A stretch of 64,000 nucleotides of DNA, taken from the NCBI GenBank assembly GCA_965655095.1, contig OZ296650.1, positions 127,224,001-127,288,000 on the forward strand. Direction: 5' to 3'. The stretch comes from Haplodiscus bocki (taxonomy: Eukaryota). The position numbers and the translations under genes are program-made. The notes below the pieces were generated by a model, which made no database searches, was not told the DNA's origin, and was given only the letters and a program-made list of their open reading frames with translations. Shown piece by piece: positions 1-64,000 of this stretch. How positions within the stretch are numbered: the stretch's first letter is position 1; each line of letters opens with the position of its first letter.

Positions 1-3000
1 CGAATGGAATTTTTGCACGACCAGTTGAAAGCTCTGGATTGACAAGCTGATTGAAAAACCGCAAGTTGGTTGTTACGGAGGAACTTGAGTTTGGTTGTCG
101 ACAGAGTTTAATTTCTCTGAAAGACTAAAATTTCTGATTGCGAGTTCGATAGAAAAAATCAATCCTGTAGCTACGGTGAAACTAATGTTTGCAGAATGAA
201 ACCAATCAAAATTTGTAGCAGTTTTGGAAAATTCGAACTATCAGGAATCTGATGCAAAGATCCAATTCAAGGTTTTTAAAGTGAGTTTTCCTTCACAGAT
301 ATGAAACTTTCCCGTGAAACCTTGATAGAGGCAATCAATTCAGTAGTTACGGAGAAGTATGTGTTCTAATATCGAACAAGAAATCAAAAGTAAGAGCAAA
401 TTTTGCACAGATCGAACGATCTGGATGTTGATGCGAGTTTCACAAAAGTTTCCTGATTTGTATCTTCCTCTGAGAAAATGAAACTGTTGTTGTGGAATTT
501 GATGGATGGAACCAGTCCTGCAGTGGGAAGTAAATTTGAGTTTGAAATATGAGATATTTGTCAAATTTAGGAATAACGTTGGTAATTCTCTGATTATTAT
601 GGTTCAAATTGCAGCAACGAAACTGTCTCTTTTTGAATTCCTTGTTTACCACAGTCTGAACGTTTTTCAGTGGGACACGAGAGAAGGAGTCAAATAGTAG
701 TTGCGAAGAAACATGAGTCTGAGTGTCGAGAAATTTCGTCACCTATGGCCTTGCTTTGAGAATGGGACTATCAAGACTTCGCTGCTACACTCAAAACATT
801 TGTCTTTCAGTCGCATCTGCTTCTGGATGGTTGAAATTTTGATTCAAACTTGTAGGGAATTCTCCTGTTTGTAGTTACTTTGATATTTGAGTTTCAGGTT
901 TGAGATAAATCAAATAATTGTGTTTTTTTTCGGTTTCTGGACTATCGGTTTTCTTAGCAATTTTGAGAAACCGTTTCCTCAATTGAATCCTGCCCCGCAA
1001 GTGCAAAATTCTCGGTTGCGATCGTCATGAAGGACTCAACCGTGAATTTCCGAAGCAAAATTAGCATGGAAATTGAGATGAATCATTTTTATTACCACTC
1101 TTTGGTTTCTTTAGACCATCAGGAATCGGATGCACTGATCGGAATCGGAAACCTCTCCAGCAATTTACCTTCTTTAAAGTCAAGTTTTTCCAAGGAAGTT
1201 TTAGTAGATGCAACCAAACCTACAGTTGTAGAGAACTTTGGGTTTCAAAATCGAAATTTTTCAAATTCAAACACCAATTTTGTTTTACTCTGACATTCAG
1301 GATTTTGGTGTGGGGAACAAAAAAGTGCTTCCCCGGCACAATCTTTTTCTGCATTTGGGAATTTTTTGATCGTCATCTTCATTTAGGACATCAACACTGT
1401 TTTTGGAGCAAATTTGAACTTGACCGTCGAGGTAAATCAATATTAATAGCAGTTTTAAGAGTTTCCGGACAAGCAGGACTTTGATGCAAAGATAACATTC
1501 AACTATTTTCCATTGAGTATTGCCTTACACGTGTGCAAGTTTCTATTGAAGTCTTGATAGAAGCCATCAATTTGGCAGTTACGGCGGAAAGTTTGAATGT
1601 GTCGACAAATAGGAATTGAAAGCAGGTTTTGTATCTTTCCGACAATCAGGATTATGATACTTGTTTCAGAAAGATGTTTGCTTAATCGAATTTTCTTCTG
1701 CATGTGTAAAATGTTCGATTAGAACCGTGATGCAAGGAATCAAAGCTGTGGTCACGGAGGAAAATGAGCCTGATTTTTGAGATAATTACGTATTGAAAGC
1801 ACTTTCGGGAGCTTTCGGTCAATAAGGAGTTCGTTTGTATGGAGTCAAAACGAATGTTTCTTTCTGCCCATCTTACCTTTCAAACATGAAACTTTTCTTT
1901 GTGGTCTCCATGGAAGAGAACCATTCTTTAATTGCCTTGATATCTGGGTTTTGATATCTAGATGACATATAATTTTTGGCACTATTCGTGACTTTTGGAC
2001 ATTGAGGACTCGCATGCAAAAATTGAAGTTGAATGTTTTCCGAATGGAATTTTTGCACGACCAGTTGAAAGCTCTGGATTGACAAGCTGATTGAAAAACC
2101 GCAAGTTGGTTGTTACGGAGGAACTTGAGTTTGGTTGTCGACAGAGTTTAATTTCTCTGAAAGACTAAAATTTCTGATTGCGAGTTCGATAGAAAAAATC
2201 AATCCTGTAGCTACGGTGAAACTAATGTTTGCAGAATGAAACCAATCAAAATTTGTAGCAGTTTTGGAAAATTCGAACTATCAGGAATCTGATGCAAAGA
2301 TCCAATTCAAGGTTTTTAAAGTGAGTTTTCCTTCACAGATATGAAACTTTCCCGTGAAACCTTGATAGAGGCAATCAATTCAGTAGTTACGGAGAAGTAT
2401 GTGTTCTAATATCGAACAAGAAATCAAAAGTAAGAGCAAATTTTGCACAGTTCGAACGATCTGGATGTTGATGCGAGTTTCACAAAAGTTTCCTGATTTG
2501 TATCTTCCTCTGAGAAAATGAAACTGTTGCTGTGGAATTTGATGGATGGAACCAGTCCTGCAGTGGGAAGTAAATTTGAGTTTGAAATATGAGATATTTG
2601 TCAAATTTAGGAATAACGTTGGTAATTCTCTGATTATTATGGTTCAAATTGCAGCAACGAAACTGTCTCTTTTTGAATTCCTTGTTTACCACAGTCTGAA
2701 CGTTTTTCAGTGGGACACGAGAGAAGGAGTCAAATAGTAGTTGCGAAGAAACATGAGTCTGAGTGTCGAGAAATTTCGTCACCTATGGCCTTGCTTTGAG
2801 AATGGGACTATCAAGACTTCGCTGCTACACTCAAAACATTTGTCTTTCAGTCGCATCTGCTTCTGGATGGTTGAAATTTTGATTCAAACTTGTAGGGAAT
2901 TCTCCTGTTTGTAGTTACTTTGATATTTGAGTTTCAGGTTTGAGATAAATCAAATAATTGTGTTTTTTTTTGGTTTCTGGACTATCGGTTTTCTTAGCAA

Positions 3001-6000
3001 TTTTGAGAAACCGTTTCCTCAATTGAATCCTGCCCCGCAAGTGCAAAATTCTCGGTTGCGATCGTCATGAAGGACTCAACCGTGAATTTCCGAAGCAAAA
3101 TTAGCATGGAAATTGAGATGAATCATTTTTATTACCATTCTTTGGTTTCTTTAGACCATCAGGAATCGGATGCACTGATCGGAATCGGAAACCTCTCCAG
3201 CAATATACCTTCTTTAAAGTCAAATATTTCCAAGGAAGTTTTAGTAGATGCAACCAAACCTACAGTTGTAGAGAAATTTGGGTTTCAAAATCGAAATAAT
3301 TCAAATTCAAACACCAATTTTGTTTTACTCTGACATTGAGGATTTTGGTGTAGGGAACAAAAAAGTGCTTCCCCGGCACAATCTTTTTCTGCATTTGGGA
3401 ATTTTTTGATCGTCATCTTCCTTTAGGACATCAACATTGTATTTGGAGCAAATTTGAACTTGACCGTCGAGGTAAATCAATACTAATAGCAGTTTTAAGA
3501 GGTTTCGGACAAGCAGGACTTTGATGCAAAGATAACATTCAACTATTTTCCATTGAGTATTGCCTTACACGTGTGCAAGTTTCTATTGAAGTCTTGATAG
3601 AAGCCATCAATTTGGTAGTTACGGCGGAAAGTTTGAATGTGTCGACAAATAGAAATTAAAAGCAGGTTTTGTAATTTTCCGACAACCAGGTTTATGATAC
3701 TTGTTTCAGAAAGATGTTTGCCTAATCGAATTTGCTTCGAATTTGCTTCTGCATGTTTAAAATGTTCGATTAGAACCGTGATGCAAGGAATCAAAGCTGT
3801 GGTCACGGAGGAAAATGAGCCTGATTTTTGAGATAATTACGTATTGAAAGCATTTTCGGGAGCTTTCGGTCAATAAGGAGTTCGTTTGTATGGAGTCAAA
3901 ACGAATGTTTCTTTCTGCCCATCTTACCTTTCAAACATGAAACTTTTCTTTGTGATCTCCATGGAAGAGAAAAATTCTTTAATTGCCTTGATATCTGGGT
4001 TTTGATGTCGAGATGACATATAATTTTTGGCACTATTCGTGACTTTTGGACAATGAGGACTCGCATGCAAAAATTGAAGTCGAATGTTTTTCGAATGGAA
4101 TTTCTGCACGACCAGTTGAAAGCTCTGGATTGACAAGCTGATTAAAAAACCGCAATTTGGTTGTTACGGAGGAACTTGAGTTTGGTTGTCGACAGAGTTT
4201 AATTTCTCTGAAAGACTAAAATTTCTGATAGCGAGTTCGTTAGAAAAAATCAATCCTGTAGCTACGGTGAAACTAATGTTTGCAGAATGAAACCAATCAA
4301 AATTTGTAGCAGTTTTGGAAAATTCGAACTATCAGGAATCTGATGCAAAGATCCAATTCAAGGTTTTTAAAGTGAGTTTTCCTTCACAGATATGAAACTT
4401 TCCCGTGAAACCTTGATAGAGGCAATCAATTCAGTAGTTACGGAGAAGTATGTGTTCTAATCTCGAACAAGAAATCAAAAGTAAGAGCGAATTTTGCACG
4501 GTTCGAACGATCTGGATGTTGATGCGAGTTTCACAAAAGTTTCCTGATTTGTATCTTCCTCTGAGAAAATGAAACTGTTGCTGTGGAATTTGATGGATGC
4601 AACCAGTCCTGCAATAGGAAGTAAATTTGAGTTTGAAATATGAAATATTTGTCAAATTTAGGAATAACTTTCGTAATTCTCTGATTATTATGGTTCAAAT
4701 TGCAGCAACCAAACTGTCTTCTTTTTGATATCCTTGTTTACCACAGTCTGAACGTTTTTCAGTGGGACACGAGAGAAGGAGTCAAATATTAGTTGCGAAG
4801 AAACATGAGTCTGAATGTCGCGAAAATTCATCACCTATGGCCTTGCTTTGAGAATGGGACTATCAAGACTTCGCTGCTACACTCAAAATTTTTGTCTTTC
4901 AGTCGCATCTTCTTCTGGATGGTGGAATTTTTGATTCAAAGCTTACAGAAATTCTCTTGTCTGTGGCTACTTTGATATTTGAGTTTCAGGTTTGAGATAA
5001 ATCAATTAAATGTGTTTTTTTTGGTTTCTGGACTATCGGTTTTCTTAGCAGTTTTGAGAAACCGTTTCTTCAATTGAAACATGCTCCGCAAGTGCGAAAT
5101 TTTCGGTTGTGATTGTCATGAAGGACTCAACCGTGAATTTCCAAAGCAAAACTAGCATGGAAATTGAGCTGAATCGTTTTTATTACCTTTTTCTTGGTTT
5201 CTTCAGATCATAGAGAATCGGATGCACCGATCGGAATCGGAAACTTCTCCATCAATTTTGCTTCTTCAAAGTCAACTGTTCCCAAAGAAGTTTTATTAGG
5301 AGCAACTAAACCTAGAGTTACGGAGAAATTTGGGTTTCAAATTCGAAATAAATCAAATTCAGAAGCCAATTTTGTATTACTCAGACTTCAGGATTTTCGT
5401 GTAGGGAACAAAAAAGTGCTTCCCCGGCACAATCTTTTTCTGCATTTGGGAATTTTTTGAACGTCATCTTCCTTTAGGACATCAACACTGTATTTGGAGC
5501 AAATTTGAACTTGACCGTCGAGGTAAATCAATACTAATAGCAGTTTTAAGAGTTTTCGGACAAGCAGGACTTTGATGCAAAGATAACATTCAACTATTTT
5601 CCATTGAGTATTGCCTTACACGTGTGCAAGTTTCTATTGAAGTCTTGATAGAAGCCATCAATTTGGTAGTTACGGCGGAAAGTTTGAATGTGTCGACAAA
5701 TAGAAATTGAATGCAGGTTTTGTAATTTTCCGACAATCAGGATTATGATACTTGTTTCTGAAAGATGTTTGCTTAATCGAATTTGCTTCTGCATGTGTAA
5801 AATGTTCGATTAGAACCGTGATGCAAGGAATCAAAGCTGTGGTCACGGAGGAAAATGAGCCTGATTTTTGAGATAATTACGTATTGAAAGCATTTTCGGG
5901 AGCTTTCGGTCAATAAGGAGTTCGTTTGTATGGAGTCAAAACGAATGTTTCTTTCTGCCCATCTTACCTTTCAAACATGAAACTTTTCTTTGTGATCTCC

Positions 6001-9000
6001 ATGGAAGAGAACAATTCTTTAATTGCCTTGATATCTGGGTTTTGATTTCTAGATGAGATATAAATTTTGGCACTATTCGTGACTTTTGGACAATGAGGAA
6101 TCGCAGGCAAAAATTGAAGTCGAATGTTTTCCGAATGGAATTTTTGCACGACCAGTTGAAAGCTCTGGATTGACAAGCTGATTGAAAAACCGCAAGTTGG
6201 TTGTTACGGAGGAACTTGAGTTTGGTTGTCGACAGAGTTTAATTTCTCTGAAAGACTAAAATTTCTGATTGCGAGTTCGATAGAAAAAATCAATCCTGTT
6301 GCTACGGTGAAACTAATGTTTGCAGAATGAAACCAATCAAAATTTGTAGCAGTTTTGGAAAATTCGAACTATCAGGAATCTGATGCAAAGATCCAATTCA
6401 AGGTTTTTAAAGTGAGTTTTCCTTCACAGATATGAAACTTTCCCGTGAAAGCTTGATAGAGGCGATCAATTCAGTAGTTACGGAGAAGTATGTGTTCTAA
6501 TATCGAACAAGAAATCAAAGGTAAGAGCAAATTTTGCACAGTTCGAACGATCTGGATGTTGATGCGAGTTTCACAAAAGTTTCCTGATTTGTATCCTCCT
6601 CTGAGAAAATGAAACTGTTGCTGTGGAATTTGATGGATGGAACCAGTCCTGCAGTGGGAAGTAAATTTGAGTTTGAAATATGAGATATTTGTCAAATTTA
6701 GGAATAACGTTGGTAATTCTCTGATTATTATGGTTCAAATTGCAGCAACGAAACTGTCTCTTTTTGAATTCCATGTTTACCACAGTCTGAACGTTTTTCA
6801 GTGGGACACGAGAGAAGGAGTCAAATAGTAGTTGCGAAGAAACATGAGTCTGAGTGTCGAGAAAATTCGTCACCTATGGCCTTGCTTTGAGAATGGGACT
6901 ATCAAGACTTCGCTGCTACACTCAAAACATTTGTCTTTCAGTCGCATCTGCTTCTGGATGGTTGAAATTTTGATTCAAACTTGTAGGGAATTCTCCTGTT
7001 TGTAGTTACTTTGATATTTGAGTTTCAGGTTTGAGATAAATCAAATAATTGTGTTTTTTTTTGGTTTCTGGACTATCGGTTTTCTTAGCAATTTTGAGAA
7101 ACCGTTTCTTCAATTGAATCCTGCCCCGCAAGTGCGAAATTCTCGGTTGCGATCGTCATGAAGGACTCAACCGTGAATTTCCGAAGCAAATGTAGCATGG
7201 AAATTGAGATGAATCATTTTTATTACCACTCTTTGGTTTCTTTAGACCATCAGGAATCGGATGCACTGATCGGAATCGGAAACCTCTCCAGCAATTTACC
7301 TTTCTTTTGAAGTCAAGTTTTTCCAAGGAAGTTTTAGTAGATGCAACCAAACCTACAGTTGGAGAGAAATTTGGGTTTCAAAATCGAAATAATTCAAATT
7401 CAAACACCAATTTTGTTTTACTCTGACATTCAGGATTTTGGTGTGGGGAACAAAAAAGTGCTTCCCCGGCACAATCTTTTTCTGCATTTGGGAATTTTTT
7501 GATCGTCATCTTCATTTAGGACATCAACACTGTATTTGGAGCAAATTTGAACTTGACCGTCGAGGTAAATCAATATTAATAGCAATTTTAAGAGTTTCCG
7601 GACAAGCAGGACTTTGATGCAAAGATAACATTCAACTATTTTCCATTGAGTATTGCCTTACACGTGTGCAAGTTTCTATTGAAGTCTTGATAGAAGCCAT
7701 CAATTTGGCAGTTACGGCGGAAAGTTTGAATGTGTCGACAAATAGGAATTGAAAGCAGGTTTTGTAATTTACCGACAATCAGGATTATGATACTTGTTTC
7801 AGAAAGATGTTTGCTTAATCGAATTTTCTTCTGCATGTCTAAAATGTTCGATTAGAACCGTGATGCAAGGAATCAAAGCTGTGGTCACGGAGGAAAATGA
7901 GCCTGATTTTTGAGATAATTACCTATTGAAAGCACTTTCGGGAGCTTTCGGTCAATAAGGAGTTCGTTTGTATGGAGTCAAAACGAACGTTTCTTTCTGC
8001 CCATCTTACCTTTCAAACATGAAACTTTTCTTTGTGATCTCCATGGAAGAGAACCATTCTTTAATTGCCTTGATATCTGGGTTTTGATATCTAGATGACA
8101 TATAATTTTTGGCACTATTCGTGACTTTTGGACATTGAGGACTCGCATGCAAAAATTGAAGTCGAATGTTTTCCGAATGGAATTTTTGCACGACCAGTTG
8201 AAAGCTCTGGATTGACAAGCTGATTGAAAAACCGCAAGTTGGTTGTTACGGAGGAACTTGAGTTTGGTTGTCGACAGAGTTTAATTTCTCTGAAAGACTA
8301 AAATTTCTGATTGCGAGTTCGACAGAAAAAATCAATCCTGTAGCTACGGTGAAACTAATGTTTGCAGAATGAAACCAATCAAAAATTGTAGCAGTTTTGG
8401 AAAATTCGAACTATCAGGAATCTGATGCAAAGATCCAATTCAAGGTTTTTAAAGTGAGTTTTCCTTCACAGATATCAAACTTTCCCGTGAAACCTTGATA
8501 GAGGCAATCAATTCAGTAGTTACGGAGAAGTATGTGTTCTAATATCGAACAAGAAATCAAAAGTAAGAGCAAATTTTGAACAGTTCGAACCATCTGGATG
8601 TTGATGCGAGTTTCACAAAAGTTTCCTGATTTGTATCTTCCTCTGAGAAAATGAAACTGTTGCTGTGGAATTTGATGGATGGAACCAGTCCTGCAATAGG
8701 AAGTAAATTTGAGTTTGAAATATGAGATATTTGTCAAATTTAGGAATAACGTTGGTAATTCTCTGATTATTATGGTTCAAATTGCAGCAACGAAACTGTC
8801 TCTTTTTGAATTCCTTGTTTACCACAGTCTGAACGTTTTTCAGTTGGACACGAGAGAAGGAGTCAAATAGTAGTTGCGAAGAAACTTGAGTCTGAGTGTC
8901 GAGAAAATTCGTCACCTATGGCCTTGCTTTGAGAATGGGACTATCAAGACTTCGCTGCTACACTCAAAACATTTGTCTTTCAGTCGCATCTGCTTCTGGA

Positions 9001-12000
9001 TGGTTGAAATTTTGATTCAAACTTGTAGGGAATTCTCCTGTCTGTGGTTACTTTGATATTTGAGTTTCAAGTTTGAGATAAATCAAATAATTGTGTTTTT
9101 TTTTTGGTTTCTGGGCTATCGGTTCTCTTAGCAATTTTGAGAAACCGTTTCCTCAATTGAATCCTGCCCCGCAAGTGCAAAATTCTCGGTTGCGATCGTC
9201 ATGAAGGACTCAACCGTGAATTTCCGAAGCAAATGTAGCATGGAAATTGAGATGAATCGTTTTTATTACCACTCTTTGGTTTCTTTAGACCATCAGGAAT
9301 CGGATGCACTGATCGGAATCGGAAACCTCTCCAGCAATTTACCTTCTTTAAAGTCAAATATTTCCAAGGAAGTTTTAGTAGATGCAACCAAACCTACAGT
9401 TGTAGAGAAATTTGGGTTTCAAAATCGAAATAATTCAAATTCAAACACCAATTTTGTTTTACTCTGACATTGAGGATTTTGGTGTAGGGAACAAAAAAGT
9501 GCTTCCCCGGCACAATCTTTTTCTGCATTTGGGAATTTTTTGATCGTCATCTTCCTTTAGGACATCAACATTGTATTTGGAGCAAATTTGAACTTGACCG
9601 TCGAGGAAAATCAATACTAATAGCAGTTTTAAGAGGTTTCGGACAAGCAGGATTTTGATGCAAAGATAACATTCAACTATTTTCCATTGAGTATTGCCTT
9701 ACACGTGTGCAAGTTTCTATTGAATTCTTGATAGAAGCCATCAATTTGGTAGTTACGGCGGAAAGTTTGAATGTGTCGACAAATAGAAATTGAAAGCAGG
9801 TTTTGTAATTTTCCGACAATCAGGATTATGATACTTGTTTCAGAAAGATGTTTGCTTAATCGAATTTGCTTCTGCATGTGTAAATTGTTCGATTAGAACC
9901 GTGATGCAAGGAATCAAAGCTGTGGTCACGGAGGAAATCGAGCCTGATTTTTGAGATAATTACGTATTGAAAGCATTTTCGGGAGGGTTCGGTCAATAAG
10001 GAGTTCGTTTGTATGGAGTCAAAACGAATGTTTCTTTCTGCCCATCTTACCTTTCAAACATGAAACTTTTCTTTGTGATCTCCATGGAAGAGAACAATTC
10101 TTCAATTGCCCTGATATCTGGGTTTTGATTTCTAGATGAGATATAATTTTTGGCACTATTCGTGACTTTTTGACAATGAGGACTCGCATGCAAAAATTGA
10201 AGTCGAATGTTTTCCGAATGGATTTTTTGCACGACCAGTTGAAAGCTCTGGATTGACAAGCTGATTGAAAAACCGCAAGTTGGTTGTTACGGAGGAACTT
10301 GAGTTTGGTTGTCGACAGAGTTTAATTTCTCTGAAAGACTAAAATTTCTGATTGCGAGTTCGATAGAAAAAATCAATCCTGTAGCTACGGTGAAACTAAT
10401 GTTTGCAGAATGATACCAATCAAAATTTGTAGCAGTTTTGGAAATTTCGAACTATCAGGAATCTGATGCAAAGATCCAATTCAAGGTTTTTAAAGTGAGT
10501 TTTTCTTTACAGATATGAAACTTCTCCGTGAAACATTGATAGAAGCAATCAATTCAGTAGTTACGGAGAAGTTTGTGTTCTAATATCGAACAAGAAATCA
10601 AAAGTAAGAGCAAATTTTGCACAGTTCGAACGATCTGGATGTTGATGCGAGTTTCACAAAACTTTCCTGATTTGCATCTTCCTCTGAGAAAATGAAACTG
10701 TTGCTGTGGAATTTGATGGATGGAACCAGTCCTGCAGTGGGAAGTAACATTGAGTTTGAAATATGAGATATTTGTCAAATTTAGGAATAACGTTGGTAAT
10801 TCTCTGATTATTATGGTTCAAATTGCAGCAACGAAACTGTCTTCTTTTTGAATTCCTTGTTTACCACAATCTGAACGTTTTTCAGTGAAACATGACAGAA
10901 GGAGTCAAATAGTAGTTGCGAAGAAACATGAGTCTGAGTGTCGAAAAAAATTCGTCACATATGGCCTTGCTTTGAGAATGGGACTATCAAGACTTCGCTG
11001 CTACACTCAAAACTTTTGCCTTTCAGTCGCATCTTCTTCTGGATGGTGGAATTTTTGATTCAAACTTGTAGGGAATTCTCCTGTTTGTAGTTACTTTGAT
11101 ATTTGAGTTTCAGGTTTGAGATAAATCAAATAATTGTGTTTTTTTTTGGTTTCTGGACTATCAGTTTTCTTAGCAATTTTGAGAAACCGTTTCTTCAATT
11201 GAATCCTGCCCCGCAAGTGCGAAATTCTCGGTTGCGATCGTCATGAAGGACTCAACCGTGAATTTCCGAAGCAACTGTAGCATGGAAGTTGAGATGAATC
11301 ATTTTTATTACCACTCTTTGGTTTCTTTAGACCATCAGGAATCGGATGCACTGATCGGAATCGGAAACCTCTCCAGCAATTTACCTTTCTTTTGAAGTCA
11401 AGTTTTTCCAAGGAAGTTTTAGTAGATGCAACCAAACCTACAGTTGGAGAGAAATTTGGGTTTCAAAATCGAAATAATTCAAATTCAAACACCAATTTTG
11501 TTTTACTCTGACATTCAGGATTTTGGTGTGGGGAACAAAAAAGTGCTTCCCGGCACAATCTTTTTCTGCAACTGGGACTGTTTCGATCGTCATCTTCATT
11601 TAAGAGACCAACACTGTAGTTGGAGCAAATTTAAACTTGACCGTCGAGGTAAATCAATACTAATAGCAGTAGTAAGAGGTTTCGGACAAGCAGGACTTTG
11701 ATGCAAAGATAACATTCAACTATTTTCCATTGAGTATTGCCTTACACGTGTGCAAGTTTCTATTGAAGTCTTGATAGAAGCCATCAATTTGGTAGTTACG
11801 GCGGAAAGTATGAATGTGTCGACAAATAGAAATTGAAAGCAAGTTTTGTAATTTTCCGACAATCAGGATTTTGATACTTGTTTCAGAAAGATGTTTGCTT
11901 AATCGAATTTGCTTCTGCATGTGTAAAATGTTCGATTAAAACCGTGATGCAAGGAATCAAAGCTGTGGTCACGGAGGAAAATGAGCCTGATTTTTGAGAT

Positions 12001-15000
12001 AATTACGTATTGAAAGCATTTTCGGGAGCTTTCGGTCAATAAGGAGTTCGTTTGTATGGAGTCAAAACGAATGTTTCTTTCTGCCCATCTTACCTTTCAA
12101 ACATGAAACTTTTCTTTGTGATCTCCATGGAAGAGAACAATTCTTTAATTGCCTTGATATCTGGGTTTTGATATCGAGATGACATATAATTTTTGGCACT
12201 ATTCGTGACTTTTGGACAATGAGGACTCGCATGCAAAAATTGAAGTCGAATGTTTTCCGAATGGAATTTTTGCACGACCAGTTGAAAGCTCTGGATTGAC
12301 AAGCTGATTGAAAAACCGCAAGTTGGTTGTTACGGAGGAACTTGAGTTTGGTTGTCGACAGAGTTTAATTTCTCTGAAAGACTTAAATTTCCGATTGCGA
12401 GTTCGTTAGAAAAAATCAATCCTGTAGCTACGGTGAAACTGATGTTTGCAGAATGAAACCAATCAAAATTTGTAGCAGTTTTGGAAAATTCGAACTATAA
12501 GGATTCTGATGCAAAGATCCAATTCAAGGTTTTTAAAGTGAGTTTTCCTTCACAGATATGAAACTTTCCCGTGAAACCTTGATAGAGGCAATCAATTCAG
12601 TAGTTACGGAGAAGTATGTGTTCTAATATCGAACAAGAAATCAAAAGTAAGAGCAAATTTTGAACAGTTCGAACCATCTGGATGTTGATGCGAGTTTCAC
12701 AAAAGTTTCCTGATTTGTATCTTCCTCTGAGAAAATGAAACTGTTGCTGTGGAATTTGATGGATGGAACCAGTCCTGCAATAGGAAGTAAATTTGAGTTT
12801 GAAATATGAGATATTTGTCAAATTCAGGAATAACGTTGGTAATTCTCTGATTATTATGGTTCAAATTGCAGCAACGAAACTGTCTCTTTTTGAATTCCTT
12901 GTTTACCACAGTCTGAACGTTTTTCACTGGGACACGAGAGAAGGAGTCAAATAGTAGTTGCGAAGAAACATGAGTCTGAGTGTCGAGAAAATTCGTCACC
13001 TATGGCCTTGCTTTGAGAATGGGACTATCAAGACTTCGCTGCTACACTCAAAACATTTGTCTTTCAGTCGCATCTGCTTCTGGATGGTTGAAATTTTGAT
13101 TCAAACTTGTAGGGAATTCTCCTGTTTGTAGTTACTTTGATATTTGAGTTTCAGGTTTGAGATAAATCAAATAATTGTGTTTTTTTTTGGTTTCTGGACT
13201 ATCGGTTTTCTTAGCAATTTTGAGAAACCGTTTCCTCAATTGAATCCTGCCCCGCAAGTGCAAAATTCTTGGTTGCGATCGTCATGAAGGACTCAACCGT
13301 GAATTTCCGAAGCAAAATTAGCATGGAAATTGAGATGAATCATTTTTATTACCATTCTTTGGTTTCTTTAGACCATCAGGAATCGGATGCACTGATCGGA
13401 ATCGGAAACCTCTCCAGCAATTTACCTTCTTTAAAGTCAAATATTTCCAAGGAAGTTTTAGTAGATGCAACCAAACCTACAGTTGTAGAGAATTTTGGGT
13501 TTCAAAATCGAAATATTTCAAATTCAAACACCAATTTTGTTTTACTCTGACATTGAGGAATTTGGTGTAGAGAACAAAAAAGTGCTTCCCCGGCACAATC
13601 TTTTTCTGCATTTGGGAATTTTTTGAACGTCATCTTCCTTTAGGACATCAACATTGTATTTGGAGCAAATTTAAACTTGACCGTCGAGGTAAATCAATAC
13701 TAATAGCAGTTTTAAGAGGTTTCGGACAAGCAGGACTTTGATGCAAAGATAACATTCAACTATTTTCCATTGAGTATTGCCTTACACGTGTGCAAGTTTC
13801 TATTGAAGTCTTGATAGAAGCCATCAATTTGGTAGTTACGGCGGAAAGTTTGAATGTGTCGGCAAATAGAAATTAAAAGCAGGTTTTGTAATTTTCCGAC
13901 AATCAGGATTATGATACTTGTTTCAGAAAGATGTTTGCTTAATCGAATTTGCTTCGAATTTGCTTCTGCATGTGTAAAATGTTCGATTAGAACCGTGATG
14001 CAAGGAATCAAAGCTGTGGTCACGGAGGAAAATGAGCCTGATTTTTGAGATACTTACGTATTGAAAGCATTTTCGGGAGCTTTCGGTCAATCAGGAGTTC
14101 GTTTGTATGGAGTCAAAACGAATGTTTCTTTCTGCCCATCTTACCTTTCAAACATGAAACTTTTCTGTGTGATCTCCATGGAAGAGAACAATTCTTTAAT
14201 TGCCTTGATATCTGGGTTTTGATATTGAGATGACATATAATTTTTGGCACTATTCGTGACTTTTGGACAATGAAGACTCGCATGCAAAAATTGAAGTCGA
14301 ATGTTTTCCGAATGGAATTTCTGCACGACCAGTTGAAAGCTGTGGATTGACAAGCTGATTGAAAAACCGCAAGTTGGTTGTTACGGAGGAACTTGAGTTT
14401 GGTTGTCGACAGAGTTTAATTTCTCTGAAAGACTAAAATTTCTGATTGCGAGTTCGTTAGAAAAAATCAATCCTGTAGCTACGGTGAAATTAATGTTTGC
14501 AGAATGAAACCAATCAAAATTTGTAGCAGTTTTGGAAAATTCGAACTATCAGGAATCTGATGCAAAGATCCAATTCAAGGTTTTTAAAGTGAGTTTTCCT
14601 TCACAGATATGAAACTTTCCCGTGAAACCTTGATAGAGGCAATCAATTCAGTAGTTACGGAGAAGTATGTGTTCTAATATCGAACAAGAAATCAAAAGTA
14701 AGAGCAAATTTTGCACAGTTCGAACGATCTGGATGTTGATGCGAGTTTCACAAAAGTTTCCTGATTTGTATCTTCCTCTGAGAAAATGAAACTGTTGCTG
14801 TGGAATTTGATGGATGCAACCAGTCCTGCAATAGGAAGTAAATTTGAGTTTGAAATATGAGATATTTGTCAAGTTTAGGAATAACTTTCGTAATTCTCTG
14901 ATTATTATGGTTCAAATTGCAGCAACCTAACTGTCTTCTTTTTGAATTCCTTGTTTACCACAGTCTGAACGTTTTTCAGTGGGACACGAGAGAAGGAGTC

Positions 15001-18000
15001 AAATATTAGTTGCGAAGAAACATGAGTCTGAATGTCGCGAAAATTCATCACCTATGGCCTTGCTTTGAGAATGGGACTATCAAGACTTCGCTGCTACACT
15101 CAAAACTTTTGTCTTTCAGTCGCAACTTCTTCTGGATGGTGGAATTTTTGATTCAAAGCTTACAGAAATTCTCTTGTCTGTAGCTACTTTGATATTTGAG
15201 TTTCAGGTTTGAGATAAATCAATTAAATATGTTTTTTTTTGGTTTCTGGACTATCGGTTTTCTTAGCAGTTTTGAGAAACCGTTTCTCCAATTGAAACCT
15301 GCTCCGCAGGTGCGAATTTTTCGGTTGTGATTGTCATGAAGGACTCAACCGTGAATTTCCAAAGCAAAACTAGCATGGAAATTGAGCTGAATCGTTTTTA
15401 TTACCACTTCTTGGTTTCTTCAGATCATAGAAAATCGGATGCACCGATCGGAATCGGAAACTTCTCCATCAATTTTGCTTCTTCAAAGTCAACTGTTCCC
15501 AAAGAAGTTTTAGTAGGAGCAACTAAACCTAGAGTTACAGAGAAATTTGGGTTTCAAATTCGAAATAAATCAAATTCAAAAGCCAATTTTGTATTACTCA
15601 GACTTCAGGATTCTCGTGTAGGGAACAAAAAAGTGCTTCCCCGGCACAATCTTTTTCTGCATTTGGGAATTTTTTGAACGTCATCTTCCTTTAGGACATC
15701 AACATTGTATTTGGAGCAAATTTAAACTTGACCGTCGAGGTAAATCAATACTAATAGCAGTTTTAAGAGGTTTCGGACAAGCAGGACTTTGATGCAAAGA
15801 TAACATTCAACTATTTTCCATTGAGTATTGCCTTACACGTGTGCAAGTTTCTATTGAAGTCTTGATAGAAGCCATCAATTTGGTAGTTACGGCGGAAAGT
15901 TTGAATGTGTCGGCAAATAGAAATTAAAAGCAGGTTTTGTAATTTTCCGACAATCAGGATTATGATACTTGTTTCAGAAAGATGTTTGCTTAATCGAATT
16001 TGCTTCGAATTTGCTTCTGCATGTGTAAAATGTTCGATTAGAACCGTGATGCAAGGAATCAAAGCTGTGGTCACGGAGGAAAATGAGCCTGATTTTTGAG
16101 ATACTTACGTATTGAAAGCATTTTCGGGAGCTTTCGGTCAATCAGGAGTTCGTTTGTATGGAGTCAAAACGAATGTTTCTTTCTGCCCATCTTACCTTTC
16201 AAACATGAAACTTTTCTGTGTGATCTCCATGGAAGAGAACAATTCTTTAATTGCCTTGATATCTGGGTTTTGATATTGAGATGACATATAATTTTTGGCA
16301 CTATTCGTGACTTTTGGACAATGAAGACTCGCATGTAAAAATTGAAGTCGAATGTTTTCCGAATGGAATTTCTGCACGACCAGTTGAAAGCTGTGGATTG
16401 ACAAGCTGATTGAAAAACCGCAAGTTGGTTGTTACGGAGGAACTTGAGTTTGGTTGTCGACAGAGTTTAATTTCTCTGAAAGACTAAAATTTCTGATTGC
16501 GAGTTCGTTAGAAAAAATCAATCCTGTAGCTACGGTGAAATTAATGTTTGCAGAATGAAACCAATCAAAATTTGTAGCAGTTTTGGAAAATTCGAACTAT
16601 CAGGAATCTGATGCAAAGATCCAATTCAAGGTTTTTAAAGTGAGTTTTCCTTCACAGATATGAAACTTTCCCGTGAAACCTTGATAGAGGCAATCAATTC
16701 AGTAGTTACGGAGAAGTATGTGTTCTAATATCGAACAAGAAATCAAAAGTAAGAGCAAATTTTGCACAGTTCGAACGATCTGGATGTTGATGCGAGTTTC
16801 ACAAAAGTTTCCTGATTTGTATCTTCCTCTGAGAAAATGAAACTGTTGCTGTGGAATTTGATGGATGCAACCAGTCCTGCAATAGGAAGTAAATTTGAGT
16901 TTGAAATATGAGATATTTGTCAAGTTTAGGAATAACTTTCGTAATTCTCTGATTATTATGGTTCAAATTGCAGCAACCTAACTGTCTTCTTTTTGAATTC
17001 CTTGTTTACCACAGTCTGAACGTTTTTCAGTGGGACACGAGAGAAGGAGTCAAATATTAGTTGCGAAGAAACATGAGTCTGAATGTCGCGAAAATTCATC
17101 ACCTATGGCCTTGCTTTGAGAATGGGACTATCAAGACTTCGCTGCTACACTCAAAACTTTTGTCTTTCAGTCGCAACTTCTTCTGGATGGTGGAATTTTT
17201 GATTCAAAGCTTACAGAAATTCTCTTGTCTGTAGCTACTTTGATATTTGAGTTTCAGGTTTGAGATAAATCAATTAAATATGTTTTTTTTTGGTTTCTGG
17301 ACTATCGGTTTTCTTAGCAGTTTTGAGAAACCGTTTCTCCAATTGAAACCTGCTCCGCAGGTGCGAATTTTTCGGTTGTGATTGTCATGAAGGACTCAAC
17401 CGTGAATTTCCAAAGCAAAACTAGCATGGAAATTGAGCTGAATCGTTTTTATTACCACTTCTTGGTTTCTTCAGATCATAGAAAATCGGATGCACCGATC
17501 GGAATCGGAAACTTCTCCATCAATTTTGCTTCTTCAAAGTCAACTGTTCCCAAAGAAGTTTTAGTAGGAGCAACTAAACCTAGAGTTACAGAGAAATTTG
17601 GGTTTCAAATTCGAAATAAATCAAATTCAAAAGCCAATTTTGTATTACTCAGACTTCAGGATTCTCGTGTAGGGAACAAAAAAGTGCTTCCCCGGCACAA
17701 TCTTTTTCTGCATTTGGGAATTTTTTGAACGTCATCTTCCTTTAGGACATCAACATTGTATTTGGAGCAAATTTAAACTTGACCGTCGAGGTAAATCAAT
17801 ACTAATAGCAGTTTTAAGAGGTTTCGGACAAGCAGGACTTTGATGCAAAGATAACATTCAACTATTTTCCATTGAGTATTGCCTTACACGTGTGCAAGTT
17901 TCTATTGAAGTCTTGATAGAAGCCATCAATTTGGTAGTTACGGCGGAAAGTTTGAATGTGTCGACAAATAGAAATTGAAAGCAAGTTTTGTAATTTTCCG

Positions 18001-21000
18001 ACAATCAGGATTTTGATACTTGTTTCAGAAAGATGTTTGCTTAATCGAATTTGCTTCTGCATGTGTAAAATGTTCGATTAAAACCGTGATGCAAGGAATC
18101 AAAGCTGTGGTCACGGAGGAAAATGAGCCTGATTTTTGAGATAATTACGTATTGAAAGCATTTTCGGGAGCTTTCGGTCAATCAGGAGTTCGTTTGTATG
18201 GAGTCAAAACGAATGTTTCTTTCTGCCCATCTTACCTTTCAAACATGAAACTTTTCTGTGTGATCTCCATGGAAGAGAACAATTCTTTAATTGCCTTGAT
18301 ATCTGGGTTTTGATATTGAGATGACATATAATTTTTGGCACTATTCGTGACTTTTGGACAATGAAGACTCGCATGCAAAAATTGAAGTCGAATGTTTTCC
18401 GAATGGAATTTCTGCACGACCAGTTGAAAGCTGTGGATTGACAAGCTGATTGAAAAACCGCAAGTTGGTTGTTACGGAGGAGCTTGAGTTTGGTTGTCGA
18501 CAGAGTTTAATTTCTCTGAAAGACTAAAATTTCTGATTGCGAGTTCGTTAGAAAAAATCAATCCTGTAGCTACGGTGAAACTAATGTTTGCAGAATGAAA
18601 CCAATCAAAATTTGTAGCAGTTTTGGAAAATTCGAACTATCAGGAATCTGATGCAAAGATCCAATTCAAGGTTTTTAAAGTGAGTTTTCCTTCACAGATA
18701 TGAAATTTTCCCGTGAAACCTTGATAGAGGCAATCAATTCAGTAGTTACGGAGAAGTATGTGTTCTAATATCGAACAAGAAATCAAAAGTAAGAGCAAAT
18801 TTTGCACAGTTCGAACGATCTGGATGTTGATGCGAGTTTCACAAAAGTTTCCTGATTTGTATCTTCCTCTGAGAAAATGAAACTGTTGCTGTGGAATTTG
18901 ATGGATGCAACCAGTCCTGCAATAGGAAGTAAATTTGAGTTTGAAATATGAGATATTTGTCAAGTTTAGGAATAACTTTCGTAATTCTCTGATTATTATG
19001 GTTCAAATTGCAGCAACCTAACTGTCTTCTTTTTGAATTCCTTGTTTACCAGAGTCTGAACGTTTTTCAGTGGGACACGAGAGAAGGAGTCAAATATTAG
19101 TTGCGAAGAAACATGAGTCTGAATGTCGCAAAAATTCATCACCTATGGCCTTGCTTTGAGAATGGGACTATCAAGACTTCGCTGCTACACTCAAAACTTT
19201 TGTCTTTCAGTCGCAACTTCTTCTGGATGGTGGAATTTTTGATTCAAAGCTTACAGAAATTCTCTTGTCTGTAGCTACTTTGATATTTGAGTTTCAGGTT
19301 TGAGATAAATCAATTAAATATGTTTTTTTTTGGTTTCTGGACTATCGGTTTTCTTAGCAGTTTTGAGAAACCGTTTCTCCAATTGAAACCTGCTCCGCAG
19401 GTGCGAATTTTTCGGTTGTGATTGTCATGAAGGACTCAACCGTGAATTTCCAAAGCAAAACTAGCATGGAAATTGAGCTGAATCGTTTTTATTACCACTT
19501 CTTGGTTTCTTCAGATCATAGAAAATCGGATGCACCGATCGGAATCGGAAACTTCTCCATCAATTTTGCTTCTTCAAAGTCAACTGTTCCCAAAGAAGTT
19601 TTAGTAGGAGCAACTAAACCTAGAGTTACAGAGAAATTTGGGTTTCAAATTCGAAAAAAATCAAATTCAAAAGCCAATTTTGTATTACTCAGACTTCAGG
19701 ATTCTCGTGTAGGGAACAAAAAAGTGCTTCCCCGGCACAATCTTTTTCTGCATTTGGGAATTTTTTGATCGTCATCTTCCTTTAGGACATCAACACTGTA
19801 TTTGGAGCAAATTTGAACTTGACCGTCGAGGTAAATCAATACTAATAGCAGTTTTAAGAGTTTTCGGACAAGCAGGACTTTGATGCAAAGATAACATTCA
19901 ACTATTTTCCATTGAGTACTGCCTTACACGTGTGCAAGTTTCTATTGAAGTCTTGATAGAAGCCATCAATTTGGTAGTTACGGCGGAAAGTATGGATGTG
20001 TCGACAAATAGAAATTGAAAGCAAGTTTTGTAATTTTCCGACAATCAGGATTTTGATACTTGTTTCAGAAAGATGTTTGCTTAATCGAATTTGCTTCTGC
20101 ATGTGTAAAATGTTCGATTAAAACCGTGATGCAAGGAATCAAAGCTGTGGTCACGGAGGAAAATGAGCCTGATTTTTGAGATAATTACGTATTGAAAGCA
20201 TTTTCGGGAGCTTTCGGTCAATAAGGAGTTCGTTTGTATGGAGTCAAAACGAATGTTTCTTTCTGCCCATCTTACCTTTCAAACATGAAACTTTTCTTTG
20301 TGATCTCCATGGAAGAGAACAATTCTTTAATTGCCTTGATATCTGGGTTTTGATATCGAGATGACATATAATTTTTGGCACTATTCGTGACTTTTGGACA
20401 ATGAGGACTCGCATGCAAAAATTGAAGTCGAATGTTTTCCGAATGGAATTTTTGCACGACCAATTGAAAGCTCTGGATTGACAAGCTGATTGAAAAACCG
20501 CAAGTTGATTGTTACGGAGGAACTTGAGTTTGGTTGTCGACAGAGTTTAATTTCTCTGAAAGACTAAAATTTCTGATTGCGAGTTCGTTAGAAAAAATCA
20601 ATCCTGTAGCTACGGTGAAACTAATGTTTGCAGAATGAAACCAATCAAAATTTGTAGCAGTTTTGGAAAATTCGAACTATCAGGAATCTGATGCAAAGAT
20701 CCAATTCAAGGTTTTTAAAGTGAGTTTTCCTTCACAGATATGAAACTTTCCCGTGAAACCTTGATAGAGGCAATCAATTCAGTAGTTACGGAGAAGTATG
20801 TGTTCTAATATCGAACAAGAAATCAAAAGTAAGAGCAAATTTTGCACAGTTCGAACGATCTGGATGTTGATGCGAGTTTCACAAAAGTTTCCTGATTTGT
20901 ATCTTCCTCTGAGAAAATGAAACTGTTGCTGTGGAATTTGATGGATGGAACCAGTCCTGCAGTGGGAAGTAAATTTGAGTTTGAAATATGAGATATTTGT

Positions 21001-24000
21001 CAAATTTAGGAATAACGTTGGTAATTCTCTGATTATTATGGTTCAAATTGCAGCAACGAAACTGTTTTCTTTTTGAATTCCTTGTTTACCACAATCTGAA
21101 CGTTTTTCAGTGAAACATGACAGAAGGAGTCAAATAGTAGTTGCGAAGAAACATGAGTCTGAGTGTCGAGAAAATTCGTCACCTATGGCCTTGCTTTGAG
21201 AATGGGACTATCAAGACTTCGGTGCTACACTCAAAACTTTTGCCTTTCAGTCGCATCTTCTTCTGGATGGTGGAATTTTTGATTCAAAGCTTACAGAAAT
21301 TCTCTTGTCTGTAGCTACTTTGATATTTGAGTTTCAGGTTTGAGATAAATCAATTAAATGTGTTTTTTTTTGGTTTCTGGACTATCGGTTTTCTTAGCAG
21401 TTTTGAGAAACCGTTTCTTCAATTGAAATCTGCTCCGCAAGTGCGAAATTTTCGGTTGTGATTGTCATGAAGGACTCAACCGTGAATTTCCAAAGCAAAA
21501 CTAGCATGGAAATTGAGCTGAATCGTTTTTATTACCACTTCCTGGTTTCTTCAGACCATAGAGAATCGGATGCACCGATCGGAATCGGAAACTTCTCCAT
21601 CAATTTTCCTTCTTCAAAGTCAACTGTTCCCAAAGAAGTTTTATTAGGAGCAACTAAACCTAGAGTTACAGAGAAATTTGGGTTTCAAATTCGAAATAAT
21701 TCAAAGTCAAAAGCCAATTTTGTATTACTCTGACCTTCTGGATTTTGGTGTAGGGAACAAAAAATGGCTTCCTCGGCACAATCCTCTTCTGCAACTGGGA
21801 ACATTTTGATTGTCATCTTTATTTAAGAGATCAACACTGTACTTGGAGCAATTTTGAACTTGACCGTCGAGGTAAATCAATACTAATAGCAGTATTAAGG
21901 GTTTTCGGACAAGAAGGATTTTGATGCAAAGATAACATTCAATTGTTTTCCATTGAGTTTTTCCTTACACGTGTGACAGTTTCTATTGAAGTGTTGATGG
22001 AAGCCATCAAACGGGTGTTTACGGTGGAAAGTTCGATTGTGTAGATAAAAAAAAACTAAAAGGAGGTATTGTATTTTTCCGGCAATCAGGATTATGATAC
22101 AAGTTTCAGAAAGATGTTTGCTTAATCGAATTTTCTTCTGCATGTGTAAAATGTTCCATTGGAACCGCGACGCAAGGAATCAAAGCTGTGGTCGCGGAGA
22201 AAAATGAGCTTGGTTTTCGAGATAATTACATAATGAAAACACTTTCGCGCGTTTTACGTCATTCAGGAATTCGTTTGTTTGGAGTCAAAGTGAAAGTTTC
22301 TTTCTGCCAATCTTACTTTTCAAATATGAAACTTTTCTTTGTGATCTCGATGGAAGAGAACAATTCTTCAATTGCCTTGATTTTTGGGTTTTGATGCCAA
22401 GATGACATAAAGTTCTTGGCAATGTTTTTGAATTTTGGACAATGAGGACTCACATGCAAAAATTGAAGTCGAAAGTTCTCCGAATGGAAAAGTTGCCCGA
22501 CCAGTTGAAAGCTCTGGATTGACAAGCTGATTGAAAAACAGCGAGCTGGTTGTTACGGAGGAACTTGAGTTTGGTTGTCGAGAGAGTTGGTTTAATTTCT
22601 CTGAAAGAATAAAATTTCTGATCGCGAACTCGATAGAAAAATCAATCCTGTAGCTACGGTGAAACTAAAGTTTAAAGAAAGAAAGCAATCAATACTAGTA
22701 GCAATTTTGGAAAATTCGAACTATCAGGATTCTGATGCAAAGATCCAATTCAAGGTTTTTAAAGTGAGTTTTTCTTTACAGATATGAAACTTCTCCGTGA
22801 AACCTTGATAGAAGCAATCAATTCGGTAGTTACGGAGAAATATTTGTTCTAATATCGAAAAAAGTTCAAAAGTAAAAGCAAGTTTTGCACAATTTGAACG
22901 ATCTGGCTGTTGATGGGAGTTTCACAAAAGTTTCTTGATTTGTATCCTCTTCTGAAAATGTGATACTGTTGCTGTGGAATTTGATGGATGGAATCAGCCC
23001 TGCAGTAGGAAAGAAATTTGAGTTTGAAAATTGAGATGTAAATCAATTTTAGGAAAACCTTTCGTATTTCTCTGATTATTAAAGTTCAAATTGCAGCAAC
23101 GAAACTAATTTCTTTTTGAATCCCTTGTTTACCACAATCTGAACTTTTTTCAGGGAAACATGACAGAAGGAGTCAAATAAGTAGTTGAGAAGAAACAAGA
23201 GTCTGAATGTCGAGAAATTCCATCACCTATGGCCTTGCTTTGAAAATGGGACTATCAAGACTTCGCTGCTACAATCAAAACTTTTGTCTTTCAGTCGCAT
23301 CTTCTTCTGGATGGTTGAAATTTTGATTCAAATTTTAAGGAAATTCTCTTGTCTCTATTGACTGTGATGTTTGAGTTTCAGGTTTGAGATAAATCAAAGA
23401 AATGTGTTTTTTTTTGGTTTCTGGACTATCGGTTTTCTTAGCAATTTTGAGAAACCGTTTCCCCAACTGAATATTGCTCCGCAAGTGTGAAACTCTCGGT
23501 TGTCATCTTCATGAAAGACTCAACCGTGAAGTTTCGAAACAAAATTAACATGGAAATTGAGATGAATCAATTTTATTACCACTTTTTGGTTTCTTCAGAC
23601 CATCAGGAGTTTGACGCACTGATCGGAATCGGAAACCTCTGCAGCATTTTACCCTCTTCAAAGTCAACTGTTCCCAAAGAAAATTTAGTAGAAGCTTTCA
23701 AACTTACAGTTACAGAGGAATTAGGGTTTAAAATCGAAATAGTCCAAATTTAAAAGCCAATTTTGTATTACTCTGACAGTCAGGAGTTTGGTGTAGGGAA
23801 CAAAAAATGCTTCCCGGCACAATCTTTTTCTGCAACTGGGACTGTTTCGATCGTCATCTTCATTTAAGAGACCAACACTGTAGTTGGAGCAAATTTGAAC
23901 TTGACCGTCGAGGTAAATCGATACTAATAGCAGTAGTAAGAGTTTTCGGACAAGCAGGACTTTGATGCAAAGATAACATTCAACTATTTTCCACTAAGTT

Positions 24001-24720
24001 TTTCCTTACAGGTGTGGAACTTTCTATTGAAGTCTTGATAGAAGCCATCAAACTGGTAGTTACGTCGGAAAGTTAGAATGTGCAGATAAATAGACATTAA
24101 AAGCAGGTTTTTTTTGCGGACAATCATGATTATGTTGCAAGTTTCAAAAAGATGTTTGATCAATTGAATCTTCCTCTGCATATGTAAAATGTTCGATTAG
24201 AACCATGATGCAAGCAATCAGAGAAGCGGTCACGGAGGAAAATGAGCTTGGTTTTTGAGATAAAGAAATAATAAAAGCAGTTTGGCGAGTTTTACGTCAA
24301 TCACGAATTCTTTTGTATGGATTCAAATTGAAAGTTTCTCTCCGCCTATCTTACCTTTCAAATATGAAACTTTTTTTGTGATCTCGATGGAAGAGAACAA
24401 TTCTTTATTTGCCCTGATTTCTGGGTTTTGATATTGAGATGACATGTAATTCTTGGAACGTTTTGTGAATTTTGGACAATGAGGACTCACATGCAAAGAT
24501 TGAAGTCGAAATGTTCCAAATGGAAAAACGACCCGACCAGTTGAAATCTCTGGATTGACTAGTTGATTGAAAAACAGCAAGTTGGTTGTTACGAAGGAAC
24601 TTGAGTTTGGTTGTCGAGAGAGTTTAATTTCTATCAAAGAATAAAATTTCTGATTGCGAGTTCGATAGAAAGAATCAAGAATAATATTTCTGGTCGAGAG
24701 TTCGATAGAAAGAATCAATC
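1..24720. repeat. Tandem satellite array, ~12 copies of a 2040-2051 bp higher-order repeat unit built from ~175-bp monomers; open at window start
   Basis: The marker CGAATGGAATTTTTGCACGACC or a close variant recurs at 1, 2041, 4092, 6132, 8174, 10215, 12258, 14309, 16360, 18400 and 20440, with diverged copies at ~22481 and ~24520. The ORF track repeats with the same period. Confidence 0.97.
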
Positions 24721-27700
24721 TTGTAGCTACCGTGAAACATGAGTTTAAAGAGTAAAAGCATTAAGATTTTTTAGGACTTTTCGGAAAATTCAAAATTTCG
24801 GGATTTTTGATGGATCAAGAAATTGAGTGAACAATTGAGTCCTCTCTGGCATGATTGAAGTTTTTGTTTTTGTTTTTTGTGGAAGTACTCAACCTTGTAT
24901 TTAGGGTGAAAATTTAGGTTGAAAGTCGAAATAAAGCAAATTTGTAGGCAATTGGACAATTAGAACTGTCATGATTTGCATGCCAGGATTGAAATCGAAG
25001 TTTTCCTGCAATTCTTATTCCGTTAGTCTAAAGCTTTCCATTGAAAACTTAATGGAAACGTTGAGATTGGTACCGAGGGAACCGTTTTTGAAAATTGAGA
25101 TAAGTCAAAGGTAAAAAGATGCTTTCACTTTTCGGACTATCGAAAATTTGGTGCAAGGAACGACTACGACACTTTTAAAACCAAATGAATTTCCAACAGT
25201 TTAAAGTTTTTGATTGATAGGTCGATGATCGAATGCAAGCCGATGGTTATCAAGAAATTTTATTTTGTTTGTCAAGACAAATTTTACTCGATCTTTGTGT
25301 ATCCACGGCTTATCAGGATATCGTTGTGAGCGTCAAAATATTAGATTTTTTAATCGGATCATCCTCTTGACGTGTGGAGGTTCTGACCGAGATTTTGATG
25401 GAATTATTCATTCCTGCAGTTACGATGAAGTAGGAGTTTGGGCATTGAGACCAATCAGTGTATAAAGCAACTTTTGGAAGCTTTGGAGCTTCATAAAATT
25501 GATGCCAGCATCGGATCTGATTTTTCAATAAATCCCTGCTTTGCATTTTCGACTTTTGATTGTGATTTTGATGGAAGGATCCTACCCAATACTTGCCTAA
25601 ATTCTTGAGCTGGAGAAACGGCATAAATTGAATTTAAGGGTACTTTTTTGACTTCTTATACTGTCAGGATTTTGCAGAAGGGATCGGAACGCAAAACGAT
25701 TTCACGTAACTCTCCTCCACTTCTGTGAAATATCCCACTGAAACATTGACGGATGAAATGAAACGCATAGTTATGGCGAATTTCGATTTTGAATGTGGAG
25801 ATCATTAATAAGTTTTGGCTTTCTCATAATATCAGGACCTTCAAGGATAACATAAAAGCCTGCTTAGTCAAATCCTTTTTCTCGTTTGTCAATTGAGACA
25901 TTAGTAGAAGGAATCAGACCCGTAATGACGGGGGAAAAGTGATTTTAAATGTCGATAAAGACTGCAAGTAAAAAAACTTTTTGGACATTTTGGCTATCAG
26001 GATTCTGATGCAAGAATCAAAACAATTTTTTTAGCGGGTTTTCAGCTAAAGATTCGAAACTATCATGTTAAACTTTGTTGGAATTAATCAAATTAGTGGT
26101 TACGGAGAAATATCGTGGAGAAGATCAATTTTTGTACATTTCAAACTATCAGTATCTTGATGCACCGATCACAAACAAATATTTCATTGCATCTTACTCT
26201 TCAACTACGTAACTGTCGTTTTGGACCTTGAGCGAGGGAATCAACTTTATAGATGCTTGGAAATTTGAGTTCGAAAAACGAGACCAAACATAGGACTAAC
26301 CTTTGTATTTCTCCGACTATCAGGATTCTGATGCAAGGAAAGAAACTCACGTTTTTAAAACTTTTAGTTGGCCACAAGTTGGACGTTTTTGATAAGTAAT
26401 TTCACGGAAAAAGGGAATTATTTGATTACGAAGAAAATTGAGTTTCAAAATCGGGAGAAATTAATATATAGAAAGGTTTCATAAATTTCTTCGAACATTA
26501 AATTTCCGATGCAAAATACGAAGCTCACGTTTTTTCAAGCACTAATTTGCCACAAGCTGGACTCTTTTGGTTAAGTCTTTATCGGAACGAGTCAAACCTT
26601 TAGTCTCGAAAATTGGGAGTTTGAATTTCGAGTTGAACCAAAATTCATAGAAAAATTTAGCAACTTCGGATTATCAGAGTTTTGATTTAGCGAACAAACA
26701 AAAGAAATTTTCAAAGAAAGCTGTCACCGGATTCATCAAAACACTGAATCATATCTTTTTGGAAGTTGTGAATCCTGTTAACGTGATGAAACATGAGTTT
26801 GAATTGGGAGTTTTTTCAACAAGTATGCCGCTTTTTGGGAGTTTCGGAAAACCTGGATTTCGATGCGAACACATAAAAGTGATTTTCCACCTGAAGTGCC
26901 TATCACAAGTCTGAAACAAAAGAATATGACATCTATGCAGGAAATCAAACGTGTTGTTGTGAAGAAGTTTGATTCTTCAAATCAAATTAAGTCAATATTA
27001 CAAGCAGTTTTTAAAAATTGGGTCTATCAAGATATTGATGTACGGATCACAATCGGGAATTGTTTAACCGGGTTTCGTTTCGCAAGTGTATTGATGCTGA
27101 TTGAGATGGTGATGGGGAGATCCAACCTGTCGTTACGACGGAATATGGGTTTCAAGGCAAGATTTGATTGCTAGGATGAAAACTGATGATTTTGGAACCG
27201 AGTCTTGCTCCGCAAGTGCCAAACGTTCGGTTGAGACCTTAAAAATGCGGAGCAAACAGTAGAAGCGGAGAAAAGATTTGGAAACATCGGACTGACAGAT
27301 TTCTGATACGCAGGTAGAGATCGATAATTAATTGCGACTGTTCCCCAACAATTCTGGAACCTTGGATAGAGAACGTGATGGAAACAATCAGCACCCTGTT
27401 TGCGAGGAGATTTGCGTTTGAAGGTCGAGATAAATCAAATTTAATAGCAGCTGCGAGATCTGTGGTTTATCACTATTTTGATGCAAGCATCTGAAACTTT
27501 TTTTTGAATCGAATTCCTTAGACAGTTCTAACTTCTTCGACATTTTCGTGGAAGGTGTCAAACGTGTAATTACAGAGAAATTTGCTTATGAATGGCGAAA
27601 TTGATTGCTTTTGTTGGCATTTTCTGGAGATATTGGACTATCAGGAGTCTGTTGCAAGGAACGCCATCAAAAACTTCACATTGGATTTTTTGCGTTAATT

Positions 27701-28640
27701 TGAAGTCTATGGTTGTGACTTTGATGAAAGAAAGCATATCTTCTATTACGGAGAAACACGAGTTTGAATAGCGAGGCAAACCAAAACCAGCATTTTCCTG
27801 ATTCTTAGATTATTTTTGCTCTTTTTGTTTCAAATTTCTGAAGCAAGGAGCGAAAAAGACCCCATTTAAATCAACTAGTTTGCCAAAAATCGAATCTTTT
27901 GAGCCATTAATGCAAAAAAGTAAGCCTGTGATTATGGGGAAAAATGAATTTGATTCTTGGGTTTGAGTGCCGAAAGCAAAAATAGCACTTTTTGGAAAGT
28001 TCGGTCAATTAAGAATTCGACGGAGCGCACACAAATGACAACTTTTCCTTCAAGTTGTTGCCACCAGCTGACAGCTTTGATTTGGATCTTGATGAAAGAA
28101 ACGGAAGCTGTTGTTATGGAAAAACAAGAGTTTAAAGACTGACGCCAAAGAATAAAAGTAACAATTGTTTAAAATCACTGACTGAAATCAAGAACTCTGA
28201 TGCAAGTAGTCAAATCACTGAAGTATCACGCAAACGGTTTGACAAATGTTGAAAAATGAATTCAAAACTTGATGGAAGTGATTAATATGGTGGTCACAAA
28301 GAATTATGTGTTTAAATGTCAAGTCAACCAAACAGTAAAGCCTTTTTCGGACCATCAATTTTTTGATGCAAGTATCAAATTAAAAAGTTGTTTAACCGAA
28401 TCCGCCATCCCGAGTGATTTTTCTTCCGGTTGAGAACCTAATGGAGGGAATCAATCCTTTAGTTGCGCAGATATAATGTTTTGAACGTTGAAGTAAATTA
28501 TTTATCACGGCTGCCTTCTAGAATATTCGCACTCTCCGAACTTCGATACAAACAATATGAAAAACTTTCAGTCAAATCTTTCTCTACAAAGTTGAAAAGT
28601 TCTGTGCCTAGTTATTCACGCATAAACCTGGAAACCAATA
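24720..28640. repeat. Diverged monomeric ~175-bp satellite, same family as the HOR monomers
   Basis: A GACTATCAGGATTCTGATGCAA-like anchor recurs at ~25133, 25306, 25484, 25658, 25827, 25991, 26143, 26314, 26493, 26668, 26846, 27021, 27289, 27463, 27635, 27828, 28002, 28185, 28349 and 28531, without the 2-kb register. Confidence 0.85.
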
Positions 28641-28659
28641 GATGTGACCAATTTAGTCC

Positions 28660-31600
28660 CCATGCAATTAAGAAAACGCTCGGTTGGTCAAAAAGAGCTC
28701 AATCATCTCCACTGGTCTTGGGTCAGCCATTTGTAAGCAGTGATAGTGTTGGGAGCAATCGATTACCAAATGCTTCTTTGCCTGCCTTATGTTGCGTAGC
28801 ATCTACTAAGTTGGTCTGTGAAAAGATGGTTGTTGTTGATGTAGTTATATGTAATTAAGTTGTTAGTTTCCCCAAAGTCGTGTTTTCCTATTAACTTGCG
28901 CTGTGGAAAACACGGACTAGCAGTACTTGAAAGAGCAAAACGGCAAAAATACCATATTTATACTACCGTGATTGTCGGAGAGGAATTGTGCCTCAAAAAG
29001 GACTGGTGTCCGCAAGCTTTGGATATATGCAGGGCGTTCATACGTTCGGATTTATTTGACTTCGAATTCATGGTTATTGCCTATGTCAGGTCCATGTCGG
29101 GCAAATTCAACAGTGAATTCTGCAAATAGGTCTCATTCTGCAAATAGTTCTAAAGGTCTCATTCTCATGTTGTCGCATAGTGGAATCCATCAGGTCAGAA
29201 ATGCTTCAAAACTGCTGCTTTCTTCAGCGCTGGTTTTGAGGTATTAGTTTTCAATTTCTCGGTTAGTTTAATTTTTGCAAACTTCGTCATTGGATGTCTC
29301 TGTGTTTCTTTATAAAGCCTGGGTTCACTAGTGTTCTTTAACTTTAGGATTCAGTGGACATTTTAAGGAGACTATGGAATTTTACTGGACTGCATCATAG
29401 TCACCTATATCAATCAAATGTGCCACTTTAGTTAGGTCTACTGGTTTTGTTCTATTGGTTTCTTTTGGAGCAAGAATGGTCAAGTTTCCGATATGCATTC
29501 TTGGAAGGTGTGCATGTCATCTCACAGAATTGAGAATTTCACCTTATAGTAGTGATCGTGAGTTTTGGCAAGAACGTTGAGAAATTAAATTTTCGGACGG
29601 TCTATAATTTGATCTAATTGTTAGATTATGACTACTATGTCTGTTTCGTTGCAATATTATGATTGGCTGAGTTTGCTCCCTGTTTGATGTGGTAACAGAT
29701 TCAATTCAGTTTTTTTGGTACTAGCCTTATGACGTTAGAAAGTTCGTTTTCCGAAAAGTCAAGTAACACTCACAAATATGGAAAAATGATAGCTCCTTGG
29801 CTCGTATCTAAGTCAGTGCCACCGCTTCGTAAGAAGACCACACGTAATAGTGTGTTATTGAGTTTTTTGAGTGCATCGAGACTTCGCTAATTTCAATGCA
29901 TCCTTCCTCAATCTAAATTCAATCTTCGCTGTTGGTTCCTTTTTTAACCGTTTGCTATTATAATATGGTGGCATGGCGGAAGGCCATCAGTGATAATAGA
30001 ATTATCGAAGTGTAACTTGCTTCGGGTGTTCCTCAATTGCAACTTGGGAAAATTTGTTGTTAATGTCAAGCATTGCTTTTGCCTCCATTGTGTTGGTTCC
30101 TGTCGGTGAAAACATTATGAATCGTGTGAGTTCAAGTAAGTGTGATTAGTCTAGAGATACCGTTATGTTCTTAAGGAATGGGCAAGAAGCCGTCTATGCG
30201 GATTTCTGGCTGGAAGACGATTTACTAGTTTACATCAAAATTAGGGGTACTGTTTTGGGTTTCATTAGATGGAGTACTGTATGCTATTTCTATTTGTTGT
30301 TGCCAATTGGGCGTTGAAATGCCTGTACAAGCAGTTGTGTATGAGCAATGTGGGACTACCGCTGGATCAGATATTAGATAAAGGCGAACCAATGAGATGG
30401 TTTTTCATCGGCGTCGTGACTTTATTAGTTTGAAGGTTCTGGGTTTTTGACATTATGGTCTTTTCTGATTGATGTAACTTGTTGCAAGTTCTAGAAGTTT
30501 TGTCTTCAGAAGGGAACTTATCTTTGAATTTCGGTGTTGAAAGAGCATCTGTTGACTGTATGGTTTTTCGCATATTCTGTTACTGTTTTGACAACATTGC
30601 GTCACGAAATTGCCTCTGAGAATGCGTTGGGCGTTTTCGTTATGTTGAGAAGTTCCACTTTGCTTACTCTACAAAGGTTCAGCCTTTCTTGCCGTTTTAT
30701 AGAACTCATTGTAGATTTGTTTTTTAGATTATTTGAATTGTTCGAGCTATTGTTAGAAGTTACGAGTGGTGAGCACCGGCGGTTCGTGTTCGTTTCCGGG
30801 CCTATCCAGGTTTATTTCCTTTTCGTGCAGTAGGAAGATTTCGTCGTACGCGCCATACTGCAAAAGTGTTTTTGTCAAAAATCGATTCAGCCGCGTACCC
30901 AATTTTGCATACAAGGTACTGTCAATGCCTTGATGCCCATGTAGAGGAATTGCTTTTTCTGCTCCCTGATTTAATTCGCTTTAGGCTTGCGTGAAGTTTG
31001 TTATGAAGGGATTAAAGATAAAAGATCAAGTTTTGCCATTTAATTTTGGCTGCGGTCTGAGGCTCAGGTTCTTGGGGTTCTTTCATCTGACGGCTATGGG
31101 TGTATATATAAGTGTTCAAGTGTTTGTCTCTTCACAAGGACGCTAATTTGACAATTACAAATGCGTTCTTATCTCAACTGGTCGGGAGAGTGGTTTTTTC
31201 TGACGACCTGTGTCATTGCTGGCTGCATTCGTAGCATTGTTTGGAATAGGTCTACAGATTGTTGGAATTTATCATTCTTGTCATTGAATAGTAATGTTGG
31301 TGCTGACAGGCCCCATAAAATGTAATGGCTGCTTGCGGTAATTGTTGAAAGGCTTTTCCGGCAATGGTCTCAGCAATTATTTTGATTGTGCAGTTGCAAT
31401 TGTGGTTTTGCCGACGTGACGGCTCTCCAAGTAAATGTTAGGTTGTTTCTCGTGATAAAATCTGTGTTTTTTGTCACTGAGCGGTATTTTTCTGCGGGTG
31501 TTATTCTATTTCTATAGGAGAATCGTACTGTGTGAGAACATACAGTACGATCGCAAAGTCCAGTTTCTGAAGCAAATTGTTCTTATCTCGCAGCCGCAAA

Positions 31601-31950
31601 TAGACGACTGCTTCTTGTCGAGGGATATTTTTGTTATATGAGAGCGTTAAGTCAGCTTACCTAAAAGTGTCCTGTACATGGCAGTCCCTGTTCTCATTGT
31701 CAAATTGCAAATGATTTTTTTTGCTACAAGAGACTAAAGGTGGCATTTTGTAGACTTTTACCCATTATATTACCCATTCAATATTTTCAACCAGGCTATC
31801 CCGTCAACTGCAAGAAGAATATTGATTTGATCTGACGACCACTGAAGTTCTAGCACCTTGCATTAGAATAGTATTGACAACTGCAGCTATAGCATTTTGA
31901 ATAAGTTCGTCTAAAATAGAATCCTTTTCCTGTTTTTCTCACTGAATATG
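28660..31950 (-). mobile_element. Highly decayed non-LTR retrotransposon (LINE-like) remnant
   Basis: Minus-strand fragments read SNYRP...LNVLAK (~29560-29620), resembling the start of the LINE RT domain (NYRPISLL..K). GKEAFGNRL (~28750-28790) resembles a LINE ORF2 C-terminal motif. Many stops; boundaries approximate. Confidence 0.35.
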
Positions 31951-32779
31951 ATCCGAAAGGTTTTGTTCATTAATTTGTTTGCTTTCTCCGTCTGTGCTGG
32001 CAGAATTATCACAATATCGATTCTTCATAACCATATTATCAGAAACCTCTTTTTGGTCAAACTTCGTTCTTCTGGCCGTTCTTCCAAGTAACTGCATCTG
32101 CTATTTAGTAGAAACCATTCTGCGATTAAATGTATATACAAGACCAAACATTGTTCAAACCGCTTTCAATCGAAAAAAAATGTTGCAAGAACAATGCAAC
32201 TTCACAATTCAAGATAAGCTTTCACTGCAACATTGATTGAAGTAATATCAAGCTAGTCGTTTCGATGAAAAAGGAAAAATTGGGATAATTTACCAGCCAA
32301 TCGCATTCTGAGCGAGTTTAGGAGAGCTAATTTACACTTGATGCTCAAAAGTTTGCATCGACAATGATAACGTTTTAAATGTTAAGGAAGTGTCATCAGT
32401 TTCCTTGAACCTTGATTCACCAAAATGCTGCAGTGAAAATCACCGGAAATATCACAATGCTCTAACTATTGAATTCCTTTGCTTCTTGTCGGATTTTTTA
32501 CACTTTCATTTTTGTTATTTTCGGCCCATTTTTGAACTAGAGTGGAGAGAAACGCTTTTAGTAGTGAGCATATTGGACAACAATCATGCCAATCTTGGAG
32601 GTCCAAATCTCCTCCAGTTCTTTCAATAATACAACGTCTAACGGAATTACTTCATTGCGACTTGAATGAGACAAAAATCCGTCGAATCACAATGGTGGAA
32701 CATTCATATGGAAAAAACGTTAACACCGGGAGTAAACAACGCGTCTGTTTTGATGTGCTTGATCATTTTCACAGAGTGA

Positions 32780-33175
32780 GAAGACCTATTGTTTGAAGTA
32801 CCCACTTCAAAATGACAATCTTTCTGGAAGGGATCCTCGTCCTACTCCTGGTTTTTCACGTCATCATTCCGGTTACTTCCCGGAAAAGGTCAAGATTGCA
32901 CTTGGATTTTTGAGTTCAGAGGTAAAACATCCAGTTTTGACAGAGAGGCTAGGATTCTTCTCCGTTCTACCAATCTCCTGACACAAATTTTTAGCTACTC
33001 CCCCTTCCATTTCCTCCGAGCTTTGAGTTATGTAATCCTTGCCCTCTCTAGCAACATTTGTGTCCCGTGAGGAGTTGTTCGAAAGATATTCCTCGTGGTT
33101 CTTCCTATTGACGGCTGCTAGCTTCTCCTTGTTTTTTTGATGTTGCCGCTTGCGAAGGGAAAGATATTTGAACAA
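32780..33175 (-). mobile_element. Possible decayed N-terminal gag-like fragment of an LTR (Gypsy-like) retrotransposon
   Basis: ORF 32873..33175 (KLAAVNRKNHEE...DYITQSSEEMEGGVAKNL) continues after a frameshift as ..ILASLSKLD... It resembles from memory a repeat-derived gag N-terminus. No LTR or pol seen. Confidence 0.25.
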
Positions 33176-35442
33176 CGTTAAAGACTGAATTACCTTTCAA
33201 TTCAATTTTTAAACTGGAATTAATTGTCTTCAATTTTATACAAATACTGGACTAATTATTAAGATCCGTAGTACCTAAAAGAATTTCAATCATTTCTTTT
33301 CCCATACTTACATCTTTTCTATGGCGGGAAAGAAGAGTGTTTAAACGCCAAGTGAAGGTACAAAAAAGGGAACTTTTTTATTATTACTACAAAGCAGTAA
33401 ACGCCAACATAGGCGGGAAAAAACACATGTCGACCCATTTCCTTCCTCACTGGTTGCGTTCTTTCCATTTCTCGAACGAAATTTGGACGGATCTATTCCA
33501 TCGGAAATGGACATCAAAGTACATATTCTCGTACCGACATTGTATTTACCAGCAGAAACCAACTTGTATGAAAAAGTCCTTAAAGGGAAAAGATAATCAA
33601 TTGCAAGTCAAGCATCAATTTAAGGGAAAGTTAATGCCAGATAATAATTATCAGTTTTTATGCACCGTATTAACATATGACTTACTTTTTTTCTGTTCTG
33701 AAAATGAGGAAAAACTAGTGACATTAATAATTTGTTCCTCGTTCAAAGGAGTCTTCACTACTTTGTTCCAGAATTAATCCGTATTAACTAGTAATGACAA
33801 ACCTTCAGCTGAGAGGAAGTTTAAATTGAATACGGATTCAGCTGTCTTTGCACGGAGTTGCAGCGTGCATTTTTAGTTGAAGAGCATACTGATGTCGCGA
33901 GACTAGTAGTGATGGAACATTTACAGAACAAGGACTCACTCCTGGAGTCTTTCACGCTTTAATACAGTCGTATCAAGTTTAAATTAGAATTTTTTCACAC
34001 TGTTTTAATTAGCAAATATTCGGAATCGGTCAATCTAGTATACGTAGAAGGTGGATTTTTTAAATATTTAAATAGTATAAAAAAAGAAATTTATAATTAG
34101 CAGCTTTCACGTTAAAGTACTCTGTGAATATCTGTTTGTTCCCTAGCGGTTTCGTCCTTGTCTGGATCAGTTCGATATGGTGATCCGTATATTCACGGAT
34201 CACTTACTTGAGAGTTTTATTGATCATACCCAACAAATCAAATCTATGATTTTATGGAGGCAGTTCATTGATTTTTGCTGAGGGTCTGGGAATATTTTTT
34301 CCTGTGGAACTCTCTGACTACATACAGGCTTCACAGATGTGCTGCGACATCTGCTAAAGTGTTTTCTTTCGAAGCAAGACTGCAAGAACTATTAAAATAG
34401 TAAAACTGGAGAAGACCTGAATCTCTGGAAATATGATTTCTGTTGCCCATTATGCTTAATATTGATTGAGTTTTTCTCTATGGAAATGGAAAGTTGAGTG
34501 AAAGCGATTAAAAAGGAGGTGGCAATAAAAGTCAGACAAAATGCATGAAGTTTCAAGACTAATATCATCCTGATGTTCCTCGGAAAATTTCATGAAACTT
34601 TTGTCACTACAGCAATTTTGTAAATGGCTCGCCCACGATTTAAGGTCGGGACTTCATTTAACATAGCTACAGCAAAGCATTGAATTGTCCTTATGACACT
34701 ATTTTGAGTTGCTGAATCGCAACTGTTCTGAAAAACGTGAACATAAGCTGTCGGCCAATTTTGATGTACCCGGGTTTACTTACTACCATACAAAAAACAG
34801 GGGAATCATAGAGTGTGAGATATGGTGATCTTTGAAAAGATTAAAGTTAAAGAAAGTACCATAGAAGTTTATGGTAGCATGCAAGTCATAAAGAGACCAT
34901 ACTATAGTTTTGTTCTATGCAAGTTATAGACTGTACCATAGTGTAGCCATAAAATGGAAAAGTGTGCGAGTGTTTTTTTAGATTATGATAACGTATTCTA
35001 GTGAACAAAAATGCGACGACAAAAGACTCATGGAAAACAATACACTAAAGTGTGAAGTTCAAAACTTCTGTGAATAATTTGACTGGCGAACATAATAAGT
35101 GTCATCTACGTTCATTTTCGGTTGCCTAAAATTAAAAACGAGAATTTGTGATTTCCCTTTCCCGAAATGTATAGTCTACAGTAGTAACAGTGTTAACTGA
35201 TCAGACAGGGGGTGGGGGTGGTAGACCCTCCATGTATTAAGATAGGCTACAGCGAGCAAACTCGGTTCGGCAGGAGCCGAAAGCCGAGAAGGGTCTACCA
35301 CCCGAGCTGAGAACGTTTGGGTTTTTTTCGGCACTGTGATACTCAATTTTGATTGGCTGACGAGGTTTTAGAGTTTTTCGTGCTCGATTCTGATTGGCTG
35401 CCGACAAGAATTTGGTTTTGTGTTATATTTGGGTTTTTTCCT

Positions 35443-35650
35443 AATGTATTAAGATAGGGTATAGTTTCGGCAATAGATAGGGTATAGTTTCGGCAATGTA
35501 TTAAGATAGGGTATAGTTTCGGCAATGTATTAAGATAGGGTATAGTTTCGGCAATGTGTTATGATTGGTTCGTATTAAGATAGGACGGCAATGCATTAAG
35601 ATAGCGTAATGTATAAGGATATGTCTTGCAATGGAATAGGGTATTTTTGG
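35443..35650 (+). repeat. 29-bp tandem repeats (AATGTATTAAGATAGGGTATAGTTTCGGC) in the left TIR, mirrored at ~52630-52865
   Basis: Three perfect copies, one 23-bp shortened copy and further degenerate copies. Confidence 0.9.
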
Positions 35651-35861
35651 CAGTGTGCGACAATTTTCGGCACTGTGAAGTTTGTTGTTTGACTTTTTGG
35701 TCCACCCGCGCCAAGCCGGTTAATTATTCCGCCACCGGATAAATATTCTGCCGCCGTATAAATTTATGCGCCGGCTGCTGTCCGCTGAAGCTCACTTATA
35801 ATTTTTCCCCTAAGTAGTATAGTGTGAGCAGAAGTGGGGGGGGGGGGGGGGGCGGAAGATG

Positions 35862-35927
35862 AGGTCTCCCACGGGGATTCGAACCTGGGCGGACGGAGTG
35901 CCGGACGCCACAACTTTTTTTGAGCTA
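35862..35927 (-). promoter_or_regulatory. tRNA-like Pol III internal promoter module (A box and B box), left TIR copy
   Basis: Minus strand reads TAGCTCAA...GGCGTCCGGC...CAGGTTCGAATCCCCG. B box GGTTCGAATCC at 35885-35875. Confidence 0.55.
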
Positions 35928-35954
35928 TTTAAAAAGATTGTGGTAAAATTTCAA

Positions 35955-36072
35955 AAAGTTGATTAGAATGTATAACTAATACAAGACCACCAGGTAAAGT
36001 TAATTAGAGTGTATAAAACTACAAGACCACAAGGTAAAGATAAATAGAATTGATAAAACTACAAGACCACAT
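35955..36072 (+). repeat. ~40-bp tandem repeat x3 just beyond the pPolB stop
   Basis: TACAAGACCAC recurs three times at ~40-bp spacing, with ..GGTAAAG.TAA.TAGA between copies. Confidence 0.8.
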
Positions 36073-39000
36073 TCAAAGAAAAATTTTTAAATCTAAAGGT
36101 TTAGTATGTATTCCATCTTCTTCTACAAGACGTTTAGGGTAGAAATAAGACAATCCCTATTTTGTCTGTTCGTAGGTTGCAACGCTATGTTTCTTTGTTC
36201 GAAATCCTCTGTTGATTGAAGTAACGTTGACTGCCTCTTCTGAAACCTTTCGATACTTTGACGTGGGTCCATCTCCACAGTCTTCCAGAGTTCTTTTATT
36301 GAGTCCCTTAACACTGAATTTGTACTCGTTACTCTTTCAATCGTAGCAACAATATGTTTTGCCACACAAGCACAACATTTCGGAACACCTGAATTTTTCT
36401 TTAAACAGTCCCGGCTCTCTCTTATCATGCTTCTTGTGAGCAGTACAATATGTTCTTGGGACGAAGTTGCCCGTTGCATTCGCATTGAAGCTATATGTAG
36501 AGTCTCGCGGGCGTATTGCTTCCGATTCGTTTCTTTCCTCTGGGAGAATAATGTCTTTCAAGTTCTCTTCCGACAGAGCTAAATATAGAGAGTCGGTATC
36601 CATTTCAAGCTCTTCATATCTTTCGGTATCGCAAAACTTTTTAAAGAAGTTATATTAAAGCTCCAACATTCTGAGCTTAGCATATTGCAAAATGAAGAAT
36701 CCGACAACGATTGGTTTTCGATGCTCAATTTCTGACTCGACAAGTTCAGCCTCGTACAAATGATCAGTGATGGAGTTAGGTCGCTTGAAAAGTTTATTAT
36801 CAATTGCACTGTGAATCTTTTCATCGTTCAAATATTTTGTCACAGTTTGTCGACTACGATCCATGATCTGGTACCTATAGGAGCTGTTTGCTAAAAACTT
36901 CATTGCTTCAGCCACTACGCTTGAGTTGGGATTTTCATCTTGTTGTCTTCGAGCATTGACGGCAGTCTGTACAAAGCTAGTGAAACACTTCATGGGAGTA
37001 TACTCAACTAGTTAATGAATTTTTGTACATTTAAGACCCAGATGCAAGCAATAAAATGGTAAGGGAGTGATGATAGTTCCATTTTTTAGGTGTAAGCTTG
37101 ATATGAGCATTCTTCTTGGTTGTGACATAATCTTTTTTTTCTGCATAATCTTTCATCAAATCTCCGATATCATTTCTGCTTACAACAGTGTTTTTAAAAA
37201 TTGGGGGAAAATTGGCAAAATATGCCTTCAGATGTTCCAGAATTTTGAGGACGCATTGAACGTAACCAAGCAGCCTTCGACGCTTAATCTCTTGCATGAG
37301 CCGTTCTTCGCTGAGATGTAGCTGATAGGAGAAATTTGCTCGCAGTTGACTTTTTACTGTCGCATGGGTTCGGTATAATTCCCACCAATTGCACTCCCGC
37401 ATTTCAATAATTTTGTATCCTTTCTGTTGGATATCTTCTTTGCGCAATTGGTCTTGTTCCTTCTTTTTTATCCCTCCCATAATTTCGTTGTCAGTCAATG
37501 ACGGGCGGGTTTCCTGACATGGACAGTAGTGGAAATAACAACCCATTGCATCAAAGACAGTGTTACAATGGTTACAACTTCCATCAACGCTAAAGCAAAC
37601 AATCTTCTTTTGTCTACCAGTTGTAAAATTGCTTTCTATCCTACATTTTGGACGAATTCGTTGAAAATAAGAAAGGACCATGTTTTCGATGGAGCGTGTT
37701 TTGTTCTGTCGAGGCACGAATTTTTGAGGTTCAGAGTCATAGTTCCATCTTGTACACAATCCATGAAGCATTGGTTGACACATCGAATAGGGATGGAGTT
37801 GGCTTGCGTCTACGCTGACAACTGACTTGCACAACTTCGTTGATTTGTGGATAAAAGTTTCGCCAACCACAGCCTTGCGTGTAAACACAATGGAGGAACC
37901 ACTAACCATGTCTTCACGAATCTTCTCCAAGAAGTACCTGTCGCTTTCAGTAAAAGGGTAAAACTTTGAATATGTTGATTTATGGAGGCAAATGTTTGCC
38001 AAAATAGGTGAAGTACAACCCAACTTTAACATATCAATCTCCTTTTGATGGTAAAATTCAATCATTTTCTACATTGCTTCTAGGGTTGGAACAACATCTT
38101 TGTTATTGTACCACATGAGAAAGTCTTTGAAAGATTTCATTCCTTCGCTCACCCTGATGCTCCGCAATTATGCGTAAATTTCATCACCTGTTGGAGGTAT
38201 CTTGTTTAGTCGTAACCTGCATACTGCTTGCTCCGACGATAAACCGTTAGTAGTGAGGTTTTCGAAGTCACTGTAATCTTGTTCGAGAAGAGTAGTTTTA
38301 CGCAGTTTGCTAAAGAAAGAATCGTATTGAGGTAGTTCTTTGTTGTTCGACTTTTTTGGATGGTCGAACCACTCAAAGGGAAAAAACCTTCAGTTTCCTT
38401 TGTTTTGTTTTGTAAGCTTTGCGGAACGAATCAAGACTAGTTGCCCCACTAAAAAAGTTCATAATATCAAGTAACTGCACATCACCAAACTTGGAGGAAA
38501 CAAATTCATTAGCTTTTTGATAACTGTTGGTTCAATTTGTCGTTTGTTAACAAGAATTGGCAACAGATACGACTTGATCAAATTGATGTCATACTTTGCA
38601 CTGTTAAAACCAAAAACTGGCAACGTGTTACAATAGCGCTCAAAGTGTTCCTGCAAATCAATTAGTTGGTTTTTCTGCATTTGGAGAAACTGAGTAGATA
38701 ACTCCTTCTATTCCACAGTGTCGTTGAAATACTCGTCGTTGTCATAATCAATAACTCGTTCTCGTTGGTTGTGTCTTTGGTTGAGTGGTTCCAAGATACT
38801 AGAGAGTTTAATCTTGACTGCGGTTTCTACTTCAATAAAACTTAATTTCATTTGTGCTTTGCGTTGCGTTGCCAAGCCTTCAAGGGCACTGAAAAAAAGG
38901 ATACAAGGTGTCGAGGATCTGAATTGCAAAGAAAAATGGGTTCTGGTATTAGGTTTGAAGAAAATGAAACTGATATAGGGACATGTTTTCCAATCCATTT

Positions 39001-40426
39001 TATAGTTTCAGTTTCTTTATACGTCTCTTCCTTAACGCAAAAAGATTCTAAATCGGAAACGGCCAAGTTTTTAAACAACTTTTGATCCTCTCTGTATGGA
39101 ATTTTGAAAGAATCCAACTTTTCAAAGAGCGTTTCTCTTAACTGGTCTACATTCTTCGGATAAAGGTGCTTGACTCCCTCGCTACATGTAATCAAATGTC
39201 GCTCCAAATTTCCAGTCTTTGAAAAGATTATGTCACGTGTGCTGCGGTGAAAAGATTTGAAGAAGGAGTTCATGTCGCTGACGTAACAAACGCGATTGTT
39301 GTAACGTAACAGTTTGACGCTCTTTTCAAACTTTTGAATACTTCTTCGAGCTAGTTCTCCAATCATTTCTCCATCCATAAAGTCAATGTCATAAAGAACA
39401 AATTTGAGTTGCAACATCTCCACTTTCGGAATATCAGTCATATCAACACCCTGGAACTTTGATGGATCTGCTTCCCCACAATTGTTCAGGAAAAGGTTGA
39501 AAAACTTGGATGTTTCTTCTTTGGGTCTCTCAATTCCATGCAACTGGAGAACAATTGCTCTGAAGAGGCAAAGATTATCTTTGTGTGGTTTTTTCGTGTT
39601 CTGTTCGTAAGTGAGGCATTTCACATTTTGAGTTTTCAAGAGCGGTTCAGGTAGTACAGAATCTTCACAACCCATGGGTATATCTTTGGGCAGCGCTGCA
39701 AAATCTGTCTGGTTTGTCAGTTTCCAAAACTTCAATTTGGTTTTGGCTCTCTCTCGTGTACCAAGGTGAACAAAATCTATTTTCTGTAATTTCTTTTTGA
39801 GGTTGGTAAGTCGTCTGGTGTACACAAAGGTTTCGACCTCTCCATAACCGTATTGTTCTCGTGAGCATAAAAATAACCACACGATACATCTTCAAACTTT
39901 TTGAGAAAAAATCCAAACGCAAGGTTATCTTTGGCAGCGCATTTGAGTCTTTGAATACTGATTCCAATTTCTTATTAATCAAAGAGTTGTCGAAGGTTGA
40001 CATGGTGAAATTGAAAACACGATGTCTTCCTTTTTCAAACTCAGAGTCAACGAGGAAGTCTTGACATGCTTGGAGTTCTTCTTTCAGAGTTGCCTCGACA
40101 TCTTCAAAGAGGTTATTCACGTCAAATTCACCTGATTTCATCTGAATTCCATGCTCGTTTGTTTTGTGTTGTCGCAACGCATAAAAGCCAGAAAATTCTA
40201 TGAAAAAAATTTTAAACTTGTGTGCAATTTTCACTCGAGGTGTAGCATAATTTTTGGCAATATGATAATTTAAATCTTTTTTTGCTTTAGTAGAGAAAGT
40301 GGGACAATTTGCACATTACAATGTTCCACCACTGCAGCGCGATTTGTGTGGAGATAGCTGTTGCTTCGCTACTGAAGTTCCATAATTTCTACAAGTAACT
40401 TTAACATTTCGGTCCAAAGCAGGCAT
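36073..40426 (-). pseudogene. pPolB: Protein-primed family B DNA polymerase with N-terminal C2H2 zinc fingers, vOTU-like domain and VSR-like nuclease insert; multiple frameshifts and stops
   Basis: ExoI SDLES, ExoII GFNSAKYD, motif A VDASQLHPYSM, motif B KFLANSSY, motif C MDTDSL. VSR-like VDGSC..CNTVFDAMGCYFHYCPC. OTU-like DNLCLFRA...LLRYNNRVCYV. C-terminus DGIHTKPL. Confidence 0.95.
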
Positions 40427-40694
40427 TGTTTGAGATTTTTGGCAATTTTTGAAAGCAGAATAATCTGAAAAAGTAAGGCCTTCGCCAACTTGATTCTAGC
40501 AATGCAACAAAAACAATGGCGGTTAAATTGTAACAAAAATTGGTTGTTACCCCGAACCATATATGGAAAGATCTTTAATGGAGCTGTCAATCATTTCTTT
40601 CATCAATCAAACTGACAGCTGATCAAGACCAAAAATCAATTAAAAAAAACATTTTTTCTCTTCATGTTGTGGCAGCTTGGCTGGGAAAATTACT

Positions 40695-40885
40695 GAAGTG
40701 GAACAATTATCTCCTCAGGTGTAGACAGGTTGTTTGAGAAAAGCACTCACGTGGAACAAGTTCCCTTGATAAGGAGACAGCTTGTGTGGGAAAGTCAATC
40801 AAGTTGAACAAGTTCCCTGATCAGGAGACAGATTGTCTCAGAAAATCAATCCAACGAATCAATTATCATCCAAGTTCCCCTCGAA
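40695..40885 (+). repeat. ~50-bp degenerate direct repeats in the divergent intergenic region upstream of pPolB
   Basis: GAACAAGTTCCC(T)TGAT(A/C)AGGAGACAG at ~40754 and ~40806, plus weaker copies at ~40700 and ~40872. Confidence 0.7.
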
Positions 40886-41149
40886 TAATTTATAGTCAAA
40901 TGTCTATCATTTCCATAAAAGCAACAGAAAGATGTTTTGTGTACAAACTCCGTAGTCTAGTGGTTCAACGATTTTAACCACACCACCACCGTGCCACGAC
41001 TTAATTCAAAATTCGAGGTATTAAAACCTTATTGGGTGAAACAAAAGCTATTTTCGATTGACATTATCCCGATGATAACGAAACCGTGCTTTTACCACTA
41101 CTCCATTAATTCTGTCATTTTGTAACATTTATCGAAGTAAAAACAGTCA

Positions 41150-41740
41150 ATGTCTATAAAGAAGAAAATTCCAAGTTTAAGCAAATTTTATACACTTTAC
41201 GAAGAAGTTCCCGAAAGTTTTTTGGACGAAATTGACGTTGATAGTTATTTTTACCATAATACCTTGGACCTTGCCCTGATCGATAATCGAATTGTTCGAG
41301 TTAGCAAAGGTTCCAACAAAAAAATTTTTGCTTTGAAACGTTTTCAGTTTTGCAATTTGAAAAATCAACAAAGATTCATTCTTGAAGAGGAGGTGTCAGT
41401 TTCGTTAAAAGAACTTCCACCTAATTTGAACACTCGACGCCAGTTTTTGAAACAATACGATAAAGCTGTCTTTATCCAGCTTTATACAACTTACCCAAAG
41501 CAAAGCCAGAGATTGGTTTTACTTCATTTAAAAACGAACTATTTGCACATTATTTCTAAGACAATAAAGAACATGGCAACAGACAGATACGTCTTTCTCT
41601 TCGTTTTGAGCGTAACAAGGAGTGTTGTTTCTCCATCTAAAAGTTTCAAATTGTTGGTGAGCAGAAGTTTCTAACAGAAGTTATCAATCTATGACACTAC
41701 GAAGTGCATAGCTTTTACAAAAATCGTTACTATATTGTCT
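41150..41740 (+). pseudogene. Polinton accessory protein, possibly PC4/Whirly-like ssDNA-binding; frameshifted
   Basis: 174-aa ORF with beta-beta-helix pattern IFALKRFQF..QQRFILEEEVSVSLKEL; the pattern repeats in a shifted frame. Confidence 0.4.
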
Positions 41741-42170
41741 CAAAGTGTGGAATTACTGGTAGCAGTTATGACATCTAACTCAAGTATTCTTGCTCAGTTA
41801 CTTTACCAAGACCAAATTATAGTGGAACTCATCGGAGATGTGATTTGCTCAAATGAGAAATGTAGAGGCGAAGAGAGCGTATACATAACGAGCTCCGAAA
41901 AGATCAACAAGAGCACTTACGAATGTAAGCAATGCAAAGCTTGCACTCACGTGCTCAATATTCCTCTTAAGGATCAGAAACCATGTGTTACCTTGTTTGG
42001 TTGGACCTACTGCTTTACAAAAAAGACAAAGTTGGATTAAGAAAAAGAGAAACTTTCGCCTCTATTGCGACAGTGAATCAGCCAATCAAAACTCTCCAAG
42101 ACAAAAGCAGAAGAAGCTAATAATGAACCTGCTCCAAAAAAAGACAAAGATATTATCAAATTTGGAATAA
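41735..42170 (+). pseudogene. Small Cys-rich (zinc-binding) accessory protein, frameshifted
   Basis: CSNEKC...YECKQCKAC...KPC in the ORF track. Confidence 0.45.
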
Positions 42171-42186
42171 TCGTGCCACGCTCCTA

Positions 42187-42876
42187 TTGGCTGTTTTACT
42201 ACAACATAAATTCACTTTTGGATTCATTTTTCAAACTTTTCTCAAACTAACAACACGCTCTTTTACAATCAACACAATTAAATTTACAGTCTCCAACAAC
42301 GGAACACAGTGGATTTTGGACTTTGTTCCAGATTCGGTAGTTTTGTCCGTAAAGGATCTAGATGACAACCTTTCAATCAGTTCCCTGGAATTTCCACTGG
42401 CAGCTTGGTCTTGGTTGCTGTCCCAAAGACAAGAATTTTTGGACAATCATTTAGCTCTAGTTTCCATAACTTCCAACCAACAGGGAACATTTGAAATGAG
42501 AGAAAAAGTACTCTCCAGTGTTGGAAGACAAGATACCGACACTAGGGGATACGAGCTATCCGATCTAGAAGACATTGAATTCAGTTGGGAAGATCCTGCA
42601 GCGGATATGGACAGTGTTTATCGACTTGGAACTGCTAGCCCATTTTCCCCATCCATCTTTAACAATTTTCAGATGGAGGGATCAACCGCTGCCAACCCAA
42701 GAATTGTTGACGATGAGGAGGACAAGGAGAATTCAGCTCCAACAACAACAACACCAGAGACTGAGCGTCCAACCGAACCCACTAGATTACTGAAAAGTCG
42801 TCCATTTGGGACTCCACTAGAAAATGTGCCTGACTCTGTATACATGACTGTGTTTCGTTATTTTTTTTGTAATTGA
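42187..42876 (+). CDS. Acidic, low-complexity accessory protein with a KEN box
   Basis: 229-codon open frame containing ELSDLEDIEFSWED and DDEEDKENSAPTTTTPE. True start uncertain (ATG at ~42496 possible). Confidence 0.5.
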   Translation: MAVLLQHKFTFGFIFQTFLKLTTRSFTINTIKFTVSNNGTQWILDFVPDSVVLSVKDLDDNLSISSLEFPLAAWSWLLSQRQEFLDNHLALVSITSNQQGTFEMREKVLSSVGRQDTDTRGYELSDLEDIEFSWEDPAADMDSVYRLGTASPFSPSIFNNFQMEGSTAANPRIVDDEEDKENSAPTTTTPETERPTEPTRLLKSRPFGTPLENVPDSVYMTVFRYFFCN

Positions 42877-43254
42877 TACATTGTATGTGTTTTGTATATA
42901 CAGGTAATTGAATTTTTTTTTCTTTTTTATCAAAACTTTTAAAAACTAGTCAGACATGTGTGAGATGAAAACAGTTCTGGAGTCCGTTTGTTTGATCTGA
43001 CTTGTAACAGCTAGTCTTTGCAGTTATTGGGTTTATCCAGAGAAAAAAGTGGGACAAGACAGCGAGAATCAAAATTCAAAATCCTTGCGAAAATGAATAC
43101 AAGAAGTATTGTTTGAACGGTGGCGAATGCTATTATCTAATTGACGAAGTTATTGTAGGCTGCAGTTGTACATGGTTTAACGGAGGAAATTGTTGTGGAA
43201 AGTATATGTGGTGGACATAGGTGAGACTTTAAAATAAGTTATTTTTTACACAAA

Positions 43255-43715
43255 ATCGTACGTGCTTTAAAATTTTTAATTCATAATCTGACATGTTATA
43301 AAATTTTTGTTTTAAAATCTGACACGTTTTAAAAATTTTGTTTTAAAATATTACGAGTTTTAAAAAATTTAAATCAAAATCTGACACGTTGTAAAATTTT
43401 GGTTAAAAAACCTGCTTTTTAGAAATATTTTTTTCGTCAGAATTGTGCTTTTTAAAAATAAACAAAAATTCCAAAATTCGTCTATTTTACGGGGTAAATT
43501 CAATCAAAACGTGATTTTTTGAATGCATGTTTTTGTTCAAAATCTGATTTTTAAAAACCATTTCTTAAAACAAAATCTGACACGTTGTAAAATTTTTGAT
43601 TTAAAATCTGACACCTTGTGAAAATTTTGTTCTAAAATATGACGCGTTGTGAAAAACTTTATTTCAAATCTGACACGTTGTAAAATTGTTTTTTTAAAAT
43701 CTGACCAGGCTTGAA
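43255..43715. repeat. 31-bp minisatellite (AAAATCTGACACGTTGTAAAATTTTTGATTT-like), two clusters of ~5 copies
   Basis: TCTGACACGTT core at 31-bp spacing in 43255-43410 and 43540-43715, between convergent genes. Confidence 0.88.
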
Positions 43716-43809
43716 ATGTTTTGAAACGGAATCTCATTTTCAACTACCATTTTGTATTCTTTGGGAACAATCATTACTCTTACTAACTGTAACAAAAAAA
43801 AACTGTTTG

Positions 43810-44427
43810 TTAAAAAGATTTTATTTTAAAATAAACTAAATTACTGTCATAACTAACATGACCATCAGGAAAAAAATCTACAAACATTGTTAGTTCCAAT
43901 TCAAACTTAGTCTTTTTGGTTTTTTCAATTCTTTCTACAAACACTGAACTACTGGTCTGCAGTGATTTGTTCTTTTGGAGAGCATTCATAAAATATTGTT
44001 CAAACTTTTTCTCAAGAGCCTCTTTTTTGCAACGTTCGGCATTTTGTCCACTCTTCTGTTTATTTGGGACAAGAGATTGCTCTGCGCACATTGTCAAACA
44101 CATTTCCACTCTTTGCAATAACTTTTCCGCTGAATCGGTACTTGAACAGGGTATAAAGACAGTCCACGTGTTGATAGGTGAAACAAAATGTTTCCAATTT
44201 ATGTAGCAGAAACTCAATTTCTTCAAGTAGTGTATTGTGATAGTTACAAGCGGGTAAAGAGCACGGCTTATCGTCGTGATGGGCGATGCAGTAGTCTTTA
44301 CAAACAAGGTTTTTTTCAAATGTTTTTGCAGAAATAAAGAAACTTTTTTCTGAAATTTCTCCGTAAAAGCTGGCGATTGTTTGTAAAATATAGGCTGCCA
44401 TCTGAGTGCTGCGATAAAAAATGACAT
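43810..44427 (-). pseudogene. Unknown Polinton accessory protein with a Cys/His cluster, frameshifted
   Basis: Overlapping ORFs 43810..44427 and 44060..44401 (CKDYCIAHHDDKPCSLPACNYH). Confidence 0.45.
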
Positions 44428-44756
44428 AAAGGGTCTGAAAACAACAAAGTTTTGAATTACAAAGACTATTATCTAATATGGAAATTACCTACATATATGG
44501 AAATGTGCTTGTCTACCTCCCTGCCTCCCGTACGCCTACGGCTCCCTAGCGCTGTCGGTCCCTTGCATTCGCAATTCACTGAATTGGTAAGAGTATTCCA
44601 TAAATGGAAAAGTTGCCATAAAACGAAATCATGCCTAATCTGATTGGCTTTAAATACCAGTTTGTTTATCTCCCAAAATCATTTTTTCACCCTTTTCTCC
44701 AGAATAAAGTTGATCTTCTCCTTCTCACTTCTCCAAACAACAAAATTGAATCTGAA

Positions 44757-45328
44757 ATGGCATACAACACTAAAGCAACCTTGGACAAACTGGCTTGCAC
44801 CGACGATGTGGACTTTGGTAAATGTCAAGACACATTTGGACGAATTTCTTGATCCAAAAACTTATTCGACCACTTGGACGTGAAACACAAAGTGTTCAAA
44901 AGGGACAAGAACAAACAATTTCGACTGGCACAAAACTTGACAATGGGAGAGGCAGACTCTAATCAGTTTATTCGACTGAGGAATCAGCTAGTTCTTGCAG
45001 TCAGAGACTTTAGCAAAGACGATAATCTGCCCTTGTGCAAATGAAACTACTAGAAAAAGACATGGAAATGGAAGAGCAGCTCAAACTTACACATGAAGTT
45101 GTAGATCGACCACACAGAAAGATTTGCGTGCCTATGCTGCACCACAATGTATAGAAACCAGAGACTTCATATGCTCGAGTGCAATTGTTTGTAGGAAAAA
45201 AGGACGAAAAAAAATTCAATCAAGTTGTTTATGTGAACTATAACCTTGATGAATTTGTTTATGTACTTGATGTAATGAATTCTGTATATCATAAAGTTTT
45301 TGCTAACGAACCTCTTTGTAATGTTTAG
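44757..45328 (+). pseudogene. Accessory protein with two tandem PC4/Whirly-like repeats
   Basis: MAYNTKATLDKLACTDDVDFGKCQD...LDVKHKVFKRDKNKQFRLAQNLTMGEAD.NQFIRLRNQL, then ARVQLFVGKKDEKKFNQVVYVNYNLDEF. Contains stops and a frameshift. Confidence 0.5.
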
Positions 45329-45386
45329 TAACAAGTAATTGCAACAATTCACTCATTACTCTCATTTTCTTTCCATTGCTGTCAGA

Positions 45387-45805
45387 ATGAGCTGGAACAT
45401 TCGAGAAAACAGAAACCTATTTTTTAAATTCAAATCAAATTTGGACTTTATCATGTTGCACTAACAACACCCAAAACTTCTACCGAAAAAATTACCTTAA
45501 CCTTAGTTGAAATGCAACAGTTGCCTAAAATTGGAAAAGTGGATTTCAAGAGTGAACTTTCTTGCCTAAAATCGACAATATACAATGGTAGGAGAAAATT
45601 ATGCAGAGGTTTCAAGACTGATATGGACAATTTGAGTTTTGTAGTTTACCGTTACCGAAACAATACATACGTCAAATACACTGAATTGGAGCTGAAAGTG
45701 ACTGAATACGCAAAAGTTCTTTCTAAACGAGTATATCTATTGAGTTATATTGACGTATTCTTTAGGCGGTGCATTGTATTGGATGAAACAACAGTTCATT
45801 ATTAA
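45387..45805 (+). pseudogene. Accessory protein, possibly PC4-like
   Basis: LSFVVYRYRNNTYVKYTELELKVTEYAKVL; 5' part frameshifted. Confidence 0.4.
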
Positions 45806-45822
45806 AGTAAATTTCATCAAGA

Positions 45823-46226
45823 ATGGATGTTCTTTTCCTCATGAGCATTTTCCGATTGTACCCGGGATGAAACTGTCATTTGAACACAATAGTGTTCGAA
45901 AAAACCCATTTCTAAGTGCATGTTTTTGTTGGGATTCTAGACTTTGTTTACGTGAGATGGATCAAAAAATTAAATTTGGTAGAACCATTGGCTATGGAGA
46001 CTCGTACTTGGACTCTGTAATCGGCTACTTCAAATTATTCAGACTACATGCAATATTACACGATGCTGCTGGAGCAATTCGATTACAAACCGTTAAAGGC
46101 CTTGGCTACTGCCACATGATTGGTCGACGTCCAAACTATTGTTTGCTTGGTCACGTGACTGGACTATTATTTTGTCTTTACGTAAAAATCTTTCTAACTT
46201 CCATTTTCAATATAATCGACTTTTGA
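45823..46226 (+). CDS. Small protein with HAILHD motif (phospholipase A2-like HD signature)
   Basis: FRLHAILHDAAG...GYC...CLLGHVTGLLFC in an open frame. Confidence 0.5.
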
Positions 46227-46698
46227 ATCAGTATATTTTTGTATTAGATTTTGAGCCAACTGAGAAAAACAAATTAAGGGACTGGGACTTCTTATTGATG
46301 GTTCTGTACATGAATTTTCATTTTGTCCGCCAAAGACTTTTAAACCTAATAAACAGACAACATGGAACACAAGTCATCTACATGGAATTGCGTGGAGTAG
46401 TGGAATGTTGGAATATTAGAAGCTGTTTGCTGTGTTTTACGACATAAAAGTAATGAACGCAGAACTGTTTGCTGAAGGGTTCGAAAAGTGTAGATTGTTG
46501 ACCAGATTTCTCGGACAAAATATAGAAAGTTTGGATGACCATGGTTGCCTAAAAGTTCAAGATCTTGTTGGAGAAGGAAAACCGAACAGTTCGTGGATCT
46601 GCTCTGGTTACCCTTTCCGACACAAAACAAGGCTTCACTGTGCCGAGAAGAAAGCAAAAAAGTATGGAGACGGGGCTATGAAACATTTATATTTGTAA
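46227..46698 (+). pseudogene. DEDD/DnaQ-like 3'-5' exonuclease-fold protein with Cys/His C-terminus
   Basis: Reconstructed across a frameshift: VLDFE...HLHGIAWSSG...GFEKC..L...ESLDDHGC...WIC...H...HCAEKKA. Confidence 0.6.
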
Positions 46699-46807
46699 AT
46701 TTTGTACGTGTGTATTGTATTTGTGTTTACTACTATTTTAATTCTTTCAACTCGACATTATTTTTTCTACAGCCTTCATTTTAAGAATCTTGAGCGTTCC
46801 AGACTAG

Positions 46808-47068
46808 ATGCCTGATCACACTGATAATATCAATTTGGTTAAAATTGTCTTTGACGATCAAAACGTTGAAAGGAGATCGTGGTCTCGTTTGGGACAAACC
46901 TGTTCTGGGTCTTTAATTGAGCTTTTGTCCCAATTCTTTGTAAAACTCTTGATTGTTTGCGGTTGCTTTTGGCGTATACATCTGGCCTAGACTTGTGATG
47001 AATCTACAGTTTGGGTAGGAATCTTGTGCAGTGCAGCAGGATACGTTTTACTTTCACCAAAACTATGA
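46808..47068 (+). pseudogene. Small two-TM membrane protein; its stop overlaps the ATPase start (ATGA)
   Basis: Hydrophobic segments LLSQFFVKLLIVCGCFW and TVWVGILCSAAGYVLLSPKL*, one internal stop. Confidence 0.5.
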
Positions 47069-47725
47069 ACAAGTTGACTTCTACAAAAAAACCGCATTTT
47101 TGTATCTTTGGTTGGACCGAGCGATTCTGGCAAACCGTACTTGATTCATGAGTGGTTGAAAGTTGGAACATTTCAACCCAAATTTGACGAAATTTGTTTT
47201 TTCTTTCAACACCCTCAACCACTCTATGGAGTCATGCAAAAAGAAATTGATGATCTTGAGTTTGTTCAATGTGTACAGTTGGAATTTATTAACTCTTTGA
47301 AAAATAACGGTACTAAGTATCTGCTCATTTTTGATGACGCATCCGCAAAAATTTGCAACTCTAAGGAAGTTGTGGACATTGCTACCGCTGGGAGACATCT
47401 CGATTTTAGTACTATATACATTAAACAACTTATTTCATCAAAGTAAACTAGGAAGGGATTTTGAGCTGCAAAACACACATATTGATCCTTTCAAGTCACC
47501 TCCAGATGTGCATCAAGTTGCTACAATTACTGTACAGTTGGGACTTGGATCAGCTCTCATTGACTGGTATCGGGATGCAACGTCTGTACCTATTGGCTAT
47601 TTATTGACTGATTTGTCTCCACGAACAGACGGCTGCTTCGTTACTCCACCAATAGCGGAATTGTTCCATCAAAATTTTATGTAGCCGACATTTTGAAGCA
47701 TTTCAAATATTTCGACGACTAGCAC
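47065..47725 (+). pseudogene. ATP: FtsK/HerA-family (A32-like) genome packaging ATPase
   Basis: Walker A GPSDSGK(P), Walker B YLLIFDD, arginine finger TAGRH and downstream LFHQSK..RD.ELQNTH; frameshifted. Confidence 0.93.
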
Positions 47726-47739
47726 ACGAAATCTCTCTA

Positions 47740-48020
47740 ATCTCCAAGCATTCCAGCACTTTTCCCTCGCATGCAAAATTCAAATTCTAGAAACTTATCC
47801 AAGATAATTTATCCGACTTCTCAGCGAATGCATCGTCAACCTACTGCAAGGAAAATTGTCAGAAGTAAAAAGAAGTCACGTCCTAAAATACAGAGACAAA
47901 TTTCTTGAACTGTCTTTAAAAATAACAACTTGGAAGCAACGAAGAAGTCTAATTTCGTCGCAAAAAGGATTATTGCTCATAAAAACAATTTTCCCCTTCG
48001 TCATTACTCATTTGTCTTGA
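47740..48020 (+). pseudogene. Small basic conserved Polinton protein (putative core protein)
   Basis: FIRLLSECIVNLLQGKLSEVKRSHVLKYRDK...WKQRRSLISSQKGLLLIKTIFPFVITHLS*. Confidence 0.55.
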
Positions 48021-48021
48021 G

Positions 48022-48437
48022 ATGGGACAGTTTGTTCTAGTACCTTTTTCTGTCTACAACAGCAGCAACAACCCAATCATTGTCACAAAACAAGAACCAC
48101 CCAAATACAAATCTGAGAAAACTCCCACGTACCACATAGATACGTTAAAAACTGAAATAAACCAACAGTTTAGCACAAGTGCTTCCCCTTTAGTAAACAG
48201 AATTTTAGAGTCTCCTCGCATCAAGCTATCAAATTCTAACGCTTTGATCCCGGATGGAATACAGACAGGTAAGCTGTTGAAAGACTTGGCACAGCATTTG
48301 AAGCGCAAAAACGTAACCACACTTGATATTTACTTTACTTTACTTTACTTGACGCAGCCAGCATCACTCCCGACATTGTTGTCAACAGTCGTGCCAAGGG
48401 TAAAGAAAGAGGAGCTTGGATCCCTTTCAAAATCTGA
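48022..48437 (+). pseudogene. Conserved Polinton hypothetical protein upstream of the integrase
   Basis: MGQFVLVPFSVY...YFTLL/DAASITPDIVVN..AKGKERGAWIPFKI* once an extra TACTT is removed. Confidence 0.55.
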
Positions 48438-49323
48438 ACGACAAAAATTGCAGAAACTTTACACTCAAGGATTTGCAGCATATGGTTTTGTGCGCCATTT
48501 GGCAAAAGCAACGGAACTCTCTCCGTCAAAGGTCAGAGAGTTTTTACATTCAAAGACTTCATATACTAGGTTCACACAAGCAACACGTAAATTCAAAAGA
48601 ATGAGAGCCTTCGCGAGATTCAAAGGTGAATTTTGGTGTATGGATCTAGCGTATGTTGATAAATTGGGAAACGACAATAATGGTGTAATGTATTTACTAG
48701 TTCGCTAAGACTTGTCTGACAGAACCGTAGTTGCAAAAGGAATAAAGACAAGAGACTCGAAGGAAACAGTCAAGACATTTTCAAAAATGATTATCAAAAA
48801 GAATAGAGCAAAAAAACTTTGGGTCGATCAGGGGACAGAAATTGCTGGGGAGTTCAAGAAACTTTGCAGCGTTGAAGGAATAGAAATTTACTCTACAATG
48901 AGTTAGACGAAGCAGCTTTTGCAGAACGTACAATACGGTCACTCAAAAACATTTTGTATTGCTACATGGAGGATTATGGGTACAAGTATATTCATAAATT
49001 GCCTCAATTTATTGCAACAATGAATTCTAGAAACAATCGCAGCATAGACATGAAACCCAACCACGTCAAGAACTCTGACTTTATTTCAAAACTTTACAGT
49101 AAACCACTCAAAGAATACAAAAGCCCAAATTTGGAATTGAATACAGAGCATTTCCAAGTAAGATTTACCCTTCAGGAAATGTTATAGACGACAATTTACA
49201 CAAGAAATATTTGCAATTGTTGCCATTGCTACTGGAAAACCTCCAACATATACAATCGAAGACGAACAAGAAGAAGTTATACGTGGGAAATTCTACAAGA
49301 AGGAACTAATTAGAGTCATTTGA
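48391..49323 (+). pseudogene. INT: Retroviral-like (RVE, DDE) integrase
   Basis: WCMDLAYVD (D1), LWVDQGTE (D2), AFAERTIRSLK (E), C-terminal RGKFY..EL. Stops and frameshifts; no chromodomain seen. Confidence 0.95.
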
Positions 49324-49325
49324 GT

Positions 49326-50135
49326 ATGGATTCACTTACAGTCGAGTTGGTTTCCAATGCATCTTCACAGCTCTTTCCAAACAACACGCTCAGTTCATTT
49401 ACATTTTTTTTGCCGGAACAAGTGAATTTGGACGGACAATGGGAGGTGGCAATTTCCGACATTTCTTACCCATCAATGTATCAAAACCTTACAGAGGGGA
49501 AATTTATGTTTTACGATGAGAAACTCTCCAAAACAACAGAGGCTTACTATCTTGAACGCGGACTGTATTCCTCCATAACTGACATTGTGGAAGCTATGAA
49601 TACTATCATACAAGAAAGAAACAAACACAGAGACACTTGCATCACAATCATAGTTAGCAGGGTAACGCAAAAAAAGTAAAGGTGTATCTAGCGAATGAAG
49701 AATCGAGTCTAGCAATTTTAAGTACTAACTTGGGACATATATTTGGAGGAGATGTGAGAAATGGTTTGGGAATACTCATGTCTGGGAAAGGACCGCATGA
49801 ACCAACATTTGCTTACGATATTGTTCGCATCCATTCACTCATGTTTTACACGGACATTGCAGAGTACAATATTGTTGGAGACACAAAGGCGCCTTTGCTC
49901 CGTTGCTTTCCATTCATATCCAAGCTCAAATCTGGTGACACATTAACTACTGGACAATACATGAACTATCAGACTTTCAGCAATCTTCAGTTTAGACGAT
50001 TGTTGAAAAACTCTTTTCACAGCATACACAATGATTTGCGAGACACGTCTGGTAAGAAGATTCCCTTTGTCTCGGTGGGAACAACTCGACTTGTTCTCAA
50101 GTTTAGAAAAGTTTCTGACATTCATTTTGTATTAA
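49326..50135 (+). pseudogene. PX: Minor capsid protein (penton, single jelly-roll)
   Basis: LVSNASSQLFPNNTLSSF..LPEQVNLDGQWEVAISDISYP ... YTDIAEYNIVGDTKAPLLR ... DLRDTSGKKIPF..G...LVLKFRK; one frameshift. Confidence 0.9.
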
Positions 50136-50149
50136 AATTAGTGTGTAAA

Positions 50150-50500
50150 ATGGTTGCATCAAACACTCTTGAACTTTCCTACTACAAAGGTATTGGACGT
50201 CAAAGAGAACGTGGTTCTGGAGCTCGTGCGCAAGTTATTGGGAGAACCGCCATTCCTTTCTTGAGCAAATATATCTTCCCAGCTCCAAACGCGTGGGTGC
50301 TGATTTGTTGGAATTTGCAGTCCCAGAGGTAGCTGATGTTGTTAGCGTAAAGAAAACTTTCCAAACTGCTGCCAAAAGCGTAGGAACACAGACATTGAGA
50401 AAACAACTTGGAGGTGGCAAGCGGAAGAGAAGCATTCCAGTTAAAAATTTAAGCGAAGCAGTCGGTAACGCAGAGACATTCTTACTAATATGGCAAAGTA
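50150..50500 (+). pseudogene. Small Gly/basic virion core or membrane-active protein with adenain-type Gly-rich motifs
   Basis: YYKGIGRQRERGSG..AQVIGRTAIPFL...GADLLEFAVPE...LRKQLGGGKRKR. Confidence 0.6.
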
Positions 50501-50503
50501 AAA

Positions 50504-51855
50504 ATGACAGATCTGAATAATTTTCGGTACCAACATTTTGTTGCAGTTTCTGGGAATCCTGGTGTGAAAGTCCCAGTTTTGGACAATGTGTTGTCTTCTA
50601 ACGAACAAGAAATTTATCCCACTACATCTCTTCATGAAAACAGCGATGAGTTTGAATTCCAAACTGATCGCAAGGTTTACGTGGGTTTGCGACAAACATA
50701 TCTTGCTCTAAAAATTAAACTAGTTAAAGGACGTGGTTTTGATACTAAAAAAACAACAGAAAAGACAAAATAGCACAAAGAAGACACTGTTTTTACTGAA
50801 ACAGGTGACGATGACGTGGAGTTGATAGAAGAGGACCAGCGAGTGTCTCATATTACTCATGTGAACAATATTCTGCATTCCATTTTTTCTAATGCAGAAT
50901 TGTACATCAACAACCAGCAAATCTACAATTCAAACGCACTTTATGCTCACAAATCTCACATTTCTAAAAAATTCAAAAATACATTGTCAGATTACAAGGG
51001 AGTCTTGCATTGTGAAGGGTATGACTATGAAGAAGATCCAGAGAATCTCCTCGAAGGTCGATTTTTCAGTAGAATGAAATTGTACAGTAGACCTGACGGT
51101 TTCATGTCGTACGGTAAGCTGGGCATCGACTTTTTTACAACTTCGGAGTTACTATATCCAAATATGAATGTAAAAATCAGACTAATTCGAGCGCGACCAA
51201 CTTTCTACACAATAGGCGAGAATTTGAATTTAGCTTGGGTATTGCGGACTGTTCTCTGTACACTCGGCGCGTGATGCTCAAAGAAGACTATCACAAAAAG
51301 AGAATGTCTCAACTAGCTTATGCTCCAGTTGAGTAAAACTACATGGAAACGTTGGCAAAGACTTTTTTCGTTCATGCACGACAGAACCTATTCATTTAGG
51401 AAAATATATTCAACAATGAAGCTATACGTCGATTAGCCATTGCAATGAATTCAAACTCTGCCTTTACCGGCTCCTTTGCAAAGAACCCATTCTGATATCA
51501 ACAGCTTAATCTGAGAGATTTTAGAATACTCAGAGGAGGATAGCCAATTGTGCACCACGATACGACAGATAATTGTTGCTTGTATGTCATAACAATGAAA
51601 GCATTGAACTTTCAAGTTGACATTCCATCAATTCCAATTAATAATTTCAACAACCCTTACGTACTAGTGTTTGATCTGACTTCAATACAAGATGCTACTG
51701 AGCACTGTCACTATACGGAATTAATTGGAGAACCACTGAGATTGGAACTATACTTCAGTTCAGCTCTAGAAAGTATCACTGAAGTCATTGTATTGGGTGA
51801 ACGTATGTCTTCTGTTGCAGTCGACATGTTTGGTGTTGTGGGAAAAAATCTTTGA
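50504..51855 (+). pseudogene. PY: Major capsid protein (double jelly-roll, hexon-like)
   Basis: EFEFQTD..YV.LRQTYL, VNNILHSIFSNAELYINNQQI, LLYPNMNVKIRLIRA, AFTGS..KNPF, LVFDLT, LRLELYFS..L. Several stops and frameshifts. Confidence 0.92.
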
Positions 51856-51856
51856 G

Positions 51857-52255
51857 ATGGATAACACTTCCCTTAAACAAATTGTTAACCCTATACTTTT
51901 GCTCAAGTATCCGTACACGGGATCGTTTCCCTCAGACTTTGTTCCAAACTTTCCGAAAGACAGGTTTGTGATTGTCATCACACAGCCTAGCAACACGCCA
52001 GGAGAGCATTGGGTAATGGTTGCAAAATTTCATCATGAAGTGTATTTCGCCAATTCTCTTGGTCTATCCATCAACAATTACACGTTTCTAAAGCAGAATT
52101 ACAGCCAAATGGTTCGGACAAGACTACAAGATCATCCCAGTGTATGCGGTTTCTACACAATTTATGCAGCATTTCATTTGTTCAAGCTTCAACAAGAGGA
52201 GATAACTGGTGTTCATGATGTTAATGTACTCTATTTTATAAGTAATTGCTTGTAA
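51857..52255 (+). CDS. PRO: Adenain-like cysteine maturation protease; frame intact but catalytic Asp appears mutated to Asn
   Basis: GEHWV (His), YFANSLG (expected FxDSxG), LQ...SVCGFY (oxyanion Gln and Cys). Confidence 0.92.
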   Translation: MDNTSLKQIVNPILLLKYPYTGSFPSDFVPNFPKDRFVIVITQPSNTPGEHWVMVAKFHHEVYFANSLGLSINNYTFLKQNYSQMVRTRLQDHPSVCGFYTIYAAFHLFKLQQEEITGVHDVNVLYFISNCL

Positions 52256-52307
52256 TTGATTACCAATTTATTGTAAATGTCCAATTTATACATTGTATTT
52301 GTTCAAC

Positions 52308-53131
52308 TTTATACATTCTAATTAACTTTTTAAAACTTTACCAAAATCTTTTTACATAGCTCAATCACAAAAAAAGGTATGGCGTCCGGCACTCAGTACG
52401 CGCAGGTTCGAATCCCCGTAGGAGACCTCATCGTCCTGCCCCCCCCCACTTCGGTTCACACTATACTACTTGCGGGGAAAAATTATAAGGAAGCGTCAGC
52501 GGACGGCAGGCGCAGTAAAAATTACACGGCGGCAGAATAATTATCCGGCGGCGGAATAATTATCCGGGCGGGCGCGGGTGGACCAAATGTTCAAAAAAAA
52601 ATCTCACAGTGCCGAAGATTGTCGCACACTGCCAAAAACACCTTATTCCATTGCAAGACATAACCTTATACATTAAACTATCTCAATACATTGCCGTCCT
52701 ATTTTATTACGAACCTATCTTAATGCATTGCCAAAACTATACCCTATTTTAATACATTGCCGAAACTATTCCCTATCTTAATACATTGCCGAAACTATAC
52801 CCTATCTTAATACATTGCCGAAACTATACCCTATCCATTGCCGAAACTATACCCTATCTTAATACTTTAAGAAAAAACCCAAGTATAACCCAAAACCAAA
52901 TTCTTGTCGGCAGCCAATAAGAATCGAGCAAGAAAAACCCTAAAACCTCGTCAGCCAATCAGAATGGAGTATCACAGTGCCGAAAGAAAACCCAAACGCT
53001 CTCGGCTCGGGTGGTAGACCCTTCTCGACTCTCGGCTCCTGCCGAACCGAGTCGGCTCGCTGTAGCCTATCTTATTACATGGAGGGTCTACCACCCCCCC
53101 CCCCATCTGATCAGCTCACACTCTTACTACT
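52308..53131 (-). repeat. Right terminal inverted repeat of Polinton 1
   Basis: Reverse complement of 35180-35975; ends ...CTCTTACTACT followed by TSD GTCTAC. Confidence 0.93.
52357..52428 (+). promoter_or_regulatory. tRNA-like Pol III internal promoter module (A box and B box), right TIR copy
   Basis: TAGCTCAAT...GGTATGGCGTCCGGC...GCAGGTTCGAATCCCCG. B box at 52405-52415. Confidence 0.55.
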
Positions 53132-54505
53132 GTCTACAGTGATGTACACAGTCGGTCGACAAAGGCATAAGTCTTTCTTTCTCAGCCAAAACTCGGCAAG
53201 TTAAACTCTGAAATGTGCTGGCGGGCATTCTCCTGGGTATTGAAGTTTTCAAGACCTTTGAATTACTCAGAACTATGAAAGTAAGAAATTGGAAATTGTT
53301 TATCGGAAAAAAAAATTCAAGAAAAACATGAAAATCATTGGATGACCATACAAAGAAACATTGAATTCATTAACTGGCCATACATATAGCTGACAGAGTT
53401 TTCATACTATGACCATAGAAAAAAAACAGGAAACTAATGGCATTACCATAAGCTGTTTTTTGCATGGCATTTTATGGTGCTTAGTATGATTTGCATGTCG
53501 AGTCAACCCGGGTAATTCATTTCATTACAACTGCGATATTTTTTAGTAAGTTTTTTACTTTCAATTGTGGTTGTAAATTCACAGCCAAGTTTTTCTGTTT
53601 TGTTTTTTAACGTGCTTTTGAGAAAGGTTAACAACCTTTTGTTTGAGTTTTTGACACCCTAACCAGACCAGCCAGTCTCATTTCTGTATTGTGAAAAAAA
53701 GCGGATGAGAACGTTATATTATTTACGTTTAGTATTATTGCCTCCATTCTCGGCTTGCCGATACCTGGTGTTGTAAACTGTCACCCTCATCTTGAGAAAG
53801 TGACCTTGATTTAGTACCAGAAGTATTATTAGACCTCATGAGAAAGGGACACAACAAGCAAATTTAGTTGAAGAATAATTCTCTGAAATTTACTGCTTCA
53901 TTTCATTTGGTTCCAGTACGATCTCAGTAAAAACTATTTCTATACGAAAGTTTTCAATCAACCCCGGTCAGAAATTTAACACGTCTATAAGCCTAACGTA
54001 TCCGACGAGAAGGCATTTGTTTGTGGGAATTATAGGTGTTTTCGCCTGTGATTCCATGTTGCATGCAGTTTGGATCGATAAGACATTTTCTAAAGATTTT
54101 ATTTTTGCTCGCATTAGCATTTTAGAAAATAAAACAAAAAACAGTTCAGGGGTCGAAACTTACTCGAACTTTTTTCTATGACAAGGACCGGGGAAAAGAA
54201 GAAAGGGGGCGTTGTCTCGTAGCAAAATAACGGCGTTCAGTGGCGTTTTTCCGAATTCAGTGCGGTGTACCGGTCTGTCGCAGCAAAATTTCGCCTTTGA
54301 CAAACCTTAGTCTTGTGCATTTAATTTTTAAAGGTCTCGTCTGAAGAAGGTCACTAAACACTAAAGCGACCAGATCAAAGGGGTAATATATATAGTCTCT
54401 CAGCAACCAACAATTGAGACGGTTGGCTAGTCCGGATGCATTCAACTTCGTCAAGTGTTGAACTGCAGAGCAAAACTGAGGTATAACATTCGAGTAGCAT
54501 GGCAA

Positions 54506-56333
54506 CCCGGGTCGAAATAATGGCCGAAATTTTTCTGGTATAAGGGCGTTAACGGCGGTCAAAATTAGCCACAGAAGCCGTTATTAACCGGAAAAATAGC
54601 GGCGTTAACGGCGTTTTCTTTGTCGGTATAAAGGCGTTAACGGCGTTTTGCTTGTCGGTATAAAGGCGTTAACGGCGTTTTTTTGTCGGTATAAAGGCGT
54701 TAACGGCGTTTAACCGGAAAAATAGCGGCGTTAATGGCGTTTAACCGGAAAAATAGCGGCGTTAACGGCGTTTTTCTGTCGGTATAAAGGCGTTAACGGG
54801 GTTTAACCGGAAAAATAGCAGCGGAAAAAACCGGAAAAAATGGGGGAGGTAGTTTCCGCTGCTGTACCAGTAAACTGCTGGCCAAGTTTTAACGCTGGTT
54901 TATCGGAAAAAAACATTGAACATCTTCTCCGTCAGTAAATTCGCAACACCTGGAAGCTTCATCTTCCCAAATGAAATCAGCCACAGCGAACAACAGCAAC
55001 TAAAAAGGAAAGACTATGAAGTTTAGTACCAAAATATTAAAAGATAGAGCAAAAAAAACATTGTTGGACTTATAACTGTCGAAAAATTCGAACTCGCAAA
55101 TGCAGTAAACAGTAAACTAAACAAAACTTGAAAAAAAGCTTATGATCGAAACTGTTGGAACTTTGCAAGACTAGAACTAAGAAGTCAAGTCCTGACATGT
55201 TCAACTTCTATATAGTCTTGGCTGGTCTTGACATGGTCACTGACGCAGGGCTACCACGTGCAAGCGCAAATTCAAAGCCCCATAATTACAAACAAAAATG
55301 ACAAAAATGAAGGACCTTCTGAAAATATGGGTTTCTTGAAAGAACCGTTTGAAGATTTCAACAAAAAAATAAAATAAACTTTTAGCCTAAAGCGGACAAC
55401 CCCGTGGAACACAAGGACCCTAAAGGCATCAATTGAACATGGTCCTCGTAGAAAGTGAGAGTTGAACTAAACAAAACTTTAAAAAAGGTAAATCAGATCA
55501 AAAGATCAAAGCAGTTGGAAGTTAGCAAAACAAGAATTAAGAATTCAAGTCGTGACATGCTCAAGCTTTATGTAGTGTCAGCTGGTCGTGACATTATCAA
55601 TGACACTGACATGTTTACCACGTGCCGGAGCAGATCCAGAGCTCCACCATTACAAAGAAAAATACAAAAGATGAAGGTCCTTCCGAAAGCATTGGTTTCA
55701 CCTAATAACCGTTTGATTCTTTCAGCCCAAAAACTCAAAACTTTCACGTTTGGCAATAGAGAACAAAACAAAGGAACCACAAAACCTCAAAGGTAACAAC
55801 TGAAGATGGACCTTGTAACCAGGAACTAATAAACTAATTTTTTTGAAGAGGTCTCCAGGTTAAAACTGTCAAGACTTCTGCAAGACTCCAACTAATCAAG
55901 TCGTAAAATGATCAGTTTTTTTGGTAAACTTGCTTGACCATGGCAAGTTCAATGACACTACCAATGCCGCCACGTTCAGGCCCAGACTCCAGTCTCCTGC
56001 AGTTCTTCTACATTTTGGACGAAATATGCTCTAAAAGCTTCGTAATCCTTTGTCAAATACATGATTGACCATGAGTTTCTCATTCATCATGGAGTGAGAA
56101 AATCAGATTTTTTGAAGACACAAGTTTTTTCTGGTATAACAGCGTTAACGGCGTTCAACCGGAACGCTAACGGCGTTAACGGCGTTCCTTGTCGGTATAA
56201 AGGCGTTAACGGCGTTTTGCTTGTCGGTCTAAAGGCGTTAACGGCGTTTTGCTTGTAAGTTAACGGCATTAGCGGCGTTAACGCCACTATACCGGAAAAA
56301 TAGCGGCGTTTTCCCAAAAAAGTTTGACCCGGG
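54506..56333. mobile_element. Non-autonomous EnSpm/CACTA(CMC)-like DNA transposon, 1828 bp
   Basis: AA|CCCGGGTCGAAA ... TTTGACCCGGG|AA with a 2-bp AA duplication. Dense GGCGTTAACGGCG and CCGGAAAAATAGCGG subterminal repeats at 54530-54840 and 56125-56315. No transposase. Confidence 0.8.
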
Positions 56334-57951
56334 AAGCATCAGCAAGCGTGTGAATTCAGACAGAAATCCAGGGAATCAATGTCATTAGCTAACACTATTA
56401 CAACCAACCATCGACATTTCCCTTCTCCATGTTTTGTACAACAACAGACGTTCCACCGTGCCTCTCTCGGACAGAACTTTCGTTCAGAGCAGGAACCTGC
56501 CACTGTAAAATGTAGTCTGTTTCAATTCTGCAATGACTATTTAGATACCATTTAGATACCATGTATGATTCAACTACCAGAAAAGTAGATAATAAAATAC
56601 CAATCCAAACCAATCAGTTTTCTAAAAACTGTTTTCGCTCGCTTCGGTCGCGTAACAATTTTTATCAAACTTTTTCAAACCAATCAAAAAAATTGATTCT
56701 AAAAAGTCTAAAATCTAAAAAATTAAGTATAAAAATAAACCTTAAAAAATTGACTGACAAAAACTAACTGTTGTAACAATTAGAAGTTGTAACAGTTGTA
56801 ACTGCATTTTTGTGATGTGTGTAAATAAATAATACAATAAATTTTTATTCGTAAAAAAATTAACTGTAAAGAGAAGCAACAGTGAAAAAAACGCAATCAA
56901 ATGTTCTCAAGGGTATGTCACAAGTGTGGCTAAATTTTTCCGAGATGAATGATAAAACCGATGAAAAAATTTTTTAAAATCTTTCGTTTTATTTACTTGT
57001 ATCGGTTTTTCACTATGCTTTAATGACTGTTAGAAAAAGTCCATCTCAACAAAAACCAATAGCAATGAAATATGACAACACATGTTGTGAACAAGCAAAC
57101 ATTTGAAGAGCAAAGCTCCTTCGGACAAGCAAATAATTTAAACAAGAGAAAAACTGAAAAGCCAACATATTGAACTCCACTCCACAAGAATGTACAACAA
57201 CCATCATCTAATTGAGAAATTTGGAATACTTAAAGAAAACTTTATCGATTTAGTTCCGAAAATTCAACAAGATCTTGAGAGAAGCAATGAAATTATCAAC
57301 ATAAGTTATCTTCAGGAATTGGCAGCAAGTATTGAAACAAATGATTTCAAAATGGCACAAACTTAACCTACGCAAAAATATTCTGCATGATCTCTGCAAA
57401 CTAGCAGATCAGGAGGAGAAAAGGAGGCAATTTAATCAAAACTTGGAAGCAGTGCAAAAAAGAAATGATATCAATTAAGCTCGGAAGCGGAAACGTGACC
57501 AAACTATGACAGAGAGTCCATAGATGACACGACAAAATTCTTCGGGTGACTAGATAGATGACTTGAAAAATGAAGTTTGAATCCTACGGATTCCAGGGTG
57601 ATTGGTACTTGTGGTGGGAGTTAATTTCTGGTGACAGTGAAAAATTGAAAATCATTGAAAATCTTTTGACGGATTGAAATTTAATTAGTAGCTAATCATA
57701 TGTGGTTCACAATTGTTTTCCAAATAAATCATCAATTTTTGTAAACAAAATATAGCTTTTTTCCATTTTATTTAAAAGAAAGTTTTTTACGAAAAAAATT
57801 GAGAAGATTCTCTTCCATGTAATGAAAAAGAAGGAGTTTACATAAATTTGATTACAATGGCGAAAGCATACAAACTAGAAGAAATGAATCTCTAAACACA
57901 GACATTGCATCATACGGAAACTCATCGCTGTTAAACGGTTTTGATTTAAGC

Positions 57952-58304
57952 AGTGTACAAAAAAGCATATGACACCAGGCGCGCAGGCCGCATCCTAATA
58001 TGACACCAAACATCCGACACCACAATCATAACATTACAAATCACAGGGTGTATAATTATATAATAACCAATACTTAGAAGAATAGCTATAACCTATAATA
58101 TACAAATACTTGAATAAAAATATATAATAATATTCAAATAATTGAATGAATAAAAATAAAAAATAATATTCAAAAATTTGAACGAATATAATAAAGAATA
58201 AATACACCCTGTGATTTGAAATGTTATGATTGTGGTGTTGGATGTTTGGTGTCATATGAGGGTGCGATCCTTTGCGACTGATGTCATATGCTTTTTTGTA
58301 CACT
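57952..58304. repeat. Foldback with ~100-bp inverted arms around an AT-rich spacer
   Basis: AGTGTACAAAAAAGCATATGACA...TCACAGGGTGTAT (57952-58053) pairs with ATACACCCTGTGA...TGTCATATGCTTTTTTGTACACT (58202-58304). Confidence 0.9.
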
Positions 58305-58504
58305 ACATAATTCGTGAAAGTATACAATTACTTTGAATTAGAAATAAAATTGAATTTATAAGATTTCTTTTTATTAGATAGTACTCTATCATGATATCTC
58401 ACATTTCGTTGTCCACGTAAAATATATTTTTTAGATTTAACATTATTTTTAACATATCTAGTCTTTTCAAATGATTCTTTTACTTTTACAACCATTTAAT
58501 AGCA

Positions 58505-61500
58505 CTAATTCCACGGTATAGTCTCAATATTATTTATATAAAATCGTTTATCACCGAAAATAGATAGTGTTGATTTTTTACTCGTTGCAGATACATTTCA
58601 TGATTAATTGATCTTATAGTATAATTATCACTTTCTCTTTGATATTCTTTTCCATCTAAACATTTTTTATGTTCCTGAAATTTAATATGTTTTGATTGAG
58701 ATTTAGAAATACCTTTTAAATTTTTTTACTATCATCTTTACATTTAAAAGCATACATTTTACTTCTCAGACAAATAAACTCGTCAATCCAAATTTTTTTA
58801 GGAGTTTCTTTTTTAAATTTGGCAATTACTTTTTTATTTTTGTTACTGAATAATTCATGATATTCATCTATGTTACTGAAATCAAATAAGTCTTCTAAAT
58901 TTCTCAAGCCTTCGATAATATCTTTTGTATTCACACTTAACACGAAGCTACCTGTATCCATGTAGTTTAATTGAATATTTTTCTTGTCCAAAATCAGGTT
59001 GTAATTGATCATAATATGTCTCATACATTAATAGTTTACTCAATTCTAACACTGAAAATCCTAAGTATAAAGGCTTATCCGTGAATACTTCATTTTGTTT
59101 AAATGTATAGCTATCAAATTTCTCATACGATTTACGAATTCCATTGAAAGTTAAATTAGACTGTTGTTTTTTAATTTCCCTATACTCATCCTTTTTAATA
59201 AATTTTATTTTTAATCTATTACGAACATTTTCCATTGTTTTTCCATAAAATGCATTATTTAGTAATTTATAGAGGTCTTTCTCATAATCGGTTTTAGCCT
59301 TATTTCGTTTCTCTGTATTAAAACTTATTTATTTCTCTAACCATCTACTCTGCTTAAATGAAACAACGTTAAGAACTTTCTCAACAATCATTCCAGGTCT
59401 AATATAAAATTTTAACATCTTATAATGAACCAAATAATTTTTTTTATCAGACCAATCACATATCAATTTTCTAGTTTGATTTTAAGTCCCAGGTTTAATT
59501 TTTTTCATAGAATCATTAAAAACATCAGGATTAATTTTTTTATATACAGGAGCAAATGGAAAATGTTTTGTTTTTTCTTTTATATTATCGGAATATTTCA
59601 AATCAACTTCAATGAAATACCCAATATCATTTTTATCTGGAGTTGTTAATATATCTTCTAATTCAACATTATTATCAAATTTAATTTCATCATAAGGTAA
59701 TGCTTCAGACATTGAGTGACCATCAAGATTATTAGCATCTACACATAATACCTTTTTATTTTCATCTGATATCACATATCTATATCCTATCACAGAGCTT
59801 ATACCACCACGTATATTATTCCCTAATAACAAAATCATATCTTTATCTTGCAGAGTTTGTAAGTTATTTCCTGTACATTTTAAACCACATTACCAAGTAT
59901 AACTTCGTGAACTAACACAATATAGAGGATTAATTCCAAATTCGTTTACAGATACTTTTATAATTTTTTCGAACACACAAGCTAGTAACAAAACATCACT
60001 TTTTAAACATATTTGTGTTAATTCTTCTCCATTTTTTATATTGAATTTTTTAAAAATAACCATTGTTCTTTCTCTTTCTTCATCACTAGGATAATCATTT
60101 TTTAATTTACTGAAGAAGTCTTCTTTTTTTAACTTTTCAACAGTTTTTTGATGATCTTGGATGCTATTAGAACACTCATATGGATAAGCTAATTTTTTAG
60201 TTAAATATTTCCATTTGTCCGGAAATTCTGTTTTTAAAATTTTCAAATCATTTTCACCCATGTAATTAAGTAAGGCTTTTTCTAAATTTTTAATTTTATC
60301 TGGATATTTCTTTTTTAAATCTTTAAAAGTTTTATCCTCTTCTAATATTTCGTTAACATTATCCAATATTTCATCGTTATCAATAATTTCTTCTTTCAAA
60401 TCTTTCAATGTTTTATTACTATTATCAACTAATGCTTGAACTAGTGAATCTAGATTGCTGAATGAGAATCAATAACTATCAATAAAACTAATACAACCAT
60501 AAGTCACCGATATGTATTTTTCATTCGTCTTAGGTATGATTTCAATTTTTATTTTATCATTTTTCTTATCAACCAATTTCTTGAAGAACATATGACAATC
60601 GTAATTAGAAAATTTATGAAATATAAATGGTGTAAATTTATTTTGATCTTGAGTAACATTAATATTACATTTACTATGAGCTGGACCTCTGTATTTACCA
60701 GTCAAATGACCATGATCTCTAACTTTATCAGATTCAATATTATTTTCGCAAAATCTACAAATGTTATTTTTTTTTATAATCTTCCTAATCTTCTTCTGTC
60801 ATAATGATATATTTTTTAGTAATTTTGAAATAGAAAGCCATTTTATTTTCTAATTTTATTACTTCATTAACAAACCAATCAACATTATCATATCCCAAAG
60901 GAGATTTATAAAAACCCCTTTTTAAAACATCTTCCAATTCAGATACTATTTCATAACCATTAAGTACCGGATTTTGTTTATAAATCTTAGTTGTTTTATT
61001 ACCTATACTAGAAAAATCTTTCTCATTATCAGCTTCGAAATCAGCATATATTCGAAAATATAAAGGATTCTTATGAAAGTGTTTGTTCCAATGAAGATGT
61101 GATTCCTTTAAAGTTTTGATAGTAGTCATATTATGATCTCCACAATTTTGTTTATGTCTCAATAACATATTTTCACTTGTATAAGAACTCAAACATTGTC
61201 TTCAATTATTTTTTTTGTTATGATCTCCTAAAAATTTATCTAGTTTTATCTAATAAGACCCTAAAAATTTATCTATCCTAAAAATTTATCTAATAAGAAT
61301 ATAATGGTTTTTGTCAATTGCTAAATCAATAACTCTATCTGAGTAATTTTTACTATTTTCAATAAGGATTAATTTATGTCTCCATTTATTCTGATCTCGA
61401 TAAAAATTTAATACAAATATATTAATAGATGAGTTATTTAATTCATTGAATCTGTGAACATCATTGTACTTAAATACATAACTAAAATCGAAACTTTGAA

Positions 61501-62364
61501 TGTTTAGTTCATGAAAATTTTCTTTATAATTTGCAACTCTGTTAGGATGATTATTATTACAAAGATGAAGACTAGCTAATATAGACCAGATAAAACAATA
61601 TTTACAATTTTTTTCATTATTCAAGACAGCGTTTGTTCTCAAAGGAATTTTAACATAATTTAAACCATTCAATTCACCAGTTTTATAAAAATATATTGTC
61701 ATTGAATTTAATTTATCAAAGGGCCATCCAAAATCTTTCATTTCTTGTTGCTGTATTTGATGTTCTAATGGGGATTTGACATCGATATTATTGATATCTG
61801 TTTCTGTTAAGTTTTGATTAATATTCAAATTAATGTACAATTCAGTTTCATCTAATACTTGATTATCTTCATCTTGTTTATCAAATCTAGCTGAGAATAC
61901 TGTTTGATATTTGAATTTATATCGATTTTTTAATCTGGCATAAATAACAGATAATTCTTTCATGATTTTTTTAATATAACGAACTTCAATTCCAAATTCA
62001 AGATATTTTGGTGTAATAGTTAATTCAGAATTAGCATGATTAATATGATGACCATCTAAGTTAATTTTGAATCCCACTTTCAAATGTCTATCAGTGAAAT
62101 AATAAGGATTAGGCAAATTTTTAGCTAATTCTTTATTTAATTGCTTATCATCTAGTTTAATATTTCCATTGCTATTTGTTTTAATGATTTAGGATTATAT
62201 ATTCTTTTGATTTTATTTTGAATAGGTTCTTAAAATAACCATTAATCTAGTTTTATCATTTCCTTTTGTTTTATATTTTCTAAATGTTTTTTACTTCTCA
62301 AATATTTTACATAAGATGCTTTATGAACATCAACATTACAAATTTCACATTTGCGGCTTTTCAT
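58505..62364 (-). pseudogene. pPolB: Protein-primed family B DNA polymerase with N-terminal zinc finger, vOTU-like domain and endonuclease VII insert
   Basis: CEICNVDVHKASYVKYLRSKKH (ZnF); KYCFIWSILASLH...NHYILI (OTU-like); IYADFEA (ExoI); VRDH.HLTGKYRGPAHSKCN (EndoVII); FHKFSNYD (ExoII); VDANNL.G.SM (A); KLLNNAFYGKTMENVRNR (B); YMDTGSF (C); DKRFYINNIETIPW*. Confidence 0.95.
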
Positions 62365-62417
62365 TTTCGCGTCTCTTTTTATATAGGATAAAATTTTGAA
62401 ATGATTTATCTGAGATC

Positions 62418-63990
62418 TCATTCTCCTCTACCTTTTAATCCAACAAAATGATTTGGTATAACAACATCATTCAAACTAATAAAACCATTTTCATATTTGT
62501 TATCTACGATTTCTTTTTCATCTCTATTTTTAATTACTGCATAGTATAAATCACATAAATTATTATTCACATTTTTAACCTGAGGCTTAGTCTGTAGAAA
62601 TTTCATTAATAATAACACTTCATAATAAATCGACCTTCATTAAATCTAATATTCATATTATCATAATAATTACTAATACTTTTATAGAATTTTAATTTTG
62701 TTTTACCTCTCAACTGTTGTATATTATTTATCACATCTTGTGTTGAGATATGATTAGTATTCACCATATTCATCCAAATTTCTTTTTTTCTAATAGCATA
62801 AATTATTCTAGTACAAAAATTATGATCTTGTCTAAGAACTTTCTTATCAATCTGATGTTTTTGCTTGTTGATTATGTATTCGCATTTTTTTGCAATATTA
62901 ACCTTTATTCAATTCTAACCAATTGTTTCTTTTACAAGCAGGACATGATGGTAAATTACTTTATCGTTGTTTAATATTTGGTTGTTTGTTTTTAGGATAA
63001 TGTTTAACTACTAAATGATCGTTATCATTCTTAATAACTTTTTGATTTCTCCTTATCTGAGTCTCATTTTGAACTTGATATTGAGTTCTGAGGGTTGTTG
63101 GAGGATCTCGTTAGCGTAATATTATATTTTCAGTTGGATGAGTTTTTATATCGATGATCTTTAACTTCAACATAATATTCTCCGTTTAGATATTTCATAT
63201 AAATAAAGCATATTTAACTATATGTACTAATAAAAATATAATTACTTTCATTATTCATATATGAATGTTTGTTATTATACTATATCGATCAAAAGCAATT
63301 AGATATAAGTCAAATTTTTCATACAATTATAATATTTATCAATATTCGTATATGAGTAATTATGTGTTATCAATATTATATCTACGAATACTTCCCATTA
63401 AATCATAAGAGTTTGTATTTTCATAATATGACCTATCATAATAACAAATCCATTTCAATAATTGAATACTATCATGTGCAATTTTGTAAATAATACTTGA
63501 AGTTATTGAATAATGGTTTTGTTCGAAATTAGGATTTTTAACATAGCCTTATATATTCTAATTGAAGTATTGTTTTATTTTTATATTTTTATTTTTTAAT
63601 GTAGATAAGGCTTCATATATTTTATCAAAATCATCACCTTCAAATATTTTATACAACTCTATACATATGGAAAATATTTTGACTTCAGCATATTTTATTC
63701 TATTTATAAAATTATTTTTTTTCTTGTATTTTAGAGAGCTCGTTTCTTCGTTTAATTACGCTGTAAACACATGAAAAGCAAGTCCATTCATATTCGTATG
63801 GAAGCAAATTATTTCGATTACAATGACCGCAATTTTTGGCATATTTTTTAATTATTTCATTTTCTGCTAATTCCCTTTATTAAAATTATTTTTATTCATT
63901 TAAATTTAATTCTTTCATAACTTGTTTGTTTTCATCGAGAGTTAGTTTTGTTGGTATTAATAAATTTTCATCATATCTCTCGGGTAAATA
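62418..63990 (-). pseudogene. Decayed accessory ORFs of Polinton 2, including a CxxC...C Zn-ribbon fragment near 62880-62950
   Basis: ORF 62418..62618 plus frameshifted fragments such as PSCPACKRNNWLELNKG..CKKCEYIINKQKH. Confidence 0.4.
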
Positions 63991-64000
63991 TTCATTTCTA

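What the first reader, a model, noticed from the sequence alone, without database searches (positions are those of the whole stretch)
1..24720. The 2-kb tandem unit is a hidden 12-mer higher-order repeat of a ~175-bp monomer
Seen: within unit 1 a GACTATCAGGAATCTGATGCAA-like anchor sits at ~123, 237, 416, 592, 766, 940, 1114, 1292, 1468, 1641, 1818, 1998 and 2163. The spacings (114,179,176,174,174,174,178,176,173,177,180,165) sum to 2040. Monomers are strongly diverged from each other while whole units differ by only a few percent. Known: this is the HOR organisation of primate alpha satellite, and nucleosome-sized monomers are typical of centromeric satellites. Inference: a candidate centromeric or pericentromeric HOR satellite in a non-model invertebrate.
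Basis: partly seen in the sequence, partly recalled or inferred. Interest (0 to 1): 0.75.

Follow-up and report, generated by a model that had tools for sequence, protein, structure and literature searches.

The report
Transposon-related 12-monomer higher-order satellite array
The 2-kb tandem repeat really is built from twelve old, diverged ~176-bp monomers. The same monomer family is scattered genome-wide inside thousands of Helitron-type mobile elements, and the array is small and single-locus, so it is a known kind of transposon-linked satellite and probably not a centromere.

Summary
Observation confirmed, with corrections. The window holds 12 full 2,040-bp units plus a truncated 13th (1-24791). 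The array starts about 16 kb upstream of the window, giving about 20 units (41 kb) plus one detached copy. Each unit consists of 12 monomers of about 176 bp that are only 35-66% alike, while units are 84-100% alike. Every monomer is recognised by a profile built from the other 11 (26-72 bits; shuffles reach at most 8.3). The HOR lies inside a 54-kb one-strand monomer domain with diverged monomeric flanks, old edges and a young core.

The centromere interpretation is not supported:
- The HOR exists at one 41-kb locus, at 94% of a 135-Mb chromosome.
- The monomer family is dispersed, with roughly 10^5 monomers genome-wide.
- In all 26 other loci examined it forms short arrays; in the 18 examined with wide flanks, nearly all are bracketed by conserved arms with the architecture of Helentron non-autonomous elements (HINEs). 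At least 4,282 arm motifs occur genome-wide.
- Hit spacing suggests other HOR-like arrays, including a second one on the same chromosome.

This is a new member of a known kind (satellites tied to Helitron/Helentron cargo). CENP-A data are lacking. Earlier scan notes had already flagged the edge gradient here.

The parts
1..24515 (+). Twelve full HOR units (U08-U19 of the whole array) of 2,035-2,051 bp. Core units are 94-100% alike, the last two 91-93% and 87%.
   Evidence: BLAST of unit 1; unit identity matrix
237..415 (+). Monomer m1 of unit 1 (179 bp). The next monomers start at 416, 592, 767, 940, 1115, 1293, 1469, 1642 and 1820.
   Evidence: Seed and leave-one-out profiles; MAFFT alignment of the 12 monomers
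1999..2162 (+). Monomer m11, truncated at its 3' end (lacks about 18 alignment columns).
   Evidence: Alignment; profile hit on model positions 1-154
2163..2276 (+). Monomer m12 (114 bp), lacking about the first 67 columns. Together with m11 it marks the single phase break per unit, a deletion of about 85 bp inside the amplified block.
   Evidence: Alignment. Nineteen spacings of about 100-105 bp recur once per unit.
24516..24791 (+). Truncated last unit (unit positions 1-234) containing a 40-bp internal duplication at 24637-24716. It ends exactly at the m12 end, in monomer register.
24792..28506 (+). Right monomeric flank: about 21 head-to-tail, mutually diverged ~176-bp monomers of the same family, with no HOR.
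   Evidence: Monomer profile hits at 15-67 bits, all on the + strand; anchor family D1

Best explanation
This is a non-coding higher-order-repeat satellite.

Structure. A block of twelve already-diverged ~176-bp monomers, one junction of which carries an ~85-bp deletion, was amplified as a 2,040-bp unit to about 20 copies. The amplification took place inside a 54-kb, single-orientation domain of the same monomer family.

Mechanism (inferred). The seam between units and both outer edges of the array lie on monomer boundaries. The most likely process is therefore in-register unequal exchange between monomers twelve positions apart, followed by repeated unequal exchange or gene conversion between 2-kb units. 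That would keep the centre young (94-100% identity, with nested 3-unit block duplications) and leave the edges old (84-87%).

Origin of the monomers. The monomer family is not specific to this locus. It is the cargo of a high-copy, Helentron-type non-autonomous rolling-circle element (HINE) that has spread arrays of 3-16 monomers over all chromosomes. The window's arm-less domain is a standalone expansion of that repeat library. Whether the transposon seeded the domain or captured its repeats from such an array is unresolved; I favour seeding, about 60:40.

Shown versus inferred. Shown: the anatomy, the dispersal and the element architecture. Inferred: the exchange mechanism, the direction of origin and the absence of cellular function (I expect selfish or neutral DNA, possibly heterochromatic).
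For: Units and monomers.

Whole array and 54-kb domain, all + strand, 314 monomer hits.

Edges and seam in monomer register, and the phase break present in every unit.

Nested history (old edges; U01-03 = U04-06 at 98-99%; young core with two subtypes).

No ORF longer than 131 aa and no Rfam family.

Single-locus HOR versus dispersed monomer-like hits.

All 26 other loci examined are short arrays of 3-16 monomers.

Shared arms with sharp ends, bracketing nearly all arrays, giving elements of 2.2-3.6 kb.

Element architecture: subTIR match 9-12 of 14, a palindrome with 6/6 stem pairs in some copies, no TSD. The palindrome folds better than shuffles in 2 of 3 copies.

Dispersed arrays are colinear with one another over 0.8-1.6 kb at 70-80%, so blocks of diverged monomers are inherited as units.

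Census: monomer 20-mer 28,871 hits versus 130 for the control; arm motif 4,282 versus 0.

Helitron Rep domain: at least 147 matches, some in open frames up to 2,780 aa.

The literature describes this HINE architecture and the expansion of Helitron/Helentron internal arrays into satellites found both inside and outside elements (PMC7492417, PMC12628747, PMC10048060).
Against: No HINE arm remnants lie at or inside the C3 domain, even at E <= 10.

The HOR unit is not colinear with any of the 17 sampled HINE arrays.

HOR monomers are no closer to HINE-borne monomers than to each other. A direct descent of this domain from a HINE insertion is therefore not demonstrated.

The inverted repeat at the left-flank terminus does not fold better than shuffles.

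No autonomous partner was linked to the family.

Unequal exchange cannot be told apart from rolling-circle or extrachromosomal-circle amplification on sequence alone.

The other HOR-like arrays are known only from hit spacing; their sequence could not be fetched.
Confidence: 0.78

Rival explanations
1. The array is the centromeric or pericentromeric HOR satellite of chromosome C3. A homogenised HOR core flanked by diverged monomers and transposons would bind CENP-A.
For: The layered structure (young core, old edges, monomeric flanks, then a LINE on the left and a Polinton on the right) resembles primate centromere layering. Monomers are nucleosome-sized. The position, 8 Mb from a chromosome end, would fit an acrocentric chromosome.
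Against: The HOR is only 41 kb (54 kb with flanks) on a 135-Mb chromosome, and it is found at this locus alone. The monomer family is dispersed in thousands of short TE-borne arrays on all chromosomes. Hit spacing indicates another regular array of at least 34 kb on the same chromosome at 48.4 Mb, and others on C1 and C2. Edge-old, centre-young gradients arise in any tandem array that undergoes unequal exchange. Unchecked earlier notes report many unrelated 40-120-kb satellites in this genome.
Confidence: 0.06
2. The direction of origin is reversed. A pre-existing ~176-bp satellite (domains such as this one) is primary, and a Helentron captured a block of its monomers and merely dispersed them. 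The C3 domain would then be an ancestral source array and not an expansion of transposon cargo.
For: The domain has no arms at its edges. Its monomers are as diverged from each other as from HINE monomers, consistent with great age. Helitrons are known to capture host sequences, including tandem repeats (PMC12628747).
Against: HINE copies differ by 20-30% from one another, so the element family is itself old. No HINE array is colinear with any part of the HOR unit. The literature favours expansion from internal arrays, although both directions are discussed.
Confidence: 0.3
3. The 2-kb units are whole HINE elements tandemised by rolling-circle read-through (failure to terminate at the 3' end), not a HOR of monomers.
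For: Helitron-type elements are known to form tandem arrays with 3'-truncated inner copies (PMC7492417 introduction). The unit length of 2.04 kb is close to the element size of 2.2-3.6 kb.
Against: Profiles of both arms find nothing between -40 kb and +64 kb, nor at relaxed thresholds at the edges and gaps. The whole 2,040 bp is accounted for by 12 monomers.
Confidence: 0.02
4. The array is an assembly artefact (mis-expanded or collapsed repeat), or a tandem array of functional RNA or protein genes.
For: Satellites are error-prone in assemblies.
Against: The units differ in structured, nested ways that errors would not produce. Contigs from two samples cover the unit at >= 95% identity. There is no Rfam match and no ORF longer than 131 aa.
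Confidence: 0.03

Closest known systems
Cg_HINE: Helentron non-autonomous elements carrying satDNA-like arrays in the Pacific oyster, and standalone arrays of the same repeats (PMC7492417; reviews PMC10048060 and PMC12628747)
   Same: The dispersed copies have two conserved flanks with ~12-bp subterminal inverted repeats, a palindrome after the subTIR at one end, a central array of ~140-180-bp monomers in fixed orientation, no TSD and dense dispersal on all chromosomes. The same repeat type also occurs outside elements as longer arrays.
   Different: Arrays here are longer (3-16 monomers, against an oyster average of 3-5 and maximum of 29). Monomers within an array are far more diverged from each other. 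The standalone array has evolved a 12-mer HOR with about 20 units, which the papers I read do not describe for HINE-type repeats. There is no sequence comparison with the oyster elements, and no autonomous partner was identified.
Primate alpha-satellite HOR arrays
   Same: Monomers of about 171-176 bp; a unit of n diverged monomers amplified in register; units much more alike than monomers; a homogenised core with older, diverged or monomeric layers at the flanks.
   Different: The scale is about 41 kb, not megabases. There is one locus only, not one array per chromosome. The monomer family is dispersed and transposon-borne. No CENP-A or CENP-B-box evidence exists. One monomer junction carries an ~85-bp deletion.
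DINE-1/DINE-TR1 Helentron derivatives of Drosophila whose central tandem repeats expanded into satellite arrays (from my own knowledge; cited within PMC7492417 and PMC12628747)
   Same: Central tandem repeats of a non-autonomous Helentron serve as the seed or library for longer satellite arrays.
   Different: Different host and monomer. HOR formation was not part of what I could read. The comparison rests on the reviews, not on sequence.
Tyba holocentromere repeats of Rhynchospora (172 bp, 20-25-kb arrays, some linked to a Helitron; PMC10048060)
   Same: Monomers of about 172-176 bp; many short arrays spread along chromosome arms; an association with a Helitron-type element.
   Different: Tyba arrays bind CenH3 and are homogeneous. 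Here no centromere protein data exist, most arrays are about 2 kb, the monomers are highly diverged, and holocentricity of the host is unknown.

Membership tests
Higher-order-repeat (HOR) satellite | Tandem head-to-tail units with high unit-to-unit identity | tested here: met
   About 20 units of 2,034-2,051 bp at 84-100% identity
Higher-order-repeat (HOR) satellite | Each unit is a whole number of monomers of one family that are much more diverged from each other than the units are | tested here: met
   12 monomers at 35-66% pairwise identity. Leave-one-out scores are 26-72 bits against a shuffle maximum of 8.3. One junction carries an ~85-bp deletion.
Higher-order-repeat (HOR) satellite | The seam between units and the array edges lie in monomer register | tested here: met
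   Left edge at projected monomer start -16066; right edge at 24790/24791; the m12-to-m1 seam is in register
Centromeric satellite | CENP-A/CenH3 occupancy | not testable with these tools
   No chromatin data. No RNA or ChIP runs were listed.
Centromeric satellite | One dominant array per chromosome, not a dispersed distribution | tested here: not met
   The HOR is at one locus only. The monomer motif has 28,871 dispersed hits and the arm motif 4,282. A second regular array on C3 is indicated by hit spacing.
Centromeric satellite | Array size commensurate with a regional centromere (hundreds of kb to Mb in most animals with satellite centromeres) | tested here: not met
   41-kb HOR within a 54-kb domain, bounded on both sides inside the contig
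HINE / Helentron non-autonomous element (applies to the dispersed copies) | Subterminal inverted repeats of about 11-12 bp in both flanks | tested here: met
   An 11-nt core is shared between one terminus and the subterminal site next to the palindrome. The match is 9-12 of 14 in six copies with both ends.
HINE / Helentron non-autonomous element (applies to the dispersed copies) | [quoted passage not shown] | tested here: met
   A 6-bp stem with a 3-nt loop, with 6/6 pairs in some copies. It folds at z -2.4 and -3.9 in 2 of 3 copies.
HINE / Helentron non-autonomous element (applies to the dispersed copies) | Complementary inverted repeat next to the subTIR in the left flank | tested here: inconclusive
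   An imperfect AT-rich inverted pair is visible in the alignment, but it folds no better than shuffles (z -0.2 to -0.6).
HINE / Helentron non-autonomous element (applies to the dispersed copies) | Central array of satDNA-like repeats of about 140-180 bp, in fixed orientation between the flanks | tested here: met
   Arrays of 3-16 monomers of ~176 bp, with arm5 immediately before and arm3 immediately after in nearly all of the 18 loci examined with wide flanks
HINE / Helentron non-autonomous element (applies to the dispersed copies) | No target-site duplication; insertion at T-rich (TT) sites | tested here: inconclusive
   No TSD in six complete copies. A T abuts each end in 4 of 6 copies. The empty-site test was not possible.
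HINE / Helentron non-autonomous element (applies to the dispersed copies) | An autonomous Helentron (Rep/helicase plus endonuclease) sharing the termini | not tested
HINE / Helentron non-autonomous element (applies to the window's own array) | Array bracketed by the element's two flanks | tested here: not met
   No arm hits from -40 kb to +64 kb, nor at E <= 10 at the edges. The window's domain is a standalone array, not an element.

The most novel reading that the evidence does not exclude
The HINE-dispersed ~176-bp arrays, and their local HOR expansions such as this one, might act as centromere units. Either this layered 54-kb domain is a small regional centromere of C3, or the genome has repeat-based dispersed (holo- or poly-centric) centromeres seeded by a Helentron, an animal parallel to the Helitron-linked Tyba arrays of Rhynchospora.
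Probability: 0.05. Interest if true: 0.85.

Novelty: new member of a known kind. Interest (0 to 1): 0.4.

Why it matters
It gives a clean, fully bounded example of how a satellite matures: a library of diverged monomers spread by a rolling-circle transposon, a standalone monomeric domain, and then a young 12-mer HOR with nested block duplications and old edges, all readable in one 54-kb locus. Hit spacing suggests that several independent HORs of different period arose from the same library, which would make this genome a useful system for studying recurrent HOR birth outside centromeres. It also warns against reading 'HOR plus nucleosome-sized monomer' as a centromere signature in non-model genomes.

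Tried and rejected
- TRF (periods up to 500) did not find the 175-bp period; profile methods were needed.
- My first null test, using out-of-phase segments, was flawed because the segments overlapped the same monomers. I replaced it with leave-one-out profiles scored against dinucleotide shuffles.
- Coding or RNA-gene array: rejected.
- Tandem whole-element array: rejected, since no arms are present.
- tRNA-derived SINE reading of the dispersed element: a T-arm-like motif in the long arm was not confirmed by ARAGORN or Rfam, and there is no poly(A) tail or TSD. Dropped.
- Phase break as the seam of an out-of-register duplication: rejected, because the array edges and the seam are in register and the break lies inside the block.
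- Organism identity: the run labels are coded and the earlier notes disagree (coral versus acoel). Left open.
I did not seek the letters by another tool.
- A fuzzy-regex search for the termini timed out and was replaced by profile searches.
- Read laying gave only short contigs. None bridges the unit junction by the tool's criterion, and the depth cannot be calibrated.
Full report
**1. Observation**

Position 2041 restarts position 1. BLAST of the first 2,040 bp finds 12 full copies in the window plus a partial one at 24516-24791, at 87-98% identity to unit 1, falling towards the right edge.

Autocorrelation over 1-24720 peaks at 2040/2051 and 4091. Within a single unit it peaks at 173-177, 351-354, 525-530, 703-704 and 878 bp (z about 4-5). 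TRF missed it because the monomers are below its similarity range.

A profile seeded from only two monomers already finds others in phase at E 1e-7 to 1e-12 (iteration 0). In a leave-one-out design, each of the 12 monomers scores 26-72 bits against a profile of the other 11, while 500 dinucleotide shuffles reach at most 8.3 bits. Mean pairwise monomer identity in the alignment is 49% (range 35-66%).

The anchor at 123/2163 is not a homologous start. m11 lacks about 18 terminal columns and m12 about the first 67. The unit is therefore a 12-mer with one deletion of about 85 bp, which explains the odd 165 and 114 spacings.

**2. Extent and anatomy**

The window is G000:C3:127224001-127288000, on a contig of 135,245,774 bp. 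Upstream sequence shows that the main array runs from window coordinate -16063 to 24791, about 20 units. One detached copy at 83% identity lies at -22381 to about -20500.

The monomer profile finds 314 hits, all on the + strand, from -25268 to 28506. That makes a 54-kb domain in which the HOR is flanked on the right by about 21 diverged monomers (24832-28506). On the left there is a more complex monomeric block that contains its own duplication of about 4.6 kb.

The unit-by-unit identity matrix shows a layered history:
- The edge copies are 84% (left) and 87% and 91-93% (right) identical to the rest.
- A three-unit block is duplicated: U01-02-03 matches U04-05-06 pairwise at 98-99%, while the members within a block differ by about 11%.
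- The core, U07-U17, is 94-100% identical and has two interleaved subtypes.

Both outer edges of the HOR and the unit-to-unit seam fall on monomer boundaries. The m11/m12 phase break recurs once in every unit. So the break pre-dates the amplification, and the amplified block was cut in register.

There is no ORF above 131 aa and no Rfam family.

**3. Genome-wide picture**

The full 2-kb unit matches only this locus. Monomer-like matches at 66-78% identity lie on many chromosomes.

All 8 loci returned, and 18 more fetched with wider flanks, are short head-to-tail arrays of 3-16 monomers, 0.8-2.9 kb long. Their flanks are homologous to one another. One side has an arm of about 109 bp and the other an arm of about 560-590 bp. 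Both arms end sharply, and the DNA beyond them is unrelated between copies. In the 18 loci with wide flanks, the arms bracket nearly every array, giving elements of 2.2-3.6 kb.

Read in the orientation opposite to the array, the element has this layout:
- It begins with a terminal sequence whose inverted complement lies subterminally at the other end (an 11-nt shared core; 9-12 of 14 positions in six complete copies).
- That subterminal site is followed by a 6-bp-stem palindrome and a short tail.
- No target-site duplication is seen.

The palindrome folds better than shuffles in 2 of 3 copies (z -2.4 and -3.9). The AT-rich inverted pair at the other terminus does not.

This is the architecture given for Helentron non-autonomous elements (HINEs): subTIRs in both flanks, a 3' palindrome after the right subTIR, a central array of 140-180-bp repeats and T-rich insertion sites (PMC7492417).

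A 23-nt arm motif with up to 3 mismatches occurs 4,282 times, against 0 for the reversed control. A 20-nt monomer motif occurs 28,871 times, against 130. That motif catches only about 25-35% of known monomers, which implies roughly 10^5 monomers, about 1% of the genome. Helitron Rep domains are present at 147 or more places, some in open frames of up to 2,780 aa. I could not link any of them to this family.

**4. Relation between the HOR and the elements**

Dispersed arrays are colinear with each other over 0.8-1.6 kb at 70-80% identity. Blocks of mutually diverged monomers are therefore inherited as units in the element family as well.

The HOR unit is colinear with none of the 17 sampled arrays. 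Its monomers are about as far from HINE-borne monomers as from one another or from the flank monomers (means 0.51-0.54; best matches 0.57-0.71).

No arm remnant exists anywhere from -40 kb to +64 kb, nor at relaxed thresholds at the domain edges. The C3 domain is thus a standalone array of the same repeat library. Reviews describe the same array types both inside and outside Helitron/Helentron elements, and the expansion of internal arrays into satellites (PMC12628747; PMC10048060). The direction here (element seeded the array, or element captured from an array) is not resolved.

**5. Centromere question**

Several points count against a centromere role:
- The size is 41-54 kb.
- The HOR is present at a single locus.
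- The monomer family is dispersed.
- Exact motif hits with regular spacing suggest other arrays: C2:64.466-64.490 Mb (about 1,408 bp, which is 8 x 176), C3:48.374-48.408 Mb (about 2,486 bp, then about 1,100 bp with a six-unit super-period) and C1:184.54 Mb (2,598 bp). These are known from coordinates only.
- Unchecked earlier notes list many unrelated 40-120-kb satellites in this genome.

The points in favour are the layered structure and the subterminal position, which fit a centromere but are not specific to one. I put the centromere reading at about 5-6%.

**6. Independent reads**

Four runs from one study hold the unit. The organism name is coded. Short contigs from two samples cover the unit at 95% identity or more. 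None bridges the 2040/2041 junction by the tool's criterion, and the depth cannot be calibrated. This is weak support that the sequence is real and multi-copy, and nothing more.

**7. Verdict**

The hidden 12-mer HOR is real and well supported. It is best read as a locally amplified, in-register HOR within a standalone domain of a Helentron-dispersed ~176-bp repeat family. That makes it a new member of a known kind, of moderate interest as a compact, fully bounded example of satellite and HOR birth.

Noticed in passing
G000:C2:64466293-64490297; G000:C3:48374038-48408048; G000:C1:184541745-184546941: Exact hits of the monomer 20-mer are regularly spaced: about 1,408 bp; about 2,486 then about 1,100 bp with a six-unit super-period; and 2,598 bp. 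This suggests other, independent HOR-like arrays of the same family, including a second one on C3. They are known from coordinates only.
   Followed up: partly
window -25159..-22764 and -20507..-18124 (upstream of the window; loci L013/L016): The left monomeric flank contains a duplicated block of about 4.6 kb with identical profile scores in both copies. The detached HOR copy (Ud) is 99% identical to the first unit of the main array (U00).
   Followed up: partly
window 35443-35565 and 52714-52865: 29-bp tandem repeats in inverted orientation at the two ends of a segment of about 17.5 kb that is rich in ORFs.
   Followed up: no
window 58000-64000: G+C drops abruptly to 23-25% with negative GC skew, against 36-40% elsewhere in the window.
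   Followed up: no
window 54601-54823 and 56137-56279: Two arrays of 31-32-bp repeats built on a GGCGTTAACGGCGTT core.
   Followed up: no
G000:C3:133.75-134.31 Mb (also C9:18.6-19.0 Mb, C1:134.8-135.0 Mb, C23): Clusters of Helitron_like_N matches inside open frames of 1,800-2,780 aa, spaced about 15 kb apart. They look like tandemly repeated large Helitron-type genes or elements.
   Followed up: no
L032:836-3548 and L032:6113-8962: Two copies of one HINE about 5.3 kb apart with identical profile scores, which suggests a recent local segmental duplication that includes the element.
   Followed up: no
L016:5376-7123 (about 33-35 kb upstream of the window start): A LINE-type fragment (endonuclease and reverse transcriptase) to the left of the satellite domain.
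   Followed up: no
long arm of the dispersed element, e.g. L031:6817-7393: A conserved stretch resembling a tRNA T-arm (GGATTCGAACC on the array strand). Neither ARAGORN nor Rfam calls a tRNA there.
   Followed up: yes

Follow-up and report, generated by a model that had tools for sequence, protein, structure and literature searches.

A family B terminus inside both terminal inverted repeats of a Polinton from Haplodiscus bocki, probably left by nested insertion

Both terminal inverted repeats (TIRs) of a Polinton family in the genome of Haplodiscus bocki, here called family A, contain an inner terminus that is an insertion and not an ancestral end of family A itself. The inner motif is probably the genuine terminus of another Polinton family, family B. 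It is retained as a 79-137-bp insert in both family A TIRs and was likely left there when a B element nested within an A-type TIR. The case was met in a window of 64,000 nucleotides, the whole stretch of DNA that was analysed, which holds one degenerate family A copy of 17,952 bp whose genes are broken by stops and frameshifts (Table 1). Family A integrates by its outer end, and the inner terminus is probably not a working second end among the integrated copies examined.

The window element and its embedded terminus

The window element is a Polinton/Maverick: it has long TIRs with (AGT)2 ends, a 6-bp target-site duplication (TSD), polymerase B, an integrase, an A32-like ATPase and a double-jelly-roll capsid protein. 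Its polymerase fragments match, at a score of 0.96-0.97, Atlas clusters in which 34-72% of members carry PF03175, and direct Pfam and PDB searches of these fragments gave no match. The outer 25-mer has 1107 exact matches in the genome and its reversed control none; family A comprises hundreds of copies. Mavericks/Polintons are reported to have 5'-(AGT)2//(ACT)2-3' ends, a 6-bp TSD and TIRs of 46-1,447 bp (PMC8097293); family A shares with them the ends, the TSD, the range of TIR sizes and the pPolB, INT, ATPase, capsid and protease genes.

Table 1. Features of the window element (window positions)
Feature	Position	Strand	Remarks
Left TSD, GTCTAC	35174..35179	+	6-bp
Family A Polinton, whole element	35180..53131	.	
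Left TIR, ~796 bp	35180..35975	+	90.5% identity to right TIR
Outer TIR module, left	35180..35812	+	Native to A and A0; true end, G-run, 29-bp repeats, GC-rich repeats
29-bp repeat array	35443..35568	+	
Probable captured family B end, left	35813..35900	+	B positions 1-79, short form, alpha allele
Putative Pol III B-box-like motif, outward-reading	35875..35885	-	Within captured piece
Protein-primed DNA polymerase B region, broken	36123..40141	-	Atlas PF03175 clusters, score 0.97
Packaging ATPase fragment (Pox_A32)	47078..47446	+	Pfam E=5.5e-5
Integrase, broken	47983..49187	+	tblastx to family B region whose ORF matches rve
Double-jelly-roll major capsid protein, broken	50489..51855	+	Atlas, recognition value slightly below threshold
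Adenovirus-type protease ORF	51857..52255	+	Labelled by inspection; family B protease ORF weakly matches Peptidase_C5
Right TIR, ~823 bp	52309..53131	-	
Probable captured family B end, right	52390..52470	-	
Outer TIR module, right	52471..53131	-	
Right TSD, GTCTAC	53132..53137	+	6-bp

Three further features of the window lie outside the element. Twelve tandem units of ~2.04 kb each, most of them 96-100% identical, occupy 1295-24463; an AT-rich block (GC ~24%) with several minus-strand ORFs occupies 58001-64000, and a short inverted repeat pair lies where it begins (57943-58313).

The inner motif, AGTAGTATAGTGTGAGCAGAAGT followed by a G-run, begins at 35813, and its mirror copy ends at 52470. 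The true ends are at 35180 and 53131, so the inner termini sit 633 bp (left) and 661 bp (right) from them, in agreement with the preliminary description, which had placed a second terminus ~630 bp inside each TIR and copied to both sides. The same description held that the inner motif closely copies the true end, and this resemblance exceeds chance. When the terminal 26 nt at the outer end, without the G-run, were compared with the TIR interior, the score was 25 against a shuffle mean of 14.3; that score was reached by 1 of 300 dinucleotide shuffles and by none of 42 element-body tiles, the best of which scored 20. Exact matches to the inner 18-mer number 882 across the genome, against 0 for its reversed control, and the motif has no match in viral contigs. 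A chance resemblance of the inner to the outer end is ruled out by the shuffle test taken with the genome-wide counts against controls. Because Polinton termini are conserved across families, the inner end resembles the outer one.

The flanks of the inner termini (CCCCTA / TGCGGG) are, as first described, inverted and do not form a TSD; they are part of the ~800-bp TIRs, which are 90.5% identical between left and right. From these flanks it had been concluded that this is not a simple nested insertion. In the window, that statement holds in so far as each TIR contains one B end fragment, and a simple insertion with both guest ends and a TSD was not found. It does not extend to nesting with later trimming, since trimming deletes one junction and the absence of a TSD is thus compatible with a nested origin.

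Family B and the polarity of the insertion

The free form of the inner motif was found with a pattern bearing non-C bases upstream of it, which gave 43 matches. Among the first 30 of these 43, there were 14 free family B ends, one other free end (L055), nine internal copies in a more distant clade (clade C) and six internal family A variants. A B-specific motif gave 46 matches, and its 40 new loci comprised 28 free B ends and 12 copies behind the A outer module; in total, 43 free B ends with unique flanks were collected. The two-ended copies of family B show a perfect 6-bp TSD in 10 of 13 cases and one with a single mismatch in two, and one end is truncated in the thirteenth. Family B has a TIR of ~160 bp, ORFs matching rve (integrase, E=4.5e-8) and, below the cut-off, Peptidase_C5 (E=0.0017), and homologues of the A polymerase, ATPase and capsid (tblastx). 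By its TIR, TSD, integrase, protease and A-gene homologues, family B is a Polinton/Maverick. Its proteins are 28-59% identical to those of the window element (tblastx) and its gene order differs: the genes run head to tail, and the polymerase lies at the opposite end and in the opposite orientation. A search with the B integrase gave 136 scored matches, 30 of them at 60% identity or more and the remaining 106 at 46-50%. Family B is therefore a separate Polinton family in the same genome, distantly related to A. The exceptional free end L055 (G000:C6:74.695 Mb) has its first 36 bp in common with B, followed by an unrelated short repeat, with no Polinton gene within 20 kb.

Insertion polarity is evident from elements chosen by their outer ends. 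Ten were picked where two genomic matches to the outer 25-mer face each other as a pair, and all ten have an outer-end TSD (nine perfect). Six of the ten lack the inner motif at both ends, their TIR being contiguous over the site. Five of these six form the group A0, which has the gene order of the window element at 71-76% nucleotide identity, and whose TIR modules and outer end match those of family A without the inner motif. The inner motif is thus an insertion and not the ancestral end of family A.

The preliminary description had proposed the opposite history: the element would have started with an ancestral TIR of ~165 bp, to which an outer end of ~630 bp was added later, and would have kept two usable ends. 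A real Polinton terminus with a TIR of nearly that length does stand behind the inner motif, the ~160-bp TIR of family B, but it is not the window element's own ancestral end. Copies that begin at the inner motif with their own 6-bp TSD likewise exist, as family B; among the ends examined, none was found with a family A body. The geometry proposed, an A outer end on a B half-genome, does occur in rare chimeras such as L120/L121 (G000:C8:10.345-10.364 Mb), a palindrome of the B polymerase half with A outer ends as caps and a near-perfect outer TSD (GACATG/GACATA). The window body groups with A0, which has the outer end only and the same gene order, and is unlike that of B, and no shortened form of A was found. 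For the window element, the proposal is largely refuted, and we regard it as very improbable.

The preliminary description had also suggested that the element could use two alternative ends and give two genome lengths, and the integrated copies of family A show neither. Among short inserts, 171 have the C flank and two a non-C flank, and both of the latter keep outer-module sequence upstream; all 12 long inserts with a non-C flank lie behind the GC-rich repeats of A, with an outer end found in 11. An unbiased sample gave the same picture; it consisted of the first 30 among 431 hits for a motif downstream of the insert. All 30 A ends carry the inner motif behind the A junction, 29 of them with an outer end 410-847 bp upstream, a spacing whose variation is explained in large part by the copy number of the 29-bp array. 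In seven A-type pairs from this sample, the inner flanks never form a TSD, whereas the outer flanks do so in six (five perfect, one with one mismatch); in the seventh, the outer flanks are inverted. Three pairs with an outer TSD have TIRs 98.5-99.5% identical and are thus young insertions. Integrated A-body copies starting at the inner motif were found in 0 of 14 odd-flank candidates and 0 of 30 sampled ends. Adenovirus-type protein priming and the integrase both require a free DNA end, so priming or integration would not be expected at an embedded terminus. The findings do not show a two-origin element.

Junctions, intermediates and direction of transfer

At the A site, the insert covers B 1-79 in its short form, which the window has, or B 1-137 in its long form. 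Its first base is exactly the B terminal base in all 30 of the A ends sampled, and likewise in clade C. At its 3' junction, there are a GCGGAC microhomology and a short duplication; the ~30 bp that come next repeat B 66-79 and beyond that have no identified match, which counts against the reading preferred here. Longer remnants have the same 5' junction and B right-end sequence past the B TIR, and their length is ~220 bp in palindromic elements with few genes, whereas in L120/L121 it reaches several kb and takes in the polymerase. The captured piece of the window is on average 90% and at best 94% identical to free B ends. Long A inserts match free B ends at 93.8%, and B ends match one another at 92.4% (alpha allele); for a non-coding piece shared by families whose proteins are about half identical, such likeness would point to a recent transfer.

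The preferred reading is a nested insertion that was later trimmed and copied. The B integrase would have placed B in an A0-like TIR, ~630 bp from the end, with the B right end facing outward. Deletions would then have stripped most of B, leaving 79, 137 or ~220 bp or several kb after the common 5' junction, and panhandle-type repair during strand-displacement replication may have copied the altered TIR to the other end. Since then, the insert would likely have bridged the ends of A and B through their shared homology. Two of these states can be seen elsewhere in the genome. Polinton Y lies inside the right TIR of Polinton X (L168:3531 to L165:1175, G000:C3:130.33-130.35 Mb) with the near-perfect TSD GTCATT/GTCAAT, and its nesting gives a double terminus at one end only; it shows, for another pair of families, the precursor state through which the capture by A would have passed. 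Copying from end to end is visible in a B copy (L134/L135, G000:C10:85.77-85.79 Mb; TSD CATCCC) whose TIR has grown from ~160 to 722 bp, at 98.5% identity. This TIR is the B left end on both sides, the left having been copied onto the right. An intact B-in-A0 composite with both B ends was not found in the genome, and the nesting and trimming are therefore steps that we infer.

The same junctions bear on a second account, in which template switching or illegitimate recombination joined co-replicating linear A and B genomes without integrase nesting, and trimming and copying followed. Neither a TSD nor a second B end is left, microhomology and a short duplication mark the 3' junction, alleles are common to A and B, and chimeras occur (L057, with its divergent pPolB half, and L120/L121), all of which such joining could give. 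However, the insert begins at the exact B terminal base in every A end sampled and in clade C, as integrase joining gives, and a TSD-flanked Polinton within the TIR of another does exist in the genome. Template switching is thus unlikely to be the source of the insert, and nested insertion remains the preferred reading.

The direction of transfer was considered with trees of pPolB and capsid built without the duplicate loci L160, L162, L139 and L166. Insert-bearing A is a clade in both (100/100 on pPolB, 100/99 on capsid). Family B falls outside A+A0 on pPolB (85/99), where an A+B grouping is not rejected (p=0.42), and on the stem of A in the capsid tree (88/92, not starred). As the attachment of B differs between genes, the B-to-A direction rests on junction anatomy and parsimony and not on the root. 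The capsid placement and the tolerated A+B grouping leave some room for the reverse course, in which the motif arose inside A TIRs as a duplicate end that could be activated and was later adopted by B; of the 882 matches to the motif, moreover, 43 have a non-C flank, so that it is much commoner within A than as an end of B. Yet A0 and other relatives lack the motif, clade C has it at another TIR position with another junction, the free end L055 has the first 36 bp in common, and no A body begins at it. We consider this reverse course distinctly improbable.

Recurrence, retention and significance

Capture of B-type ends appears to have occurred more than once. In clade C, the B-type end stands before the GC-rich repeats with a different junction, whereas in A it stands after them. 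The capsid tree rejects A+C as one clade (p=0.002) and pPolB does not (p=0.12), which makes a separate capture by clade C probable. The partners of several clade C ends are rearranged, and no clean TSD is readable there. B ends also occur as two alleles: 17 of 43 free ends are alpha and 26 beta, and inside A 23 of 30 are alpha and seven beta. As both are found inside A, a single insertion is insufficient, and repeated capture or ongoing conversion is suggested. Together, the Y-in-X nesting, clade C and the alleles common to A and B suggest recurrent exchange.

Other composite forms are known in this genome. A polymerase half at 69% identity is joined to an A TIR in L057, and one TIR in L130 has three termini. 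Gene-poor, near-total palindromes of 15-20 kb (L122/L123, L124/L125, L126/L127 and L132/L133; e.g. G000:C1:27.53-27.54 Mb) have caps made of the A outer end and ~220 bp of the B right end, arms 90-96% identical and, in one case, the TSD GTCCAG; these elements are possibly non-autonomous Polinton satellites. In L096, L033 and L037, the ends have an extra AGT or the first 9 bp doubled, as jumping-back initiation might produce. Tandem arrays containing TIRs, with periods of ~1.1 to 15.6 kb, lie at G000:C1:752-762 kb, C6:31.41-31.42 Mb, C5:6.68 Mb and C12:2.13-2.16 Mb.

The insert is well conserved. Across 30 sampled A ends, the mean pairwise identity of the inner 18-mer is 0.956, compared with 0.82 for the true end (0.95 for its main variant), 0.85-0.90 for five other TIR motifs, 0.92 for the B-box region and 0.93 for the protease-side body. 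Such conservation fits either a recent sweep or constraint, and it would not be expected if the insert were a dead relic, except after a recent capture. The inner 18-mer lacks CpG, unlike most of the comparison motifs, which makes the hint of constraint a weak one.

The putative B-box-like motif lies within this captured piece. Matches to A-box and B-box patterns, made without a shuffle control, place a B-box-like motif in 42 of 43 B ends and an A-box-like motif in all 43, spaced 53-54 nt apart in 40; the A-box-like motif of full B ends falls in the part absent from the short form in the window. The box region resembles the T-arm of tRNAs with a long variable arm; the host tRNAs covered by the analysis were those for Arg, Lys and Thr. 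A tRNA gene in the B end or insert was considered and rejected, as ARAGORN found none in 17 loci and Rfam gave no tRNA match in seven; folding z-scores of the B end are -1.3 and +0.2.

A broader reading, which we hold tentatively and consider rather doubtful, would make Polinton TIRs landing pads where foreign termini are captured and stay on as functional modules. The B end might have been retained for a putative function, either as a second priming-complex site or as a TFIIIC/Pol III box serving as a chromatin barrier or small-RNA promoter. It might also be a recombination bridge for swapping ends and body halves and spawning palindromic satellites. A and C would each have made a capture, which gives two events at the least, and the insert could have helped A to expand.

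Several known systems offer parallels. A mutant of adenovirus 5 whose ITRs are embedded was reportedly described by Haj-Ahmad and Graham in 1986. Adenovirus ends can also undergo panhandle repair, which copies one end onto the other. As in family A, an origin lies inside a protein-primed linear genome and ends are copied; the mutant, however, is a laboratory one with its own ITR, whereas here the end of another family has been captured and fixed naturally. In nested or composite DNA transposons, one element lies inside another and the composite moves by its outer ends. Here, in contrast, the guest has shrunk to its end and been duplicated symmetrically into both TIRs.

Accretion followed by deletion between adjacent integrated elements also yields chimeras in Polisuviricotina, for which one preprint gives tandem integration and deletion as a source of mosaics and notes internal repeats distinct from TIRs (bioRxiv 10.64898/2026.10.13.758929). 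Those mosaics, as presented there, swap replicase and capsid modules, whereas here a non-coding terminus is nested in a TIR, with graded remnants and shared alleles. Nested retrotransposons are reported in PLVs (PMC12220804). The available text of PMC8097293 mentions no foreign terminus comparable to that in both TIRs of A, present in hundreds of copies. The literature searched, which includes passages of PMC8097293, PMC12220804 and PMC9863843, gave no account of any Polinton TIR that contains a foreign terminus, although TIR annotations in supplements or repeat libraries might include comparable examples.

The embedded end is a real, family-wide feature. It is probably a nested insertion followed by homogenisation of the TIRs, and intermediates document it unusually well. 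Terminal motifs within TIRs will mislead boundary calling. Polinton replication has mostly been inferred from adenovirus, and the elements described here provide natural sequence evidence bearing on the repair of Polinton TIRs. They show a route to long, modular TIRs through nesting, trimming and end-to-end copying, with intermediates visible in one genome, and a route of exchange between families that share only about half identity in protein.

Follow-up and report, generated by a model that had tools for sequence, protein, structure and literature searches.

A probable composite terminal inverted repeat in a Polinton, holding the captured end of a second family with a tRNA-Ser fragment

The tRNA-like module described in both terminal inverted repeats (TIRs) of a Polinton in the window (the whole stretch of 64,000 nucleotides analysed here) is a real feature, but we reinterpret it. 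Our best reading is a Polinton TIR of composite make-up, in which a captured foreign end bears a tRNA-Ser fragment. On the evidence of the sequence, the B box and the inner ACTACT that follows it are the true end of a distant Polinton family, family B, held internally by two other families, A and C. We put at about 0.6 the probability that the tRNA-Ser piece is a passenger in this captured end and not a working Pol III gene.

The element in the window belongs to family A. Its parts, and those of the module, are as follows (coordinates, strand, feature).

35174..35179, +: left target-site duplication, GTCTAC
35180..53131, no strand: decayed Polinton/Maverick, "family A", 17,952 bp, with AGTAGT...ACTACT ends, TIRs and a 6-bp target-site duplication
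35180..35975, -: left TIR, ~800 bp, 85% identical to the right TIR over 833 columns
35813..35900, -: putative captured family-B end in the left TIR, with the B box at 35885-35875 and the inner ACTACT at 35818-35813
36088..40315, -: remnant of protein-primed DNA polymerase B (pPolB) in at least four pieces, by tblastn
47087..47630, +: packaging ATPase remnant (Pox_A32), by tblastn
48415..49308, +: rve integrase remnant, by tblastn
50567..51849, +: putative major capsid gene remnant, labelled from position and resemblance, no Pfam match
51857..52255, +: adenain-like protease remnant; weak Peptidase_C5 match in a sister copy (L096), E 0.003, below the cut-off
52309..53131, +: right TIR, pairing with the left TIR
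52357..52364, +: A-box-like word TAGCTCAA, in family A's own AT-rich inner TIR, without the closing GG
52390..52470, +: putative internal copy of the family B end, short form, 70/79 nt identical to a family B copy (L161)
52399..52415, +: match to the variable arm/T arm of host tRNA-Ser, 17 nt identical, containing the B box (52405-52415)
52465..52470, +: inner ACTACT, internal here but the real terminus in family B, 66 nt from the B-box start in both
52471..53131, +: family A's own outer TIR, with GC repeats, 29-nt repeats, the C-run and the real terminus; layout as in family D, which has no B box
53132..53137, +: right target-site duplication, GTCTAC

The gene remnants were located by tblastn with family-B proteins matching DNA_pol_B_2, rve and Pox_A32. 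The stretch labelled as capsid (50567..51849) is presumably such a gene, from its position and its resemblance to Polinton capsid genes. Polintons/Mavericks are recognised by their TIRs, AGT/ACT ends, 6-bp target-site duplication and core genes (extracts of PMC8097293). At 35180-53131 we find (AGT)2/(ACT)2 TIR ends and the 6-bp duplication GTCTAC, together with remnants of pPolB, the rve integrase, the ATPase, the protease (a weak match) and the capsid gene (an inferred label). In its AGTAGT/ACTACT ends, 6-bp duplication, TIRs, pPolB, rve integrase, ATPase, protease and length (17-18 kb) the element resembles the Polintons/Mavericks and adintoviruses of PMC8097293 and PMC8502044 (extracts), but it differs from them in its TIR, which would be composite and contain, besides a tRNA-Ser piece, the end of another family as an internal copy. 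In the extracts of these papers, tRNA is not mentioned in the first and once, for other viruses, in the second, and VA RNA is mentioned in neither. Family A is large, with 2210 first-look candidates for the module, 40 of which were scored.

The perfect B box, GGTTCGAATCC, lies at 52405-52415 (+) and in identical form in the left TIR at 35885-35875 (-), as the preliminary description had it, and both copies point toward the ends of the element. The inner terminus had been set some 55 nt beyond the B box; at that place there is indeed an ACTACT (52465-52470 and 35818-35813), but it is internal and not an element end, the real ends lying 727 nt (right) and 706 nt (left) from the B-box starts. The words of the motif quoted in that description are present too, but two of its gaps had been shortened, as TAGCTCAA and GGTA are separated by 11 nt, not 2, and 11 nt, not 4, precede GCAGG. 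GGTA occurs in the right window copy and in none of the other 30 aligned rows. A strict B box was found by chance in 356 of 20000 shuffled TIRs. The motif is family-wide, and the B box is found in families A, B and C; the 145 exact matches to a 23-nt B-box pattern include many inverted pairs ~16 kb apart. The consensus GKTTCRANNCC is matched in 25/28 A, 14/18 B and 13/25 C ends, one copy (L076) being missed by the B-box pattern in this count and in the A-box survey below on account of a one-base deletion.

Some ends depart from the common layout. The module is joined directly to the outer terminus via the C-run in L076 and occurs twice, 661 nt apart, at the end represented by L058/L059; extra TIR units are stacked at some ends (L002, L005, L012, L035 and L058/L059), and six copies (L072, L073, L081, L084, L089 and L098) have C-rich short-repeat expansions of up to ~140 extra nt in the spacer upstream of the B box.

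A pattern search for the tRNA-like part returned 10 places, of which seven are host tRNA-Ser genes and three are Polinton ends. The match to tRNA-Ser measures 17-18 nt in the window (17 exact), 25 nt exact in one sister copy (L069) and 26 of 27 nt in another (L124), where it starts in the variable arm, spans the T arm and extends into the acceptor strand. Among 400 random pieces of the element the longest match was 12 nt, and the observed match exceeds them all. A host tRNA-Ser gene, at its 3' end, is thus supported as the source of the B box, which upholds the tRNA-like origin first claimed and pins it to one host tRNA. A pattern with the tRNA-type tail gave 209 exact matches, and the 30 loci read were 20 Polinton ends and 10 tRNA genes. 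The tail in the window is of a second type, with another sequence over the 10-11 nt that follow the B box; it was tried as the 3' end of a second tRNA and gave 0 matches. The host tRNA sample comprised 63 scored loci of 137,939 candidates.

The absence of a complete cloverleaf, also noted at the outset, is confirmed: ARAGORN found none in the window or in any Polinton locus submitted and detected host tRNA-Ser genes in the same runs, and Rfam gave no tRNA match in the window, its four weak matches all lying outside the TIR. Nor is the segment a SINE fragment unique to this copy, the motif being family-wide and, among the matches listed, confined to Polinton ends and tRNA genes. Of these, all 30 loci of one pattern search lie within parts of TIRs, the 30 loci of a second comprise 20 Polinton ends and 10 tRNA genes, and the 20 loci of a third are without exception family C TIRs running into C's outer TIR. 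Two further likenesses were dropped. GGCGTCC resembles the tRNA-Ser anticodon stem, and the word GGCGTC is found in the family's own GC repeats as well; for a primer-binding site, the match ends one base before the end of the acceptor stem, beyond which the tRNA sequence is not continued. The host tRNA genes themselves lie in tandem clusters (Ser, Lys and Arg) with many degenerate copies (L061-L063, L111-L120 and L165-L192).

The module is the true element end in family B, where it is bounded by the target-site duplication AATGCT in one element (L123/L124) and CACGTT in a second. It is found at 16 of 18 family-B elements located via the position of the capsid gene; for the remaining two (L154/L228 and L160/L229) the end was not found in two tries. 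Families A and B are identical at 78 of 81 nt of the module (in a young A copy), against 46-47% amino acid identity in the capsid protein and a different gene order. Family C has 65-69% nucleotide identity to the window and holds the captured end after the GC repeats, family A before them; both 3' tail types are found in each of A, B and C. The different TIR positions and the shared tail types thus suggest separate captures of the B end into A and C, followed by repeated exchange. In one A-type TIR (L044) ~300 nt of the right end of family B (80%) are retained. Another copy (L041) was considered as a case of the inner end serving as terminus and rejected, since its partner end continues to the outer TIR, indicating a deletion.

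The passenger reading would account for the composite TIR in four steps. The first is seen in family B itself, where a match of 27 nt to host tRNA-Ser, at the 3' end of the tRNA, lies in the last ~70 nt of the 160-bp TIR. A family-B end would then have been joined into the TIR of an ancestor of family A, either by the integrase or by free-end invasion (the join exactly at ACTACT is compatible with both and fits them equally), after which most of the B element would have been lost and the result copied to both TIRs; a separate capture of the same kind may have taken place in family C at another position in its TIR. The shared tail types suggest that the tract was subsequently exchanged between families more than once. 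Finally, a deletion between two 14-nt direct repeats, which the structure of the window copy matches, would have given the short form, probably as a later event, and have moved TAGCTCAA to a tRNA-like distance from the B box. Binding of TFIIIC to the perfect B box is possible as a by-product.

Both TIRs have a perfect B box and no working A box, which would also fit a different role, that of a B-box-only putative TFIIIC site of the ETC type. The tRNA piece would then have been kept, and the end captured twice, because the integrated element would be shielded or looped by TFIIIC bound to the two TIRs. We regard this as possible but unlikely. In its favour, A, B and C, taken as families, all keep the B box intact, while the tRNA sequence on both sides of it has changed. 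Conservation was compared in 28 A ends chosen by the protease gene and 8 B ends chosen by the capsid gene, loci picked by B-box patterns being excluded. Rare changes in these ends amount to 11/395 in the B box and 62/2946 in the rest of the module (p = 0.36, with low power), and columns of shared polymorphism to 1/11 and 7/94 (p = 1), so that extra conservation of the box is not significant by either measure. The sole shared polymorphism within the box is an A/G (16:18) at a free position, the only one to vary. Fixed differences between B and C number 0/11 in the box and 5/76 outside it (four in the 15 nt just upstream and one in the tail; p = 1), and in one tail type the acceptor-side tail of the tRNA has been replaced with the B box unchanged. 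These three observations count against the passenger reading, and an advantage could lie behind the capture of this end on two separate occasions. Departures from the common base in family C are 7.3% in the B box, 7.2% in the terminal 22 nt and 12-14% in the flanks, which also speaks against a passenger, in loci chosen with a B-box-containing query and so biased. Most of the variation is decay of dead copies, which leaves low power to see selection. The B box is thus not detectably better conserved than its neighbours in comparisons of little power, the direction of the B-C difference favouring constraint.

Related families in the same genome with intact capsid frames speak against a TFIIIC site, the B box being absent from their ends (0/10 and 0/20). 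In family D and its close relatives, despite the same TIR layout, none of 10 right ends has a B box in the TIR; four of these ends have a one-mismatch match inside the protease gene, without the invariant A, and three hold other internal ACTACT ends (L146-L148). One of these types of internal end, with 831 first-look candidates, represents another large Polinton family, and a strict B box was likewise found at none of its 20 loci read (L193-L212); a search for its donor gave internal copies only among 20 loci, a point against the passenger reading. Internal ends thus recur both with a B box and without one. Families A and D, with similar TIRs and the B box present in one and absent from the other, form a natural control by which the TFIIIC question can be put directly to the test.

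There are precedents for B boxes of this kind. IR-L and IR-R, the fission yeast inverted repeats that surround a 20-kb domain, have five B boxes each and are bound by TFIIIC without Pol III (extracts of PMC7474672); the B boxes of ETC sites likewise bind TFIIIC without Pol III (extracts of PMC3395662), and TFIIIC sites are carried by repeats in C. elegans (extracts of PMC6950938). The Polinton TIRs resemble IR-L/IR-R and the ETC sites in having a B box without a working A box, in inverted repeats around ~20 kb. However, as far as the extracts of PMC7474672 and PMC3395662 go, those systems have either five B boxes in each repeat or an extended consensus that is shared and conserved among species, and binding of TFIIIC has been shown there, whereas here there is one B box per TIR, a putative TFIIIC site and not significantly conserved; moreover, IR-L/IR-R favour silencing within their domain rather than its protection (extracts of PMC7474672). 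A wider version, which we hold to be quite unlikely, is that families swap ends, that one end won twice by virtue of its B box, and that TFIIIC at both TIRs loops or insulates the element, which would give hundreds of paired sites ~16 kb apart across the genome.

An explanation unrelated to Pol III would be that the whole 160-bp TIR of family B, tRNA piece included, was kept as a cis element of its end, either a replication origin or an integrase site. The tRNA piece lies 46-72 nt from the family-B end, and in adenovirus ITRs host factors bind that zone. The even conservation of the whole module, with ~2% rare changes throughout, and a distance to the end that is fixed except for the C-run agree with this. 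However, two unrelated sequences occur within family B itself over the 11 nt that follow the B box, and in families A and C 600-700 nt separate the module from the end, with copies continuing to the outer end. We consider a cis element very improbable.

The remaining question is that of a Pol III gene. An A-box-like word had been reported about 40-50 bp upstream of the B box, and TAGCTCAA is found there (52357-52364 and 35927-35920, 48 and 42 nt upstream), but the 12-mer lacks the closing GG. We surveyed 30 A ends chosen by the protease gene, of which 29 were measurable. The closing GG is missing from the A-like 12-mer in 29/29; the distance from this word to the B box is 45-48 nt in 4/29 (the window included) and 102-247 nt in 25/29, with a T4 or longer run in between in 25/29. 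The TTTTTACATAGC context of TAGCTCAA is common to 10/10 of the B-box-free family D ends, so that the A-like word and the B box derive from different elements. In family B and in long A copies a second A-box candidate, TAGCTCCCGTGG, stands 63 nt ahead of the B box; it lacks the conserved AR, a T4 comes after it, and the window has lost it by deletion. Host tRNA-Ser genes are followed by T4 runs, and a T4 or longer is found within 29 nt after the B box in 7/29 A ends; in the window the first T4 is at +297 (right) and +747 (left), in agreement with the original remark that no T-run terminator is near. Twelve folds gave z from -1.0 to +1.9, with no stable fold.

Adenovirus VA RNA genes combine conserved A and B boxes with a T4 terminator and a stable fold of three domains (extracts of PMC7589676). 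As far as those extracts allow comparison, the module shares with them the tRNA-type B box, in a related class of DNA virus, but has the B box only and is located in the TIR; a conserved box B is found, but neither a box A at constant spacing nor a T4 terminator nor a stable hairpin fold. A small Pol III RNA gene (a VA-RNA analogue), with TAGCTCAA as A box in the short form or TAGCTCCCGTGG in the long form and in family B, is scarcely credible despite its perfect B box, the tRNA-like spacing of the short form and the few copies with a T4 close downstream, and the claim is to be dropped unless RNA data appear. A search of RNA data sets with a young family-A right end gave no listed match and counts neither for nor against transcription.

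The capture of a family-B end has its nearest counterpart in the Polinton-like viruses and virophages, for which TIR sharing and a model of end turnover have been described (extracts of PMC11296320). The two cases are alike in TIR DNA shared between unrelated elements and in chimeric ends. They differ in that genes and TIRs are replaced in that model, which is hypothetical, whereas here a longer TIR retains within it a non-coding end of 70-130 nt and the donor family is in the same genome (extracts of PMC11296320). Donor and recipients are found together in one genome here; Polinton families whose capsid proteins are only 47% alike would appear to exchange terminal DNA, and long TIRs may be built by stacking the ends of other families, end exchange having previously been proposed as a model (extracts of PMC11296320). 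In a literature survey of titles and the openings of abstracts, which covered few subscription papers or Repbase reports, we came across no report of a B box or tRNA fragment within Polinton TIRs, or of ends from other families held internally.

No related loci were found in viral contigs. In the X5 contigs (organism B) the protease and outer TIR are covered, depth over the module is zero at 82% likeness, a loose end immediately precedes it, and no contig joins across, for which reason we do not treat this as evidence; X6 gave trace depth only. For the family B genes, X5 gave only distant matches.

Elsewhere in the window, positions 1-24700 are occupied by a tandem array of ~2,041-bp units in at least 12 copies, 85-97% alike and without an Rfam match. 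An AT-rich stretch (24% GC) at 58900-62200 (-) holds a distant pPolB-like remnant (21% identity, E 5e-7) and is probably another Polinton-type element. The family A element also has an EGF-like accessory gene at 43008-43220 (+), frame-shifted in the window copy and present in a sister copy (L275:2275-2538) as an 87-aa frame with a hydrophobic N-terminus. Its product matches EGF/TGF-alpha chains in the PDB (best E 4e-7), with no match in Pfam; growth factors of the EGF type are encoded by poxviruses. The gene is present in family C copies as well and absent from the family B stretches compared.
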